Shown: piece after piece, positions 1 through 64,000 of the stretch
Layout of the letters: every line of letters starts with the position of its first letter
Position numbering within the stretch: the first letter of the stretch is position 1
Assembly: GCF_964204645.1 (NCBI RefSeq)
Contig: NC_134025.1
Coordinates: 18,885,101 to 18,949,100, forward strand
DNA from: Tubulanus polymorphus
Lineage: Eukaryota; Animalia; Nemertea
DNA length: 64,000 nucleotides
Direction of reading: 5' to 3'
Notes under the pieces: generated by a model
What the model saw: only the letters and a program-made list of their open reading frames with translations
Database searches by the model: none
What the model was told of the DNA's origin: nothing
Position numbers and translations under genes: made by a program

Positions 1-17
1 ATGATATAGTTACCATA

Positions 18-278
18 TTGAAAAAGTTAGATAACTTTAAACCAAATGTAAGTTATGCAATGAACTTATTTGAACTTAAATATGATGATTTTAGAGAATT
101 TTTAAATAAACATCCATCTAAAACTGAAATCGAAAATTATATTCCAAAAATATTTTCAAGAAAAACCTTCAATAAATATAAATTTGGGAATCATTTAGGA
201 CTTATACCAAAGATAATGCAAAGGGATATATATTTAGAATACAATAAGCTTAAAGAAAAATATGAAAATGAAAATTAA
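18..278 (+). CDS. C-terminal part of an unknown element-encoded protein
   Basis: ORF runs from the window edge and converges on the ATPase; no recognisable motif. Confidence 0.4.
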   Translation: MKKLDNFKPNVSYAMNLFELKYDDFREFLNKHPSKTEIENYIPKIFSRKTFNKYKFGNHLGLIPKIMQRDIYLEYNKLKEKYENEN

Positions 279-282
279 AAAG

Positions 283-662
283 ATTATAGAATTCACTGTA
301 TATTGATGAATGAATGGATGAGTTGGAAGAGTTGGATGAGTTGGATGAGTGGAAGAGTGGATGAGTATAATAATATATATATTTTACTTTTTAACACATA
401 AATTGGAAGAATAGTATGAGTATAAATATAATATTTATATTCTTTATTAAATTTAACACAATATATATATATATTATTAAAATAATATTTAAATATAGTA
501 TAAAATTGATAAAATAACTTCAAATCAAACTCTTACTGTTTTAAAAATAAAAAACATATGTAAATTATATATTATTACACTCATCCATTCATCCACTCAT
601 CCAATTCATCCAATTCATCCAATTCATCCACTCATCCATCAGTATACAGTGAATTCTATAAT
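283..662. repeat. Inverted repeat with ~95-bp arms made of GATGAGT(T)G units, at the gene convergence point
   Basis: ATTATAGAATTCACTGTATATTGATG (283) pairs with CATCAGTATACAGTGAATTCTATAAT (ends 662). Confidence 0.85.
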
Positions 663-678
663 ATTTTGAATTAGGATT

Positions 679-1237
679 TTATTTTATAAATTTATATTCA
701 TATGGAAATTGTAATCTCATAAGTAATTTTGAACCTTTATTATTCTTTAATTTATTCATATATTCATCATGTAATTCAGTAGGTATAATTTGATTTTCTT
801 CCAATGATTGTTGCATAGATTTTCTATCTTTATTGTAGAATAAAACTAGAAATCTTATATTCTCTCTAAAATCTTTCACAATTGAATTATATTTCTGATT
901 TAAAACCCATGTTGTTATCCCAAAATGTCTACCAGAGAAAGCTAAATAACATAACTCGCTTTCTCTAATTTTAGAATCATGTAAATTTGCGCAATCATCA
1001 ATTATCTAAATTTTCTTTTACTGTTTTAGGGTCTAATATAATAAACTTTTTTATCTTAACTATATCTCTATTATATGTTTTATTCATTTCATATGTAGGA
1101 CAGAATAATATTATATTATCAAAATGATTCTTATAAATAGTTTCTAACAAGTCTAATATGAAATGTGTTTTACCACAATTGGTTACTCCAGTTATTAACA
1201 TATTATGTGGTTCAAATATAAATAAATCTTTATTCAT
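679..1237 (-). pseudogene. A32/FtsK-HerA-type packaging ATPase with internal deletion
   Basis: Walker A GVTNCGKT; segment before Walker B (TLFIIDD in copy B) deleted; RHFGITTWVLNQ motif. Confidence 0.85.
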
Positions 1238-2316
1238 TTATTCTTTTAATTTTACTAGATAAAATCCATTCATTAAATTTATCATCATATCCTTTATATT
1301 TCACCAAAGAATACTTTATTCCTTTAAGAGTTTTTGTTTTCAATACCTTTTCTATTTTGTATTCTATTTCATCTGGATTTGGTACAAGTGATAATTCTTG
1401 TTCATAGAAATAACCTAATATTTCTTCATCTTTTAGATCTTCTAATTTATAAACAAAAGGTTTAGTTAATATTATCTTTTTAATCTTAAATATTTCTTCA
1501 GTAAAATTAGGGGTATAACCTTTATAAAAGGTTTTTCTATATTTAGATATTCTAACGTGTTGTCCAGTTTTAAATTTAGGTTCTCCAAAATCATGTGTTA
1601 CAAACGCGCCATAAATTATTCCAAACTATTTCTGAATTATCTTCTTTTCTAGCTTGTATAGGTTTCATATTTATAGAATTATGTTTAGAATTATTATAAC
1701 CTTTCACTAAATCATCTAACACGTCGATATATTTATATGTTTCATTAGCGGTGAAATATTTCCACATTCTAGTTTTCAATGTTTTATTAAATCTTTCTAT
1801 AACAGATGCTTTTTTATCTGAATGTGTTGAAAAATATTCTACATCGTTATCAGTTAATAGTTTTTTAAAATGTTTGTTATAAAATTCTTTACCTTCATCA
1901 AATTGTATTTTATCTGGAATAGCTTCTTTAAATATTAATTTGAAAGAATTTGTAACTTCTATACCAGTTTTATTTTTAATCGGGATACTCCATGCGTATC
2001 TACTGAATATATCTATAACATTTAGTATCCAAAAATATCCTTTGTTGTGTTCTTCTAAGTTCTTCATGTCAATTAAATCTGCTTGCCATTGTTGATCGAT
2101 ATATGAAACCATAACTTTTCTTGTTAAATATTTTTTATCCATCTTTTTATGAATTTGATATGTGGGTTGATTTTGTAACCATGATTTTAATTCACTATAT
2201 TTTATATCACCATTATCGGATTTAATTTTATTCCATAATTCTGAAACACTTGAATATGATACTTCACTTTCTGGGTTATAATATAACTCTCTTAAATATT
2301 GTTCTTTTTTCATCAT
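1230..2316 (-). pseudogene. Polinton-type retroviral-like DDE integrase with C-terminal chromodomain, frameshifted near 1600
   Basis: QWQADLIDM, IDIFSRYAW, QFDEGKEF, ERFNKTLK; downstream frame has LVKYKGYDDKFNEWI. Confidence 0.92.
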
Positions 2317-2319
2317 ATT

Positions 2320-2715
2320 TTAATCCATTAATAATATTTTAGATTTATTTTCATTTGATTTATGATTTGACTTATTTTCTGGTATAATAGGTTTATCATC
2401 ATTAGAATCATCTTTATCGTCAGATTTGAATTTTGATTTATATATTACACCGGATAATATAATAACTGTTACTAATCCAATTGTAATATATAATTTATAA
2501 TTACTTCCAGCATTAGAAGAATTAGATGGATTATTATTTGAATCAATACCACCGTGTGGGTGCTGTACGGCACCATCAGATAAAGTCTGTGATTCATTTA
2601 TATCAGTTAATTTCTTTTTCTTAGCTTTTTTTAATTCTGATGATCTTTTACCTAATTCTCTTGCCCATTTAATTTGTTTCTCTGATCTAGCCTTTTTCTT
2701 AACTCCATCACTCAT
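2320..2715 (-). CDS. Unknown 131-aa basic protein with one transmembrane helix
   Basis: LYITIGLVTVIILSGVIY hydrophobic segment; intact homolog at 27709-28077; TAAATG start. Confidence 0.7.
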   Translation of the reverse strand: MSDGVKKKARSEKQIKWARELGKRSSELKKAKKKKLTDINESQTLSDGAVQHPHGGIDSNNNPSNSSNAGSNYKLYITIGLVTVIILSGVIYKSKFKSDDKDDSNDDKPIIPENKSNHKSNENKSKILLMD

Positions 2716-3313
2716 TTATTTTAGTTAATTTTTGTTCTGATTCATTTTCTGTTTCGATGTTTTTTTGTAGTAGTACATCTGTTTCGTTCTTACCTGATTT
2801 ATATTCCATAGGTTTGATGTTCGAAAATGTTATGACACCAGTAGAAATCAATGTCATAACCGATCCTAATTGAAATGAAGCATATCCAACCCATTTTTGT
2901 AATTCAGTCATAACTAAGTAGTCATTTTTCAAATCATTATATAATTTATTTTCATCATCAATTGGTATTAACTGGTTACATAATTTTGAATAACATTTGA
3001 CAATACCATCTGAAATAGAATCATTTATTCTAGCTAATCGAGCTTCTTCATAAATCTTAAAATATTTTATTACTTTATCGGGTTTCATAGCATCTAATTC
3101 TTGAAAAGTTATTATTTTTCCCAAGAAATCCTTAGATTTCCCGCCAGCAATTAATAATTCAAGATGATGCTTACAATATAAGTAGTATTCATAATCTATA
3201 TTGTTATTAACTTGAATAGAATTAGTTACAACTGTATCTTTATTATCACTTATACCCAAATCATCTAATGTCTTTTCAATATCAATACTATTCTTATTAG
3301 ATTTCTTTGACAT
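2708..3313 (-). CDS. Unknown 201-aa element protein with C-proximal hydrophobic segment
   Basis: Homolog at 28070-28680; TAAATG start. Confidence 0.7.
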   Translation of the reverse strand: MSKKSNKNSIDIEKTLDDLGISDNKDTVVTNSIQVNNNIDYEYYLYCKHHLELLIAGGKSKDFLGKIITFQELDAMKPDKVIKYFKIYEEARLARINDSISDGIVKCYSKLCNQLIPIDDENKLYNDLKNDYLVMTELQKWVGYASFQLGSVMTLISTGVITFSNIKPMEYKSGKNETDVLLQKNIETENESEQKLTKINE

Positions 3314-3725
3314 TTATATTAGAGAAATTTAATAAGAATAGTATTATAAGTATTCTTCAAATGATACTAGATAGTTAAAGTTAAAGAACTCTAGTATTGA
3401 CTACTGATACTAGCTATTTGAATTTAAAGAATTTCTATTCGGATCTATTCAAAATATAAAGTATTCTCTTTTTGAAAAGAAAATATTAAAAATATAATAG
3501 AAATAATAGATAGTTGAAGTTATTGTTTTTTTATTATATTTTATTTAAATTAGGATTTAGATTATCTCACTACTTTTGTTTATCTATTAGGAGCAGTAAC
3601 TATAACTGTCCAGATAAGTCATTTCGGATTCTTGATGATAAATCCTAAAACTGAAAATAAATTCAAAGAAACGACTGGTGGAATTACTATTTCATAAACA
3701 CATATATTTATTATGTAAATTTTAG

Positions 3726-3890
3726 CGATCGATAATAGAACAATGAAGAACAATAGAAATGCGGTTCAATCGGACCGGTTATTGCGCAATACACAGTTAT
3801 ATTTTTATTCTAACAACGATCAATAATAGAACAATGGAGAACAATAGAAAAGCGGTTCAATCGGACCGGTTATTGCGCAATACACAGTTA
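3726..3890. repeat. Two-unit tandem repeat (~90 bp unit)
   Basis: AATAGAAA.GCGGTTCAATCGGACCGGTTATTGCGCAATACACAGTTA occurs twice. Confidence 0.75.
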
Positions 3891-3970
3891 ACAGTAAACA
3901 ATACAATATTAAAACAGATATATACAACATTTTTTGATATCTATATTACAAAGACCTTCAGTGTTATAAT

Positions 3971-4438
3971 TTATAATTTTGTCCAGAATTCTTTAATTAC
4001 TGGATTGTTTCCAATCATTTCTTCAATTTCTGGTAAATGTCTTACTACTTCACTAAATGCTAATCCTAATATTTTGAATTTTTCATATTTTACTAATCTA
4101 CCTACTCTTCTCAGTTTTCTTTCAAAACCGGCACTGATATCTCCACTCATTTTGTTAGTTTTCGATTCTTTGAGCCCCAACAGCAATTTAAGTCGCGTTG
4201 CTGGTAATTTTGGTAATTGTAGTTCGCGCGGTAATTGTTTATTATGTATTACATCACTCAGAATTTTCACCATTTCTTGATGATAGTCCAAATGTTCTTG
4301 TAATTTTGTGAAGTTTGTTCGTCAATTACGAGAGTTTCATCCTCCATTTCTATTGATTCCTGAGTTTCACTATCTATCGTTTCTGGTTCCTCATACGTTG
4401 GTTGGCTTAGAATTTCTGGTCGATCTTTGTGTTCCATT
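3971..4438 (-). pseudogene. Unknown element protein, frameshifted; decayed homolog at ~30350-30600
   Basis: ORF 3971-4291 plus upstream TAAAATGGAA start; shared patches such as TTCAATT.CTGGTAAAT in copy B. Confidence 0.45.
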
Positions 4439-4830
4439 TTAATCTAAAAGATATCGTGAAAATGAATTACTGTACTTAAATATGTTTAAAGGTTTCCCTA
4501 CTTCATAATATATTTACTTACATTTAGATTTAGAACTGTAAACTGTGTTTTGAGAGAGAATATCCAATACGTTCCTATGCTTATGTGCTGCGCGTTTATA
4601 ACTGGTAGTTATTCACTAGCTTAACACCTCTGGTGCAACAGATGTTCCTTCTTTTGTAATATAATTGATTAATCCTTTTCAACTGAAATAGCACCTTCGA
4701 TCAATATTCAAATGAGGTGCGCCCCATTCAACTGAATATGAAATACGGCACAGATGTTTTTGTAAACAACATAATACAATTAAATATAGGCGGTTTGACA
4801 TAGATCGAGAGTAACCGGTTTTCTAAGCGT

Positions 4831-5481
4831 TTAACATTCAACGTATTTTTCATTATGTGTTGAATTCCATAATTCAACAAATGTCTTTGCTTTATCCAGT
4901 TGATCTAAATATAACGGTATATCTAGTTTATTAGATTTAATTATGTTTTCTTTCTTTTCAAGAGGCCTTAAATTTCTCCAACCCCAAATAAGTTTTTTAT
5001 TGTATTCATCATTCATGTTAAATTTAGAAATCGGCAACACATGATCAATATGAAAGTATTCACCATAATTATCTATATTCATTTTATCATCGAATTGAAA
5101 TATAATCCATGATTTGAGAAATTCATCTGAACAACCCAATAAATTAGATAATGTTTCTGAATGTGTTTCTTTATTGAATAATTGTGTTAATCTAGACCGT
5201 AAACATTGTTTCAATCTAAAATTAAGATCTGTTTGATATCTTTCTCTCATATATTCTGCCATATAATAATTATAATGTTCTATATTATCTTCTCGGTATT
5301 GTTTGGTGTATAGTTTAAAACAAGTTTTACAGCAATATTGAAAACCATCTTTGCTAATCTTACGCTTACTAAATTCTGTTGATGATTTATCTAATTCACA
5401 TTTAGAACACTTCTTGTAGTATATGTTTATAACGCCAGTGTTATTTGTAATATTGATAATTTGTGGTTGTTCTGGTTCCAT
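4831..5481 (-). CDS. HNH endonuclease with N-terminal CxxC zinc-ribbon (large-DNA-virus type)
   Basis: CSKC...CKTC; FHIDHVLPIS...WRNLRPL...N..KSNK. Confidence 0.85.
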   Translation of the reverse strand: MEPEQPQIINITNNTGVINIYYKKCSKCELDKSSTEFSKRKISKDGFQYCCKTCFKLYTKQYREDNIEHYNYYMAEYMRERYQTDLNFRLKQCLRSRLTQLFNKETHSETLSNLLGCSDEFLKSWIIFQFDDKMNIDNYGEYFHIDHVLPISKFNMNDEYNKKLIWGWRNLRPLEKKENIIKSNKLDIPLYLDQLDKAKTFVELWNSTHNEKYVEC

Positions 5482-5489
5482 TTATTATA

Positions 5490-5814
5490 CGTATTTTTTT
5501 TACTAAATTGGTTAATAATTTATAATCCTCTTCCATTTCTTCGACCAACGTATCATCCTTTTTCATTCCTCGCTGCTTTTGATAAGTTGTTTCGATTCCT
5601 TGATATCAAATTCCTCAATGTATTGTTCATTATTTGGATCATTATTCTATAATTCAATAAATTTCTTTCCCTTTGTTAACTGTTCTGAATATAACTGTAA
5701 ATATTCTAGTTTCAATTTATTCTCTAAATGTGTTCTAGTTTTATTGTGTCTTGCTTTTTGGGATTTATCTATATCGATATTACATGTTGGGCAGTAGTAC
5801 TTATTTGCTTCCAT
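5490..5814 (-). pseudogene. Small C2H2 zinc-finger protein with in-frame stops
   Basis: Manual translation MEANKYYCPTCNIDIDKSQKARHNKTRTH... Confidence 0.6.
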
Positions 5815-5894
5815 TTTAATACTAAATTTTTTATTAAAATTGATTTTAGAAGTTCAATGATTTAAATGTTATTCATATATATATGAATATTTTA

Positions 5895-6104
5895 AGAGTA
5901 ATAGGGGTTTAGTTGTTTCATATCAAAGGTCGAAAGGTTGAGGTTGATAAATTTTCCAAATGTTAAAATAATAATAATTTCTACTTGAATTAGGAGTGTA
6001 CGCGACTAATTCAAGTAGAAATTATTGTTATTTTAACATTTGGAAAATTTCTCGGGCTCGACCTTTCGACCTTTGGTATGAAACAACTAAACCCCTATTA
6101 CTCT
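5895..6104. repeat. Terminal hairpin (imperfect palindrome) of copy A, ~210 bp
   Basis: AGAGTAATAGGGGTTTAGTTGTTTCATA...TATGAAACAACTAAACCCCTATTACTCT; loop GAGTGTACGCGA at ~5994-6005. Confidence 0.95.
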
Positions 6105-8455
6105 CGACGACTCAGATCGATGACAACGACAGCAGTTTTTGCGTAATTTAAGGTGAGAATCCGTTAACCAGGGAATTTTTTACATGATTTCTTTATAATA
6201 TTAGTACATAAGGTAGCAAATGAGTACTCGGTGAAGCAATGATCATTGTTGGCTAGCTACTTTACCTAGCTTTTTGGGGGGATACACCTAGAATAGGCCA
6301 TAAATGTAGTGAATAGGGACAGTGGAAAGTTGTTAGTAAGGGGCTGGTTTACACTTATGTGTACGACTATTTATTTCGATTCTTTCCAGCTATTATTCGT
6401 GGAATGAACTGGTCACTACGGTCTTCAATTCCTTTGCCGATTCTTGCAGCTGGTGGAAATAAATTAAAACCACAGTGTGCAAGTGTACGTTCCAAATCAA
6501 GCTTTTTCGTCATTGTCGTAACTTAAGCGCAACTGTCACAGATGCTGTAAGTACTTGACGTTTTATGTAATTGTTATTTTTTCAGTTGCCATGTTTACAA
6601 TATTTGGATAAGTAATCAGTTATTATAGTTCCTTTCACTCCTCTATGATATTATATAACCGAGTAATTATTACATTTCATTGCTTAATTACAGGTGGAAA
6701 GAGGTCAGATGGCATGAAAATCGACTGTGGCTGACAAATTGGTGCGATTAGATCAGGCGTTGATGTTTCAAAAGGTGTAGCCAAAAAGCTTGTATCATCA
6801 GGGGGTAGACAAATATCTGAAGATAAATGAAAACTTCACCTCGTTGATCATCAGTTGATTTTGCTGTAATTTTTTCGCCTGGATAAATCAACACGTCATT
6901 CAGTTCATAATCTGTGTTCAGTAGAATTTCTTTCAATAAAATTAAAATTTAATTGGCTTATTTTTATGTATTCAAGATTGAAATTGAATGGATCTTAAAA
7001 CCAGAGAAAGCATTCTTCGGAAATTTAGAAAATCCTAGACTCATAATCAAATTCTGTGAAGTCAGTTAAGGTCTTTTGCTCAAATCAAGCCGAGGGCTCA
7101 GATGGCTAAAATTCAATTCCTCAATATCCTGTAATGCAGAGTATGATAAAGTTTACACACTGAAAAACGTTGGGCTGTGTAAGAGTAATTTGGATAAATT
7201 AGCAATATAATGACCGCCCTGGCCCGCTGCATCTAAGACATGAACAAGTTGGACTGTGTTGCTTCGATGCTTTGACAAACGGACTCCTAAGCAAGATGAC
7301 CTGCCAAATCAAGTGTGAATTTTAAGAAAGAAAACAACACAATTGATCAGTCAATGCCTTGCGTCTTCAAAAAAATTTTCCCGGAAATATTTCTTTTTCT
7401 GGCCACCACCTGCCTCGACACGCGACGTTCAAGTTGATACAACTGCCATCGGGGGACCATATCTTCAATATCCTCCAAGCCATTTTGATTACTTGGTACA
7501 TCAGTACTTTTTACATGGTAGCCCTTTTGGATCCACATAATCCAGCATATTGTTGACCCAGGTCGTGCTTCTTGGAAATAGTCTTATGTTATGGATGGAT
7601 TTGAATAATTTCGATGAAATCTTTTTTACGCTTCCCATTGCAACATATGAACCAGTTAGGCAGAAACCCGTTATCGCTGCTATGCAGCTATATTTTTAGT
7701 TGTTCTCCAACTTAGTGTCAGCGGAACTCGCCTCTACATGTTATGCCCATACCACAAATTAATGTAATAGCCATTGAAGGTAATTATGCAACATCAACTG
7801 TGTCATTTAAGTAGCTCAGGTTATTATGGATTGGTCAACAATCACACGTGCTACAAACTGACGATAATGGGCCTAAGAAACCATATTACGTACCCGAGGC
7901 CGAAATCAATTCCTAGTACAGCGCACTGTAGGTTATCGATTCCGTCGCCGTATGAAAAAACCATCAGTTAGAAAATAATTTTTTGATTGTAGGTAGTCGT
8001 GCTGTTGATATTTGTATTCGCCCGTTGATACAATAAATTCAAACAGAAACATTCACTGGTAGAGTACCAGTAACGACCGGGCTGGGTTTTTTTTAGCGGT
8101 GAGTTATTTGCCATTTCATAACACTATTTAGGTGATTGTAAGTAGGTATGAATTGTCGTTTTCATGGTGATGAACTCCACTGTGGAAAAGTACAGGTACA
8201 TAACGCTGCATTTATTTTATCATGCCGCAAGCATGTAAATTAATAGACGATAGAAAAAAACTGCGGACTAAAATGGAGAGATTCGTGGCAAAATAACTTT
8301 TTTACATGAACCTTTTAACTATGGCCTGGTGTTGATTCAACTAGTTGCACTACTTTTTTCTTGTGTCCAGTGCTATTCTCTTTTTGACAAGTAATTTTGA
8401 TTGAGCTCAGTACGTATAGCGGTTACAAAACCATTTAATCAGTGGTAACTGTACG

Positions 8456-9070
8456 ATGTTCGAACTTCGCGGAATCACTCAATCGCTGAACTTTACAAAA
8501 CAATCAGATTCAAAATCCATTGCCCACAGAGATTTAAAACCTGCGAACATATTAGTTAGCAATAGTCATTATTTTGTCAATGGTAACCTCAATACATCAG
8601 TCATTAATTATGCCTTCAAAAATTTTCCAATTGTGTGCAAATTGACGGATTTTGTTGAAAGTCGGTCGAGGTTGTTGCAGACCAACATGTTGATGGCTGC
8701 TCAAATACAAAGAGTTGATCAAGGTACGGTACCGTACATAGCCCCTGAGCTGCTGCTTGCAGGAGAGGTTGCTGAATATTCGAATGTTTGTCTATCTCTG
8801 AATGATTTGCTGTTGGCGGACATCTGGGCATTGGGGATGACAATCTACAATGTAGTAAATCCTGACTTACTGGCCCCGTACTTCGTTGAAATTAAGGGTG
8901 AAATAGACGCAAGAAAATTCATTTAAGAAATGTTGAAAAATCAGAAAAAAACCTTCTTTTTCAAGAAAATTCCATCAAAAGCATGTCACTGTCTGGGAAG
9001 ATATCTGCACTATTTTCAAGAAGTGCACTCATTTCACACCATCGGATCGGCCAACAACTGATGAGCTCCA
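8456..9070 (+). pseudogene. Intronless Ser/Thr protein kinase C-lobe, decayed
   Basis: HRDLKPANILV, KLTDFV (DFG site), GTVPYIAPE, DIWALGMT; after a stop, FKKCTHFTPSDRPT. Confidence 0.85.
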
Positions 9071-9077
9071 ATGTACT

Positions 9078-10575
9078 TTGTTCACAATCGACGGAAACTA
9101 TCCACTATGCGTCAGTCAGGGTTCAGCTGTAGAAAAGGGTGATGCCAATATCGGACTTGAGATTAATTCACAGTGTGAAAATGAAGGCACCAATGCGTGC
9201 GCATTTCTATGCTTCTATCTAGCGCATTTGTTTAGCCATGAACATAGATCTTGGGACGATATGGTAAAAGTAGCCGAGGATACAATAACTAATCTTCCAT
9301 ATGTTATCAATAGTTCCATAGATGGCACTAAAATGTACGATTCGGTTGAAGTTATTGATACCCTAAAAAACTTCAACTAATCCCAGAAAAAGAAGAATTT
9401 TTGGAGGAGGTTATTGATAACAAATCACTTGATTGATTGAATTTGATGAAAAATCGATGGATTGAATTTGATGAAAAATGCTCTCGAAGACAATTTCATT
9501 GGCATATTGACCGCAAAAAGCTATGTCTTTTTGCTTGGAAATCTAACAGAAGAGTATTTTAAACTTGATTCCCGTCCGATTGGAAAACTTCTTGGGGGAA
9601 ATGGAAATGGTCTCTTAGAGATTTTCCCGTCCAGTCAAGACCTTTACGAATGGATAGCCTGTGGATTGAGGCTAACTCGTGATGAAGAAACGCGATTCTC
9701 TCTCTTGAGAATTTCCGTTGGTACCCAGAAAGGTCAACATCAACCCCTTTGTTTTGAAGAGAATTCTGGTTGCGACACACTGGCTTCCGATACACATGAA
9801 TACACAGACAGTAACCACCAGTCTATTCATGAAATTGAGTGTAATGGTTAGATATCTGATGGGTCTGCTGATACTTTCACTGTAATAAGCAGCAGTGACG
9901 GTCAAACCAACAGTGATGATAACGAGATCGATGATGCTGGTGATTGCAGTATTGCTGATACGGTTTCTCCTGGAAATTCGATGATATCAAAGCAATTTTA
10001 GAAAGGTGATCAGGAATTGCCTATTCATCAATTGAAAACTGAACGTTACATCACATCACAGGCAGTCAAAATACTGATGTCTACGGAGGAATTAACATGT
10101 AAGAAACAGCCCCTAAAAGTACGTGCAAATGCATCATTTCTAATTGATTTGAGTGCATTTAATCACATCAGGGATGTCAAGTCCGATATGAATGGTGTAT
10201 ATTCGAGAGTTTTGCGTTGTGGAGTGTGGACGATCAAATACGAAGAAGACGAATGTATTGTGGTTGCCGGAACCATTAGTATCCAACAAGCACTATCATC
10301 TGCATATTGACGGTAGAAGAAATAAAGCAAATGATTCTCTCCAACGGTCAATTTTCCATGTAACCGACAATGAGGAGAGAATCGTTAACGATGTGTGTTT
10401 AATACAGTATACTACATCGAAGGCTATAACAAACCTTGATGTTATACCTCATGGCAATAGCAAAAAAGGTTCCAAGCCTTTTTACCCAACTGCACAATCA
10501 GTAAAACAATCGATACAAGAAAGGGCATCTTCGAAATCTGCATCAGTATCAGGAATATTGCAAGCGATGGAGGTA
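9078..10575 (+). pseudogene. Fragmented continuation ORF ending in the N-terminus of a probable Mutator-like transposase, cut by copy B
   Basis: Co-oriented fragments 9078, 9462, 10017, 10192; PHGNSKK..PFYPT..S motif recalled from invertebrate MULE-like proteins. Confidence 0.45.
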
Positions 10576-10697
10576 AGTAAATGGGAAATAGTCTTTTCAA
10601 GCCAAAGGTCGAAAGGTCGAAAAATACATTCTCGCACACTCGAATGTATTTTTCGACCTTTCGACCTTTAAGTCGAAACAAATATTTCCCATTTACT
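10576..10697. repeat. Left terminal hairpin of copy B, 122 bp
   Basis: AGTAAATGGGAAATA...AAAGGTCGAAAGGTCGAAAAATACATTC-loop-GAATGTATTTTTCGACCTTTCGACCTTT...TATTTCCCATTTACT. Confidence 0.95.
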
Positions 10698-10767
10698 CTT
10701 AAAATATTCATATATATGAATATGAATAACTTCTAAAATCAATTTTAATAAAAAATTTGATATTAAA

Positions 10768-11110
10768 ATGGAGAGTAAACAAATACACAGTGAATTCTTA
10801 GATAGAATTAAAGATACTACAAATGTCAAATCTGTAGATTATAAATTTAAGAAGTTAACAGAATTAACAATTCATAAGAAATATTAAATTACAAATATTG
10901 ATACAGTTACTAACAAATATGGAGATAAAATTAGTTATTCACGTAGAATATGAAGGATTAAAAGGTAATACATATAAATTCAGAACATATTTACCAGATA
11001 GATTTCATAGATTATCTAGCGAAGATTTTGAAGAATTATGTTCTGGTGATTTCTATTTCATATATATGGGTAAGAATGAAAAAGGGTACCATGAAATAGA
11101 TTTCGAATAA
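10768..11110 (+). pseudogene. Small protein, possibly OB-fold ssDNA-binding; stop and frameshift
   Basis: KKLTELTIHKKY*ITNIDTVTNKYG...RTYLPDRF...IYMGK...HEIDFE beta-strand pattern. Confidence 0.45.
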
Positions 11111-11124
11111 AATATGTAAAATAA

Positions 11125-11883
11125 ATGGCGGAATTAAAAGAATATAGAATATTTGTTGATTCAAGAAGACTTACAAATTATAAAACCATAATTTACTAGT
11201 ACAATTAGATAGGGAATTTAAGAATTGTGTTGATTTAAAATTAGTAAACATTAGTTTATGTAATTCTTTTTACAATATATCGGGTAAATCTATTGAACAT
11301 AGAGCCTTTTTAATTTTTGATAAAAATAAAGATGAATGGTCCTATATATATTTAAAACTGGGGTCATATAATTTAGATACATTATCGCAAGAAAGTAATA
11401 GAAAAGCCTGGCACAAGTTAGGTAGTAATTCCGGGTTTAATATTAGATTTTTAAAAAGTGATAGTTCTGATAGAATAAAGATAAGGTTGTCTAATAGTGA
11501 AAAACATAAATTTATGGTTAAAAAAACCTATAGCTAAACTGTTAGGAATTCCTCCAGATAGATCTTTTACAAATATTGATGCTACACCAAACTTAATACC
11601 TTACACGCATTTTTATATTTATTGCAATTTAATTGATCCTACAAATTCATTTGAAGCAACTAAAGTTACAATTTGTAATTCTAGTATATTAAATGTTTTA
11701 CCATTAAAAAATGTTAAACAATTTGGAACACAAATAAATTATAATTAAGCTGAATGTGATTTTAAACCTTGTATTTCACGATTTGATAATTTTAAATTAG
11801 AAGTAAGAATTCATAATGGTTACTTAATTAATTTAAATAACTTTCCTGTAATTTATGAATTAGTTATAAGATGTAAAGAGTAA
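11125..11883 (+). pseudogene. Minor capsid (penton-like single jelly-roll) protein, disrupted
   Basis: IFVDSRR, CNSFYNI, PNLIPYTHFYIYCNLI, SSILNVLP, FGTQINY, FPVIYELVI pattern typical of Polinton/PLV pentons; TAAATG start. Confidence 0.7.
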
Positions 11884-12165
11884 TTTTTCACTATATAAAT
11901 GAATATGTGTTGGACCGAGTATATCTTTTGGATTTGATTTTAAACGTGAAAAAGAAATGAAATTTAACATTAATGATGTAATAACTAATATTAAAAATAT
12001 TACATTTTTTTATGAAACAACATTTGAATATGAAACAACAATAAATAAAAAAAACTTTTAATGTAGAAAAGATAACTGATTTAAATTGGAGTCTTTAAGA
12101 TTTTATGAATTAGATGAACTAAGATAACTAGATATTTTGAAGATAGTATTTTTTTTTCTAAATAA

Positions 12166-12387
12166 ATGGCGGATCAGAAGTGGATAATAACTGGTTTATA
12201 TAATGGAGAATTACTATCAGTTGGAACTGTTGGTTATTCAATGGTATTAAAAAAAGTATTTAAAATGGGAAGTGTTAATGTTGATAGATTTGATATCAAT
12301 GATATTTTAAAATTAACATTAGCAGTTACTTTATCTGATTTAACAATTGATTATTCAGAAATAACAAAATATATTCCTCCTATATAA
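12166..12387 (+). CDS. Small 73-aa hydrophobic element protein
   Basis: Intact ORF with T-tract/TAAATG start. Confidence 0.6.
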   Translation: MADQKWIITGLYNGELLSVGTVGYSMVLKKVFKMGSVNVDRFDINDILKLTLAVTLSDLTIDYSEITKYIPPI

Positions 12388-12425
12388 ATGCATAATATTT
12401 TTACTAAATAAATGGCATTTGCAAT

Positions 12426-15400
12426 TAGGGTTTACGCCTCCATAATTCTTATCTGTCAGGTTTGGTATAAATGTGTGCATTCCCTGACTAGTACCAGTTA
12501 GTTCACGTCGTTGCCACATTAAAGTTATATTGAAATCAAGTCTACATTCGTCGTTTTGTGTCGTTTGTCGTTGAGTTTGGTGGATTTCGACCATGGCTGA
12601 AGGGGCCGTTCGAATATCACGGATACCGGATACCGGACACCTAAATACCGGATACCGGATACTCGAGATTGCGGAGTATATAGCGCATCGGGTCTAAGGA
12701 GTCGTTTCCGTGCTGTTGTAAGTAGTACTGCCGCGACATACAATTTATTTGTCAAATTGTTACAGAGGCTAACCAACTTATTTGTCAGCCTGATTACAGC
12801 CTGCTTTCACGTTTTTAGTGTCATCATCGATCTCAATATTATACATATTTCTTTCTGAATACTGTTGTTCTTTGGTTAAGTGAAGTTAAACGTTACATTC
12901 ATTTTTTATTATCTTACTTCACTGGTGATGGATATGTATTGGTGGCCCTTTTTGGTTTTTCTGTAAAATCCTTTCGTTAATAGGGCTGAGTACTGCTAGG
13001 CCCTATATCTCAAGTTAGAAAGCCATAAGCGAGTCTGGCAGTTCTAACGTTTCTTCTAATAAAGTTTGTTTTAAAGATCTGTACATTTTGTATTTGTTGA
13101 TTTACGATGGAATAGTTGAGCTGAACACCAATGAAATACAAGTATTTAGAAACAAAGAATTAAAATTCGTTTTCTTATTTTATGGAGTAGAATATTCGGT
13201 ATATTCTATTTATTGGACGATATGTCTACATTTCATTCTCAATCATGATGTCCCTAAAAATGAAATTGAGTCCATGGCGATCGTCGAAAATCAACACCCC
13301 TGGACACCAATTGTTTTGGTATAACCTTCAAAAATCAGTTCGTCAGTGTTGATAGCGCTACTGCTAATATTTTCAAGGTACTGTACCTGTTCTTGTTTAA
13401 GTTCTCGTTTCTTCGTGATTAAAATGGCCACTTCGTCATTACAGACGTTTATCGATATACCTAGCCGAGAAAGTATTAATGTTCTAAAAAAGTCCGAGTT
13501 GCTTGATTTGGCAGCTCATTATAACGTATCTGTTAAAACGTCCCAAACAAAAGCGGATTTAAAGGACGTAATTGTGCGACATTTGATTGAATCTGGTGTA
13601 GTTAATAATGATCAGTTTGAGTCAGTTCCAGCTAAAATGTCCGATGTTCCGGAGAGTGTTATCATTCGACGTATCGAACTGGAGTTACAAGAGAAAGAAA
13701 AAGAGCGAGAAAGGCACTTTCAACTATCGTTACAGCGGATGGAAGGTGAACGCAGAGTGCGGATGCGTGAATTGGAAATCAATGCGTCTACCAGTAGATA
13801 TCAAGATAATGAAGTCGACTTTGACGTCACCCGTCACATCAGAATGGTACCCAGATTCCAGGAGTCGGAAGTAGATAAGTATTTTCGTCACTTCGAGAAG
13901 GTAGCGAACAATCTTAAGTGGCCTGGAGAAAGCTGGACACTGCTCCTGCAAAGTGTTCTAGTGGGCAAAACCCAGGAAGCTTATTCGGCTTTGAATTCTG
14001 AACAAAGTGCTCAATATGAAACAGTTAAAATTGCTATTTTGAAGGCGTATGAGTTAGTACCTGAAGCCTATAGACAAAGGTTTCGCGATCGGAGAAAAAC
14101 TGATTCAGAAACTTTTGTAGAATTCGCTAAAGATAAAGAGAGTCTATTTGATCGATGGTGCGATTCAAGAGGGGTAGATTATAGTGATTTTGAAAAATTA
14201 CGTCAATTAATGCTGGTTGAAGATTTCAAAACTTGTATAGGTAATGATATAAAAACCTATTTAGAAGAGCAAAAGGTTGATAATTTATTGAATGCAGCTA
14301 CGTTTTCTGATGATTATGCTTTAACTCACCAGAAAAGTAAAAAGCCGAATATCACCCAACCATCTTCCGTGTTCAATACATCAACATATTCCCTTGTTTC
14401 TGATCATAGAGATCGAGATAGACTTGTGAGATGTAATTATTGCAAAAACCCCGGTCATTTAATTTCAAACTGTTACAAGTTACAGGGAAAACAACAAAAG
14501 GGTAGCAATTCCCTTAATACGTTAGGGAATGGTCTTGCAACAAAAATCGAGTGCAAAGATAAAACTGTTCATTTTGAAAGCAGTCCTTTAAGATCTTACG
14601 AACCATTTATTATTGAAGGGAGAATAGCATTACATGAAACTTCAGAAAAGGTGAAATTAAAAGCGTTAAGAGATACTGGAGCCTCTCAAACGTTGTTGTT
14701 AGAAGGGACCTTACTTTTGTCAGAAAGCACATTTACTGGCCAGTATATTTTGTTGCGTGGCATTGGTCCGATCACGTTAGAAGTTCCACTTCCATAGAGT
14801 TTACCTTGAGACGACATTAATTTCTGGGTTAGTTATAATGGGGATTAGGCCTACTTTACCCGTTCCGGGCGTGTCTTTGTTGTTAGGTAACGATCTTGCT
14901 GGGGGGAGGGTTATTGTCAATCCATTAGTGACTAAAAACCCTAGTTTAGATTCGGATGTGGAATCTTCGGAATCTAGTGATCTTGGATTACATCCTGCTT
15001 GCGTGGTGACTCGTTCGTTAGCGAAAAGAAATAATGTTGAAGCTAGTAGTGATGATAAATCTTTTTCGTCTGATTCTATAGGTCAAAATTATAATTTAGA
15101 TGTTGGTTCAAACCATATTGAGGGCCTTAGTGAGACGTTTCTTAGTAAGATATTTGATGGGGCAGATTGTGATTTTGAGAAATTACGTTTCTTATCTAGA
15201 GCAGATTTAATCGAGTCACAAGCGCAGGATTCGGATGTTAGAAAGCTTAGCATTAACGCTGCATCTACTCTAGATGATTTAGATTGTCCCGCCGGTTATT
15301 ATTTTTATTCGGGTGTATCGATGAGAAAGTATAGACACCCTGATATTTTGTCTAGTGATGAATGGGCAGTGCAACATCAGATTGTAGTTCCTTTGGTGTT

Positions 15401-18400
15401 TAGAAAAGAGATCTTACATTTTGCTCATGATATACCTATTAGGCTATTGGCCATTTAGGCGTTAATAAAACGTATAAAAAGATATTAAGGTATTTCTTTT
15501 GGCCAGGTTTCAAATCTGATGTTGTTCAGTTTTGTAGGAGCTGTCACTGTTGTCAAGTGATAGGAAAGAGTACAGTTGTTCCTGCAGCACCGTTACAACC
15601 TATACCTGCCTTTTCAGAGCCGTTTGCTGATATTCTCTGTGATTGTGTAGGTCCCCTTCCAAAAACTCGCTCAGGAAATGAATTCCTGCTTACAATTATA
15701 TGCAAATCTACACGTTTTCCAGAGGCTGTACCTCTCAGGCGTATCAACGCGCCTTCGGTTATAAAGGCTCTTACCAGGTTCTTTACTAATTTCGGTCTTC
15801 CAGTGACTATTCAGAGTGATAATGGGTCGAATTTTGTGTCTAATATGTTTCAGAAAATAATGCATCAACTCGACATTAAACAAAACACGTCGAGTCCTTA
15901 TCACCCTGAAAGTCAAGGCGCTTTGGAACGATTTCATCGCACTTTTAAGAATATGCTCAGAGCCTATTGTGAGGAAAATTCGCGAGATTGGGATGAGGGA
16001 GTGCCGTTTTTGTTATTTGCTGTGCGAGATACTGTACAGGAATCATTGGGTTTCAGTCCTAACGAATTAGTTTTTGGCCATCATGTTAAAGGACCACTGA
16101 AACTGATCAAAGATCTTTGGTTGCATGAAACTACGGAGGTTTCATTGTTGAAATATGTCACTGATTTTAAGACACGAATGTATGAAACTTGGCAATACGC
16201 CCGTGATCATCTACAGAAAACCCAGGAAAACATGAAAAGTTGGTTTGATAGGAAAGCCAGATTTCGGTCATTTTCACCTGGTGAAAAAGTTTTAGTACTG
16301 TTTCCTTTGGATGGTCACTGTTTGAGAACAAAGTTTTCTGGTCCGTATGTTATAGAACGAAAATTATCGGACGTAAATTATTTAGTTGAAACACCGGATC
16401 GTAAAAAGAAATTTCGTGTTTGTCATGTAAATATATTAAAACAGTATGTGGATAGAAATCCGTCTGATAGTATTTCTCCCGTTTCAGTAGTTTTATCTGT
16501 GTCGCCTGGACGTGCAGATATATGTGTTGAAGATGATGTAACTATTGATGGTTCATATGCATCACCGTTGTTGAAAAATTCAAGTGTGCTGAATGAGTTG
16601 GATGAAAAGCTCAGCCATCTGGAGCCGGGTCAGAAATCCGAATTAAAAAGTCTGATAGATGAGTATAGACATTTGTTTTCTGATATCCCTGGTGAAACCA
16701 CTTTTGCTTGTCACGTCATGGATTTTGGCACCGCTTCTCCTGTCAAATAGCCTCCTTACCGTTTGAATCCCATGAAAGCTGATATTATGAAAAGAGAAGT
16801 TCAAGCCATGTTAAAGATGCAAGTTGCGGAAACAAGTGAAAGTGATTGGTCATCTCCTTGTATCATAGTTCCTAAACCTGATGGCAGGTGGCGCTTCGTT
16901 ACCGATTACCGCAAATTAAACAAACTTACTAAAAATGATTCTTATCCAATTCCCAGGGTGGAGGATCTGATTGATAAGATTGGCAGTGCTAAGTTTGTTT
17001 CCAAATTAGATCTCACTAAGGGATACTGGCAAGTGCCGTTGTCCGACCGTGCTCGTAGGATTTCTGCTTTCGTGACTCTAGATGGTTTGTTTCAGTGCCG
17101 AAAAATGCCTTTCGGCATGAAAAATTCTGCTGCAACTTTTCAGCGCCTAATGAATAAAGTTGTCAAGGGTTTTACTTGTATAATAGTGGTACATAGATGA
17201 TATTATTGTATTTTCAGACACATGGGATGATGACATACAATTACTACGAAAGCTGTTTGAGCGTCTGTCCGAGGCGAACCTGACCGTCAATTTAACTAAA
17301 AGTGATTTTGTCAAAGCAACAGTAACGTATCTGGGGCATATCGTTGGACAAGGGCAAGTAAGACCTGTTGACGCCAAAGTTAGGGCTATCCTTGATTTTC
17401 CTGTTCCTTCGGATCGACGCTCACTCGTGCGTTTTTTAGGTATGGCCGGATATTACCGGAGATTTTGTCAAAATTTCGCCGCTATTGCTTGTCCTCTCAC
17501 GAAAGACATCCCATTCGTTTGGAGTGGTTCCTGTAATGATGCTTTTGAGAGGTTTAAGTCTTTGTTAACTTGTGATACTGTAATGACTGCTCCAAATTTT
17601 CATAAGCAATTCAGTCTTACTGTTGATGCAAGTGATGTAGCGTCGGGGGCAGTATTGTCGCAGAAAACAGATGATGGTATTGATCACCCCTATTCAAAAA
17701 AATTCAGTACTCCTCAGAAAAACCTACCGTTGAAAAGGAGTGTTTGCCGTTAATTTTGTCAATTGAACATTTTGATGTGTATCTCAGTATGCCATTATTT
17801 CCAGTTAGTGTGTATACTGATCATAATCCGTTAGTCTTTTTAGACCGTATGAGAAACAAAAACCGTCGACTAATGAGTTGGAGCATTCTGCTACAGGAGT
17901 ATAACTTGGAAATACATCACCTGAGAGGTCGAGAAAACGTAGTTGCTGATGCACTTTCGCGCGTGTAGAGTAAAAGCCGTTCCGTGGGTTCTGAGGATTG
18001 GTTATGTGTTACTTCAACGTTGGACATTTGGAATTATGATAAGCGAAAAGACTTGACTATGTCGATGTTTAGATTTGAGTGTATTGTTTCGTACAATATG
18101 TGTACGTTCTTAACGGCGGGGGTGTTACCTCTGTTGGGTTTATAAGTACGAATATAAGTATATAAGTATGAATATTTTTGTATAGATTTTGTATCTGTAT
18201 TATGTAGTCTATTGAACGATCTGGTGTTTGTCAGGGTTTACGCCTCCATAATTCTTATCTGTCAGGTTTGGTATAAATGTGTGCATTCCCTGACCAGTAC
18301 CAGTTAGTTCACGCCGTTGTCACATTAAAGTTATATTGAAGTCAAGTCTACATTCGTCGTTTTGTGTCGTTTGTCGTTGAGTTTGGTGGATTTCGACCAT

Positions 18401-18420
18401 GGCTGAAGGAGGCCGTAACA
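12426..18420 (+). mobile_element. Ty3/Gypsy LTR retrotransposon, Gmr1-like (PR-IN-RT-RH order), decayed
   Basis: Truncated 5' LTR ~12426-12609; full 3' LTR 18123-18420 (TGTTAC...GTAACA) after PPT GGCGGGGG. Confidence 0.9.
13424..17968 (+). pseudogene. Gag-Pol: Gag with CCHC knuckle, protease, integrase, RT, RNase H; several stops and frameshifts
   Basis: CNYCKNPGHLISNC; LRDTGA; DCVGPLP/SDNGSNF/ERFHRT; LDLTKGYWQ/MPFGMKN; VDASD/YTDHNPL/ADALSR. Confidence 0.92.
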
Positions 18421-18434
18421 TAACTATTATAGGA

Positions 18435-19088
18435 TAATTCCGGGTTTAATATTAGATTTTTAAAAAGTGATAGTTCTGATAGAATAAAGATAAGGTTGTC
18501 TAATAGTGAAAAACATAAATTTATGGTTAAAAAACCTATAGCTAAACTGTTAGGAATTCCTCCAGATAGATCTTTTACAAATATTGATGCTACACCAAAC
18601 TTAATACCTTACACGCATTTTTATATTTATTGCAATTTAATTGATCCTACAAATTCATTTGAAGCAACTAAAGTTACAATTTGTAATTCTAGTATATTAA
18701 ATGTTTTACCATTAAAAAATGTTAAACAATTTGGAACACAAATAAATTATAATTAAGCTGAATGTGATTTTAAACCTTGTATTTCACGATTTGATAATTT
18801 TAAATTAGAAGTAAGAATTCATAATGGTTACTTAATTAATTTAAATAACTTTCCTGTAATTTATGAATTAGTTATAAGATGTAAAGAGTAATTTTTCACT
18901 ATATAAATGAATATGTGTTGGACCGAGTATATCTTTTGGATTTGATTTTAAACGTGAAAAAGAAATGAAATTTAACATTAATGATGTAATAACTAATATT
19001 AAAAATATTACATTTTTTTATGAAACAACATTTGAATATGAAACAACAATAAATAAAAAAAACTTTTAATGTAGAAAAGATAACTGAT
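18435..19088 (+). repeat. Near-identical duplicate of 11426-12080 (penton 3' half)
   Basis: Sequences match from TAATTCCGGGTTT to GATAACTGAT. Confidence 0.9.
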
Positions 19089-19234
19089 AAATGTGTGCAT
19101 TCCCTGACCAGTACCAGTTAGTTCACGCCGTTGTCACATTAAAGTTATATTGAAGTCAAGTCTACATTCGTCGTTTTGTGTCGTTTGTCGTTGAGTTTGG
19201 TGGATTTCGACCATGGCTGAAGGAGGCCGTAACA
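19087..19234 (+). repeat. Extra partial Gypsy LTR (copy of 18273-18420)
   Basis: ATAAATGTGTGCATTCCCTGACC...GGCCGTAACA. Confidence 0.9.
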
Positions 19235-19641
19235 TAACTATTATAGGATCAGCAATTGCTAACGCTTTGGCATTTACTGGTGGTGGATATATATTTAAAC
19301 ATATTGATAAAAGTAGTTCATTAGGAGAACAAAGAAGACATAACTTAGCATTAGAGAAATACAATAAAGCTGCAGAAGAATATAGAGAAAAGAGGCAAAA
19401 CTATATGGATTACATCAATAAAGAATTATATAATCAGAAAATTACACATAGAGATTTTCAATCAGTCGATGAAGCTATGAGTTTATATAACGCAGTAACA
19501 AATCGTGAAAAAATACATCTATATAAACCTAAATTATCAGATTATTACACACCAAGTAGTGAACAGAAGAAATATGAAATAATTTGGATTTTAGGTGGAA
19601 CAGTTATTGTATTATTTGTTGCTTATAAATTTACTAATTAG
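19213..19641 (+). CDS. Element protein with N- and C-terminal hydrophobic segments; native start (12412) separated by the Gypsy insertion
   Basis: IIGSAIANALAFTGGGYIF and IIWILGGTVIVLFVAY; joining ATGGCATTTGCAA to TAACTATTATAGGA restores MAFAITIIG. Confidence 0.7.
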   Translation: MAEGGRNITIIGSAIANALAFTGGGYIFKHIDKSSSLGEQRRHNLALEKYNKAAEEYREKRQNYMDYINKELYNQKITHRDFQSVDEAMSLYNAVTNREKIHLYKPKLSDYYTPSSEQKKYEIIWILGGTVIVLFVAYKFTN

Positions 19642-19660
19642 TAATTTCTTTTCTAAATAA

Positions 19661-20096
19661 ATAGTTGATAAAGTTGATAATATTGATATTATTCCTCATG
19701 ATATGAATAAAACTAAATTAAAATTATATTTGGAAAAACAAATATTAGAATTTGAAAATGATTTAAAAGTTAAAAAGAAAAAATATTTAAAAAGTAAAAT
19801 TATATACTATTTTATTATTAGTAGTTCAGTTACAATAAGTTCGGTTATAACATTTCTAGCATTATTCTCACCATTAACACCTTTAGCTATCTCAATTGGA
19901 GCTTTAGGTTTAAGTTCAAGTGTATTAACCGGCATAAGTTCAAAATTAAATATAAAAAGTAATAAAGAAAAAATAAAATCTAATATAAAAGAAATTAATA
20001 AAATTAAAAAATACATTAGATTATATAATAAGTTTAAATGGTAATATAACAGTTGAAGAACAAGATAAATTACTAAAAGAATTAATAAATTATTAA
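19661..20096 (+). pseudogene. Two-TM small protein; native ATG apparently mutated to ATA
   Basis: ORF 19703-20044; TAAATA at 19658 lies 14 codons upstream in frame. Confidence 0.6.
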
Positions 20097-20112
20097 TTTT
20101 TTTATTATATAA

Positions 20113-21350
20113 ATGGTAGATAGTTTTCCAAAAGCTTTTCAATATAATAAATCAATTGACTATAATATTCCTGCAATAGATTTTAATAAAGATATTTCAT
20201 ATAGAAATGAAGTTTTAGATTCATTAATTAATTTAGATATATATGTTACTGAAACTAATAATTTTAATGCAAAGATGGAAAATATATTGCGTGTATATTT
20301 AAATATAAATTAATTCAAAGTTTATTTAGATTTCATACATACTTCCAAATAAGATTGATAATAAATGAATTAGAGTGTCCTTAACCAGGATCTAGGTATT
20401 TTGAAGAATTAGATAATAATATTAATTTGTCAAAGTTTTTTAAAATTTGTAACGAATTTAATATAGATATAAATAATTCTGATTTTAGAACAAAACTTGG
20501 AACAATAAGATCACTTCCTTGCCCTAAAAAGATTGCACAATATTGTGCACTTCCCATACCATCTAATAGCTTTTATAATATCTATAATAATAAATTAGGT
20601 TATGGTTAACTAGAAACTAAGGATTTAGAAACGTTAAATTTCAATCAATTACCGAAATTCTATGATAATTTAAAACAAGAAAACAATAATGGTTGGGTTT
20701 ATTTTATTTTAGAAAATGGTGAGGGATTTAGTAAAGCTGGTATACAAAGAATAAATCAATCAATTAGAACTTATTTGATATGTATTCTAGGATCACAGGT
20801 TGAAACCAGATCCCCAATAATTGGAAATTTAAATACATCATTTGATACACAAAAACAATTCAAAGTATTATTTGAAGATTCAATTCATAATGATGAAAAT
20901 AGATCGATTCCAGAAAATATCGTTAGGTATCAAAATTATTTAGATAAATCTCATGTAAGATTAAATTATTGTATAGGTCCTAATTTATTAATTATTTCTG
21001 ATGATTTAATCTTAAAAATGGGAAATATAATTGGTTATAATAATTTGATTAAAACTGCAACAATAAATAATTCATTTGGATTAAATGACATAAATAAAAA
21101 GATTATTACTGCTCCAAAATTAATGGAAGGTGAAAAAATTTAAAAAAATAATCAACTGAAACTAAAACTAAAAATATCAAATTAAATAATGATTCTAAAC
21201 CGGATTACAATACATCAGACAATATAAAAACTGATATTATTCAACATGATATAATTAAAAATAATAATGATAATAAATCGCATGAAAATACTAAATTAGC
21301 TATAACTTGTATTTGTAATTGTAATTGGAGGAATATTATATTTTAAATTT
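20113..21350 (+). pseudogene. Conserved unknown element protein, fragmented
   Basis: Fragments 20113, 20427, 20775; GFSKAGIQRINQSIRTYLICILGSQV motif; TAAATG start. Confidence 0.6.
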
Positions 21351-21368
21351 CAATTTTTTATCATATAA

Positions 21369-23379
21369 ATGGAAGAAGATATTCCAATGGATACTTTTGG
21401 TGACACCCCCGGTATAAGTGATGAACCACAACCAGAATTTAATGAAACTAATATTGATAATGATGGTGGAGCAGCATATAATACTAATTTAGGTGAAGAT
21501 GATTCTAGTGGGCCTATATTATATGATTATGATGAAGTTAAAGATGATACTGAAACAAGTGAAAAATTAATAGATTATTTAAGAACCCACGATGAGATAA
21601 TAATTAAAACTAGACCAGAAAGAAAAGATGTAATTAATAGATTAGAAAGAACAGAAAACCTTGAATTGAAAAAAAAGAATTATTATACATAAAATATAGT
21701 GAAACAAATACAGTCATTGAAGAATTATTACCAAAAAATGTAACAGATAACATTGAACCAGAAGATATTTCAGAACAAATTAGAGAAATTGATCCACATT
21801 TCATGAATAATTTAGAATTTAAAAATGTTTCATGGTATTATAATGTTGAACTAAATAACAAAACTGTATCAATTCAATTATCTAAAATGGGACAAGAAGA
21901 TCTGTACCATCCTGAAATGTTAGCAAGATCTTCAATTGAACGTTCAAAAGGTGGTTCGGAATTTCTCAGAATTATATGGAATGCACTCGATAGAATAAAT
22001 GAAGAAGAACCAAATGTTGGTATTGATATTAACATATATTCACCATTTAAAAATCCAAATTTAAATCCTACTTATGTTGATCCAGAAATTGAAGAGTATG
22101 GAGATCGATTAGATAAATTAAGAACTTCAACACCAGGAACATCGAGAAGAGATATTCAACAGATTGACAATGGTTCAAGTCAATTACAATTAGTAAAACA
22201 TTTTGATAGCATGTTAGATACAGTTCATTCATTTGAAGAAGAGATGAATAGTATTTTAGATACACCTGGTACTGAAACTGGAACAAATCAAGTGCAATCT
22301 TTATTAAAAAAAGGATTACTTGATTTAAATGAAGAACAATTAAAAATATTTTCTCGACGTAGAGAAATTAAAGGTATGCAAGAATCAGCTGGTGAAATTG
22401 CTAATATTAAGATGAGATTTTCTAAATGTTAGAAAAAGAATTAACTGATGCAAATGAAGAATTAAAACAATTAGAATTAGATAGAGATCTTCAAGTAATC
22501 GATGAAGTTGAATATGAATGCAGAAAGTTAGCTTTAGAAAAAGAAATTGATGATTTAAAATATAATAATAAACACGAATTTGTATAGCGCCTCTTTCCAT
22601 GTACCTGTGTACAAAGTTCAGCTGCGCTGTCAAACCTGATTATTATTACCCAGCTTCTGTTACCATTCCATAGCAGTCTTACTCTCCCTGGGAAGATACA
22701 ACACCGATTAGCAAATCACGATCAGGCGTCGTCAGCCGGTAGCAAGTGTGAATTAATGCCTTGCCTAAGGACACTACAGCATAGCCGGGGTTCGAACACT
22801 GGACATCTCGATTGAGAAGCCAACGCCTTAACCTTTAGGCCATGCCACTCCACGCCTTTAAAATATAACAAAGAATTACAGGAAAAAGAAAGAGACATAT
22901 TATTGAAATCATATGATCTTAATCATATTAAAAAATTAAAAGTTATTTTTAAAGATTTAATAATAAAATCAGATTCTAAACTATCATTGAAAGATAGAAT
23001 AAGATTATTATTTAAACTAGAAGGTATAACAATTCTTTCAATTCTAACAGCTGTTACTATGGTATTTACAACAATAGGTTTAGCAATATCAAATTCATTA
23101 AAATCTACACCAAGTCCTAAACCACCTGATAAACCTCCGAGTCATAATTCTATACAAGATAAAGTGAAAGATGGTTTAAAAAATTAGCAAAATATTTATG
23201 GGAACTATCTAAAAAAATCCGCTGTTGCTTTACCTGGAGTTATTGCATCAATTGTTGGTTTTATATTGAAATCTGCTGGAAGTATTCTTAACTTTGCTGC
23301 TGAACATATTATTTTATTTTCAATTACAGTTGTAAGTGCTATCATATTTGGGTTAGTGAATATGATAAAAAATAAATAA
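21369..23379 (+). pseudogene. Large acidic/coiled-coil protein with C-terminal TM helices, fragmented and SINE-interrupted
   Basis: Fragments 21369, 21803, 22903; EGITILSILTAVTMVFTTIGLAI; ALPGVIASIVGFIL. Confidence 0.6.
22566..22856 (-). mobile_element. tRNA-derived SINE
   Basis: A box TGGCCTAAAGG, B box GTTCGAACCCC, tail GCGCTATACAAAT..TTATTA; 12-bp TSD TTTAAAATATAA at 22554 and 22857. Confidence 0.88.
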
Positions 23380-23399
23380 TCAAATTTTTTGTTAAATAA

Positions 23400-24647
23400 A
23401 TGAGTGGGAATTATATCAATCCTTCTTCGAATTCTAGAATATCTAATGCTATTAAAGCAGAAAGATCCCATCATATAATTACTCATAACCCTTCTAATAT
23501 TTATCCCGATGAAACTTTATACGTTAGAATCCCTAGATTAACACAAAATACTTTTTACGTTCCAAATAGTATTTATTTATCAGCCGATATAAAAGTAATC
23601 GGTAATAATAATAATTATGTTGTTGATAATGTTGGAAGATATTTGATTAAAAAATTAACTATAAAGATTGGTCCAGAAACAGTTTTCTCATTAGATGATT
23701 ATAATTCATTTATGCATTATAAAGATTTATGGTTAACTAAAGAAAATAGAAATAATATGATATTTCAAGGAATCCAATCAGAAAACCAAAATAAATTAAG
23801 ATCAGAAGCACATAATGCAATATTAACTAATGCTGTAGATAAATTGATAAAAAGTATATATGAAAGCAAATATAAAATTCCATTAGACTTTGAATTGATA
23901 AATAACAATGCACCTTTATATAAATACGCAATTCAAGAAGACGTTATATTCGAAATAACATTTGCTCCTGTAAATGAAATTGTATTATCTAGCGTTGTTA
24001 AAGATATGAGTTATAAATTATCGAATATATGTTTAGAATATGATACAGTAACTGATGAAAATATTGCTAACACAATTCAAACTCAATACAATCAAGGATT
24101 TTCATTATTATATGATTATATTGATAAATTTAAAACTGTAACTATTAATGCAAATGATGAAATTATTAATGAGAATATTAACTTCCCAAGGAGATCTATT
24201 AAAGGTATATTAATATTTTTTACCATTGCAACATATTCTAATGGTGCAATAAATGTTGATAATTATTATAATCCTGAAATAACAAAAGTAGAAATAACTA
24301 TCGAAGGAATAGCAAATAAAATATTTTGTCAAGGAATTAGAATGATTGATCAATGGCCAGAAATTAGAAAACATTTTATGAATGAAAAAGTGAAATCATC
24401 TGAAAATTGTAATATTAATCAAATTGATTATTATGCCGGTAACAAATATGCATTATGGTTAGATTTTAGAACAACAGAGGATAATTCATTACATGGTTCT
24501 GGGAAAAAATTACAGAATACTAAAGATGGAATACAATTATTCATGACAAAGAATAAAGGAATCAAAAATTTTAAAATGCACATTTATATTATATCTGACG
24601 CGCAATTAAATATTGTAAATTCTAAATTAGATAGTGTTATGTATTAA
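23400..24647 (+). CDS. Major capsid protein (double jelly-roll, Polinton/PLV-like), intact 415 aa
   Basis: Size, beta-rich pattern (VGRYLIKKLTIKIG, YKIPLDF, LSNICLEYD, RSIKGILIFF, KYALWLDFRT, IYIISDAQLNI) and context with penton and ATPase. Confidence 0.78.
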   Translation: MSGNYINPSSNSRISNAIKAERSHHIITHNPSNIYPDETLYVRIPRLTQNTFYVPNSIYLSADIKVIGNNNNYVVDNVGRYLIKKLTIKIGPETVFSLDDYNSFMHYKDLWLTKENRNNMIFQGIQSENQNKLRSEAHNAILTNAVDKLIKSIYESKYKIPLDFELINNNAPLYKYAIQEDVIFEITFAPVNEIVLSSVVKDMSYKLSNICLEYDTVTDENIANTIQTQYNQGFSLLYDYIDKFKTVTINANDEIINENINFPRRSIKGILIFFTIATYSNGAINVDNYYNPEITKVEITIEGIANKIFCQGIRMIDQWPEIRKHFMNEKVKSSENCNINQIDYYAGNKYALWLDFRTTEDNSLHGSGKKLQNTKDGIQLFMTKNKGIKNFKMHIYIISDAQLNIVNSKLDSVMY

Positions 24648-24679
24648 AATTCTAGTTTTAATAAAAATTTATTATATAA

Positions 24680-25623
24680 ATGGAAGGAGGTAAAGTATAT
24701 AAACATATTCCATACATCGATACACATGAAAATAATGATGGTTTATATTATGTAATACCTTGTAATATAGCTTTGATATTTGATCCTATTTTCAAAATTT
24801 ATAAAACTAAACTAATAGAAATCGATAATAATAAAAGTGGTGTTGTTGATAATTTAAGTAATGTAATACCTTCTACATCTAATAATGTAATACCTACTAC
24901 ATCTAATAATGTAATGCCTACTACATCTAATAATGTAATACCTACTATATCAAATAATGTAATACCCTCTACATCAAATAATGTAATACCTTCTACATCT
25001 AATAATGAAATAATATTAAATGTTAGTGAAAATAGAAATTATTGTGATTATTGTAAAGGCGAATTTTCAAACGCTCCATCAAATTGGAATAAACATATGA
25101 ATACAAGGGTACATATAAATAATGTAATAGATCGTGTTGGTTTAAAAGAATTTATAGAACACCCATTTAGATATGTTACAAAATTTGTTTCAAATAAAAA
25201 GTAAATGGTAAAGAATTATATGAAGATTTTTTATTAGCAACACCTAATAAAGATGAATTAGATTTAACCGATGCTAATAAAATATTAGGATCAAACATTG
25301 TAAATGAAATATTAGGAGCAAACACTAATAAAGATGATAATGAAAATGGCGCCATACGGCACCCACATGATGATATAGTTACAGATAAGCATATTGATAA
25401 TAAAGATTCTATGAAACATAAAGTAGTAACTATTGATGATGTGATAGAAAGGATGAATAAGCATAACAATGAAACAACTATTGATGATGCGGTAAAAAGG
25501 GTGAAGAATAAGTATAAAAATAATGAAGAATTAGAAGAAGATTCGGTAGAGAAATTGAATAGCTTGTTAGGGTCTGATAGTGAAAGTGATTCAGAAAGTA
25601 ATTATCTAACAATCAAAAAGTAA
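24680..25623 (+). pseudogene. Protein with (NNVIPSTS)n repeat, C2H2 zinc finger and acidic tail; probable frameshift near 25200
   Basis: 24-nt tandem repeat ~24857-25006; CDYC...HMNTRVH. Confidence 0.6.
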
Positions 25624-25627
25624 TAAA

Positions 25628-26010
25628 GGTTGAAAATTGTATAAAATAATAGTAAATAAAAAAGGGGGTTTTAAGTATTAAGGTATTTAATACATATCTA
25701 ATACGTATCTAATACGTATCTAATATGTATCTAATACATATTATTTGAAAATACCTTAAATTATATATCTTTTTTAAATTTATATTGAAACCTCAGTAAT
25801 AATAAATAACCTTTATTATTTTCAAACTTATTCATATATTAGTTGAAAAAAATAAAAATAAATTGGTTGAAAATTGTATAAATAATATTTATTTTAAAAA
25901 AGGGGGTTTTAAGTATTTAAGGTATCTAATAGGGTATCAGGTATTAGGGTATCTAATGGGGTATCAGGTATTAGGGTATCTAATAGGGTATCTAATACAT
26001 AGATATATAA
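25628..26010. repeat. Duplicated non-coding block with short tandem units at the gene convergence point
   Basis: GGTTGAAAATTGTATAAA...AAAAAAGGGGGTTTTAAGTATT at 25628 and 25865, each followed by GTATCTAAT-type repeats. Confidence 0.75.
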
Positions 26011-26014
26011 AAGG

Positions 26015-26610
26015 TTATTTTATAAATTTATATTCATAGGGAAATTGTAGTCTCAGGAATAATTTTGAACCTTTATTATTCTTTAATTTATTCATATAAT
26101 CATCATGTAATTCAGTAGGTATAATTTGATTTTCTTCCGATGATTGTTGCATAGATTTCTTATCTTTGTTATAAAATAAAACTAGAAATCTTATATTCTC
26201 CCTAAAGTCTTTAACAATTGAATTATATTTTTGATTTAAAACCCATGTTGTTATCCCAAAATGTCTCCCAGAGAAAGCTAGATAACATAACTCACTTTCT
26301 CTAACTTTTGAATCAGGTAAATTTGCACAATCATCTATAATGAATAATGTATTTGATCCTTTATAAGTATCAATTGCTATTTTAATACAATTATCTAAAT
26401 TTGGGATAATATAATAAACTTTTTTATCTTAACTATATCTCTATTATATGTTTTATTCATTTCATAAGTAGGACAAAATAATATTATATTATCAAAATGA
26501 TTCTTATAAATAGTTTCTAACAAATCTAATATGAAATGTGTTTTACCACAATTGGTTACACTAGTAACTAACATATTATGCGGTTCAAATATAAATAAAT
26601 CTTTATTCAT
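26015..26610 (-). pseudogene. A32/FtsK-type packaging ATPase, frameshifted
   Basis: SVTNCGKT (Walker A G to S), TLFIIDDCA Walker B. Confidence 0.85.
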
Positions 26611-27702
26611 TTATTCTTTTAATTTTACTAGATAAAATCCATTCATTAAATTTATCATCATATCCTTTATATTTCACCAAAGAATACTTTTTTCCTTTAA
26701 GAGTTTTTGTTTTCAATACTTTTTCTATTTTGTATTCTATTTCATCTGGGTTTGGTACAAGTGATAATTCTTGTTCATAGACATAACCTAATATTTCTTC
26801 ATCTTTTAGATCTTCTAATTTATAAACAAAAGGTTTAGTTAGTATTATCTTTTTAATCTTGAATATTTCTTCAGTAAAATTTGGGGTATGACCTTTATAA
26901 AAGGTTTTTCGATATTTAGATATTCTAACGTGTTGTCCTATTTTAAATTTAGGTTCACCGAAATCATGTGTAACAAATGCTCCATATAAATTATTCCAAC
27001 CTATTTCTGAATTATCTTCTTTTCTAGCTTGTATAGGTTTCATATTTATAGAACTATGTTTAGAATTATTATAACCTTTCACTAAATCATCTAATACATC
27101 GATATATATATATATGTTTCATTAGCAGTAAAGTATTTCCACATTCTAGTTTTCAATGTTTTATTAAATCTTTCTATAATAGATGCTTTTTTATCTGAGT
27201 GTTTTGAAAAATAATCTACATCGTTATCAGATAATAGTTTTTTAAAATGTTTGTTATAAAATTCCTTACCTTCATCAAATTGTATCATATCTGGAAGAGC
27301 TTCTTTAAATATTGATTTAAAAGCATTTGTTACTTCTATTCCAGTTTTAATTTTGATTGGAATTGACCATGCGTATCTACTGAATATGTCTATAACATTT
27401 AATATCCAGAAATATCCTTTGTCGTGTTCTTCTAAGTTCTTCATGTCAATTAAATCTGCTTGCCATTGTTGATCGATATATGAAACCATAACTTTTCTTG
27501 TTAAATAAGTTTTATCCATTTTCTTGTGGATTTGATATGTTGGTTGATTTTGTAACCATGATTTTAATTCACTATATTTTATATCACCATTACCATTTTC
27601 CTTATCAGATTTAATTTTACCCCAAAATTCTGTAACGTTAGAATATGATACTTCACTTTCTGGGTTATAATATCAATCTCTTAAATATTGTTCTTTTTTC
27701 AT
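26603..27702 (-). pseudogene. DDE integrase plus chromodomain; early stop and (TA)n frameshift near 27100
   Basis: Same motifs as copy A; YKIEKVLKTK...VKYKGYDDKFNEWI. Confidence 0.92.
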
Positions 27703-27708
27703 TCTATT

Positions 27709-28077
27709 TTAATCCATTAATAATAATCTTGGTTTATTTTCAATGACTTTATCATTTGACTTATTTTCTGGTATAATAGGTTTATTGTCATTGGATTCAT
27801 CTTTATCATTAGATTTGAATTTTGATTTATATATTACACCGGATAATATAATAACTGTTACTAATCCAATTGTAATATATAATTTATAATTACTTCCAGC
27901 ATTAGAAGAATCAGATGGATTATCATTCGAATCAATATCAGATAAAGTCTGTGATTCATTTATATCAGTTAATTTCTTTTTCTTAGCTTTTTTTAATTCT
28001 GAAGATCTTTTACCTAATTCTCTTGCCCATTTAATTTGTTTCTCGGATCTAGCCTTTTTCTTAACTCCATCACTCAT
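27709..28077 (-). CDS. Unknown 122-aa TM protein (homolog of 2320-2715)
   Basis: Near-identical translation. Confidence 0.7.
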   Translation of the reverse strand: MSDGVKKKARSEKQIKWARELGKRSSELKKAKKKKLTDINESQTLSDIDSNDNPSDSSNAGSNYKLYITIGLVTVIILSGVIYKSKFKSNDKDESNDNKPIIPENKSNDKVIENKPRLLLMD

Positions 28078-28680
28078 TTATTTTAGTTAATTTTTGTTCT
28101 GATTCATTTTCTGTTTCGACGTTTGGTTGTAGTACATCTGTTTCGTTCTTACCTGATTTATATTCCATAGGCTTGATGTTCGAAAATGTTATGACACCAG
28201 TAGAAATTAATGTCATAACCGATCCTAATTGGAATGAAGCATAACCAAACCAATTTTTGTAATTCAGTCATAACTAAATAATCATTTTTCAAATCACTAT
28301 ATAATTTATTTTCATCATCAATTGGTATTAACTGGTTACATAACTAAGAATAACATTTGACAATACCATCTGAAATAGAATCATTTATTCTAGCTAAATC
28401 TAGCTTCTTCATAAATCTTAAAATATTTTATTACTTTATCTGGTTTCATAGCATCTAATTCTTGAAAAGTAATAGTCTTAGTTAAAAACTCTCTACACTT
28501 TCCGCTAGCAATCAATAGTTCGAGATGGTGTTTACAATATAAATAGTATTCATAATCTATATTACAATTAACTTGAATATTATTTTCAATTTTGGCCGGA
28601 ATATCCTTATTATCACTAATGCCCAAATCATCTAATGTCTTTTCAATATCAATACTATTCTTATTAGATTTCTTTGACAT
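28070..28680 (-). pseudogene. Homolog of 2708-3313, frameshifted
   Basis: Translation matches until EEAR, then shifts frame. Confidence 0.7.
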
Positions 28681-28924
28681 TTATATTAGAGAAAAAAAGC
28701 AAAAAAAATGTTATAAGTATTCTTCAAATGATACTAGTATCTCTTTGGGTTAATAATTTAGTTAGTTAAAGGTAAAGAATTTTAGTATTAGTTATTGTTT
28801 TTTTAGTATTTTTTATTTGTGATATAAAGTATTCTTTTTTGAAAAGAAAATATTAAAAATATAATAGAATAGATAGTTGAAGGTATGTAATTTTTATTAT
28901 ATTTTATTTAAATTCTATTATTCT

Positions 28925-29590
28925 TCAACCACTCATTAAAGACTCAACGTATTGTTCATTATTTGGATCATTATTCCATAATTCAATAAATTTTTTTGCT
29001 TTATCCAGTTGATTCAAATATAACTGTAAATCTAGTTTATTAAATTTTATTTTATTTTCTTTCTTTTCAAGAGGTCTTAAATTCTTCCAATTCCAAATTA
29101 ACTTTTTATCATATTCATCATTCATGTCAAATTTAGAAATAGGCAACACATGATCAATATGAAAGTATTCACCATAATTATCTATATTCATTTTATCATC
29201 GAATTGATATATTATCCATGATTTGAAAAATTCATCTGAACAACCCAATAAATTAGATAGTGTTTCAGAATGTGTTTCTTTGTTGAATAATTGTGTTAAT
29301 CTAGATCTTAAGCATTGTTTCAATCTAAAATTAAGATCCGTTTGATATCTTTCTCTCATATATTCTGTCATATAATCATTATAAGCTTCTCTATTATCTT
29401 CTCGATATTGTTTGGTATATAGTTTAAAACAAGTTTTACAGCAATATTGAAAACCATCTTTGCTAATCTTACGCTTACTAAATTCTGTTAATGATTTATC
29501 TAATTCACATTTCGAATACTTCTTGTAACATATATTTATAACACCAGTGTTATTTGTAATATTGATAGTTTGTGGTTGTTCTGGTTCCAT
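28925..29590 (-). CDS. HNH endonuclease, 221 aa
   Basis: HIDHVLPIS...WKNLRPL; near-identical to 4831-5481. Confidence 0.85.
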   Translation of the reverse strand: MEPEQPQTINITNNTGVINICYKKYSKCELDKSLTEFSKRKISKDGFQYCCKTCFKLYTKQYREDNREAYNDYMTEYMRERYQTDLNFRLKQCLRSRLTQLFNKETHSETLSNLLGCSDEFFKSWIIYQFDDKMNIDNYGEYFHIDHVLPISKFDMNDEYDKKLIWNWKNLRPLEKKENKIKFNKLDLQLYLNQLDKAKKFIELWNNDPNNEQYVESLMSG

Positions 29591-29710
29591 TTATTATACG
29601 TATATTTCACTAAATTGGTTAATATTTTAGAATCCTCTTCCATTTCTTCGACCAACGTCATCCTTTTTCATTCTTCTTTGCTTTTGATAAATTGTTTCGA
29701 TTCCTTGATA

Positions 29711-30265
29711 TCTAGATAATACCACTGGGCAAAAGCGCGCATTCATGCGCGCTTTTGCTTAATGCGCATGCGTTAATCATAATTATATATTCATTCTATA
29801 AATTCTGTAAAATAGAAACAACACATGCGTTGCATGCGTCACATGCGGCCATTGATGTCCGGTTTTGCTTAATGCACATGTGTTAATCATAATAGAAACA
29901 ACCGACATGAAATATCTAAATAATACCACTGGGCAAACCGCTCTTATAGGAGCGTTTTTGCTTAATGCGCATGCGCTAATCATAATTATATATTCATTAT
30001 GTAAATTATGTAAAATAGAAACAACCGAACACAGAAAATATCAAAACGTGTTCGCATTAGGCAAAAGCGCGCATTCGTGCGCGGTTTTGCTTAATGCGCA
30101 TGCGCTAATCATAATTATATATAATTATGTAAATAGAAACAACCGACATGAAATATCTAAACGTGTTCGCATTAGGCAAACCGCGCATTCATGCGCGCTT
30201 TTGCTCAATGCGCATGCGCTAATCCTAATTATATATTCATTCTGAATAGAAACGACCGAACATAA
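29711..30265. repeat. Array of ~5 units (~100-125 bp), most with a GC-rich palindrome
   Basis: GCAAAAGCGCGCA-TTCA-TGCGCGCTTTTGC followed by TTAATGCGCATGCG.TAATCATAAT...ATAGAAACAACCGA. Confidence 0.85.
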
Positions 30266-31069
30266 AAATTCACCAAACAGATTTATGCAATACATTATAC
30301 AAGTTGTTCGGCCGTTTCTTCCAATACATCATTTGATTTCTATAAATACAATTTATAATTACAAACATTTTTTCAATTGCTGGTAAATATTTAACTACAT
30401 CAACAAATGTTAAACTTAATCATCGGAGTCTTAATGTTTTTGAAATTCTTATATAGTTTCTTCGTTGATCTTTTGTGATTCTATTGGTTTGATATCCATT
30501 GCTGTTGATTCCTCAGTCAGAAAGAGTATCTTGAGTTTCTCTATCACTTCTTGATGCGTATGACGTTTTATTAATCTAAAAGATATTAGCGGCAACTCTA
30601 GCCATCTAAAAGATATACTAAATACACTTAAATATATCTAAAGGTTTCATATTTAATAGCCCTAATAACTACAAAAAACAGTACTTACATTTAGATTTAG
30701 AATTGTAAACTATAAACTCCTAATTTCGTTTCGAGAGATAGAATATCCTAAGCGTAATGTTACAGCGTCTGTTCAGTTCCTGCCACGTCATCTGGTTCCG
30801 GTTCTAGAGTGTTCTCTGCACGTTTGCAATAATGAGTCATATGTCTCGGCGTCATAGTAACAGCTGTGAATTTATAGATTTATTCCATAGCTCTTTACAT
30901 TGAATGTATATAGGCTCAAATAGAATCATGTTCACACTTTACTAACACTTTTAATGTTTAAAAATCTAACTCACACAAATATGAATATTGAAATAATGTT
31001 GTAAATATATACTTTTATATTGAATAATCTGTCAATTTAAATGTTATTCATGTATATGATTATTTTAAG

Positions 31070-31478
31070 AGTAATAGGGGTTTAGTTGGTTCAGGTTAAA
31101 GGTTGAATGGTCGAGTTCATTAAAAACAAATATTAAAAGTAATTTAAAACTATAATATATTTTCATAGCCGTGTGTATTTTAGTTAAATAATAGAATAAT
31201 TATTATTATTTGAATATATTTGATTATATGAATTTGTGTATTGTAAATAAATCAATTGGTCGCGGAGCGGAGCTTTAGCGAAGCGGAGCGACCAATTGAT
31301 TTAATACAATATGCTTTTAAAATTTAAATTATAAATATCTTAGAATAAATATTTAGTTATAAAATAAAATGCACACGGTTATGAAAATATATTATAGTTT
31401 TAAATTACTTTTAATGTTTTGTTTTTAATGAACTCGACCGTTCGACCTTTGGCCTGAACCAACTAAACCCCTATTACT
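31070..31478. repeat. Right terminal hairpin of copy B, ~409 bp
   Basis: AGTAATAGGGGTTTAGTTGGTTCAGG...CCTGAACCAACTAAACCCCTATTACT; apex stem AAATCAATTGGTCGC/GCGACCAATTGATTT. Confidence 0.95.
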
Positions 31479-34179
31479 GAGAGTGTATGGACACATCAAC
31501 CTCGGTTCAAAGCTGTCCCTGATTAAATTGTATAATCCGTATATAACATATATAGATTGGTCCCATTTTAACTAACTCAACTGCTTGAATGTCTTGTTTC
31601 TTATTCGTAAATTTTCACTTATTCATTGATTGTTTCTGGAGAGTTATATAGGGCCTATGTGATATATAAACGTGGAAACCAGGGCCCATTGCACTAAGAA
31701 AACACTTGACATTTTTTTGGGACAGATCTTTCTATATGTTTATGTCCTCGAGGCATCTGAAGTTAAGAAAATTCCCTTTGAAAACTGGATGTGACATGAT
31801 GAAATAAGTTGCTGAATGTTTAAATTCGACAAAATGAATGTATTTTGCATTCCTAAGGGCCTATATATTTACTGCAGTTAGTCCTGTATGTCTTTTTTAT
31901 CGCAATTTACTGTTTATTCCTGTTTGTCCTGTATGTCTTTGTTATCGCAATTCGTTGGTTGAATTGTTTACTGTTAGTCCAGTTTTTTGAAGGGGGGAGG
32001 GGAGGGCAAATGAAAGCTACAACAGGATGGCTAAGCCATTCCAGAGCAAGCACCGATAACGCAAAGACCCTCCCTAAAGAATTTTTGGAAAAATAGATGC
32101 AATCAGGTGCATTCTGAGTATACTTAATAGAAAGATGTCTCGTATTTTATTGTTTTAAGTGTGCGAATATTTTTCCTAGATTGATGGAGATCAGCATGGC
32201 GAGGTTTTGATTTGAACCAACAAATAAAGAAAAAAATCCAAACCTCAAAACAACCAGTTTACTTGAATTTATTTTTGGGGTACATATTTTTTACCTAGTT
32301 CAGATTTGATAACACGGTAGTCGCTTGTTCGAAAGCGATGTGCCGTATCATATTGTTGAAGACAGACCTGGAAGGTCTTTGCCGATAGCGATGGTATCCA
32401 AGATTTCAAAGGATGTGAAGAAGGTGCATATCGTCGAGATAGAACTCGCGTCTGTGACAACCATAGTTTGCAGTTTTAAAAATTTACAACATAATAGTTT
32501 CATTAAACAATTTAAAACTTAAAAGTTTAGTGGACTCATGTTTAACGAGGGCAGGGGTTGAGGTTTCTCGCAACCGTACATGATATATGTATACATACAC
32601 TAGCAGTATATACAATGTACTTCTAACCCTTATAAAACTATTATTAGTTATTTTACAATTATTAAACGGCAACGTTGAAATGCGATATGCGCTCAGAGCG
32701 GCCGTAGTGATTTTGGCGTATTGCGGGATTCGAACCGCTCGGAATTTGTTCTTGTGACGTCACTAGCCATCGACCAAAACAGGCTTTCAACCTTTTGCAT
32801 ACAATTCGGTTCGAGTCCCGACATAATAATCTAACGTTAAGTGACCCCTTCAGGGAATGGGGTGCGTGTGTATGTTTTACTGGCTTCCCGGATAGGGGTG
32901 CGTACTGAAAGGGTTAAACAACTCTGATTGAAGGGGCAATTTGAAATTCCTAATGTGATAATTAGGCTACTTCCAACCGAAATGTAATTGAAATCTATTT
33001 TACACTCATCACCCCCACGAGAGGTATACGACGGAGGGACATCAATAAGCATTTACAATTGTAAAACATAACGTCAAATAAAGAATAAGCAATAAAATTT
33101 ATATACATACATACACTAAACATACATACACATACAAATACTAAAATATTACAGCGTCTCAACGTTGTATTCACGTTCTATCGTTGTTTCTACGTTGGTA
33201 GATTCCATCATTCCTAACCAGTTACAAAGAGAAAAACAATCTTTTCTTTTATTGAATGTAATAAAAGACTTTATTTGAAACAAAAATACATTAACAATTG
33301 CCTGCTTTGGCAATAATAAGTCACTAAAAATAGAGGCTAAGATTGGATTTCAGTATTCATCTAATACTTTTGATTAGGTACATAAGCTTCACACCTTAAG
33401 CCTATCTACCACCACCACCCTTACGATCGGGTGCATATTTCAATGCATTTCCAATGGACTTTAGAACCTCGGACTCAGTGCTGCACACGAAACGCCGCAT
33501 TACACATTCTGAAAAATATACCATCTAATTACAAATCGATTTCAGGCAAGTCCTCTACGTAGTATGTCTTGTTACAATATGTATATCTAATTGTATTTTG
33601 TCCCGCCAGATGGCGCTTGAGAATTACTTTATAAAATGGTGGTTGCTTAGAATAAACGCGTTCGAATTAATCTCTCTCGTTTTGACTGATTTAATTGATA
33701 TAGAGGACGACACGAAACATGGTGGCAGCGGTGGCCCACAATTAAGTGATCTAACGAGGGCACAGTGAATGTTTTGAGTTTTGTTGCTTTACTGAGGATT
33801 ATCAGAGAACAGACAGCATGTCTAACGAAAACGTGTTGCCGCCCGCACCGAGACCCGTTGCCGGAAAATACACCAAAACCGCTTGAAATGGGAGATAATG
33901 TGGCGGAAAATTGGAAGCTATGGAAACAGCAATGGGACATTTACAACATCGTAAGCAATTTACGCGCGCAAAGTGGTGAGTACCGTACCGCTTTATTTCT
34001 GCATTCGGTCGGGACGGAGGCTCTCAAGATTTATAACGGAATGAATTTCGAAAATGCAGGTGACGAGAATGATGTGGATAAGATAATTCAAAAGTTTGAT
34101 GACTTTACGGTCGGCGAGATAAACGTTACGTACGAACGCTACATATTTAATTCGAGGAATAAAAAGGCGGATGAGTCAG

Positions 34180-37100
34180 TGTGATGGAGTGACTATCACC
34201 ACAGAGAGTTGACCAGATCCGAAGGAGTAAAGTCGAAGAGCGTGTTGTATTTTGTGAATCTAAACAGCATCTAACTTTATTACTACAGTATAGGGTTACA
34301 GTATAGTACACATGGCGCGAAACAGCAACTAATCATATAAGAGAGACATCAACGAATCATATAAGAGAACCAACACATGTCGTTCTCGACACTCCGGGGG
34401 CGGCGGTAAGCGCCAAATTTGAAAGTTTACTCCAAGATAACATGTATCGCATTAAATTGAAAGATATTAATAATCACTATACTAAGTAATAGTTTCACGT
34501 ATGAAATTGAATCGCCATAAGGGCTAGAAATAGGGACATTGCGTTGTGTTGAATAAATGAGTACATAAAAAATATTTCATAATAAATGACTATCTATAGA
34601 AAGCAAGTTAACATCGTATCGAATAACATTTAAATTCATCAATCCGCTTTATAGTAATAATAAGTCATTCCCAACACCAAGAGTGATTAAACGATATTTC
34701 AAGTCCTTTCCGGTAAAGAAAAGTTTCGAAGCGAACGCGTTATTTGTTTAAGATCGGAAACGATTAAAGTTCAGAAAACGCGTAAAAACGATAACGTGTT
34801 TGACCTCGCGGCCGACGAAGAATTTAACGTAAACACGCATGCAGAATCACGTGATGTAAACATAGTTGAGTAAAAAGGCAATAATAGCCTACGCATCGGT
34901 TTCATACATATAATCCAGACAGAGTTCAGTCTTTTAATAATTTCGTCCAATTTCTAATCTTTCGCTGAGCGTTGGCTGCGGCCAGCCTGGTCGCACGAGT
35001 TTTCGGTTGATTTGTATCCGTAATCGTACCGGTATCCGATGAATCATCGACAGATTTCGTGTTAATTTCCAGCGGATATAATTTCGATACGGGTCGGTTC
35101 GTACGGCCGGTACTTGTTCGAATATCCGCTGATCGCACAAGTCCATCGGCGCTAACGTTTAATTTCTCGACGAGTGCCATACGCCAGTGTATTCGCTTCT
35201 TGTTGTCCTCGTGCACTAAAACAATGTCGCCAGTTTTTATTTTGTTTTCGAGTTTCCCGTTGAGTTTCGCACGTTCTCTGAGCGCTATCAAGTATTCACG
35301 GCTCCAACGTCGTTTGAATGAACTCAAAAGTTCTTGCAACGTTTGATTACGGCGTTGAATATCAGTATACGAAACGTTAAAGTCCTGATCATTTAGATCA
35401 ATGTCCTCATACGGCAACAGAGTTAATTGGCGACCGCATAACAGTTGTGACGGAGATAACGGAAGAGGCTCGTCTTCCGTACTATACACATACGTGAGAG
35501 GTCGATCGTTGATCGTAGCCTCAATTTCACACAAGAGAGTTCGTAATTCATCGTCCGTGACGATGCTTCTACCGAGAATCTTTCTGAGGCATTCTTTCGT
35601 TACGCCTATCATCCTTTCCCAGAATCCCCCGAACCAAGGGGCTCGTTTGGGAATGAATGTCCATCTGATTCGATTGTTCGCCATATATCTCGCGACGATC
35701 GGCGAATTGACGATTTCTTCTATCTCTACGCAAGATTTTAGAAAGTATGACCCGTTGTCACTGATCAGTTCATGCGGTAACGATCTACGCGAAACGAATC
35801 TCCGGAATGCTCGAATAAACGCGGCAGGTGTCATATTAATGACTGATTCGAGATGGACTGCTCGCGTGATGGCGCATGTAAACAGACAAATGTAACGTTA
35901 ATGCCGCATGTCAGACGTGCCTCTGACCCAAATTTCGCCGGAATAATCTACTCCGGTAACAGTAAAGGGCGGAGCATCCGTAACGCGCGAAACTGGAAGT
36001 GGTGGTGGTATAGGTCTACAGTAGGCGGAGCCTCGTACTATAGCGCACGTAACACATTTCCTGAGAACTGATTTTACGACTTGTCTAATTTTCGGTATCC
36101 AGTATCTTTGCCTGATAGCAGTAACAGTCCCGCCGATTCTTAAATGTTTATCCCTCCTGTGGTAAAACAACACGATCAAACGCGTAATATGGTGATCTGG
36201 TAATAATTCATCCCACGAGACATTCGCTTTCCATAATTCTTGGATGAATATTTTTGATTTGATGTGAACCGGCGATAACAGTCCTAACGGATCATAGAGA
36301 CTCGCCACGCTCCTGACGATTTCGCGCTTCGTAATAATTTCTGGTTCGCTATGCTCGATCGCTTGTTTGTATTTAAGCCTGTCCTGATTGACATCCCACA
36401 GGAGTCCTAGGTTGCTGACAACGTCATGTCTGTTCAATAAGTTGTCTTTACTCGCATTATGTCTCAGGTTTTCGTTGTTACTAGTCCACTCACATAGTTT
36501 AAATCCTGCGTCGGACATCATCCGATTCGCGTTATGGTAATAATCGATCGCTGTCGATTCATCTTTCACCGACGTAACGACGTTGTCTACGTATATGCTC
36601 GATTTCATATCGTTAGCTACCGTGCTCTTATCTTTGTCCAAATGTGATTTTATGACGGCATTGAGAATAAACGGCGAGCACGCTGCTCCGAATAATACAG
36701 ATTTAAATTGATACGTAATGAATTTGCTTTCGGGGTCGTTTGGATCGCTTAGCCAGAAAAATTTCGTGAATTTCCGGTCTGGCTCGGCTAGGCCCACTTG
36801 AAGGAAGGCCTTTTCGATGTCGCTACTAAGTCCAACGTCGCATGTACGAAAGTTCATCAAGATCGAACCAAGATCGTTAAGCAGTAGCGGTCCTTTTTCC
36901 AGGCAGTCATTTAAACTCGGAGACTGACGCGTACGGAAGCTACAATCGTAGACGACGCGAATTGGTGTTGTAGCTGAGTCTTTCTTCATCGAGTGGTGCG
37001 GTATATAATGCCCTTCGGATTCGTTTTCCTCGTGGATCGACTCGATGAATCCACGCGCTATTTGATCTTCGATAATTCGATCATAGATTTTTCGGGTATC

Positions 37101-39481
37101 GTTATTTAGTTTCCTGACCATCGCTCGCGTTCGGTTGGCTGTGTTCAGTCTATTGGTCGGTAATGGAGGGTGTTCCGGCCTCCACGGTAGCTGCGCAACG
37201 TATTGGTTTCCCGCCTTTTCGATACAATCCGTCGCGTAATTTTCAAACGTAAGTTCTTCGTTTATCGGGTGTTTTATCCCGAGTGTTTCGACTCTCCAAA
37301 AGTTTTCGAGTTGGTCTCGTTCATGAGTATCATCGGTGAGGATAAAGTTCGCGTAGTCACAACGGTCGTGACTCGAGTTTTTTAGCGGACCCGAAAGAAG
37401 ATAACCGAGTTTTGACGCAACCGCTGTGGGGCCGTTGCCCCTGACGACTTTGTCCTCAACTAAGGACCAGTAGTAGTCGGATCCAATTAATAGAGCGATT
37501 TCGAACGATTCACGACCGCTTACAGGGTGCGCCAGTTTCAGACCCGATAGATAATGTAAATTACGTGTATCTTTGATGTGATTACTCATAGGTGTCGTAA
37601 TGTTCGATTTTACGAGTGCGCTTATCGGCACGTCTCCAGTTTCGGTTTTAATGGCTAACTTGACCCGGTCGTATTTCCTTTGTTTAGATTTAGTATCTCC
37701 AAAGATCGAAAGATTCAGTATTTCGCTCGACTCCGGTTTCAAGTTTAATTTCACGGCTGTTTCCTCCGTGATCCATGTTCGGGTCGAGCCTTCATCAAAC
37801 AATATGCTGACGGTCTCGGAGTTTTGATGTTTTTCATCAGTAATTTCAGCAACAGCTGTCTTTAAGACGACTGGCGTCGATACGGTGATTGAGTCTTGTG
37901 AATTTAGCACGCCGATGTACATTTGCCTGTCATCGCATCGCGGGTTCTGATCGTTATGACCAGCTGATTGTGGTTTTTTGCCGCATAGAGATGTATGGTG
38001 TTTATCTGAACATACGGAACAGCTATAGCGTGACCTGCAATCTCCGGCTTTGTGATTTTTTCTCAAACAATTTCGGCAGAGATTTTCTCTTTTCACTATA
38101 TCCATCCGTTTTTCCAGAGTGTTATAGATCAGACAATCCCTTGATTTGTGGTCTTTCTTGCAGTAGTTACATTGAATTTTATAATTACGGTCTAGACGGC
38201 TTGTTTGATTTCGTTTTCTGTGATGAATTAATAACGACGTGTCTGTGGTTTCGTCTTCTGAATCGCTGATGAGCACACTTTGAATGGCTTGTCCTGCCAG
38301 ACCCGCTTGAATCTCTTTCTGTAACGCTTTCTTCAATTCAGTTAAATTCCATGCTGAATCACCATGGTCGCGTGTGATCTGAGTTTTAATTCCCGATGGG
38401 AGTTTCTCGAATATGACTGGAATCAGGAGATCCCCATAGCTTTCCTCGGTCTTACCGAGAGATTTTAGACCCCTGATATAGCCTTCCAGTTCATCGTAGA
38501 ACTTTTTCATCTGTTGTACATTTTCGCGTGGTTTTGGCAATTCCCACAATGCCTTCATATAAACGTTGATCAATTTATGAGTTTGTCCGTACCTGTTTTT
38601 CAAAAGTTCAATGGCTTCGACGTAGTTGTTATTGGTCAGTGATAAGCCCTCGACGCATCGGGCCGCTTCTCCGCTGAGTTGCGCACGAAGATACTGGAAT
38701 TTTTGGATGTCGTCTAATCCGGTATCGTTGTGGATAGCTGATTCGAATGCATCTATAAAGCCGATCCATTGTAGTAAATCCCCGCTGAATGTCGGTAAAT
38801 GTAAATTAGGTAGATTGACTTGCCTTGATTTGTTGTTAATCGGTTGATGAGTTGTCGTTGTCGTCGGTTTCGTGTCGTTATTGAACGTTTCAATAAAGAA
38901 TCTATACTTTTGTATTTCGATAATCCGTTCGAATGCGAAATCATCTGCTTCTGCGATAGATGATTGTAGATTTTCATCAGGCGTCAACGAGAGAATTGTT
39001 TGATCTAGTTCTTGTATGAGGTTTAGCTTTGTGACCGCTGATGATATGATTGCTACCAGATCTTGAACTTCGGCTAGGCCTACTTCTGTTGATCCGGATT
39101 GTAGGCTCTGGTAGACCTCTTCTGCACGATTGAGGTATTTAGATAACTGCCCTCGGTGGGCCAACCGAGATGCTGTAGGACGCTTCGTTTGGTCCATTTC
39201 GTTTTGACGCTCAGTTTCGTCATACGCATTTTCCGATGTCGTCGACATAATCCTGGTCACGGCACCAAATGTGATGGAGTGACTATCACCACGGAGAGTT
39301 GACCAGATCCGAAGGAGTAAAGTCGAAGAGCGTGTTGTATTTTGTGAATCTAAACAGCATCTAACTTTATTACTACAGTATAGGGTTACAGTATAGTACA
39401 CATGGCGCGAAACAGCAACCAATCATATAAGAGAGACATCAACGAATCATATAAGAGAACCAACACATGTCGTTCTCGACA
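34180..39481 (-). mobile_element. BEL/Pao LTR retrotransposon nested in Gypsy gag
   Basis: 212-bp LTRs 34180-34391 and 39270-39481; TSD GTCAG; PBS TGGTGCCGTGACC (tRNA-His-like). Confidence 0.95.
34926..39248 (-). pseudogene. BEL/Pao Gag-Pol with RNase H region deleted in frame and an integrase frameshift
   Basis: LPTFSGD gag, triple Cys-His knuckles, LFDEGS protease, DIEKAFLQ/YVDN RT, SDNGS/GGFWER integrase. Confidence 0.9.
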
Positions 39482-39900
39482 GTCAGTGGATAAGTACGTC
39501 TCAGATTTGAGGACGCTGGCCCGAACGTGCGATTTTAGTGATTTAGCTGACTCGTTGATAAAAGACGCTAGTTGTACTGTTAACAAGGTCAATGGGAGCG
39601 ACCAGACGAAGAAGAATTTTAGTGGCGCCAAAACAACCGCTTCTAGGAATTATCGGTCTCGTAATTCCGGCGGGAGAGGAGACCCAATGAACTGTCGTTA
39701 TTGTGGCGCTCAACACCCACGTGATCGCGCATTTTGCTCAGCGTGGGGAAAGACCTGCAACAACTGCGGATTGAGCAATCATTTCGCGTCTGTGTGTAAA
39801 CAACGTAAGGGGCGAAAGGTCGACAGAATCGAGCAATCAGACGACGACTCGGAGTACGAATCGATACAAAACGTATATTCCGATAAGAACTGTGTAAAAA

Positions 39901-42900
39901 ATGACATTTATGCTGAAATGTCAATCGGAGGGCGATCGATCCGTTTTCAAATTGACTCGGGGGGCTTCGGCAAATTTGATTCCGATTAAGTACGTAAAGA
40001 ACATCAAGGAAATTCGGCCTACAACGAAGAAGCTCAAGATGTGGAACAATAGTGTTCTGAACCCCGTTGGTAAAATTAGACTAGCTGTGGTCAACATGCA
40101 TAACAAGAGACGATATTCATTAGAATTTATTGTAGTCAATGAACGATTAACACCCATAATCGGTTCTCAATCTGCACAGTTGATGCAGTTGATAACAGTT
40201 AATAATAATAATAATTTTTTGAGAGTTAATCAAATCGAAAGTCAGTCCCCTGAGGTAAATTCTATTTTATCAGAGTATGAAAATGTTTTTCGGAAAGAAG
40301 TGGGTACACTTCCAGGGGTTGTTCATTTGAACGTAGATCGAAATGCAGTTCCGGCAGTTATGCCTATTAGACGTATACCTCATGCCCTGACGAATAGGGT
40401 AAAATTGAAGATTGAAAGTTTAGTAAACAATGGTGTATTAGCCAGTGTAGACGAACCTACACCGTGGGTAAATTGCCCTGTTATTGCCGAGAAGTCGGGA
40501 GATGTAAGACTGTGTCTAGACCCACAGCAATTAAATAAATATTTAATGAGAGAAAGATACCCCATACCTGTACTGGAAGATATTTTACCTGACATGAAAG
40601 ATGCGAAAGTTTTCAGTAAATTCGATCTTAAGTCGGGGTATTGGCATCTGCGCCTCGACGAAGAATCGAGCTTACTTACTACTTTCAACACTCCATATGG
40701 GAGGTATAGATGGCGCAGGTTGCCATTTGGGCTCAGTGTATCTGGTGAAATATTTCAGAAACATTTAAACCAAGCACTCGAAGGCTTGGAGGGCACCTAC
40801 TGTATCCATGACGATATTATACTTGTAGGAGTAGGGACAACTATTGAACAAGCCATAGCTGATCATAACAAAAAATTAAGGGCTCTTTTGCAAAGATGTA
40901 GAGGAAAACAAATTGCTTTGAACTTGGAAAAATTAGAATTGTTTAAGAAAGGAGTGCCATTTATTGGTCATAAACTAACAGATAACGGCCTAGAGGCGGA
41001 CCAAAGTAAGATTGAAGCTATTTTGAAAATGCCGGCGCCCACTGACGTGGCGGGCATACAGCGTATCAACGGCATGGTAAATTATCTCGCGAAGTTTTTA
41101 CCTAATTTATCAGATGCTTTAGGTCCGCTTAGGAAGTTAACGCGTAAAGATACTGAGTGGTCTTGGGCTCCCGATCAAGAGTCGGCCTTTGCCAAGGTCA
41201 AAGAATTGGTTACGAAAACTCCGGTTTTGGCGTATTATGATCCCAATAAAGAGCTAACATTGCAGTGTGACAGCAGTCAATCTGGTCTGGGCGCGTCCCT
41301 GATGCAGGAAGGACGTCCAATCGCCTATAGTAGCAGAGCATTAACTGACGCTGAAATGCGTTACGCGCAGATCGAAAAAGAAACTCTTGCTATTGTTTAC
41401 GGCTTAGAAAAATTTAATACGTACACATATGGCCGCAAGGTTACAGTTGAAAGTGACCATAAACCTATCGAGGCTATAGTTAAAAAACCTTTGTCGCGCG
41501 CGCCTAAACGTTTGCAGGCTATGTTACTTCGTGTCTATAAATATGATGTCGAGATAAAGTTCACTCCGGGGTCGAAGATGTTCATCGCGGACACCTTGTC
41601 TCGCGCATACCTAGATTCTGGATCGGAGACAGCGGAGTTTGACAGTATCAATATGGTTCGGTATTTGCCAATTAGCGCTGCGCGTTTATCGGAGATTAGA
41701 GATGAAACCGATAAAGATGATACCATGCAGATATTGAAAGAAATTATTTTTTGAGAGGGTGGCCAGATGAGAGAAGTTCAGTGCCTACTGAAGTTACTCC
41801 ATATTTCTCATTTAGAGATGAGTTGTCAATTCAGAACGGTATCATTTATCGCGGGGAACGCGCTGTGATTCCCAAGTCGATGTATAACATTATAAAAGAC
41901 AAAATTCACAGTTCACATCTTGGCATCGAATCCTGTTTACGTCGTACCAGAGAATCGGTCTACTGGCCAGGTATGAACGCCCAGATGCGCGAATATATGT
42001 TGTCGTGTAGTTTATGTCGTGAGCATGACCAGGCCCAGTCCAAAGAGCCTATGCTGATCGAGACTCCCCCAGCTAATCGACCGTGGGAGAAGATCGGTGT
42101 CGACTTATTCAATTTGAAAGGGGAAGATTATCTAATAACAGTAGATTATTTCAGCAATTTTTGGGAGGTAGATCGGTTGGTCAAGTCCACTAAATCGACT
42201 CCTGTCATAGCAAAACTTAAAGCTCATTTCGCGCGATATGGCATTCCGGACATTATCATTTCCGATAATGGACCTCAGTTTGCCTCGAAAGAATTCCGTA
42301 AGTTTATGATTGATTGGGACATTCGGCATCGTCCTATAAACCCGTATGACAGTAAGTCTAATGGACAGGCTGAGTCGGCGGTCAAGACCGCGAAAAGACT
42401 TCTTAAAAAAGCATATGAGGCGAAACGAGACCCCTATCTTGCGATACTCGATTTTAGAAACACGCCCACTCAGGGCTTAAATGTCAGTCCGGTCCAAAGG
42501 TTTATGAACAGAAGAACCAGGACTATGATGCCAACGACGGCTAATCTATTACGGCCGAAAATTAGTTTATCAGACGGGTCCGAAAAAAAACGTAAGCAGG
42601 CCGAATATTTCAACCAATCGGCCAAGAACCTTAAACCGTTAGACGAAGGTGATATTGTTCGCATGAAACCATTTCCGGGGCATGGAACAAACTTAAAGGC
42701 GACGGTCACCGAACGCGTCGGGAATCGCTCTTATCTTGTCGAAACTGGCGACAATAAAACGTACAGGCGCGCAAGACATCATCTCAGAAAGACCAACGAA
42801 ACGATCGTTGAACCGGCTGTAGATTCTGATAATACAGTTGAAAACCGGCCTATATCGGAACCGGTAGCTAACGAGACATCCGTTTCAGATAGTCAAAATT

Positions 42901-42962
42901 TAAGTCGACCTGAAAGGCAACGTAGACCCCCTACCTATTTAACTGATTACGTGTGTAATTAA
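39901..42962 (+). pseudogene. Gypsy Pol (PR-RT-RH-IN) with frameshifts near 39960 and 41750
   Basis: IDSG protease, DLKSGYW, IHDD, CDSSQSGLG, SHLGIE, SDNGPQF. Confidence 0.93.
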
Positions 42963-43615
42963 CTCTGAAGAGAAACAGATATTAATCGCAATCTTGTAAT
43001 GTTGTACTGAATCACATATAATATTATGTATCATTTTAATTAGTTTTAGTAATTAGTTAGCTATATACATGTATGCATCTTTTGAAAGTAGTTTTAGGAA
43101 AAGTTTTTTTCTTTTTATAGGAAAAGGGATGTTACAATATGTATATCTAATTGTATTTTGTACCGCCAGATGGCGCTTGAGAATTACTTCATAAAATGGT
43201 GGTTGCTTAGAATAAACGCGTTCGAATTAATCTCTCTCGTTTTGACTGATTTAATTGATATAGAGGACGACACGAAACATGTCTCACTAGTTACGAAGTA
43301 GAGAAGGCATATTATCATTGTTTAAAGGAACTAGGTAAAAAAAATATCAACGAAAAATAAAGGGGCAACCCAAAAGGGAAGGCAGGGCCCCGGGTCCGCG
43401 GAAGGAATGGCTCGTAGCCTCTATAGTATAATTGCTCATTACAACAGGCTTTTTGTCCAAAGCGTTATTCAACTCGATCTAAGGCCCAAATTTATGCGAT
43501 CTAGCAACTAAAATATATGAAATTACTTACCTTAGATCAAAATAATGTAGATAATGAGTGACAAACTGAAAAACGGCGTGCGGTTCGACGCAAAAGGTAG
43601 AAAGTTTCTAATGTC

Positions 43616-46600
43616 CGATTACGATTACGATTACGATTTATTTACACTCCAACCATTTCCATGGTATATGGAGGAAAACTATTACACATGTACAAATATT
43701 TACAAAACAACACTAAAGTGATTAAAATTTAGAGAATGAAAACGTAACGAAATATATATATACATCAACTATTTACAATACTATATATACTATTATATAC
43801 ATCAACTATTTACAATAATACTATATATACTATTGGAGGGATCTATATACATCTAAGCCGGTCTTAATGAATTTAGCTAAGTTGACCGTTGGGTTTTTCA
43901 GAATATCAAGGGTATTAAAGGTATTCAAATTCAAAAAGTTTATGCGTTGTTCGTTAAGTAAGGTACAGTCAAACAGAAAATGGGATTCGTCACCTAAAGT
44001 ATTACAAGTGGGGCATATTCTATCGGCTCTGTCTAAATGAAGGTTTGAAAATTTGTTCACAGGTAAAATATAGGACCCGACCCTAAATTCAAATAAACTA
44101 GTTCCTAAGTCATCACCAAGTTCTATTTTATACTTCTCTAACCTAATATCATTTTTATATTGCCTAAAGTTAGTGTATATCGGATTAGTATTTATGGCAG
44201 ATACAGTTTCTTGAAGGTGCTGGTCACGGAGTATCTGTTTTATTCGTTTTGAAAAAGATTTACTGTTAGTCATGAATTGCTGCGTCCAAATGCAGGACAA
44301 ACCACAGTCATCAAACGTTTTCTTTATATATGATAACCAAGGGCTCTTAAATTTATCCCTTAAAAATAAATTGAAAGATATTTTATAGAGTATTGAATTA
44401 AGTTTGGTTTGCTTTCCAGATACTGTTTTCACCCAAAAGTTAATCATCCTGCGTCTAACATCTATAATCAAAGGGTAACGTCCTAGCTCTGATAAAACTT
44501 GTAAGTTGCGAGAATATTTCGTCACTTTCATTAAGATTTTACAGAAGAAGCAATGAATATTTTCTAATAAATCAAGATTTTCATATCCCCAGATCTCACA
44601 CCCATACATGGCTATTGGAGCAACACACGTATCAAATAATTTAAACATAACATCTATGGGCAATTTCAAACGTCTGCCTTTTTGAACGATCGAAAACATA
44701 GCTCTGATAGCTTTATCGTAAAGATACTTTTTTGCCTTAGCAAAGTTACCATTCCAATTGAATTTTACTCCGAGATAAACATAATCTTCAACTACCTCTA
44801 ACTCTTGATCACCAAACATAAATTTCGAGATCGTTTTTATCCGGGATTTACTTCGCGCAAATACTAGTACTTTAGTTTTCTCTGAGTTAACAGTGAGACC
44901 ATTAGCCGCGCAATATTCAAATAAGGTATCTAAGTGTAGCTGAAGAGATTTCTCATCCTCAGCAAGAATAACTGTATCATCTGCGTATAGTATTATGAAT
45001 AAATTCAGTAAAGTATCAATATCCTGATCACGATTCAAATTCAAGTCGGTTTTCCACGATCAATGAAAAATTCTTCAATGTCGTTTAAGAATAACGAAAA
45101 GAGGATAGGTGAGAGATTTTCGCCTTGTCTTAAGCCTCTATCAGCTGCAAAGTATTGTGACGTGCAACCATTTAATTCAACACATGATTTTATGGAGTTA
45201 TACATATTTTTGACCACATTGAAAAAGTTTCCATTAACATTGTTAGCAATTAATTTTCGCCATAACTTTACCCTACAAATCGAGTCGAAAGCTTTCTTAA
45301 AATCAACAAAGGCGCAAAAAAGTCTTCTTCCCTGACAAAGATACAGCTCTACGATTGTTTTAAGCGTGTAAATATGATCAATGGTGGAATATTTCGATCT
45401 AAAGCCAGCCTGGGCTTCACTTATAATGTGATTCGTATCTAGAAATGTTGACAATCTTTGATTTAGGATACTTGTAAATAATTTACCAAGACAGCTAACT
45501 AAGGTAATACCTCTATAATTATCAGGATTAGAGGGATCGCCATTCTTTTTGAAAATGGGTTTGATGACGCCTATAGACCACATCTCTGGAACATATCCTG
45601 TTTTAAGAACTAAATTGAATAATTTTTGTAATATATCAACTAAAAACGGATACTGACTAACTCCCAACAGCTCATTCGTGATTCCATCAATGCCTGGGGC
45701 CTTATTGTTTTTGAGTAAAGAGATAGCCTTAATTACCTCATCACTGGTTATATCACTGTTCAAAATATAATTGTCATAGACAGGATGGTCACCCACGTCT
45801 GGGGGCTCATCACCGTCATCGGTTTCATTGTTAACATTATTCAAATTATTTAATCTCATAAAATGTTCAAGAAAAATATCGATATCTATATTAGCCTCAT
45901 TATTTTTTGTTCCACTCGCCGAGTTTAGCATCGACCAATACTTTTTTGGGTTATTAATTTCGCATTCTCTCAATTCCTTAATAAATTCATCCTTTTGTTT
46001 CTTCTTATTTTCTCGGATGACCTTTTTATAGTTTTTAGACGAGTTCTTAAGGGATTCAAAATTGGAAGGGGTAGGGCAACCCCTATATCTTTTTTTCATA
46101 TAATTATATTTCTTCTGTGCATCTCTACAGTCCCTGCCAAACCATCTGTTGCGGACCGGTTTTTTGCAGTTATTACTTTTCCTACTTTTTCTATGGTACA
46201 TCAAATTACACTCATCAGCACTTGATAATAAAGAAGATACAAATCTATCGGTAAGTCCATTAATGTCATCTGGCGATTGATGTCCTAGATCTTGCAACCC
46301 GTCCAACAGTAACTTATCTAAATCATTATCTCGTAATCTTGATTCTACATTCAGGAAAAATTGATTTGATCTAGTACTGACCCACCTAATTGAAGTTTTA
46401 AAGTTCGCGTGTTCATTACCCCTTTCATTATCGCTAGCAATGGTGTCCCTAGAATTCGTATACACGCACAGATTAATAGGATTATGTCCATCAGATAATA
46501 ATGGGTCAAAAGGCATTATTTCAAAGTCCTCAACATAACCAAACAGTTCTAAATCACACACAAAATAATCGATGACACTAGTGTTCCTAAAAGTATAATT

Positions 46601-47850
46601 ACCTGTCTGATCATTGCCACATCTGCCATTGAGGATAATTAGTGAATGGTTCTTACACAAATCTATTAGTTGATAGCCTGTATTATTCTTTCTTTTGTCC
46701 TGATTATTTCTAGTAGTGGGAACGCCTAAATTAATCAATGAGTCAACAATAGGGTCTAAGTTATCATCTTGAATTATCTGATTATCAGGTTCCAAAAAGT
46801 CTGGCATACAAGCGGTGTGAGCATTAAAGTCACCAGAAATTAACACATTGAAATCATACTCAACTTTCAATTGCAATAACTCTATTTCAATTTCTCTGAT
46901 AGCTATTTCTGAATAATAACGACTATTTTCTGGAGGAATATAAATTACACCTAAAAGTACATGTTTGTCGCGATTAAATAAATCTTTATCTAATAAATAC
47001 CAAGATACAAACTGAGAGTCAGTCGAAATTGGTTTTATTTTGTTTTTCATGAACTTCCTATATATGATACCGACGCCACCTGATCCTTTTTTTGAAAATT
47101 TTTTCCTATTTTTAAAGTGCGCCATATGGGAGGCGGGCAAGCTACAACCTAAATTACCGTCTAAATCATCTAAGTGAGTTTCAGTTAGACATGTGATGTC
47201 ATTATTGCTAATAAATTCACAGAATTCTGGGATATCGAGTTTAGCTATAAGGCCACATACATTCAGCGTAGAAAACTTTAATGATGATTTGATACAAGGA
47301 ATTTCACTTATGTTTGCTGCGTTTGCTGTACTAGTTACATTTTGCTTATTTAAATCAGAAGTGTTAATATTTCGCTTATTTACATCAGAAATGAAATTGT
47401 TAGGAGTTACATCAGGTACATGATTGTTACTATTTACATCAGGGTATGTATCTACCGTATGAGAATTTACATGCGAGCCAACGATATCTCTATTTACATT
47501 TGGATAACTGTCACATAAATTTACACTATTTACAAATTCTATAACATAACAACAACTTCGAGATACAAGGACAGTCCGGTCTACGAATTGTACGCAAAGT
47601 CCCTCCGCTGGTTCCTAGTGGCTGTCCATCGGTACGCGGTCACGGTTTTCGCGGATAACGAGTTTGTCCCGTACAAAGAAAGCTTGTTTTCCGTTCGCTT
47701 TCGCGGCTCTCAGCTCGGGTAGCTTTTCGCGTCGTCTCGCCGCCCATTCCTCAGGCACCTGTTCATTCAGTCCTAAAGACGAGCCCGCGAGATTTTTTCG
47801 CAACTGAACGTACCAGTTCACGATCTTTGAAGAACTCGACAGTATCGGTA
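43616..47850 (-). mobile_element. Non-LTR retrotransposon (LINE, RTE-X-like); 5' boundary approximate
   Basis: ORF1 remnant 47615-47821, ORF2, AATAAA then (AATCGT)n tail at 43616-43640. Confidence 0.85.
43830..47290 (-). pseudogene. LINE ORF2 (APE endonuclease, RT, C-terminal Cys motif) with frameshifts
   Basis: LTETH, GDFNAH, IDYF, SDGH; DFKKAFDSI, GLRQGENLSP, YADD; CPTC...DESHFLFDC. Confidence 0.93.
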
Positions 47851-49960
47851 GCGCCGCTACTTAGCAATAATAAGAACTAATGTTATTAACGATGTTTTGT
47901 TAAGTGGAAAGACGCCGAGTACCAGTATATATCCGATAGGTTCGAATCCCCAATTTCTTCGGGATGATTTGATTTTAAAATAGCGATCGTTTTAATAGAT
48001 TTGGTGTACCTTATTGAACTTACCCACCGTCAACACACCTGCCGGATGTGAAACTGGGGACGTCCTATTCCAATGACGCTAAAGATTTTGTGTGAATTTT
48101 ATGGTACTGTAACGGCGGTATGAATTAAATTCAGCTTAGACTGAGAGTAAAGTATTTTAAGGCAAACTCTAATGGGCTAACTGCACATTGTCGAAAGACT
48201 TCTCATCCATCGATACTTGATAAAAATGAAATAAAACATCTAGTTCCAATTATCTCATGTAAGCATAACATTTATTTTGAAAATCTCAACCATACATCAA
48301 AACATTTTAAAGCCTTCTATATCAAATGCAATCATTTGCTAAACAATAGACAAATGGCAATATCTCTTTCATATTAATTATATCACGAATGCTAAATATT
48401 GCGATATTAATTGAAATCGTTCAACCAACAAATGAATTTAGTTAACATAATATCATCACAAACCATTCATATCCTTGGCAAAGGACTTATAAGCTTTTAG
48501 AATATCCAAACAGGAAAACTTTAGTCTCATTTCTATGCGAGTAGAAATACATTATCATTATAACATCCATATCTGTGCACTATATATATGTTTATAATGT
48601 CATATCTCTTAATAATAATCAATCCAATAATCAAATTAATAATACTAATTTATTAATTGATAAATAAACTATCAACTCTGCTATAATTGAGTTACACATG
48701 ATGTAAAAAAATTATGACATAAAAACTCCTGTCAGAGTAATAGAAGTAACTGTCTAATACATGAAATAACACATTTTATACAATGAACTGAGCTCTGAAT
48801 CTGATGAAAATATTCAATCTGAGATCTTACGAATGATGTTATTTTAGCCCTCTACTTCTGAAAACTGAATAGCGCGCTGTGAACTTCAACTTCAAAACAA
48901 ATTTGTTGAACAGCAGTGTATCGAAAAACTGTACGTAGGCTACAGTGTACCGCGAACTGAACGCGGCGTCTTCTCACTTAGAAAATTATCGACTTGACTG
49001 ATTAGTTCGATTTTCGACCGCGGCGGCGCTATACGACATTGGACAAAAGAAACTTTCTACCTTTTGCCCGTTCGACGGGGTTCGGCAACGTTCAAAATGG
49101 TGGACGGATCTCGTTCGCTACGAAACCGAACGCGATAGCCTGTACCTGTCAGGTTCGAATCCCGCCGCCTTTCCGACTTTACACAATCGTTCTTTAGAAG
49201 ACCAAACGATGGTAAATATGTTTTTAAAGGGCATTTTTATTAGGAAATGCTTTTTTAGATCAAAATTAGTACTATTTTTCTTGTGTCGGATTTGTTAAAT
49301 ATTTCCAACGTAATTTCGACTAATGTCTATTTATTAATGGATGAGACCTGTTTTTCTTGGATATTTTGCTTACTTTTTGGGGTACATACCTCATTTATGT
49401 CTTAACAGAATGCCAGAAATCGATGGATCGAAATGGATTGGCAAAAAGACTCCTTAAGTCCAATTGAATGAGAGAGAAAATCCTCAATTTTGTGAAATTT
49501 CTTGAATTTTTACATTGTCACCATGCCTACGAAATGAAATTATTTTTCTTGTGGGGGCTCAACAACTAAATCAGGGTGGCGTAGGCATGGTAACAGTCGA
49601 AAAGTGCGACGTCGTTTCAACGTCATAAATAGTGCTAAAGATGATCTCATGCTAACTGGTCAGACCCGACGTAAGTCCGACGTTGTCTCTACGTAACAGC
49701 GCAACCTCCACCAAAAATCGACGTCAGATGTCGGTTGTTTTAAAGAAGTGAGTTTCTAGAATCCTAAAATGACGCCTAGGGTAGATAAGTTTCACAACCG
49801 TTTTAAAAGATATTCCTAATCTCCTAGATTTGTTGTTACACCTAGGCTACTTCAACCGAACAACTATGACTGTGGCGCCACTGTGCGACTCCACACGAAA
49901 CTAGCTCGTTGAGGTTCAAGGCTGAAGTTGGCCATTTGTATATGGAGTGCAGCAGGGATT

Positions 49961-50224
49961 ATGGCGCTGCCTTTGGTGGGCGATAGTGGTGGTTTCAGAA
50001 ACGCCTATGCCAAGAGACAAAGTCAGTTAGAACGCTGGTCAGAATCCGAAACTAATAAGCAACCTGTTACGCTAAAACACGACCTGGGAAAGGTTCGATT
50101 TCCCGAGGATTGTATCTTTCTCGCCGCTTGTGCTCAATTCGACAAAAAAGAAATCGAAAGACTCCTTGAAAAAGGTGCTAATATCAATACAGGAAATATA
50201 GACGGTCTGACTGCTCTCCATCAA
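49961..50224 (+). CDS. PPP1R12A: Myosin phosphatase targeting subunit (MYPT1/Mbs family), coding exon 1
   Basis: MyPhoNE RQSQLERW, RVxF motif KVRF, ankyrin start DGLTALHQ, then GTAAGT donor. Confidence 0.9.
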
Positions 50225-50425
50225 GTAAGTTTAGGGCCGTAGTAAATTCATTATTTTCATATTAGACCCAACTACATATGAATGAATCACCATAGTCAGG
50301 TGAACTGCAGCCTCTCAAGGCCTACACAAGAGCCTACTACATAAAAGCTGGGGGGATGTTTTCATTTGTTACATTGATTTTTCAAACAAAATGGTTGCCT
50401 TTGCCACTTTGTATGAAAAGTACTG

Positions 50426-51045
50426 GGCGCTATTGCACTTTCGTACCCCCCTCCGAAAAATGTTTATTTCAGCATATTTATTATCAGGGAGGTCTAGGGA
50501 TTCAAAATCAGTAACTTTTGACCCAAAAAACTTACTTTTAGTTGTTTAAAATTTAGATATTTTGGGCCCTAAATCGCGTGTAAAATCGCCGATTCGCGAC
50601 GTCAACAACGCCATATTGGATGTCAATCAAAGTTTCTAACCCTCTACTGAAATGTCATGACATTAAAACTTTGCAAAAACCATGTTTTCAAACATAACCA
50701 TCTCTGAAAATGACGCGTATGTTTGCATTATTTTCATACTTAGCTATTGATCTAAAGATGTTCTGATGAAGAAAAGTTATATGCCCAAAAACGAAATTTT
50801 GTCAATTAAATTCAATTAAATTTATTGAGATACATTTATTCAGATGTGTTTAGGTGGTAATTAGTGCGGAAACATGGCCGACCCGTCGGTTTGAATCGAG
50901 GAAATCGGTCCCAAATTATCAGAATTTTGGCTAGGAAAAAATTTTTTTTGTCAAAAGTAATTTATTTTGACTCTACAGACCTCCCTGATAAATAATATAC
51001 AGAAATAAAAAATTTTCGGAGGGGGTACGAAAGTGCAATAGCGCC
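50426..51045. mobile_element. MITE, possibly Merlin-type
   Basis: ~33-bp TIR GGCGCTATTGCACTTTCGTACCCCC(C)TCCGAAAA; 8-bp TSD AAGTACTG. Confidence 0.85.
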
Positions 51046-54000
51046 AAGTACTGTAAGGCCTGGGGTCACAGACGATCTTAACGCAGGATTATTCCAGTGA
51101 ATGCTATTTTGCAACCCTGTCCCTGGCCTACTGTCTGGGGTCCGACTGTTTGTCACACATTTTTTTCGCGTGACGTTTCGATCCGTAATTTCGATAGATC
51201 TACCATTATTATGCATCGATTTGTTCAGCAAGGATTTTGCATTCAGAAATATTATGGACAAAATTTTTGCTTAAAGTTGTTTTTGCTCTCATTTATCAGC
51301 GATAATTAACTCAGCGTATGCTTGCGTGATGCTGAGGCTCAGAATGATTGCTATGACGTGATCACCTTCATGAGTGTAATAAAATACTGTAGGTGGCCAC
51401 GGACAGATGGACTACCTTACGGACCACGAAATCTGTTTTGCAGCCACATTATGCGAGTGTATGCTAGTTAAACAATCGCTTAGGCCTAGGGCCTAGATGA
51501 AAACACTACTGGTAACAAAGTTAGGCCTATGCCAATTCATGATTTATTTCTGAATGCAAATTTCTTACTGAATGAATTGATGCATAATATTTACAGATCA
51601 ATTGATTATTAACGAGATCGCGGACCAAAATGTTGCACAGAGAGTATGTGTGACGAACAGTAGGCTAATGCTATTATGCCAATGCATGTACTACATAGGG
51701 CCCTATGATAAGATCCTTAGGCCTACTAATGAAAATAACAATAAGATTATTAGGGTTAGGGATTCGATAGGATAAGGGTCCAGATGGTTAAGCTACCTGA
51801 TACTTGCACAAATTTCATCCTGCACTGGCACGTTCTTTGGCGTGCCAATGATTTATGTCCTCAGGAACAATTGCAGGGAGTGCGTGAAGGGAGTGTTGGG
51901 GCGTACCTAGAGAGGATTTTAAAATTTTCAAAAATGCACCAATGTTCGCCTAATGTGCGTACCTCTTGGTAGCCATGGTTGGATGCTGCGTCAACTGGGC
52001 GCGAATATTGCCGCTGGTGCATCTCGGCGCGTTCCATGCTTTTCTCCTGTTTACCTAGATGTTATAGCATAGAAGCTATCAGATATAGACCCCTCTGTTC
52101 TGCAATAAAAGTAACTCTTTGACATTTGGCATGTCGTATCGTTCACAGCTGGTCGAGGCATGTAGCATGAAGGCTGCTGGAATGATGCTGGTTGTGTGTG
52201 ACACTACGGGAAAATGTGGTGCGGTAGATGTGAACTTTGCGCGAACAACGCTGAACTTATGTGTAAACCAGTCGAGCCATTGCGTGTCAATGCATGCCAA
52301 ACCAGCACATTTGATATACTAATTAGCCATGTGCTCAAACTGCGAATTCAATCAAATTTTATTCTGCAAAAAATATCAAATCCAACTCAATTTTACTTTA
52401 TTGACTAAGGTAAAACAGCAAATCTAATTCAATTTTGTTTTATTGAGAAAATTTCAGCAAATTCAATTCTATTTCACATTCAAATCACTAAGACCAAGGG
52501 AAAACATTTGTCGGCGGTATTTGTTCCTGCCAGCTCCAGTCACTGTCTGTGCTACTTATGAAAACACGATTGAATTGTGTAAATTATTAGCCTGGGATTG
52601 ACTAGTCCGCTTATTGCTGGGAGTGTATTTGGACAAATTAACCGTCTCACAGAAGGCATCATTTGCCATTTTATGAAAAGCTGACATGCTGGCCATAGTG
52701 CCCCTTGGGGCTCTTGTATTCGCATATTTTCAATGATACAAAATAGGATAAAGTTTTGACTAATTCATAGGATTCTAAGAGAGATTTAAGTATTTCTACA
52801 ACTTGTAACAAAATATGCATAGACTAGTATTATGATTGTAAGTAGGCCTACTACGTAATTTCACCATCTAATGCCCTATGTTCAATGGATGCAAAAATTA
52901 ACTATCTTGAAAATTGCCACAATCAAGCGTCATGACCTGCAACTTTGTTATTGACTGTGATTATAAAATATGCATATACCAATATAGATTGCAAGACTTA
53001 ATTTAACTCCCCCTAGTGGTGAGAACAACGGGTAACCCCTATTCCATGAGAGATCATCCTTGCTTGCCTGGGTTTGGTTGCTGCCTCTTGACCTCATGCC
53101 AATTTAAACCCTGGATGCTAATCTTATATTGGTTTTACACAAGGTTGCTACACAAGGTTGCTGCACAGCTGCTACTGGTCTGTGCCAATCAGATGTGTTG
53201 TTTTTCAACGACAGATTCGTTCTATCATAACAACTCACCTGATTGGCTAGATATAGACTGGTGACCGCTGAGCACCAATGAAGGGTTTATAGTGCAAACA
53301 AATGTCGAGTATCAAGACTAAGTTAAAACATGTTGATGTTTCCTCAAAAAACCATTGTCCAGATATGAATGAGAACTGCGTAACTAAATAGCTGCTGACT
53401 GATCCAAAACCCTGTCTGATGTTAAACTGGAATTTCAATGTAATATGATAAACCTAGTAGAATTCACAGTTCAGACCTAAGATGTCTTTTTTTATTTAAA
53501 AAAATCATAAGACAGCCATCTTGTTTTCGATCGACCCAATTTTTCTTTTTTTATATGAAAAACCATGTAGAACCTTGAGTTCAGGCCAAAGATAACCTTT
53601 TTGAATAAAAAAATGTCACAAGACAGCCATCTGGTTTCTGATCGACCCAATTTTTCTTGTAATTCTAGGCCCCAGGCCAGGGGGATACATACGCATGCCA
53701 AACCTCTAGATTTTATTGAAGCATTTTCAAAAATTTTCCATGAAAACTTAGAAAAATGTGCAATTAACTGATTTTATTGAGTGGCCACAAGTCAGCCATC
53801 ATGATTCCAATTAGGCCAACTATTGGCTGCAGTGACTCGGAGAGATATATTCTACAAAAATCAAATATCAAGACCATGCATCAAAGTTTGTGAAAAGCTT
53901 CCCAAGAAAACTAGATTCTGTCTACAGACCATGGATGAGAAGTGAACCAATAGCCTGCTGGGACTAAAGTCTCAATAGGGTTAAACATTCTGGTCATATG

Positions 54001-54157
54001 ATGGTTCCTGGTTGGAAATGATGAATTAATTGCTGATTTTAAGGAATCATTATACAATATCTTTGTCAACTGATCATAAGCTTGGCCTGATATAGTTATG
54101 ATAGGCCTTAAGAAATCTTAATCTAATTTCTAATTTTGTTGTGCATTTGTGTTTCAG

Positions 54158-54288
54158 GCATGCATCGATGGAAAGTTGGATATGGTGAAATTTCTGGCGG
54201 AGAGGGGGGCAGATTTAGATGTCTGCGACAATGAAGGTTGGACTCCTCTCCATGCCACTGCGAGTTGTGGATTTTTAGATATTGCCAA
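54158..54288 (+). CDS. PPP1R12A: MYPT1-family coding exon 2 (ankyrin repeats), 131 bp
   Basis: tttcAG acceptor; ACIDGKLDMVKFLAERGADLDVCDNEGWTPLHATASCGFLDIA; GTAAG donor; in phase with exon 1. Confidence 0.92.
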
Positions 54289-55149
54289 GTAAGATATTAT
54301 TTTCTTTGAAAATGCGTCTATTTCTCGCTACCTACCCATCCCATTCATTGGTTTAGATTACAAAATGATGATGAAAATCATTGCATTTAGTACATGAATT
54401 TAAGAAATGAGATGGACACTGCCCGTAGCCTAATAGAATACGTTTTGTTTAGCAAATTTGTGTTACTAGTTTGTATGTTCATGGTATGAATGAATTTAGT
54501 TCCAGGAAATCAGGAATTTGTCCCCTATTGACTAGGACATACATAGATTCAACTGTCTGTGTAGTAGCTATATAGTCCAAATTTACGACCTTTTATTCAG
54601 GAAATACCAGATTGTTGACACAGTGTAGGGAAACAAATGCGCAAAAAGACAGGAATTTGCTTACTTTTTATGAAGTGTCTTCAAAATATAGTAATTATGA
54701 ACAGATTAACATAATTTGATAGTAAATACATTGAAACCAAAATGATAGTTATTCAAAAAAGCTGTTTGAGGCATTCATTTTAAAGCATTGAGAATCAACG
54801 ATGAAACTATTATCCCGATTTTATTTTATTATATCATCTTGTCCTATTTTCATATTCGGCAAGTCATATTTCTGTTTTACAACACTTCTAAAAGGATAGA
54901 ATTTAGATTTTGCTTGCATATTGTCTCTTGAAAGAATGTGAATTTACTGAGGACTATAATACACTCAGAACAAATAGTTCTTCAGAACAACCTTTTGAGG
55001 TTCTTCCGCTTGCCTCTGTGGAGGAAACCTTAAAGGTTCTTCAAAGAATTAATATTTATACATGTGAAAGAAAATGATATATTGAACTGGACACAAAACC
55101 TCAGACTTAATGAGAACTGGAGTCAGACATGTTTCTAATTTGAACTTAA

Positions 55150-56109
55150 CCCTTACAATAACACTACCGTGTGGCATACGGTACAAACAGGCAAGCTAGC
55201 ATACCCATATTGTATGTGATACGGTATCGCTTAACCCTTCTAGAAGGGCATGTCTATCTATATCAGCTGGTGCTGCCATATGCATAAGATCCAAGATGGT
55301 GGCAGCCAGGAAAAAACAATTTGGCTGGATGAAATGGTTCAACAGCTCGTAAATGATGCTGGTGACTTGAGAGTGATAACGAATATGACAGCAGTAGTTC
55401 AGAAGATGAGACTTAGTCAGAAAATAGGTATAGTGTCGGCAATGATTTCGATGATGATGAAAATGAATCAGTGACAATTTTTTAGACCTGCTGATCCGGT
55501 TGTCATGGCAACGGATACCAATAACAATACTAAAGAACCAGAAACTGTCCATCCTCTATGTCACATATATGCAAATTATTCTTGTAATTTGTAGACCCAA
55601 TATTTGTCAACACCATGATATATACTATATCAGTGTCAAATACATAGGTAACAATTTTCTGAGACCTGAATTATACCCCAATGAAACCCCTTACATCCGG
55701 CCTTCTGACATATCGGTGGAAAAGTGGGTAAATTAGTGGAAAAATAAATTTTTGAGTTGTGTTATTGCTTTGAAATTGTTACTACATAAAGTAAGGATAT
55801 TTTGCATACAATTTCAGTTGAAATGGAATAGATCAGTGCATTTTCCTGGGAGACGGAGCAGTTTATCCGAAACTTTTTCGTGAATTTTTTTCATGGCGGC
55901 CATCTTGGATTATGTGACCTTGACCTCGAGTTTACTTATACCCAAATTATTTATGTCTACTTTTTATCCCGAAAAGTTATCCACAGCATGCTATATAATT
56001 TTTCTTTGTCAGATACCTTGGTAACTATTTTATGAAGCCTCAAATATACCTCTATAAACCCCTAAATTCCCTCCGGTTCAAGAGGGGAGACACTGCGGTA
56101 TTGAAAGGG
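55150..56109. mobile_element. Possible non-autonomous piggyBac-like element
   Basis: TTAA-CCCTTACAATA ... TATTGAAAGGG-TTAA. Confidence 0.5.
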
Positions 56110-57260
56110 TTAAATATACACAAAGTTTTGACATAAGTTGAGTATACATTGACAGCCATTTTATTTAGGCTTTATAATGTTATAAAGTGAGTCAAATAGC
56201 ATCTCTTTCAACGTAATCCATACTCAACATGCATATTTGAATATCTACATGCAGGCCAGTACCCAGGTCGGGTGTGTTGGGTGCAAACACACCCCACAAG
56301 ATCCCGAGTTCCACTTTCTTTTGTCTAAGAAAAATTTCAATGACTTTGTTGTATGAAATATTCTCTTACATTGGGATGCATCTAAAACGCTTAAAATATT
56401 CAAAATTTTCTTGGGAAAGGTCCCACAACCCCTCGCAGGGGCTTCACACCGACAGCGCCTGCAATCACCAGCTCCACCATCAAATAAGTTCCACCTCATC
56501 TAAATTTGCACCCACCCAAGAGAGGCGGCGTACGGGCCTGAATGTAACACTTCTTGAATATCCAGAATTAAAAACTGTTGAAAGTGCACAAGGCCTGCAA
56601 TACATGTTCGTATGATTGGCCATGGCACAGGTAGAATATCCAGAGTTTGTGTCCAATCAAGAAAAGTTCCGTCTGGTCTACATATGCTATTAGTCCTACT
56701 GATTGTGCTGATCTTGTAGGACATACCAGTCATTCATAGTAGAAACCTCTTAAAGATAGAGAACAAAAATCTTGGAATAGAGCAAAATATTATCTGAATT
56801 ATTTACTTCAAAACTTAAAAAATCATGATGTCCCAATAAAACAGCTCGATATCATTTAACTGGTGAAATAAGGTCTGAACATAAGCCTGGAGTTGATTTC
56901 ATATAAGTTTGTATACAACTGTAGGCCTCACATTTCAATTTGATTTTAACAGTGTTACCCAAGATCAAACATTTCCTCTTCCTGTATAAATAAATTCGAG
57001 AAATGATGTCATTGGATGTCTGTTCTATAAAAATAATGACGATTTAAAATCATGAGTAAATTTTGTATGATAGGCCTAAATGATGTCCTATTCTTAGAAT
57101 TTCCTGACATTAATATTCAGAAAGAATAGGGTTTCTATTATCCTCTGATAGAATAGAAGTTGGGTTTTTTTTAGGAACCTTTTGCTAGAAACCAAGAACC
57201 CCTTTAAAACATGAAGATACCTTTTAGGTGCTGTAGAAGCTTAAGGTTCCGTGATGAACT

Positions 57261-58389
57261 TGTAACAACTAGGATTTTCAGTGCACTCGGGAACTAGCTG
57301 GTCAAAATAAATTCAAAGTCATCAATTCCCCGACCGACCGCAACTGCTCAGTACAAACTGCCAAATAAAAGTGTGTGTTGTGTCCCTCATTCTGTTTCAA
57401 CTGACTCTTATATCTATATATATATATTCCTGCATAGTAACAAAAACTTAGGTATGAAAAACAAAGGTGACAGACAGTGAGTAGACAATTTGAGCAACAA
57501 CATGCCATAAACAAAGACAGAAAGAACATATGACTAATTACTTTACAAACACGACTAACAAATACATTTCTAAACAAAACAACAAGTTGCTATACTCCAC
57601 TTTACTTTCTCTGCGACTTTTGCATATACGCTAAAGTCGAGAAACTACTACAGGGTTAAATCATGTAAAAAAAACTAGGAAAAAAAATTCAATAGTATCC
57701 AACCATACTTGTTGACCAAGCGCAACAACGTTACAAAATTTAAAAAAAAACCATATCTCTAACGTAACAATACTTGTTGACTATAAAGCCCAACAACGTT
57801 TCAAAATCATTAAAAAAAACGTATCTCAAACGTAACAATACTTGTTGACTATAAAGCGCAACAACGTTACAAACTCATTAAAAAAAACGTATCTCGAACG
57901 TAACAATACTTGTTGACTATAAAGCCCAACAACGTTACAAAATCATAAAAAACCGTATCTCGAACGTAACAATACTTGTTGACTATAAAGCCCAACAACG
58001 TTACAAAATCATTAAAAAAAACGTATCTCGAACGTAACCGGGTTCTCCACCAATTGTAACAACTAGGATTTTCAGTGCACTCGGGAACTAGCTCGTCAAA
58101 ATAAATCCAAAGTCATCAATTCCCCGACCGACCGCAACAACTGCTCAGTACAAACTGCCAAATAAAAGTGTGTGTTGTGTCCCTCATTCTGTTTCAACTG
58201 ACTCTTATATCTATATATATATTCCTGCATAGTAACAAAAACTTAGGTATGAAAAACAAAGGTGACAGACAGTGAGTAGACAATTTGAGCAACAACATGC
58301 CATAAACAAAGACAGAAAGAACATATGACTAATTACTTTACAAACACGACTAACAAATACATTTCTAAACAAAACAACAAGTTGCTATA
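57261..58389 (-). mobile_element. TRIM-like non-autonomous LTR element
   Basis: LTRs 57261-57594 and 58055-58389; TSD AACT; minus-strand PBS TGGTGGAGAA; PPT GAGAAAGTAAAGTGGAG. Confidence 0.85.
57705..58038. repeat. Five-unit 65-68 bp tandem array inside the TRIM
   Basis: ATACTTGTTGAC starts at 57705, 57770, 57838, 57906, 57972. Confidence 0.9.
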
Positions 58390-58420
58390 AACTCACTCAA
58401 ATGTGGTGAATGTATAATAC

Positions 58421-58599
58421 GATAAAAACCCACTATGTACAAAATTCAAGAATTTTAAAATCGATAATTTATTTTATCAAAAAATCTATAAGACATTACG
58501 TTTTGATCTCATCCTAGAGATCATCGTCAGGTGGTGATTTTTTGATAAAATAAATTCTCGATAAAATTATTTTAATTTGCACATAGTGGGTTTTTTATC
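58421..58599. repeat. Inverted repeat enclosing a degenerate hammerhead-like motif
   Basis: GATAAAAACCCACTATGT...ACATAGTGGGTTTTTTATC arms. Confidence 0.65.
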
Positions 58600-60254
58600 T
58601 TAAGTATCAAGAATGTTTTAGAGTGATAAAAATAGTAAGATGTTGCTGTTATGTTTTCAATACTTTTGACAAAAATGCTATATATCTTGTAAGCTAAACT
58701 GTTGGATTGATTCTGAAACAGGGTGGCCACTTACCTGGAAATCACAGAATTTTCTGTTCTTTAGAAAAGTCAGGGACATTTTATAAAAAGCTATAGTCAG
58801 GGAAATGTGTTGAGATTGCTAGATCGCTTGTAAAATCAAACAGTTTCTGTCTATGTTATATGTGCCTGTTAATTGATTGGATTCTTGGCAGATGAGTTGG
58901 GGAAAACAAAGTGCATGTAAGGGAGAAGTCTGGGAAAAAGTCAAATAAAAGCTGTGTCAACTTGGTATATGACCTGTAGCTTGGCCTATACTTGATGAAT
59001 GAAACGCCACACCATTGTGCCAGTATGTTTTATGCTTTTACTGATTTCCATTTGAATGCATTAGAAAAGGTTTTCATACCAGAGGCCTAGTTAAAACAAA
59101 ACCTTGTTACTACTACCCTATACAAAACCTAGCAATTATACACTGTTAAAAAAAATTGGTAAATTGACCCAAAAAAAAAGTTGGCAGGAAAGTTGACCCA
59201 CAGGTGTAGTAAAATTACTACATATAGTAAATTTATTCACTTAATAGTCATTCTTAAACAGCAATGATAGTTAATTTACAGTAAGTAAATTTACATTCAT
59301 TAGAATTGTTTTGTTGCAGTAAGATTCTATAATTAGAATTTCTGCTTACTGATTGGCTGAAATTTTGTCTGCCTCCGTTTGGCCCCCCTACAAATATTTT
59401 CACACCCGTTTATACCCGTTGCATTAGTTTATACAATGATTGACTACCACACAAAATTTCAAGGCCTAATTCTCCACAGCAACGCTATTTGGTACATAGT
59501 TTCGTATTAATATATAGACTAGTGGAAAGCCCGATTTTTAAACGTAGAACTTATTAGTTCATTGCATAGGAATTGAGTAGGAGCATTTTAAAGTGGCCGT
59601 GCCCGTTGAGACCATATGGAATCCCCCATGACAACTGTAATCAAATCCAACAATGTAAGAAAATCATCGAATACTTTTGGGGGAGACCATATATCCTCGG
59701 GCGCAGGTCAAGTCGGTCCCAAGATACTCCGTCCCTTATCACATGTATACTAAAAATGTCTTGGAACCCATGGAGGCCCGTAACAGAACTATAGATAGCA
59801 AACAAATATGTTAAGTAGGCCTACCGATATGATCACCTGTTGTGCAGCAGGTAACAGGTAAAAAACAAAAATGTTCAGTCACACACGCTAACGCCTCAGC
59901 CCAATACAATCACTCTGGTGATGAGTGAGTTTATTGCTTTGAACCAGCTGCAGTACCTCGTAGGTTATAGTAAGTGGGTAAATTGCTTTTTTATTTACTA
60001 TCATATGTTACATTTGAAAAACTATTTGGTCACCTGGCAGCCGGGTCACAAAGGCAGCAGAACTACCTTATCAACAGTAGCTGTCTCGAGTCAGTGGCTA
60101 TGCCAGCAGAACCATGCGCCCTCTGAACAGTAGGAGAGACTACAAACAATTTGGTAAATTTATACACTGTGAGGAACTTGATTTCGATGAAAAGTTCATT
60201 GCAGGATTTAGTCATTTCCGGAAAGCCTTTTCAATCTCCAGAGGAACAGAATTT

Positions 60255-60415
60255 GTCCGTTTGTAGGTTTGAATCCCATACATACATTACCATATTGTCC
60301 CGGGCAAGACAAGTATCCTCACTGCCTCTTTCCACACTGGAGTAAATGGGTCTGGCTTGACAGTGCGCTATAGAAATGGAATTTGATTATTATATTTATT
60401 ATCATTATTATTATC
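60255..60415 (+). mobile_element. Decayed SINE remnant
   Basis: B-box-like GGTTTGAATCCC and tail GCGCTATAGAAAT..(TTA)n similar to the SINE at 22566. Confidence 0.45.
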
Positions 60416-60695
60416 AGCTTCGATGATGTAGTTACTTGAACTAGCCTATATGACTATGAAAATCATTTCACCCTAAAATCAATAAAAAACAAGTCTGATC
60501 CTATATGTACGTAAAATAAGAAATTTTTATTCATGGAAATCGTTTCATGATGTCTTTACTTCACTGATCATACTTTTGTTGAGAGGGTGACATTTCTTAT
60601 TTAAAAAAAAATTATGTTTAAGGTAGAAAAAGAATCTTGTGTGTATAGTCCTATTTTTGCATTCTTCTATCCAAGTCAATCAAAATGTGAAAAAC

Positions 60696-61071
60696 TGTAA
60701 CAACTAGGATTTTCAGTGCACTCAGGAACTAGCTCGTCAAAATAAATCCAAAGTCATCAATTCCATCTTGATAAAATATCTTTTATTCAAATGCTTGGTC
60801 GGCTTCCGACCGACCGCAACAACTGCTCAGTACAAACTGCCAACTAAAAGTGTGTGTTGTGTCCCTCATTCTGTTTCAACTGACTCTTATATCTATATAT
60901 ATATTCCTGCATAGTAACAAAAACTTAGGTATGGAAAACAAAGGTGACAGACAGTGAGTAGACAATTTGAGCAACAACATGCCATAAACAAAGACAGAAA
61001 GAACATATGACTAATTACTTTACAAACACGACTAACAAATACATTTCTAAACAAAACAACAAGTTGCTATA
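60696..61071 (-). mobile_element. Solo LTR of the same TRIM family
   Basis: Matches 58055-58389 plus ~40 extra bp; 4-bp TSD AAAC. Confidence 0.88.
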
Positions 61072-64000
61072 AAACTACATCACTTGGGTATTGTAAGGGT
61101 GCCTGTCGATCTTTCTAAACCATCATTAAGACATGATTAAGCCATATCTCACTCTGATATTTTAGCCGTCCGGGGCGGATTTAGACCTCGTCGCCCGAGT
61201 CACTCGGAAGTGCCCTTTTTTACTCTGTGTATCAAAATTTGCCGTTGTTACCACCCGACATACACAATAGATATTTTCCCTTAGTATATAACCTATGTTT
61301 CTTGACTAAATGCCTTTCAGAGATACTCTGAAAGCTCTAGAATGATAGTAACATTTCAACAATCTGCCCCGAAACAACTGTTTACACGGGAGCCTAATGA
61401 GTCCGAACCTTTTTGGCCTAGGCCAAATCTGGCCCGACCAAAAATGTCCAGGCCCGAGCCAAATTTTAGCACCAGACAAATGATTACGTTTGAATTGCAA
61501 CTGGCACCGGAAATGATCCACTTCGCTTTGTTTGAGCATTGTTTGGTATCGAACGAATGGTTTGCGTGTGAATGCGCTCTCTTTTTAGGCACGGCCCAAA
61601 TTTGGCCCGAGCCTGATCCGTACCAATTTTGCCCGGGCCAAATCGTGTCCGTGTGATCGTGGCTATAGATCAACCCAATACATGTAGGTATACATACCAA
61701 ATAAAATGTTTTGATAATGATATTTGTAAATCGTTTTGGTGTTGTGCCAACTGCCAAAGCTTGAATGATGAAGAGCATTATGAGCAAAAAAAGATTATTA
61801 AAGGGGTTCAGTATTCAAATAACCTGACTGCCTGTTCGATGTCCGAAATGTTAAGTGTCATTTTGAATTAAATTCTAACTATAATCATTTCATTTAGATT
61901 TGTGCCACTATTCTCACTCATGATTCTTACAATCAATTTTAGATTAGTTATGGGAAAATGGATGGCTTATTCTGATTTGAAATTGTAAAATTCAGCCACA
62001 GTGCAGATTAACTAAGAGAAATGGAAGAAATTAAGTTTGAGGATGGAATTCACTGTAATTAGTTTTCTTGAATCAAACTAATTTGACCACTGTTTGAACT
62101 GAGGTTATTGATGGATTCTGCTATGTAGTTGTAGGCCTATGCTTCTGTATGTTTCTCTTTACTGAGCCTGGGAATCAACCCTTCTCTAGTTTCTACACTA
62201 TCTATTTATAGTGCTGTACTGCACTAAAATTACTGATGTCTAACCCAGAAATCCAGCTGCTCATACATAAATAGACGTTAGAGCAAGTGTGGGTCATACC
62301 CCTTCCATCAATTTGTTTGAGTATTTTCCTATTTTAGAAATTCAAGTCTACTAGCATTCCTAGACAGTATATCTGGTTAGTAGAAATAATAGTAGAAATA
62401 ATTTTTGAATAAAAACTCATTATTAGTCCATTGAAATATCTGAAGGGAAATCAACATATTTCCTTTGGTTGAATATATAATATCCATGCCTTTTTAATTG
62501 ATTCGTGAGGAGTCCATAATGTCACTAGCTGTCTTGCTTGTTAACACATCATTTCGTAGTTGAGTTGAAGTACATGTAGTTACAGATCTTGGTTCCTTTC
62601 ATTTGTGGTTATGATATGAGTCGTAACAGTGTATTTATTTATGAGCATAGACAGCTTGGATCTTGCAGTTCAGCAAACTGGTTCATCATATGTGGCTGCA
62701 GTTTTTCCCCACTTCAAAAGTTAAGAAGTAGATAAATTAGTATTGTCATCCGATTTACTCGAATGAGTTGAAAAGGTGTATGCTGCAATGCATGCAGAAA
62801 TTAATTGATACTTAACCTCAATAAAACAAAATATATGATATTCCATCACTATCAATGTAAAGCCCAAACAATAATTTCCAAAAAATGATGGGAGAATAGG
62901 AGATTCACTAGAAAGAACCACCCAAACTGATTTTCTTAGACTGACATATACACGAGAATTCATAACAATATCCATTAGAAATTAGAAAGAATCTCCCAAA
63001 TCACGGGTATCATAAACAAACCAGAAAACCTTCCAGACCCTAGACATCTTACTCTTTACTACACACTTGATCCCTTACCTAAGGCCTACTTGCCTGGCCA
63101 GTCACGAACCGAAAATAACTAATGCCTAATCATTACTTGATTACTGCACAACCCTAACGATGTTTGACCTTTGCCTAATCGCCAAATTCAATACAATTTT
63201 ATCATTGAAATTGTAAGACGGTACTACATTTTCACCGCTAAAGTGAAACATCTTGTTTTTTTCTCATTTCTCATGTTGGCGAAGTCATCATGGCGTAAGA
63301 ACGCAATGTTTTATGTCCAGCTGGGAGAATCTTCTCATCACTTTTGGGTAATTTAGTATTTTGTGAAATAAGAAATTACGGTACTAAGACTGGACTAATT
63401 ATCCCTGGCAACAAAACAACACAAAACGTATCATGTTGTAAGCCAATCCAGTTTTAAATGTCGGATCGTCCTTCTATCACGATGGTGAATTTATAATTTG
63501 CATTTATTTGGCTACTAAAAGTAAATTGAATTTATGATGGCTGGGTATTCTAGGCTTTGCTTGACCCTATGAACACCGCATTCATTTTTACCCATCAGAT
63601 TATGAGTTTAAATTTAAAAATCAACTTCTCAAACTAGCGTTTAGTGTATATATTATGCCTCCGATGTATATTTTATATATCTACGTATATCTTTTTCTAT
63701 GAAATTGAATAACTTGGATGGGGATTGCTGAGAAACAGTGCCTATTGAAATGCATTAGGTTTTTTTAAGCTGTGTGTATTTTCTGTTATACCTCTATTGC
63801 TATATTGTTTTATAGCATTGAGAGTCACTAGGGAGGTAGAAGGAGCTAGCTTCCATTGCGTAAGCCTATTTTAAAGAATCAACGAGTTGTTTCAATAACT
63901 GAATCGATCATATATAAGGTACATACTTCAATCAGCTGCTGTGAAGCTAAAAATACTCTACCAGCATAGCTTAGCTCTCTGCACTGTATTGCTACCCTGT

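Follow-up and report, generated by a model that had tools for sequence, protein, structure and literature searches.

A polymerase-deleted Polinton with palindromic ends and poxvirus-type late promoter motifs in the nemertean Tubulanus polymorphus

The window analysed in this study is a stretch of 64,000 nucleotides from Tubulanus polymorphus. Positions 10576-31478, designated copy B, hold a decayed endogenous virus of the Polinton group, which is multi-copy and integrated in an animal host (Table 1). With the Gypsy element and the duplicate excluded, the core of copy B measures 14,080 bp with 25% GC, compared with 38% for both flanks, and its genes are arranged as two convergent blocks. The original prediction for this DNA, which proposed a core of about 14 kb, two convergent gene blocks and both termini, was accurate on these points, the termini being marked by terminal palindromes and by reads ending at 31478. 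The majority of copy B genes are pseudogenes, although the capsid and HNH frames are intact, and other copies would have to supply most of the proteins.

Table 1. Features of copy A and copy B in the window.
Positions	Strand	Feature	Remarks
1..6102		Copy A, right arm of a second copy	Shared parts 89-91% identical to copy B
5701..5814	-	pPolB deletion scar in copy A	38 N-terminal codons of the pPolB of this clade, followed by part of the HNH C-terminus
10576..10697		Left terminal palindrome	Arms of 56 nt flanking a 10-nt loop; first bases AGTA; fold z -12.4
10698..10770	+	Subterminal repeat	Promoter-like TAAAATG start
10768..11110	+	Small protein g1	Frameshifted; homologue L006:125-466
11125..11883	+	Putative penton-like gene (minor capsid)	Frameshifted; homologue L006:565-1326
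11899..12387	+	Two small ORFs	Second hydrophobic; order conserved in L006
12427..18416	+	Nested Gypsy-type LTR retroelement	Decayed; LTRs 97% alike; SCAN, RVT_1 and integrase matches
18435..19249	+	Duplicate of 11426-12080 plus LTR piece	Near-exact
19661..20093	+	Two-TM membrane protein, SLATT-like	Broken; weak Pfam SLATT_fungal match (E 0.0018); L006 homologue
20113..21343	+	Conserved Polinton gene, provisionally labelled PZ	Broken; present in most long relatives
21369..23379	+	Long coiled-coil protein, C-terminal TM segments	Broken; homologue L006:4328-5782
23400..24647	+	Double-jelly-roll capsid gene (415-aa ORF)	Intact
24680..26000	+	Variable ORFs, one with U1-type zinc finger; short direct repeats	Separating the two gene blocks
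26015..26610	-	A32-type packaging ATPase	Frameshifted; Pox_A32 in two frames
26603..27702	-	rve integrase with chromodomain	Frameshifted; PF00665 E 1.6e-8 plus chromo
27709..28680	-	TM protein and second conserved Polinton gene, provisionally labelled PW	Latter frameshifted
28925..29590	-	HNH-type endonuclease	Intact, 221 aa
29708..30268		114-bp tandem units	Contain internal palindromes
31070..31478		Right terminal palindrome	Arms of about 190 nt with an imperfect, AT-rich middle; last bases TACT; fold z -27

The 415-aa ORF was predicted to be a double jelly-roll (AF2 pLDDT 89) and matched PBCV-1 and SGIV capsids in Foldseek (E about 1e-17), which upholds the capsid assignment on which the original prediction had staked itself; 928 capsid homologues were found. 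The packaging ATPase and chromodomain integrase that it had also named were confirmed by Pfam matches, both genes being broken by frameshifts. Its HNH call is supported by a visible H-x-x-H and by a weak Pfam match in a homologue (E 0.0055), but the window ORF itself gave no HNH match. The position of this gene differs among copy A, copy B, L004 and L011. The product of the penton-like gene is a candidate minor capsid protein with a putative jelly-roll fold; its atlas neighbours come from viruses, measure about 250 aa (TM 0.8) and belong to no named family. For g1, the nearest named atlas cluster was Phi29 SSB (score 0.87, 44% of members), and the fold predicted without an alignment gave no clear match (pLDDT 51, best Z 5.0). 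Thus, g1 is a possible ssDNA-binding protein, as a lead only. The region between the convergent blocks varies among copies, as indicated by its low read depth.

The Gypsy element splits a small conserved gene, with the 5' part starting at 12412 and the remainder at 19235-19641. Positions 11426-12080 and 18435-19088 form a 655-bp internal duplicate of 99.8% identity, and the accompanying LTR piece is 100% identical; this stretch arose by local duplication or is an assembly artefact. The raw reads, which carry the same species label, cover 18400-33400 only, without the left end or copy A. On the Gypsy and duplicate side, 677 reads differ from copy B before 19234. Read depth in the right arm, which has no polymerase, was 614-881, comparable to 866-918 for the capsid gene. 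Among the matches listed, 429 and 620 reads depart from copy B just inside the right end, and the reads are thus compatible with intact copies.

The terminal palindromes were ruled out as chance repeats by fold z scores of -12 to -27 and by exact read ends. At position 31478, 432 reads continue into dissimilar sequence (agreement 0.37), which identifies it as a genuine terminus flanked by many different sequences. No target-site duplication was found at copy B (left flank GAGGTA, right flank GAGAGT), so its ends could stem from two insertions, which would also account for the left and right ends being only 78% alike over 45 nt. Copy A has its own terminal palindrome (5897-6102), and the subterminal repeat of copy B recurs inverted before the copy A pPolB scar, with 79% identity over 146 nt to 5797-5941. 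In L023, a complete relative that bears pPolB, the ends are an exact 99-nt TIR match with no terminal hairpin. The hairpins may be independent of the polymerase loss. When the stems of three termini were aligned and read on the strand ending in TACT-3', the mismatches comprised 16 G·T and 0 A·C (p 3e-5; about 1e-3 when shared sites are discounted to 11). Decay of an integrated duplex would yield G·T and A·C mismatches in equal measure, and the strand bias points to a folded or single-stranded intermediate. A scan for the terminal motif gave four single matches, none with element genes, which were taken as chance.

The absence of pPolB, helicase and protease had also been predicted, and this held for copy B. 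Neither tblastn nor six-frame profile searches detected a pPolB or SF1-helicase remnant within 10576-31478, the pPolB profile comprising 17 database pPolBs. The L048 SF1 replicase had no match in copy B, no nicking-helicase was found there, and the family scan of 37 window ORFs identified no peptidase family and no helicase family beyond the P-loop of the ATPase. The missing protease is not special, because seven scanned ORFs of L023 also contained no peptidase family. Copy A is likewise without a whole polymerase, but it retains a pPolB N-terminus adjoining its terminus, matching P0185 residues 1-40 at 70% and P0179 at 76%; all 20 of the matches listed for this scar came from pPolB searches. 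Thus, the polymerase was deleted and was not primitively absent. Judged from these retained codons the ancestor had a pPolB that was later deleted, and capsid and pPolB matches on contigs of equal size (16883, 12994, 10613, 10750 and 10208) suggest the same.

Relatives sharing the gene set encode a replicase, either pPolB or one of the SF1-helicase type. In L006, the sister closest to copy B (73% capsid identity), a contig of 16,883 bp holds the genes for the capsid, penton-like and kinase proteins, and a contig of that length also yielded a pPolB match. In addition, three AT-biased pPolB clusters occur in NCBI, JGI and ENA (sources pooled over clusters), as do three sister capsid clusters. 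Close sisters of copy B therefore very likely carry pPolB. The scar and these sisters ruled out a primitively replicase-free new class of virus. The original prediction had described a distinct virus and had named polymerase- or helicase-bearing copies as the finding that would count against it; the relatives and the copy A scar largely provide that finding, and copy B sits within a Polinton clade. The placement was obtained by a quick tree method from 61 capsid rows, each having 330 or more aligned residues (shorter rows excluded), with composition warnings on AT-rich rows; the copy B capsid clustered with Polinton loci in this tree, which contained no virophage rows.

Copy B has the capsid, rve integrase and A32/FtsK packaging ATPase of Polintons/Mavericks. 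Their protein-primed PolB is missing from copy B and is reduced to the 38-codon scar in copy A, and their TIR with a 6-bp TSD is absent from copy B, which is filed as a Polinton derivative and not as an autonomous member. The adenain protease with pPolB of adintoviruses was not found, nor was the SF1 or SF3 helicase and primase-polymerase of the PLV/Tlr1 group. A virophage would have a virophage-type capsid and a cysteine protease, but the copy B capsid grouped with Polintons and the protease is absent. For a virophage-like satellite in the functional sense, one that replicates only alongside a helper virus, the sequence offers the promoter signature described below. Queries of IMG/VR with the capsid, integrase and pPolB returned no related element, and the kinase query returned one unrelated contig. 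GTDB genomes gave three short capsid-bearing contigs and nothing for the integrase and pPolB queries.

Many gene starts in copy B (13/17) have the form TAAATG, as do four of seven in copy A, where two more are TAAAATG. TAAATG occurs at 6.8% of all ATGs in the core (binomial p 1e-12). Three of the 13 starts in copy B (11125, 11899 and 25205) were picked partly by the motif, which was not the case for the counts in L004-L008. The motif was found at 26/28 starts in the five nearest loci and at 19/25 in the 11 next, compared with 0/156 in the 39 loci of the distant clade. An effect of AT content was ruled out, since the 10 AT-rich members of that clade had 0/26. A T nine bases before TAAAT was present at 41/44 starts and at 33/77 other TAAATG sites, and a T-run at 22/44 and 3/77, respectively. 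The motif predates the polymerase loss, as the pPolB-bearing L011 (2/4) and L073 (5/5) also have TAAATG starts; it thus bears on transcription and not on DNA copying. A related initiator is employed by yeast virus-like plasmids. At the sequence level, these starts match the layout of poxvirus late promoters. In vaccinia late promoters, according to the portions of the papers available, TAAAT(G) overlaps the start codon with T residues upstream (PMC11980589; PMC5294985), the conserved T falling at -9 in the present count versus the "10th nucleotide" in the published one. Entomopoxvirus late genes also bear the TAAATG motif (PMC3061580). Within the available text of the sources, which include PMC5294985, the late motifs of ASFV, mimivirus and CroV are unlike TAAATG, and some ranavirus promoters contain TAAAT. 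The TAAATG signature and the mismatch bias of the hairpins appear to be new, as no earlier description was found in the literature searched.

Mavirus and other virophages use helper promoters upstream of their genes and rve-mediated integration, in which they would resemble copy B. They differ in that copy B has a Polinton-type capsid, no protease or polymerase, and a promoter motif of poxvirus and not mimivirid type. Among animal Polintons/Mavericks (adintoviruses, Starrett et al., PMC8502044; coral polintoviruses, PMC11131425), the nearest group is that with an EndoVII-containing pPolB, represented by L023. Copy B shares with animal Polintons a homologous capsid (30-54% identity), the ATPase, the rve integrase, several accessory genes, AG...CT ends and a replicase slot adjoining the right end. 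However, its pPolB is deleted, its ends are palindromic and unequal in place of a plain TIR, and its TAAATG starts set it apart from the distant Polinton clade. The Pieris polB-less polintons (bioRxiv 10.1101/2025.02.07.637071) have likewise lost polB and are still amplified, with retroelement cargo, but belong to an adenain-bearing insect group, and the portion of that text examined does not mention hairpin ends or helper promoters. Virophages/PLVs of Halocafeteria (bioRxiv 10.64898/2026.07.28.741278), as described in the accessible part of that preprint, also have terminal palindromes, an rve integrase, non-pPolB replication and a hairpin-priming model, but they have a protist host, have kept another replicase and show TSDs, whereas copy B has an animal host and no replicase. 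The entomopoxvirus-associated PLVs (Barth et al., PMC11296320) are likewise Polinton-like and were proposed as parasites of animal poxviruses; they differ in having their own protease and replicases (primase-helicase with tyrosine recombinase in two). The words "promoter" and "TAAAT" are absent from the main text of that paper.

The explanation we tentatively favour, at somewhat less than even confidence, is that copy B is a polymerase-deleted Polinton whose transcription and copying took place in the factory of a putative poxvirus-like helper. The family has a capsid, an ATPase, an integrase, precise ends and many insertion sites. Its TAAATG promoters would be read by the RNA polymerase of the helper, and folding of a released strand at its two palindromes would give a linear DNA with hairpin ends, which helper enzymes would copy and the element's ATPase would pack into its own capsid. 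Next to each hairpin, the integrase would cut a single strand at TACT-3' and join it to host DNA, after which repair would open the hairpin into a terminal palindrome. Polinton-like elements have been detected in entomopoxvirus occlusion bodies (PMC11296320). The putative helper dependence of the original prediction is supported, in a more specific form, by the poxvirus-type late promoters, but the "distinct" satellite is not. A doubtful but serious competitor is an ordinary non-autonomous derivative, copied in trans by the polymerase of complete siblings that bear pPolB in the same genome; the hairpins would then be clade-wide, and a helper could still carry out the transcription. The scar in copy A, the database sources shared by the pPolB and sister capsid clusters, the contigs of equal size and the precedent in Pieris, where pPolB-less Polintons were amplified beside intact ones (bioRxiv 10.1101/2025.02.07.637071, in the part available), all favour such copying. 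However, no pPolB-bearing copy was found in the 64-kb window searched, the arm without polymerase has core-level read depth, and the unlike ends of copy B would suit panhandle-based protein priming poorly.

It is improbable that copy B belongs to a host-dependent nuclear element, in which host RNA polymerase II reads TAAATG simply as a compact AT-rich start context and the hairpins are copied by polymerases of the host, in the manner of parvoviruses. Hairpin priming without a viral polymerase is established in parvoviruses and has been proposed in the Halocafeteria preprint, and the chromodomain integrase implies nuclear access, but the motif is missing from starts of AT-rich distant relatives, the upstream T distinguishes true starts from other TAAATG sites and no nicking-helicase was found. 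Least probable, and by our estimate very unlikely, are dead relics in which pPolB disappeared after integration and which multiplied through segmental duplication, with copy B chimeric or partly mis-assembled. The broken genes, the missing target-site duplication and the 655-bp duplicate would fit such relics; the intact capsid and HNH frames, the strand-biased stem mismatches and the reads with unlike flanks that end exactly at 31478 would not.

These results bear on the question whether animal Polintons live as viruses in their own right or parasitise larger ones. The clade-restricted signature of poxvirus late promoters names a candidate class of helper and is cheaply testable. A broader and rather unlikely proposal is that this animal Polinton clade became a virophage of poxvirus-like viruses, after which the polymerase was discarded entirely in one lineage and protein priming gave way to hairpin telomeres of poxvirus style. 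On that proposal, the element would be an integrating satellite that encodes a capsid but no replication enzyme, and would mark the past presence of an undescribed invertebrate poxvirus in the genome. If the hairpin lineage is truly without a polymerase-bearing partner, it would show how a small DNA virus can pass from protein-primed to hairpin-based replication. In addition, the TAAATG motif could serve to locate the hosts of unknown invertebrate poxviruses.

Element B is a polymerase-deleted, hairpin-ended member of an animal Polinton clade with poxvirus-type promoters. As originally predicted, both termini are present: a palindrome lies at each boundary, the element starts with AGTA and ends with TACT, and 432 reads exit it exactly at 31478 into dissimilar flanks. 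Once a nested Gypsy element and a near-exact duplicate are set aside, 14,080 bp remain, in agreement with the predicted core of about 14 kb, at a GC content of 25% versus 38% in the flanks. The 415-aa ORF, proposed as a double jelly-roll, is indeed predicted to fold as one (pLDDT 89, 57-row alignment), and the top PDB match of the model is the PBCV-1 capsid (E 1.5e-17). The expected packaging ATPase and integrase-chromo genes were both found, both frameshifted like most other genes of B. The gene names PZ, PW and "cup" are provisional working labels.

Features of the window and of related loci
Feature	Position	Remark
Element A	1-6102	second copy; 89-91% identity to B over common parts
Internal inverted repeats	265-680 (A); L006:9082-9359; L008:3183-3259	directly beyond ATPase gene; at the corresponding place B has short direct repeats and no such inverted repeats
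Tandem units with internal palindromes	29708-30268 (B); 3726-3890 (A)	sequences differ; possible origins or enhancers
Last ORF of A	5814 to 5701	directed inward
Insertion target of B	6105-10575	decayed ORFs; a protein-kinase domain in one of them (8456-8926); possibly another mobile element
Element B	10576-31478	left junction GAG-GTAAGT resembles a splice donor
Nested Gypsy element	12427-18416	within B
Near-exact duplicate	18435-19249	within B
PZ	20113-21343	gene
PW	27709-28680	gene within this interval
Nested LTR elements and a LINE	33570-47614	one LTR element carries a 1174-aa frame; in another, LTR-like 152-bp repeats stand at 33570 and 43130
Ankyrin-repeat exon	49913-50242
MITE-like element	50419-51052	about 630 bp; inverted ends starting AGTAC
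Repeats	57251-61073	340-390-bp repeat, three times, and a 68-bp tandem array
SF1-helicase replicase	L048:9970-13596	1209 aa (AAA_30, AAA_19); pPolB slot; this relative has the same structural genes as B
Deoxynucleoside kinase	L006:10343-10981

The window is animal-like DNA, with the ankyrin-repeat exon and LTR and LINE elements. Read evidence was drawn from about 12 in 100 of run X5, raw genomic reads under the same species label. Depth over the core genes of B is mostly 450-920, versus 18 in the lowest host bin, with only about 90-180 in two variable parts. This many-fold depth and the exiting reads show that the family is multi-copy at many insertion sites, although depth gives no copy number without a single-copy depth. 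No target-site duplication was found in the sequence flanking B.

The capsid of B has 928 homologues; 83 capsid-bearing loci were fetched, and the 46 of at least 3.3 kb tabulated. Ordinary-type queries for the protein-primed polymerase (pPolB) match 10 of these 46; the others are mostly too short to reach the replicase slot, and in one (L048) an SF1-helicase replicase stands there in place of pPolB. In a quick capsid tree, B groups with its nearest sisters, L004-L008 (support 100), and a 17-row group (support 90) encloses these together with L011 and L073, which bear pPolB. No pPolB was found within the five sister contigs, all incomplete. For L006, the kinase, the penton-like protein and one member of a capsid cluster are found on a 16,883-bp ENA contig, and the pPolB P0183 also lies on a contig of exactly 16,883 bp; further capsid/pPolB size coincidences occur at 12994, 10613, 10750 and 10208 bp. 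From these identical sizes we infer that capsid and pPolB of the sisters share contigs. Polymerase motifs A, B and C are all present in five of the six size-matched pPolBs checked. In P0174 a kinase domain begins after the C-terminus of pPolB, in one frame with it, and the pPolB homologues P0182 and P0208 have extra precomputed families, PF14890 and PF14528, which we take to be intein and LAGLIDADG. The P0046 cluster and L001-L003, capsid homologues listed among Bartonella assemblies or MAGs, are probably eukaryotic contamination.

The last ORF of A shares 70% identity with P0185 (residues 1-40) and 76% with P0179, and all 20 listed matches derive from pPolB searches. Counted from the right end of A it is the first ORF, and it continues into a fragment of the HNH gene; in the relatives L023 and L047, pPolB occupies the corresponding slot behind one small ORF. 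This ORF is a pPolB deletion scar. It could in principle be a zinc finger that moved independently, but the match begins at pPolB residue 1 and the position fits the pPolB slot. B lacks even this scar. The segment preceding the scar in A also precedes g1, a small gene at the left end of B, so in the ancestor one end likely served pPolB and the opposite end g1 as promoter. That a Polinton ancestor lost pPolB by deletion is very probable. B is a Polinton derivative, and with pPolB-bearing members in its group and the scar in A, the distinct virus originally proposed is not upheld.

Stems fold at three termini (z -12.4, -25.2 and -27.0). In well-aligned stems, on the strand running outward to TACT-3', the mismatches are 16 G·T, no A·C and 5 other; by manual count the three termini contribute 7, 5 and 4 of the G·T, with some positions inherited in common. 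Mutation at random in an integrated duplex would be expected to produce as many A·C as G·T. An excess of one kind would be expected if the outward strand had been folded or single-stranded before serving as the sole template, through either selection for pairing or cytosine deamination. At the point that matches the TACT cut of the outer end, the inner arm is preceded by AG; this would fit cleavage by the integrase next to a closed hairpin and subsequent fill-in. The loops of B-left and A-right share a TCGC...ACACTC motif. L023 has a plain TIR without a hairpin; it is the only relative with a clear end pair among 84 loci scanned. None of the ends seen belongs to a pPolB-bearing member of the TAAATG clade. 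In protist virophages and PLVs, terminal palindromes have been described together with a model of hairpin priming (10.64898/2026.07.28.741278).

TAAATG stands at 13 of the 17 gene starts of B and at 4 of the 7 of A, against a background of 38 of 558 ATGs. Among relatives the total is 51 of 252 (all 75 loci with a scored start): 26/28 in the nearest five loci, 19/25 in the next eleven, 0/156 in 39 distant-clade loci and 6/43 in 20 others. Upstream, T at -9 and A at -1 each occur in 41 of 44 starts; at the 77 other TAAATG sites the counts are 33 and 26, respectively. An upstream T-run marks the capsid gene and further genes that likely encode virion proteins; the ATPase, HNH and terminal genes are A-rich upstream. 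This split resembles the division of vaccinia promoters into late and intermediate classes (PMC11980589), and the two sets of genes may represent such classes; further promoter facts used come from PMC5294985, PMC3061580, PMC11788076 and PMC4542343. Among the papers listed in searches of mostly open-access literature and of bioRxiv main texts, none was seen to describe Polintons with late promoters of the poxvirus type. More distant loci (L073, L083, L071, L074, L078, L026) also have TAAATG starts, five of five in L073, which carries pPolB; the promoter clade thus extends beyond the AT-rich group. The motif is present in the pPolB-bearing L011 and L073 and is therefore older than the loss of the polymerase; this suggests that the clade as a whole relies on a poxvirus-like transcription machine. 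The motif alone carries no information on DNA synthesis.

Related systems are known. Amplified polB-less polintons are described in Pieris (10.1101/2025.02.07.637071). Entomopoxvirus occlusion bodies contain PLVs (PMC11296320), replicase swapping is established (PMC8502044; PMC11161782; 10.64898/2026.10.13.758929), and most coral polintoviruses have PolB (PMC11131425).

The original inference of a helper-dependent integrating virus is supported in part, the element being a Polinton with poxvirus-type promoters; that it is a satellite of a poxvirus-like putative helper for both transcription and copying is the preferred but tentative reading, put at slightly under even probability. The main rival, copying in trans by intact siblings, is possible at a somewhat lower probability. 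Against the helper reading, two sets of reads, 429 and 620, depart from B shortly before its right end and could include polymerase-bearing copies. Also counted against it are 129 reads with the A-like order and the missing target-site duplication, given which B may join two insertions. That the element is replicated fully by a helper is rather less likely than not. Transcription by a poxvirus-like helper, common to the satellite reading and its main rival, is reasonably probable. Under the satellite reading, such a helper would transcribe the element's genes from their TAAATG starts and would also copy its DNA.

Follow-up and report, generated by a model that had tools for sequence, protein, structure and literature searches.

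The window analysed here, a stretch of 64,000 nucleotides of nemertean DNA, holds two copies of a multi-copy element of the Polinton lineage with capsid and integrase genes, and three long palindromes form the ends of these copies. Copy B is bounded by a palindrome on either side (B_L, 10576-10697, 122 nt; B_R, 31070-31478, 409 nt) and spans 20.9 kb from B_L to B_R, or 14.1 kb once a Gypsy insertion and a duplication are removed; copy A (1-6102) represents the right-hand portion of another element copy, 89-91% identical to copy B, which closes with the palindrome A_R (5897-6102, 206 nt) and whose left end lies outside the window. Each palindrome runs from AGTAA to TTACT, giving ends of the 5'-AG...CT-3' type, and left and right ends are about 78-80% alike, forming a terminal inverted repeat (TIR) in which each end is also self-complementary. 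The 3'-terminal strand is the + strand at the two right ends (at A_R and B_R) and the - strand at B_L; at A_R it is also noted as the better-folding one. The first-pass annotation had placed three hairpins at the element termini, and all are present, its 5895-6104 being the palindrome at 5897-6102 plus two complementary bases on each side.

Inward of B_L, a subterminal repeat recognised by repeat match (10698-10772, + strand) stops at the first ATG of the element. The first gene (10768-11110, +) is frameshifted and encodes a probable OB-fold ssDNA-binding protein, to judge from the fold of its open homolog in the related locus L003; the second (11126-11880, +) is broken and homologous to L003:565-1326, and we take it to be a putative minor capsid gene from its position, database matches being none. 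The major capsid protein (MCP; 23400-24647, +, 415 aa) is an open frame of the Polinton lineage by its tree and 928 homologs; its Pfam match to Capsid_N is weak (E 0.007), and a PDB sequence search with it gave no match. On the - strand follow an A32-type packaging ATPase (26015-26610) and an rve integrase with a chromodomain (26603-27702), both frameshifted and both assigned by Pfam, and an open frame for an HNH/endonuclease VII-like nuclease (28925-29590; PHROG 1035, E 9.2e-14). Beyond these lie a repeat array (29708-30268, unstranded), the units of which measure 90-200 bp, contain short GC palindromes and vary in number among copies, and, next to B_R, a diverged and shorter match to the subterminal repeat (31035-31069, -).

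Copy A shows the corresponding features, all on the - strand: the subterminal repeat (5797-5896; AT-rich, promoter-like, running to an ATG, an inverted match to 10698-10786), a small zinc-finger ORF that begins within this repeat (5650-5814; zf-U1, E 0.0013), the open HNH/endonuclease VII-like frame (4831-5481; PHROG 1035, E 1.9e-17), the integrase with chromodomain (1233-2316) and the ATPase (682-1237), the last two again Pfam assignments. Integrase and ATPase are thus frameshifted in both copies, while the HNH/EndoVII-like gene is the one nuclease frame open in both. The Pfam matches are rve at E 2e-9 and 1.6e-8 together with a chromodomain in the integrase frames, and Pox_A32 at E 1.6e-5 for the packaging ATPase. 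The element further holds several small or unknown ORFs, and a conserved ORF of 442 aa yields a single-sequence fold model of pLDDT 32. A module of small ORFs, similar in sequence in the two copies, precedes the HNH gene in copy A (3551-4830) and follows it in copy B (30268-31035); raw reads across 29600-30930 show many deletions and repeat-number variants, the right subterminal region being plastic. Where the two gene blocks converge, after the ATPase gene, lies an AT-rich imperfect palindrome (265-680 and 25622-26098), present also in the relatives L001 (3684-3875), L002 (3092-3181), L003 (9082-9359) and L005 (3183-3255), which may serve as a terminator for both directions or as a poly(A) region.

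The foreign DNA within copy B (approximately 12425-19234, +) comprises a SCAN-domain Gypsy LTR retrotransposon, in which the integrase precedes the reverse transcriptase and which sits in a small gene of the element, and a tandem duplication: 11426-12080 recurs at 18435-19088 (99.8%) along with part of the LTR, which may be genuine or may stem from the assembly. Elsewhere the window contains BEL/Pao, second Gypsy and LINE elements with long open frames (34926-39422, 39901-42962, 43830-47140), a repeated 340-bp unit with a 68-bp tandem array (57251-61073), and a non-coding, MITE-like sequence of 634 bp with 32-bp near-perfect TIRs starting from AGTACT (50419-51052), which is unrelated to the element. 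The retroelements and the genes of the element point to an animal host, probably an invertebrate. The flanks of copy B read GAGGTA and GAGAGT, without a matching target-site duplication (TSD), and differ in read depth (13 and 75); given this, its two ends may come from different insertions.

Twenty-four related loci came from a metagenome scan and one from a prokaryote scan; IMG/VR, scanned with the MCP itself, with alignments of the MCP (two) and the ATPase (one) and with a DNA pattern of the hairpin, returned 0 loci. In the MCP tree the protein of copy B falls into an AT-rich clade (support 100/99) with L001, L003 and L005, and the gene order of the element matches L003 on the left side and L001 and L005 on the right. 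The neighbouring MCP clade includes L008, which carries a fragment resembling a protein-primed DNA polymerase (pPolB) beside an HNH gene. A deoxynucleoside kinase gene occurs in L003 (10343-10981; dNK, E 1.7e-31) and L007 (2898-3377) and is absent from the window copies. L025 combines a related capsid, an ATPase-like and a pPolB-like sequence; it is filed in an archaeal MAG and probably represents contamination of the archaeal bin by a eukaryotic virus. For L008 and L025 the pPolB label is tentative, based on sequence motifs and one PHROG match at E 0.007, Pfam giving none. The tandem motif of the window palindromes, described below, occurs in 0 of the 25 related loci, and a terminal palindrome in 0 of the 13 longer than 3.3 kb.

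The three palindromes share a fixed architecture. TTTTAAG lies directly on the inner side of each, which begins at the same base relative to it, and a second AGTAA follows TTTTAAG at each inner edge. Folded as single-stranded DNA, they reach z scores of -26.7 (A_R), -15.4 (B_L) and -29.4 (B_R), with no shuffled sequence as stable as the native one (0/200, 0/200 and 0/100, respectively); an ungapped stem scan recovered A_R and B_L and missed B_R owing to indels, while three local shuffles gave nothing. The arms co-vary between the copies, as had been claimed at first reading: the arm pairs GTTGTTTCATA/TATGAAACAAC versus GTTGGTTCAGG/CCTGAACCAAC are present, so that copies A and B differ on both paired sides, and over the first 48 pair positions the copy comparisons show 3 (A_R versus B_R), 7 and 10 double changes from one Watson-Crick pair to another, against 4, 6 and 6 one-sided changes in the matching comparisons. 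All termini indeed have the AGTAA ends and the tandem motif in common: AAAGGTYGAAWGGTYGA, allowing at most 2 mismatches, has 7 matches in the 64-kb window (0.08 expected), 6 of them in the six arms and the remaining one, with 2 mismatches, elsewhere. The apical parts had been described as unrelated yet still pairing, which holds for the stems; the loop GAGTGT(AC)GCGA, in identical inside-to-outside orientation, is nonetheless common to A_R and B_L.

Raw reads (12% of one short-read DNA run with the same species label) bear out both the multi-copy state and the covariation. Depth is about 1200-1570 over B_R and about 75 just outside it, and about 650 at the B_L loop compared with 13 in the flank. 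Exactly at 31478, 436 reads with loose ends leave the palindrome with an agreement of only 0.37, and the contigs X1-X3 likewise start at 31479, so that many insertion sites must exist; other loose ends, of 1326 and 840 reads, reveal additional variants of the arms and the apex. Among the top six rows of each run, a loose end with variable flank appears at the outer edge only, and the depth just inside the inner edge (600-770 at B_L, 1577 at B_R) matches that of the hairpins (650 and 1210-1520); the palindromes are therefore not free-standing MITEs. At B_L, both partners differ in eight position pairs of the arms (10581/10692, 10582/10691, 10588/10685, 10589/10684, 10600/10673, 10601/10672, 10614/10659 and 10627/10646), the last from C-G to A-T in 98% of reads on either side; a ninth pair, 10593/10680, changes on both sides without a matching partner letter, and at eight positions a read row appears for just one of the two sides. 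The apex bases 31274-31275 of B_R deviate from the window in about 90% of reads. Sixty opposite-strand reads at 31128/31422 fall on mirror positions and were set aside as arm-swapping alignments. In this one short-read library no site was found at which many molecules begin or end, and an empty insertion site of copy B is not visible among the loose-end rows listed.

The imperfections of the stems distinguish the two strands. When the 3'-terminal strand is folded, the mismatches comprise 23 G·T and no A·C, beside 23 others that are not wobbles; the ratio of G·T to A·C is 16:0 after three loop columns and four columns of the gapped AT-rich part of B_R are dropped, and 13:0 when shared positions are counted once (two-sided p about 2e-4). 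G·T is favoured on the + strand at both right ends and on the - strand at the left one, so that the bias goes with the 3' end in each case and not with a single strand of the genome. All three copies (A_R, B_L and B_R) have T·G at position 27, and a G-to-A change at 10663, seen in 308 of 338 reads, once more gives T·G on the 3' strand, its partner 10610 having no row. At the apex of B_R, the + (3'-terminal) strand carries four overlapping GCGNAGC motifs and its complement carries none; the read variant at 31274-31275 would add to these the mini-hairpin motif GCGNNAGC. Sheared G·A pairs in tandem could, we assume, arise in the common loop of A_R and B_L, on the 3'-terminal strand as well. For mini-hairpins of the GCGNAGC type, melting temperatures of 70-76 °C and resistance to 3' exonuclease are reported (PMC13037366). 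The folding-energy gap between the strands is only 0.5 kcal/mol at B_L. The wobble bias could arise from selection for pairing or from strand-biased C-to-T deamination, both of which single out the 3'-terminal strand; the asymmetry suggests a 3' end that folds back into a ready primer-template. This confinement of G·T wobbles and GCGNAGC mini-hairpins to the 3'-terminal strand is new here, a wobble strand bias in hairpin ends not having been found described in a literature search set outside subscription journals and Repbase.

The same wobbles report on orientation. Were the ends to invert by flip and flop, G·T would become A·C on half of the 3' strands; A·C was observed in 0 of 23. The polarity at position 27 is identical in 3 of 3 copies and the orientation of the loop in both palindromes that share it (2/2), and the inversion of loops between copies that the first-pass annotation had proposed to look for thus did not appear. 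Nor do the reads carry a flop signal: among the 40 of 57 rows listed, which extend to rows at 18% share and to rows of 10 reads, there is no A-to-G row at 10671 (about 150 reads) and none in the B_L loop at a depth of about 650, with which a minor flop share may be compatible. Opposite-strand joints occur in 8 of 2660 reads at B_L; loop-anchored reads do not tell inside from outside. Of the proposal in the first-pass annotation that these are opened hairpin telomeres, the position of the palindromes at the element termini stands, and the folding of the 3'-terminal strand agrees with the self-priming it had suggested; the flip/flop signature of an AAV- or poxvirus-type resolution is not seen.

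A replicase was sought with Pfam in 92 frames of the element and the neighbouring window (30, plus 62 short ones) and in seven retroelement frames beyond position 33000, and with PHROG in 11 window frames. For the element, neither polymerase, helicase, primase, HUH nor protease was found (the protease in frames of at least 50 aa, where a divergent one could be missed), and no HUH-SF3 initiator (NS1/Rep) matched in these scans, which cover copy B and the visible part of copy A. The pPolB-like fragments of L008 and L025 found no trace of a PolB by tblastn in the 64-kb window at E<=1. The reported lack of a protein-primed polymerase is borne out to the extent that none is detectable by Pfam or tblastn. 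L001, L003 and L005 likewise show no pPolB in 7.4, 11.5 and 6.3 kb, all three being incomplete contigs. The two window copies, frameshifted as they are, may be decayed deletion forms of an unseen parent that bears pPolB. The product of the first ORF is a probable ssDNA-binding protein (SSB): its natural open homolog in L003 gives a β-rich model (pLDDT 78), whose PDB neighbours are mostly SSB and RPA OB folds, all of them weak (best E 0.009; no match at E<=0.001), with PRD1 P12 among the weak fold matches and an atlas lead (score 0.87) to a phi29-type SSB.

These considerations lead us to favour, by a modest degree, a reading in which each terminus is a self-priming 3' fold-back that is extended by a borrowed, probably host, polymerase, in a likely fixed orientation. 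After release, the 3' end would fold back and bring TTACT-3'OH into pairing with the inner AGTAA, with template ahead, forming a primer-template junction; a folded 3' end of this kind makes self-priming the simplest reason for the folding of that strand to be favoured. Strand-displacement copying, aided by the probable SSB, would then yield hairpin-closed and concatemeric forms, as in a rolling hairpin. Excision of units would take place at the outer-type arm alone, with either the integrase or the EndoVII-like HNH nuclease as the cutting enzyme, and the rve integrase would insert the released units; which enzyme resolves the ends is a guess, no HUH/Rep having been found. The T that the inner arm carries at position 27 (and often at 35, in the tandem AAAGGTCG motif) would preserve pairing in the hairpin and, in the duplex form, would make a poor recognition site, disabling the inward-facing copy of the end; this would account for the fixed orientation, in a way comparable to the bubble at the left end of MVM. 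Cutting only after the outer-type arm would free units with both full palindromes in one orientation. More tentatively, and with the doubtful side prevailing, an animal lineage of Polinton viruses that form capsids and integrate would have dropped every replicase and given up protein priming for a rolling-hairpin mode of the parvovirus kind, with host polymerases doing the copying; the conserved G·T wobbles would be a code that leaves the hairpin paired, marks the outer arm only and secures one orientation without a Rep.

Protein priming in trans, the strongest competitor of the fold-back reading, is in our estimate unlikely, with a chance that is still to be reckoned with. It would make the element a non-autonomous Polinton, or the capsid half of one, copied by the pPolB of a partner with the same ends; the 3' fold-back would rebuild a duplex origin locally and replace the usual panhandle, which would leave the two ends free to diverge. 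Protein priming is equally compatible with the 5'-AG ends and the SSB-like gene: the former occur in vertebrate Mavericks (PMC8097293), the latter leads to the phi29-type and PRD1 proteins named above, and end-to-end copying gives a fixed orientation without an extra enzyme. A member of the sister clade, L008, has its pPolB-like fragment (E 0.007), and the depths at the B_R apex (1312 at 31274) and the B_L loop (about 650) together exceed that of the B-type left genes (300-460), an excess between figures of different thresholds that leaves room for other elements sharing these ends. Against it, a paired 3'-OH with template would be extended by any polymerase, which would close the end and destroy a protein-primed origin, and selection for folding of the 3' strand becomes hard to explain; the 64 kb hold no pPolB trace, and in protist elements terminal palindromes are reported to accompany non-pPolB replicases preferentially (bioRxiv 10.64898/2026.07.28.741278).

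Improbable, to a greater degree, is a purely structural role of the hairpins (as protection against exonuclease, as cruciforms, or as stems for excision, integration or packaging), with passive chromosomal multiplication of the element. The exonuclease resistance of GCGNAGC mini-hairpins (PMC13037366) and the EndoVII-like frame open in both copies agree with such a role, which makes a replicase unnecessary. For one single strand to be excised, however, folding has to occur on that strand at either end, and since the fold bias lies on opposite strands, peel-off signals of this kind are rejected; a cruciform extrudes both strands equally, and the long, unrelated apical stems would most simply have arisen by fold-back synthesis.

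Classical opened hairpin telomeres with flip and flop, produced by terminal resolution as in AAV or by concatemer resolution as in poxviruses, are very improbable here. A palindrome with an inner shared segment does resemble an AAV ITR with its D sequence (PMC11575299), and the EndoVII-like gene could resolve cruciforms; the common polarity of all three ends and both loops, the missing A·C mismatches, the few opposite-strand joints and the listed read rows free of flop nevertheless lead us to reject the AAV type. Independent MITEs, or accidental products of snap-back repair that landed at the ends, can hardly be credited, and the former are rejected: formally, each palindrome is laid out like a MITE, no TSD was found for copy B, and accidental annealing is offered as an alternative in the Halocafeteria preprint (bioRxiv 10.64898/2026.07.28.741278), but all three lie at the same base after TTTTAAG beside the subterminal repeat, with conserved wobbles and loop motif, the tandem motif is confined to the arms bar one match with two mismatches, and the inner-edge depth equals or exceeds that of the hairpins.

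On the copying of Polinton relatives without a polymerase, the 2026 preprint on Halocafeteria asks for a global test of hairpin priming. The present locus brings palindromic ends to what is probably an animal lineage of Polintons, in an element in which no replicase was found, and offers two cheap and general sequence tests: on which strand the wobbles read as G·T and on which as A·C, and whether polarity is fixed or alternates as in flip/flop. If the fold-back reading is true, a lineage of protein-primed viruses has come to rely on host enzymes and hairpin priming, and this route would connect the end replication of the Polinton type with that of the parvovirus and poxvirus types.

By its capsid, ATPase, integrase and ends the element belongs to the Polinton lineage; it lacks a detectable pPolB and maturation protease, and we therefore do not class it as a canonical Polinton by the definitions in PMC8502044, PMC8097293, PMC11161782 and 10.1101/2023.08.22.554363. 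With Polintons, Mavericks and adintoviruses it has in common the MCP, the rve integrase, the packaging ATPase, the 5'-AG...CT-3' ends, the TIRs and the multi-copy chromosomal state; it differs from them in that neither pPolB nor the maturation cysteine protease was found, in its size of about 14 kb, and in ends that resemble each other by only about 78-80% although each is self-complementary. A TSD of the 5-8 bp usual for Polintons was not seen at copy B, the ends of which may belong to two insertions. Hairpin-ended, replicase-free Polintons of animals were not found described in the same search, apart from subscription journals and Repbase, and no such element appears in the parts seen of PMC11131425, PMC11296320 and 10.64898/2026.10.13.758929.

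Closest in arrangement are endogenous virophages of Halocafeteria seosinensis (subtypes 1, 2, 5 and 6) and a PLV (subtype 4), for which the preprint describes palindromes in the TIRs at the ends, ties them to the absence of pPolB and proposes hairpin priming after excision (bioRxiv 10.64898/2026.07.28.741278, passage on these elements). As there, the palindromes lie within the TIR at the very ends of a capsid element that bears an integrase, here at 3 of 3 ends. The Halocafeteria elements, as presented in that passage, belong to a protist, carry non-pPolB replication genes and have palindromes of 52 nt in the subtype shown, whereas the capsid here is of the Polinton lineage, the palindromes measure 122-409 nt and differ between ends, and no replicase of its own, such as a primase-helicase or PolA, was found; the passage reports no analysis of strand bias or orientation. 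The idea of hairpin priming is already in print for protist virophages and PLVs.

Parvovirus ends offer a precedent for a fixed orientation, the left end of MVM being resolved asymmetrically and the left end of the LuIII minus strand being reported as flip only (PMC1185569); the ITR ends of AAV occur as both flip and flop (PMC11575299), and AAV uses Pol delta. Like these ends, those described here have short tandem stem motifs and an inner D-like segment and would use a 3' fold-back primer with a host polymerase; unlike in parvoviruses, no NS1/Rep HUH-helicase was found, and unlike in AAV, no flip/flop was seen; the element has a Polinton-lineage capsid, an integrase and a genome of 14 kb. The telomeres of poxviruses are covalently closed, occur as flip and flop, have AT-rich, incompletely paired stems and are served by a full viral replisome. 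The element shares with them such AT-rich, incompletely paired stems and a candidate junction resolvase, and differs in that its ends are integrated, opened and fixed in orientation.
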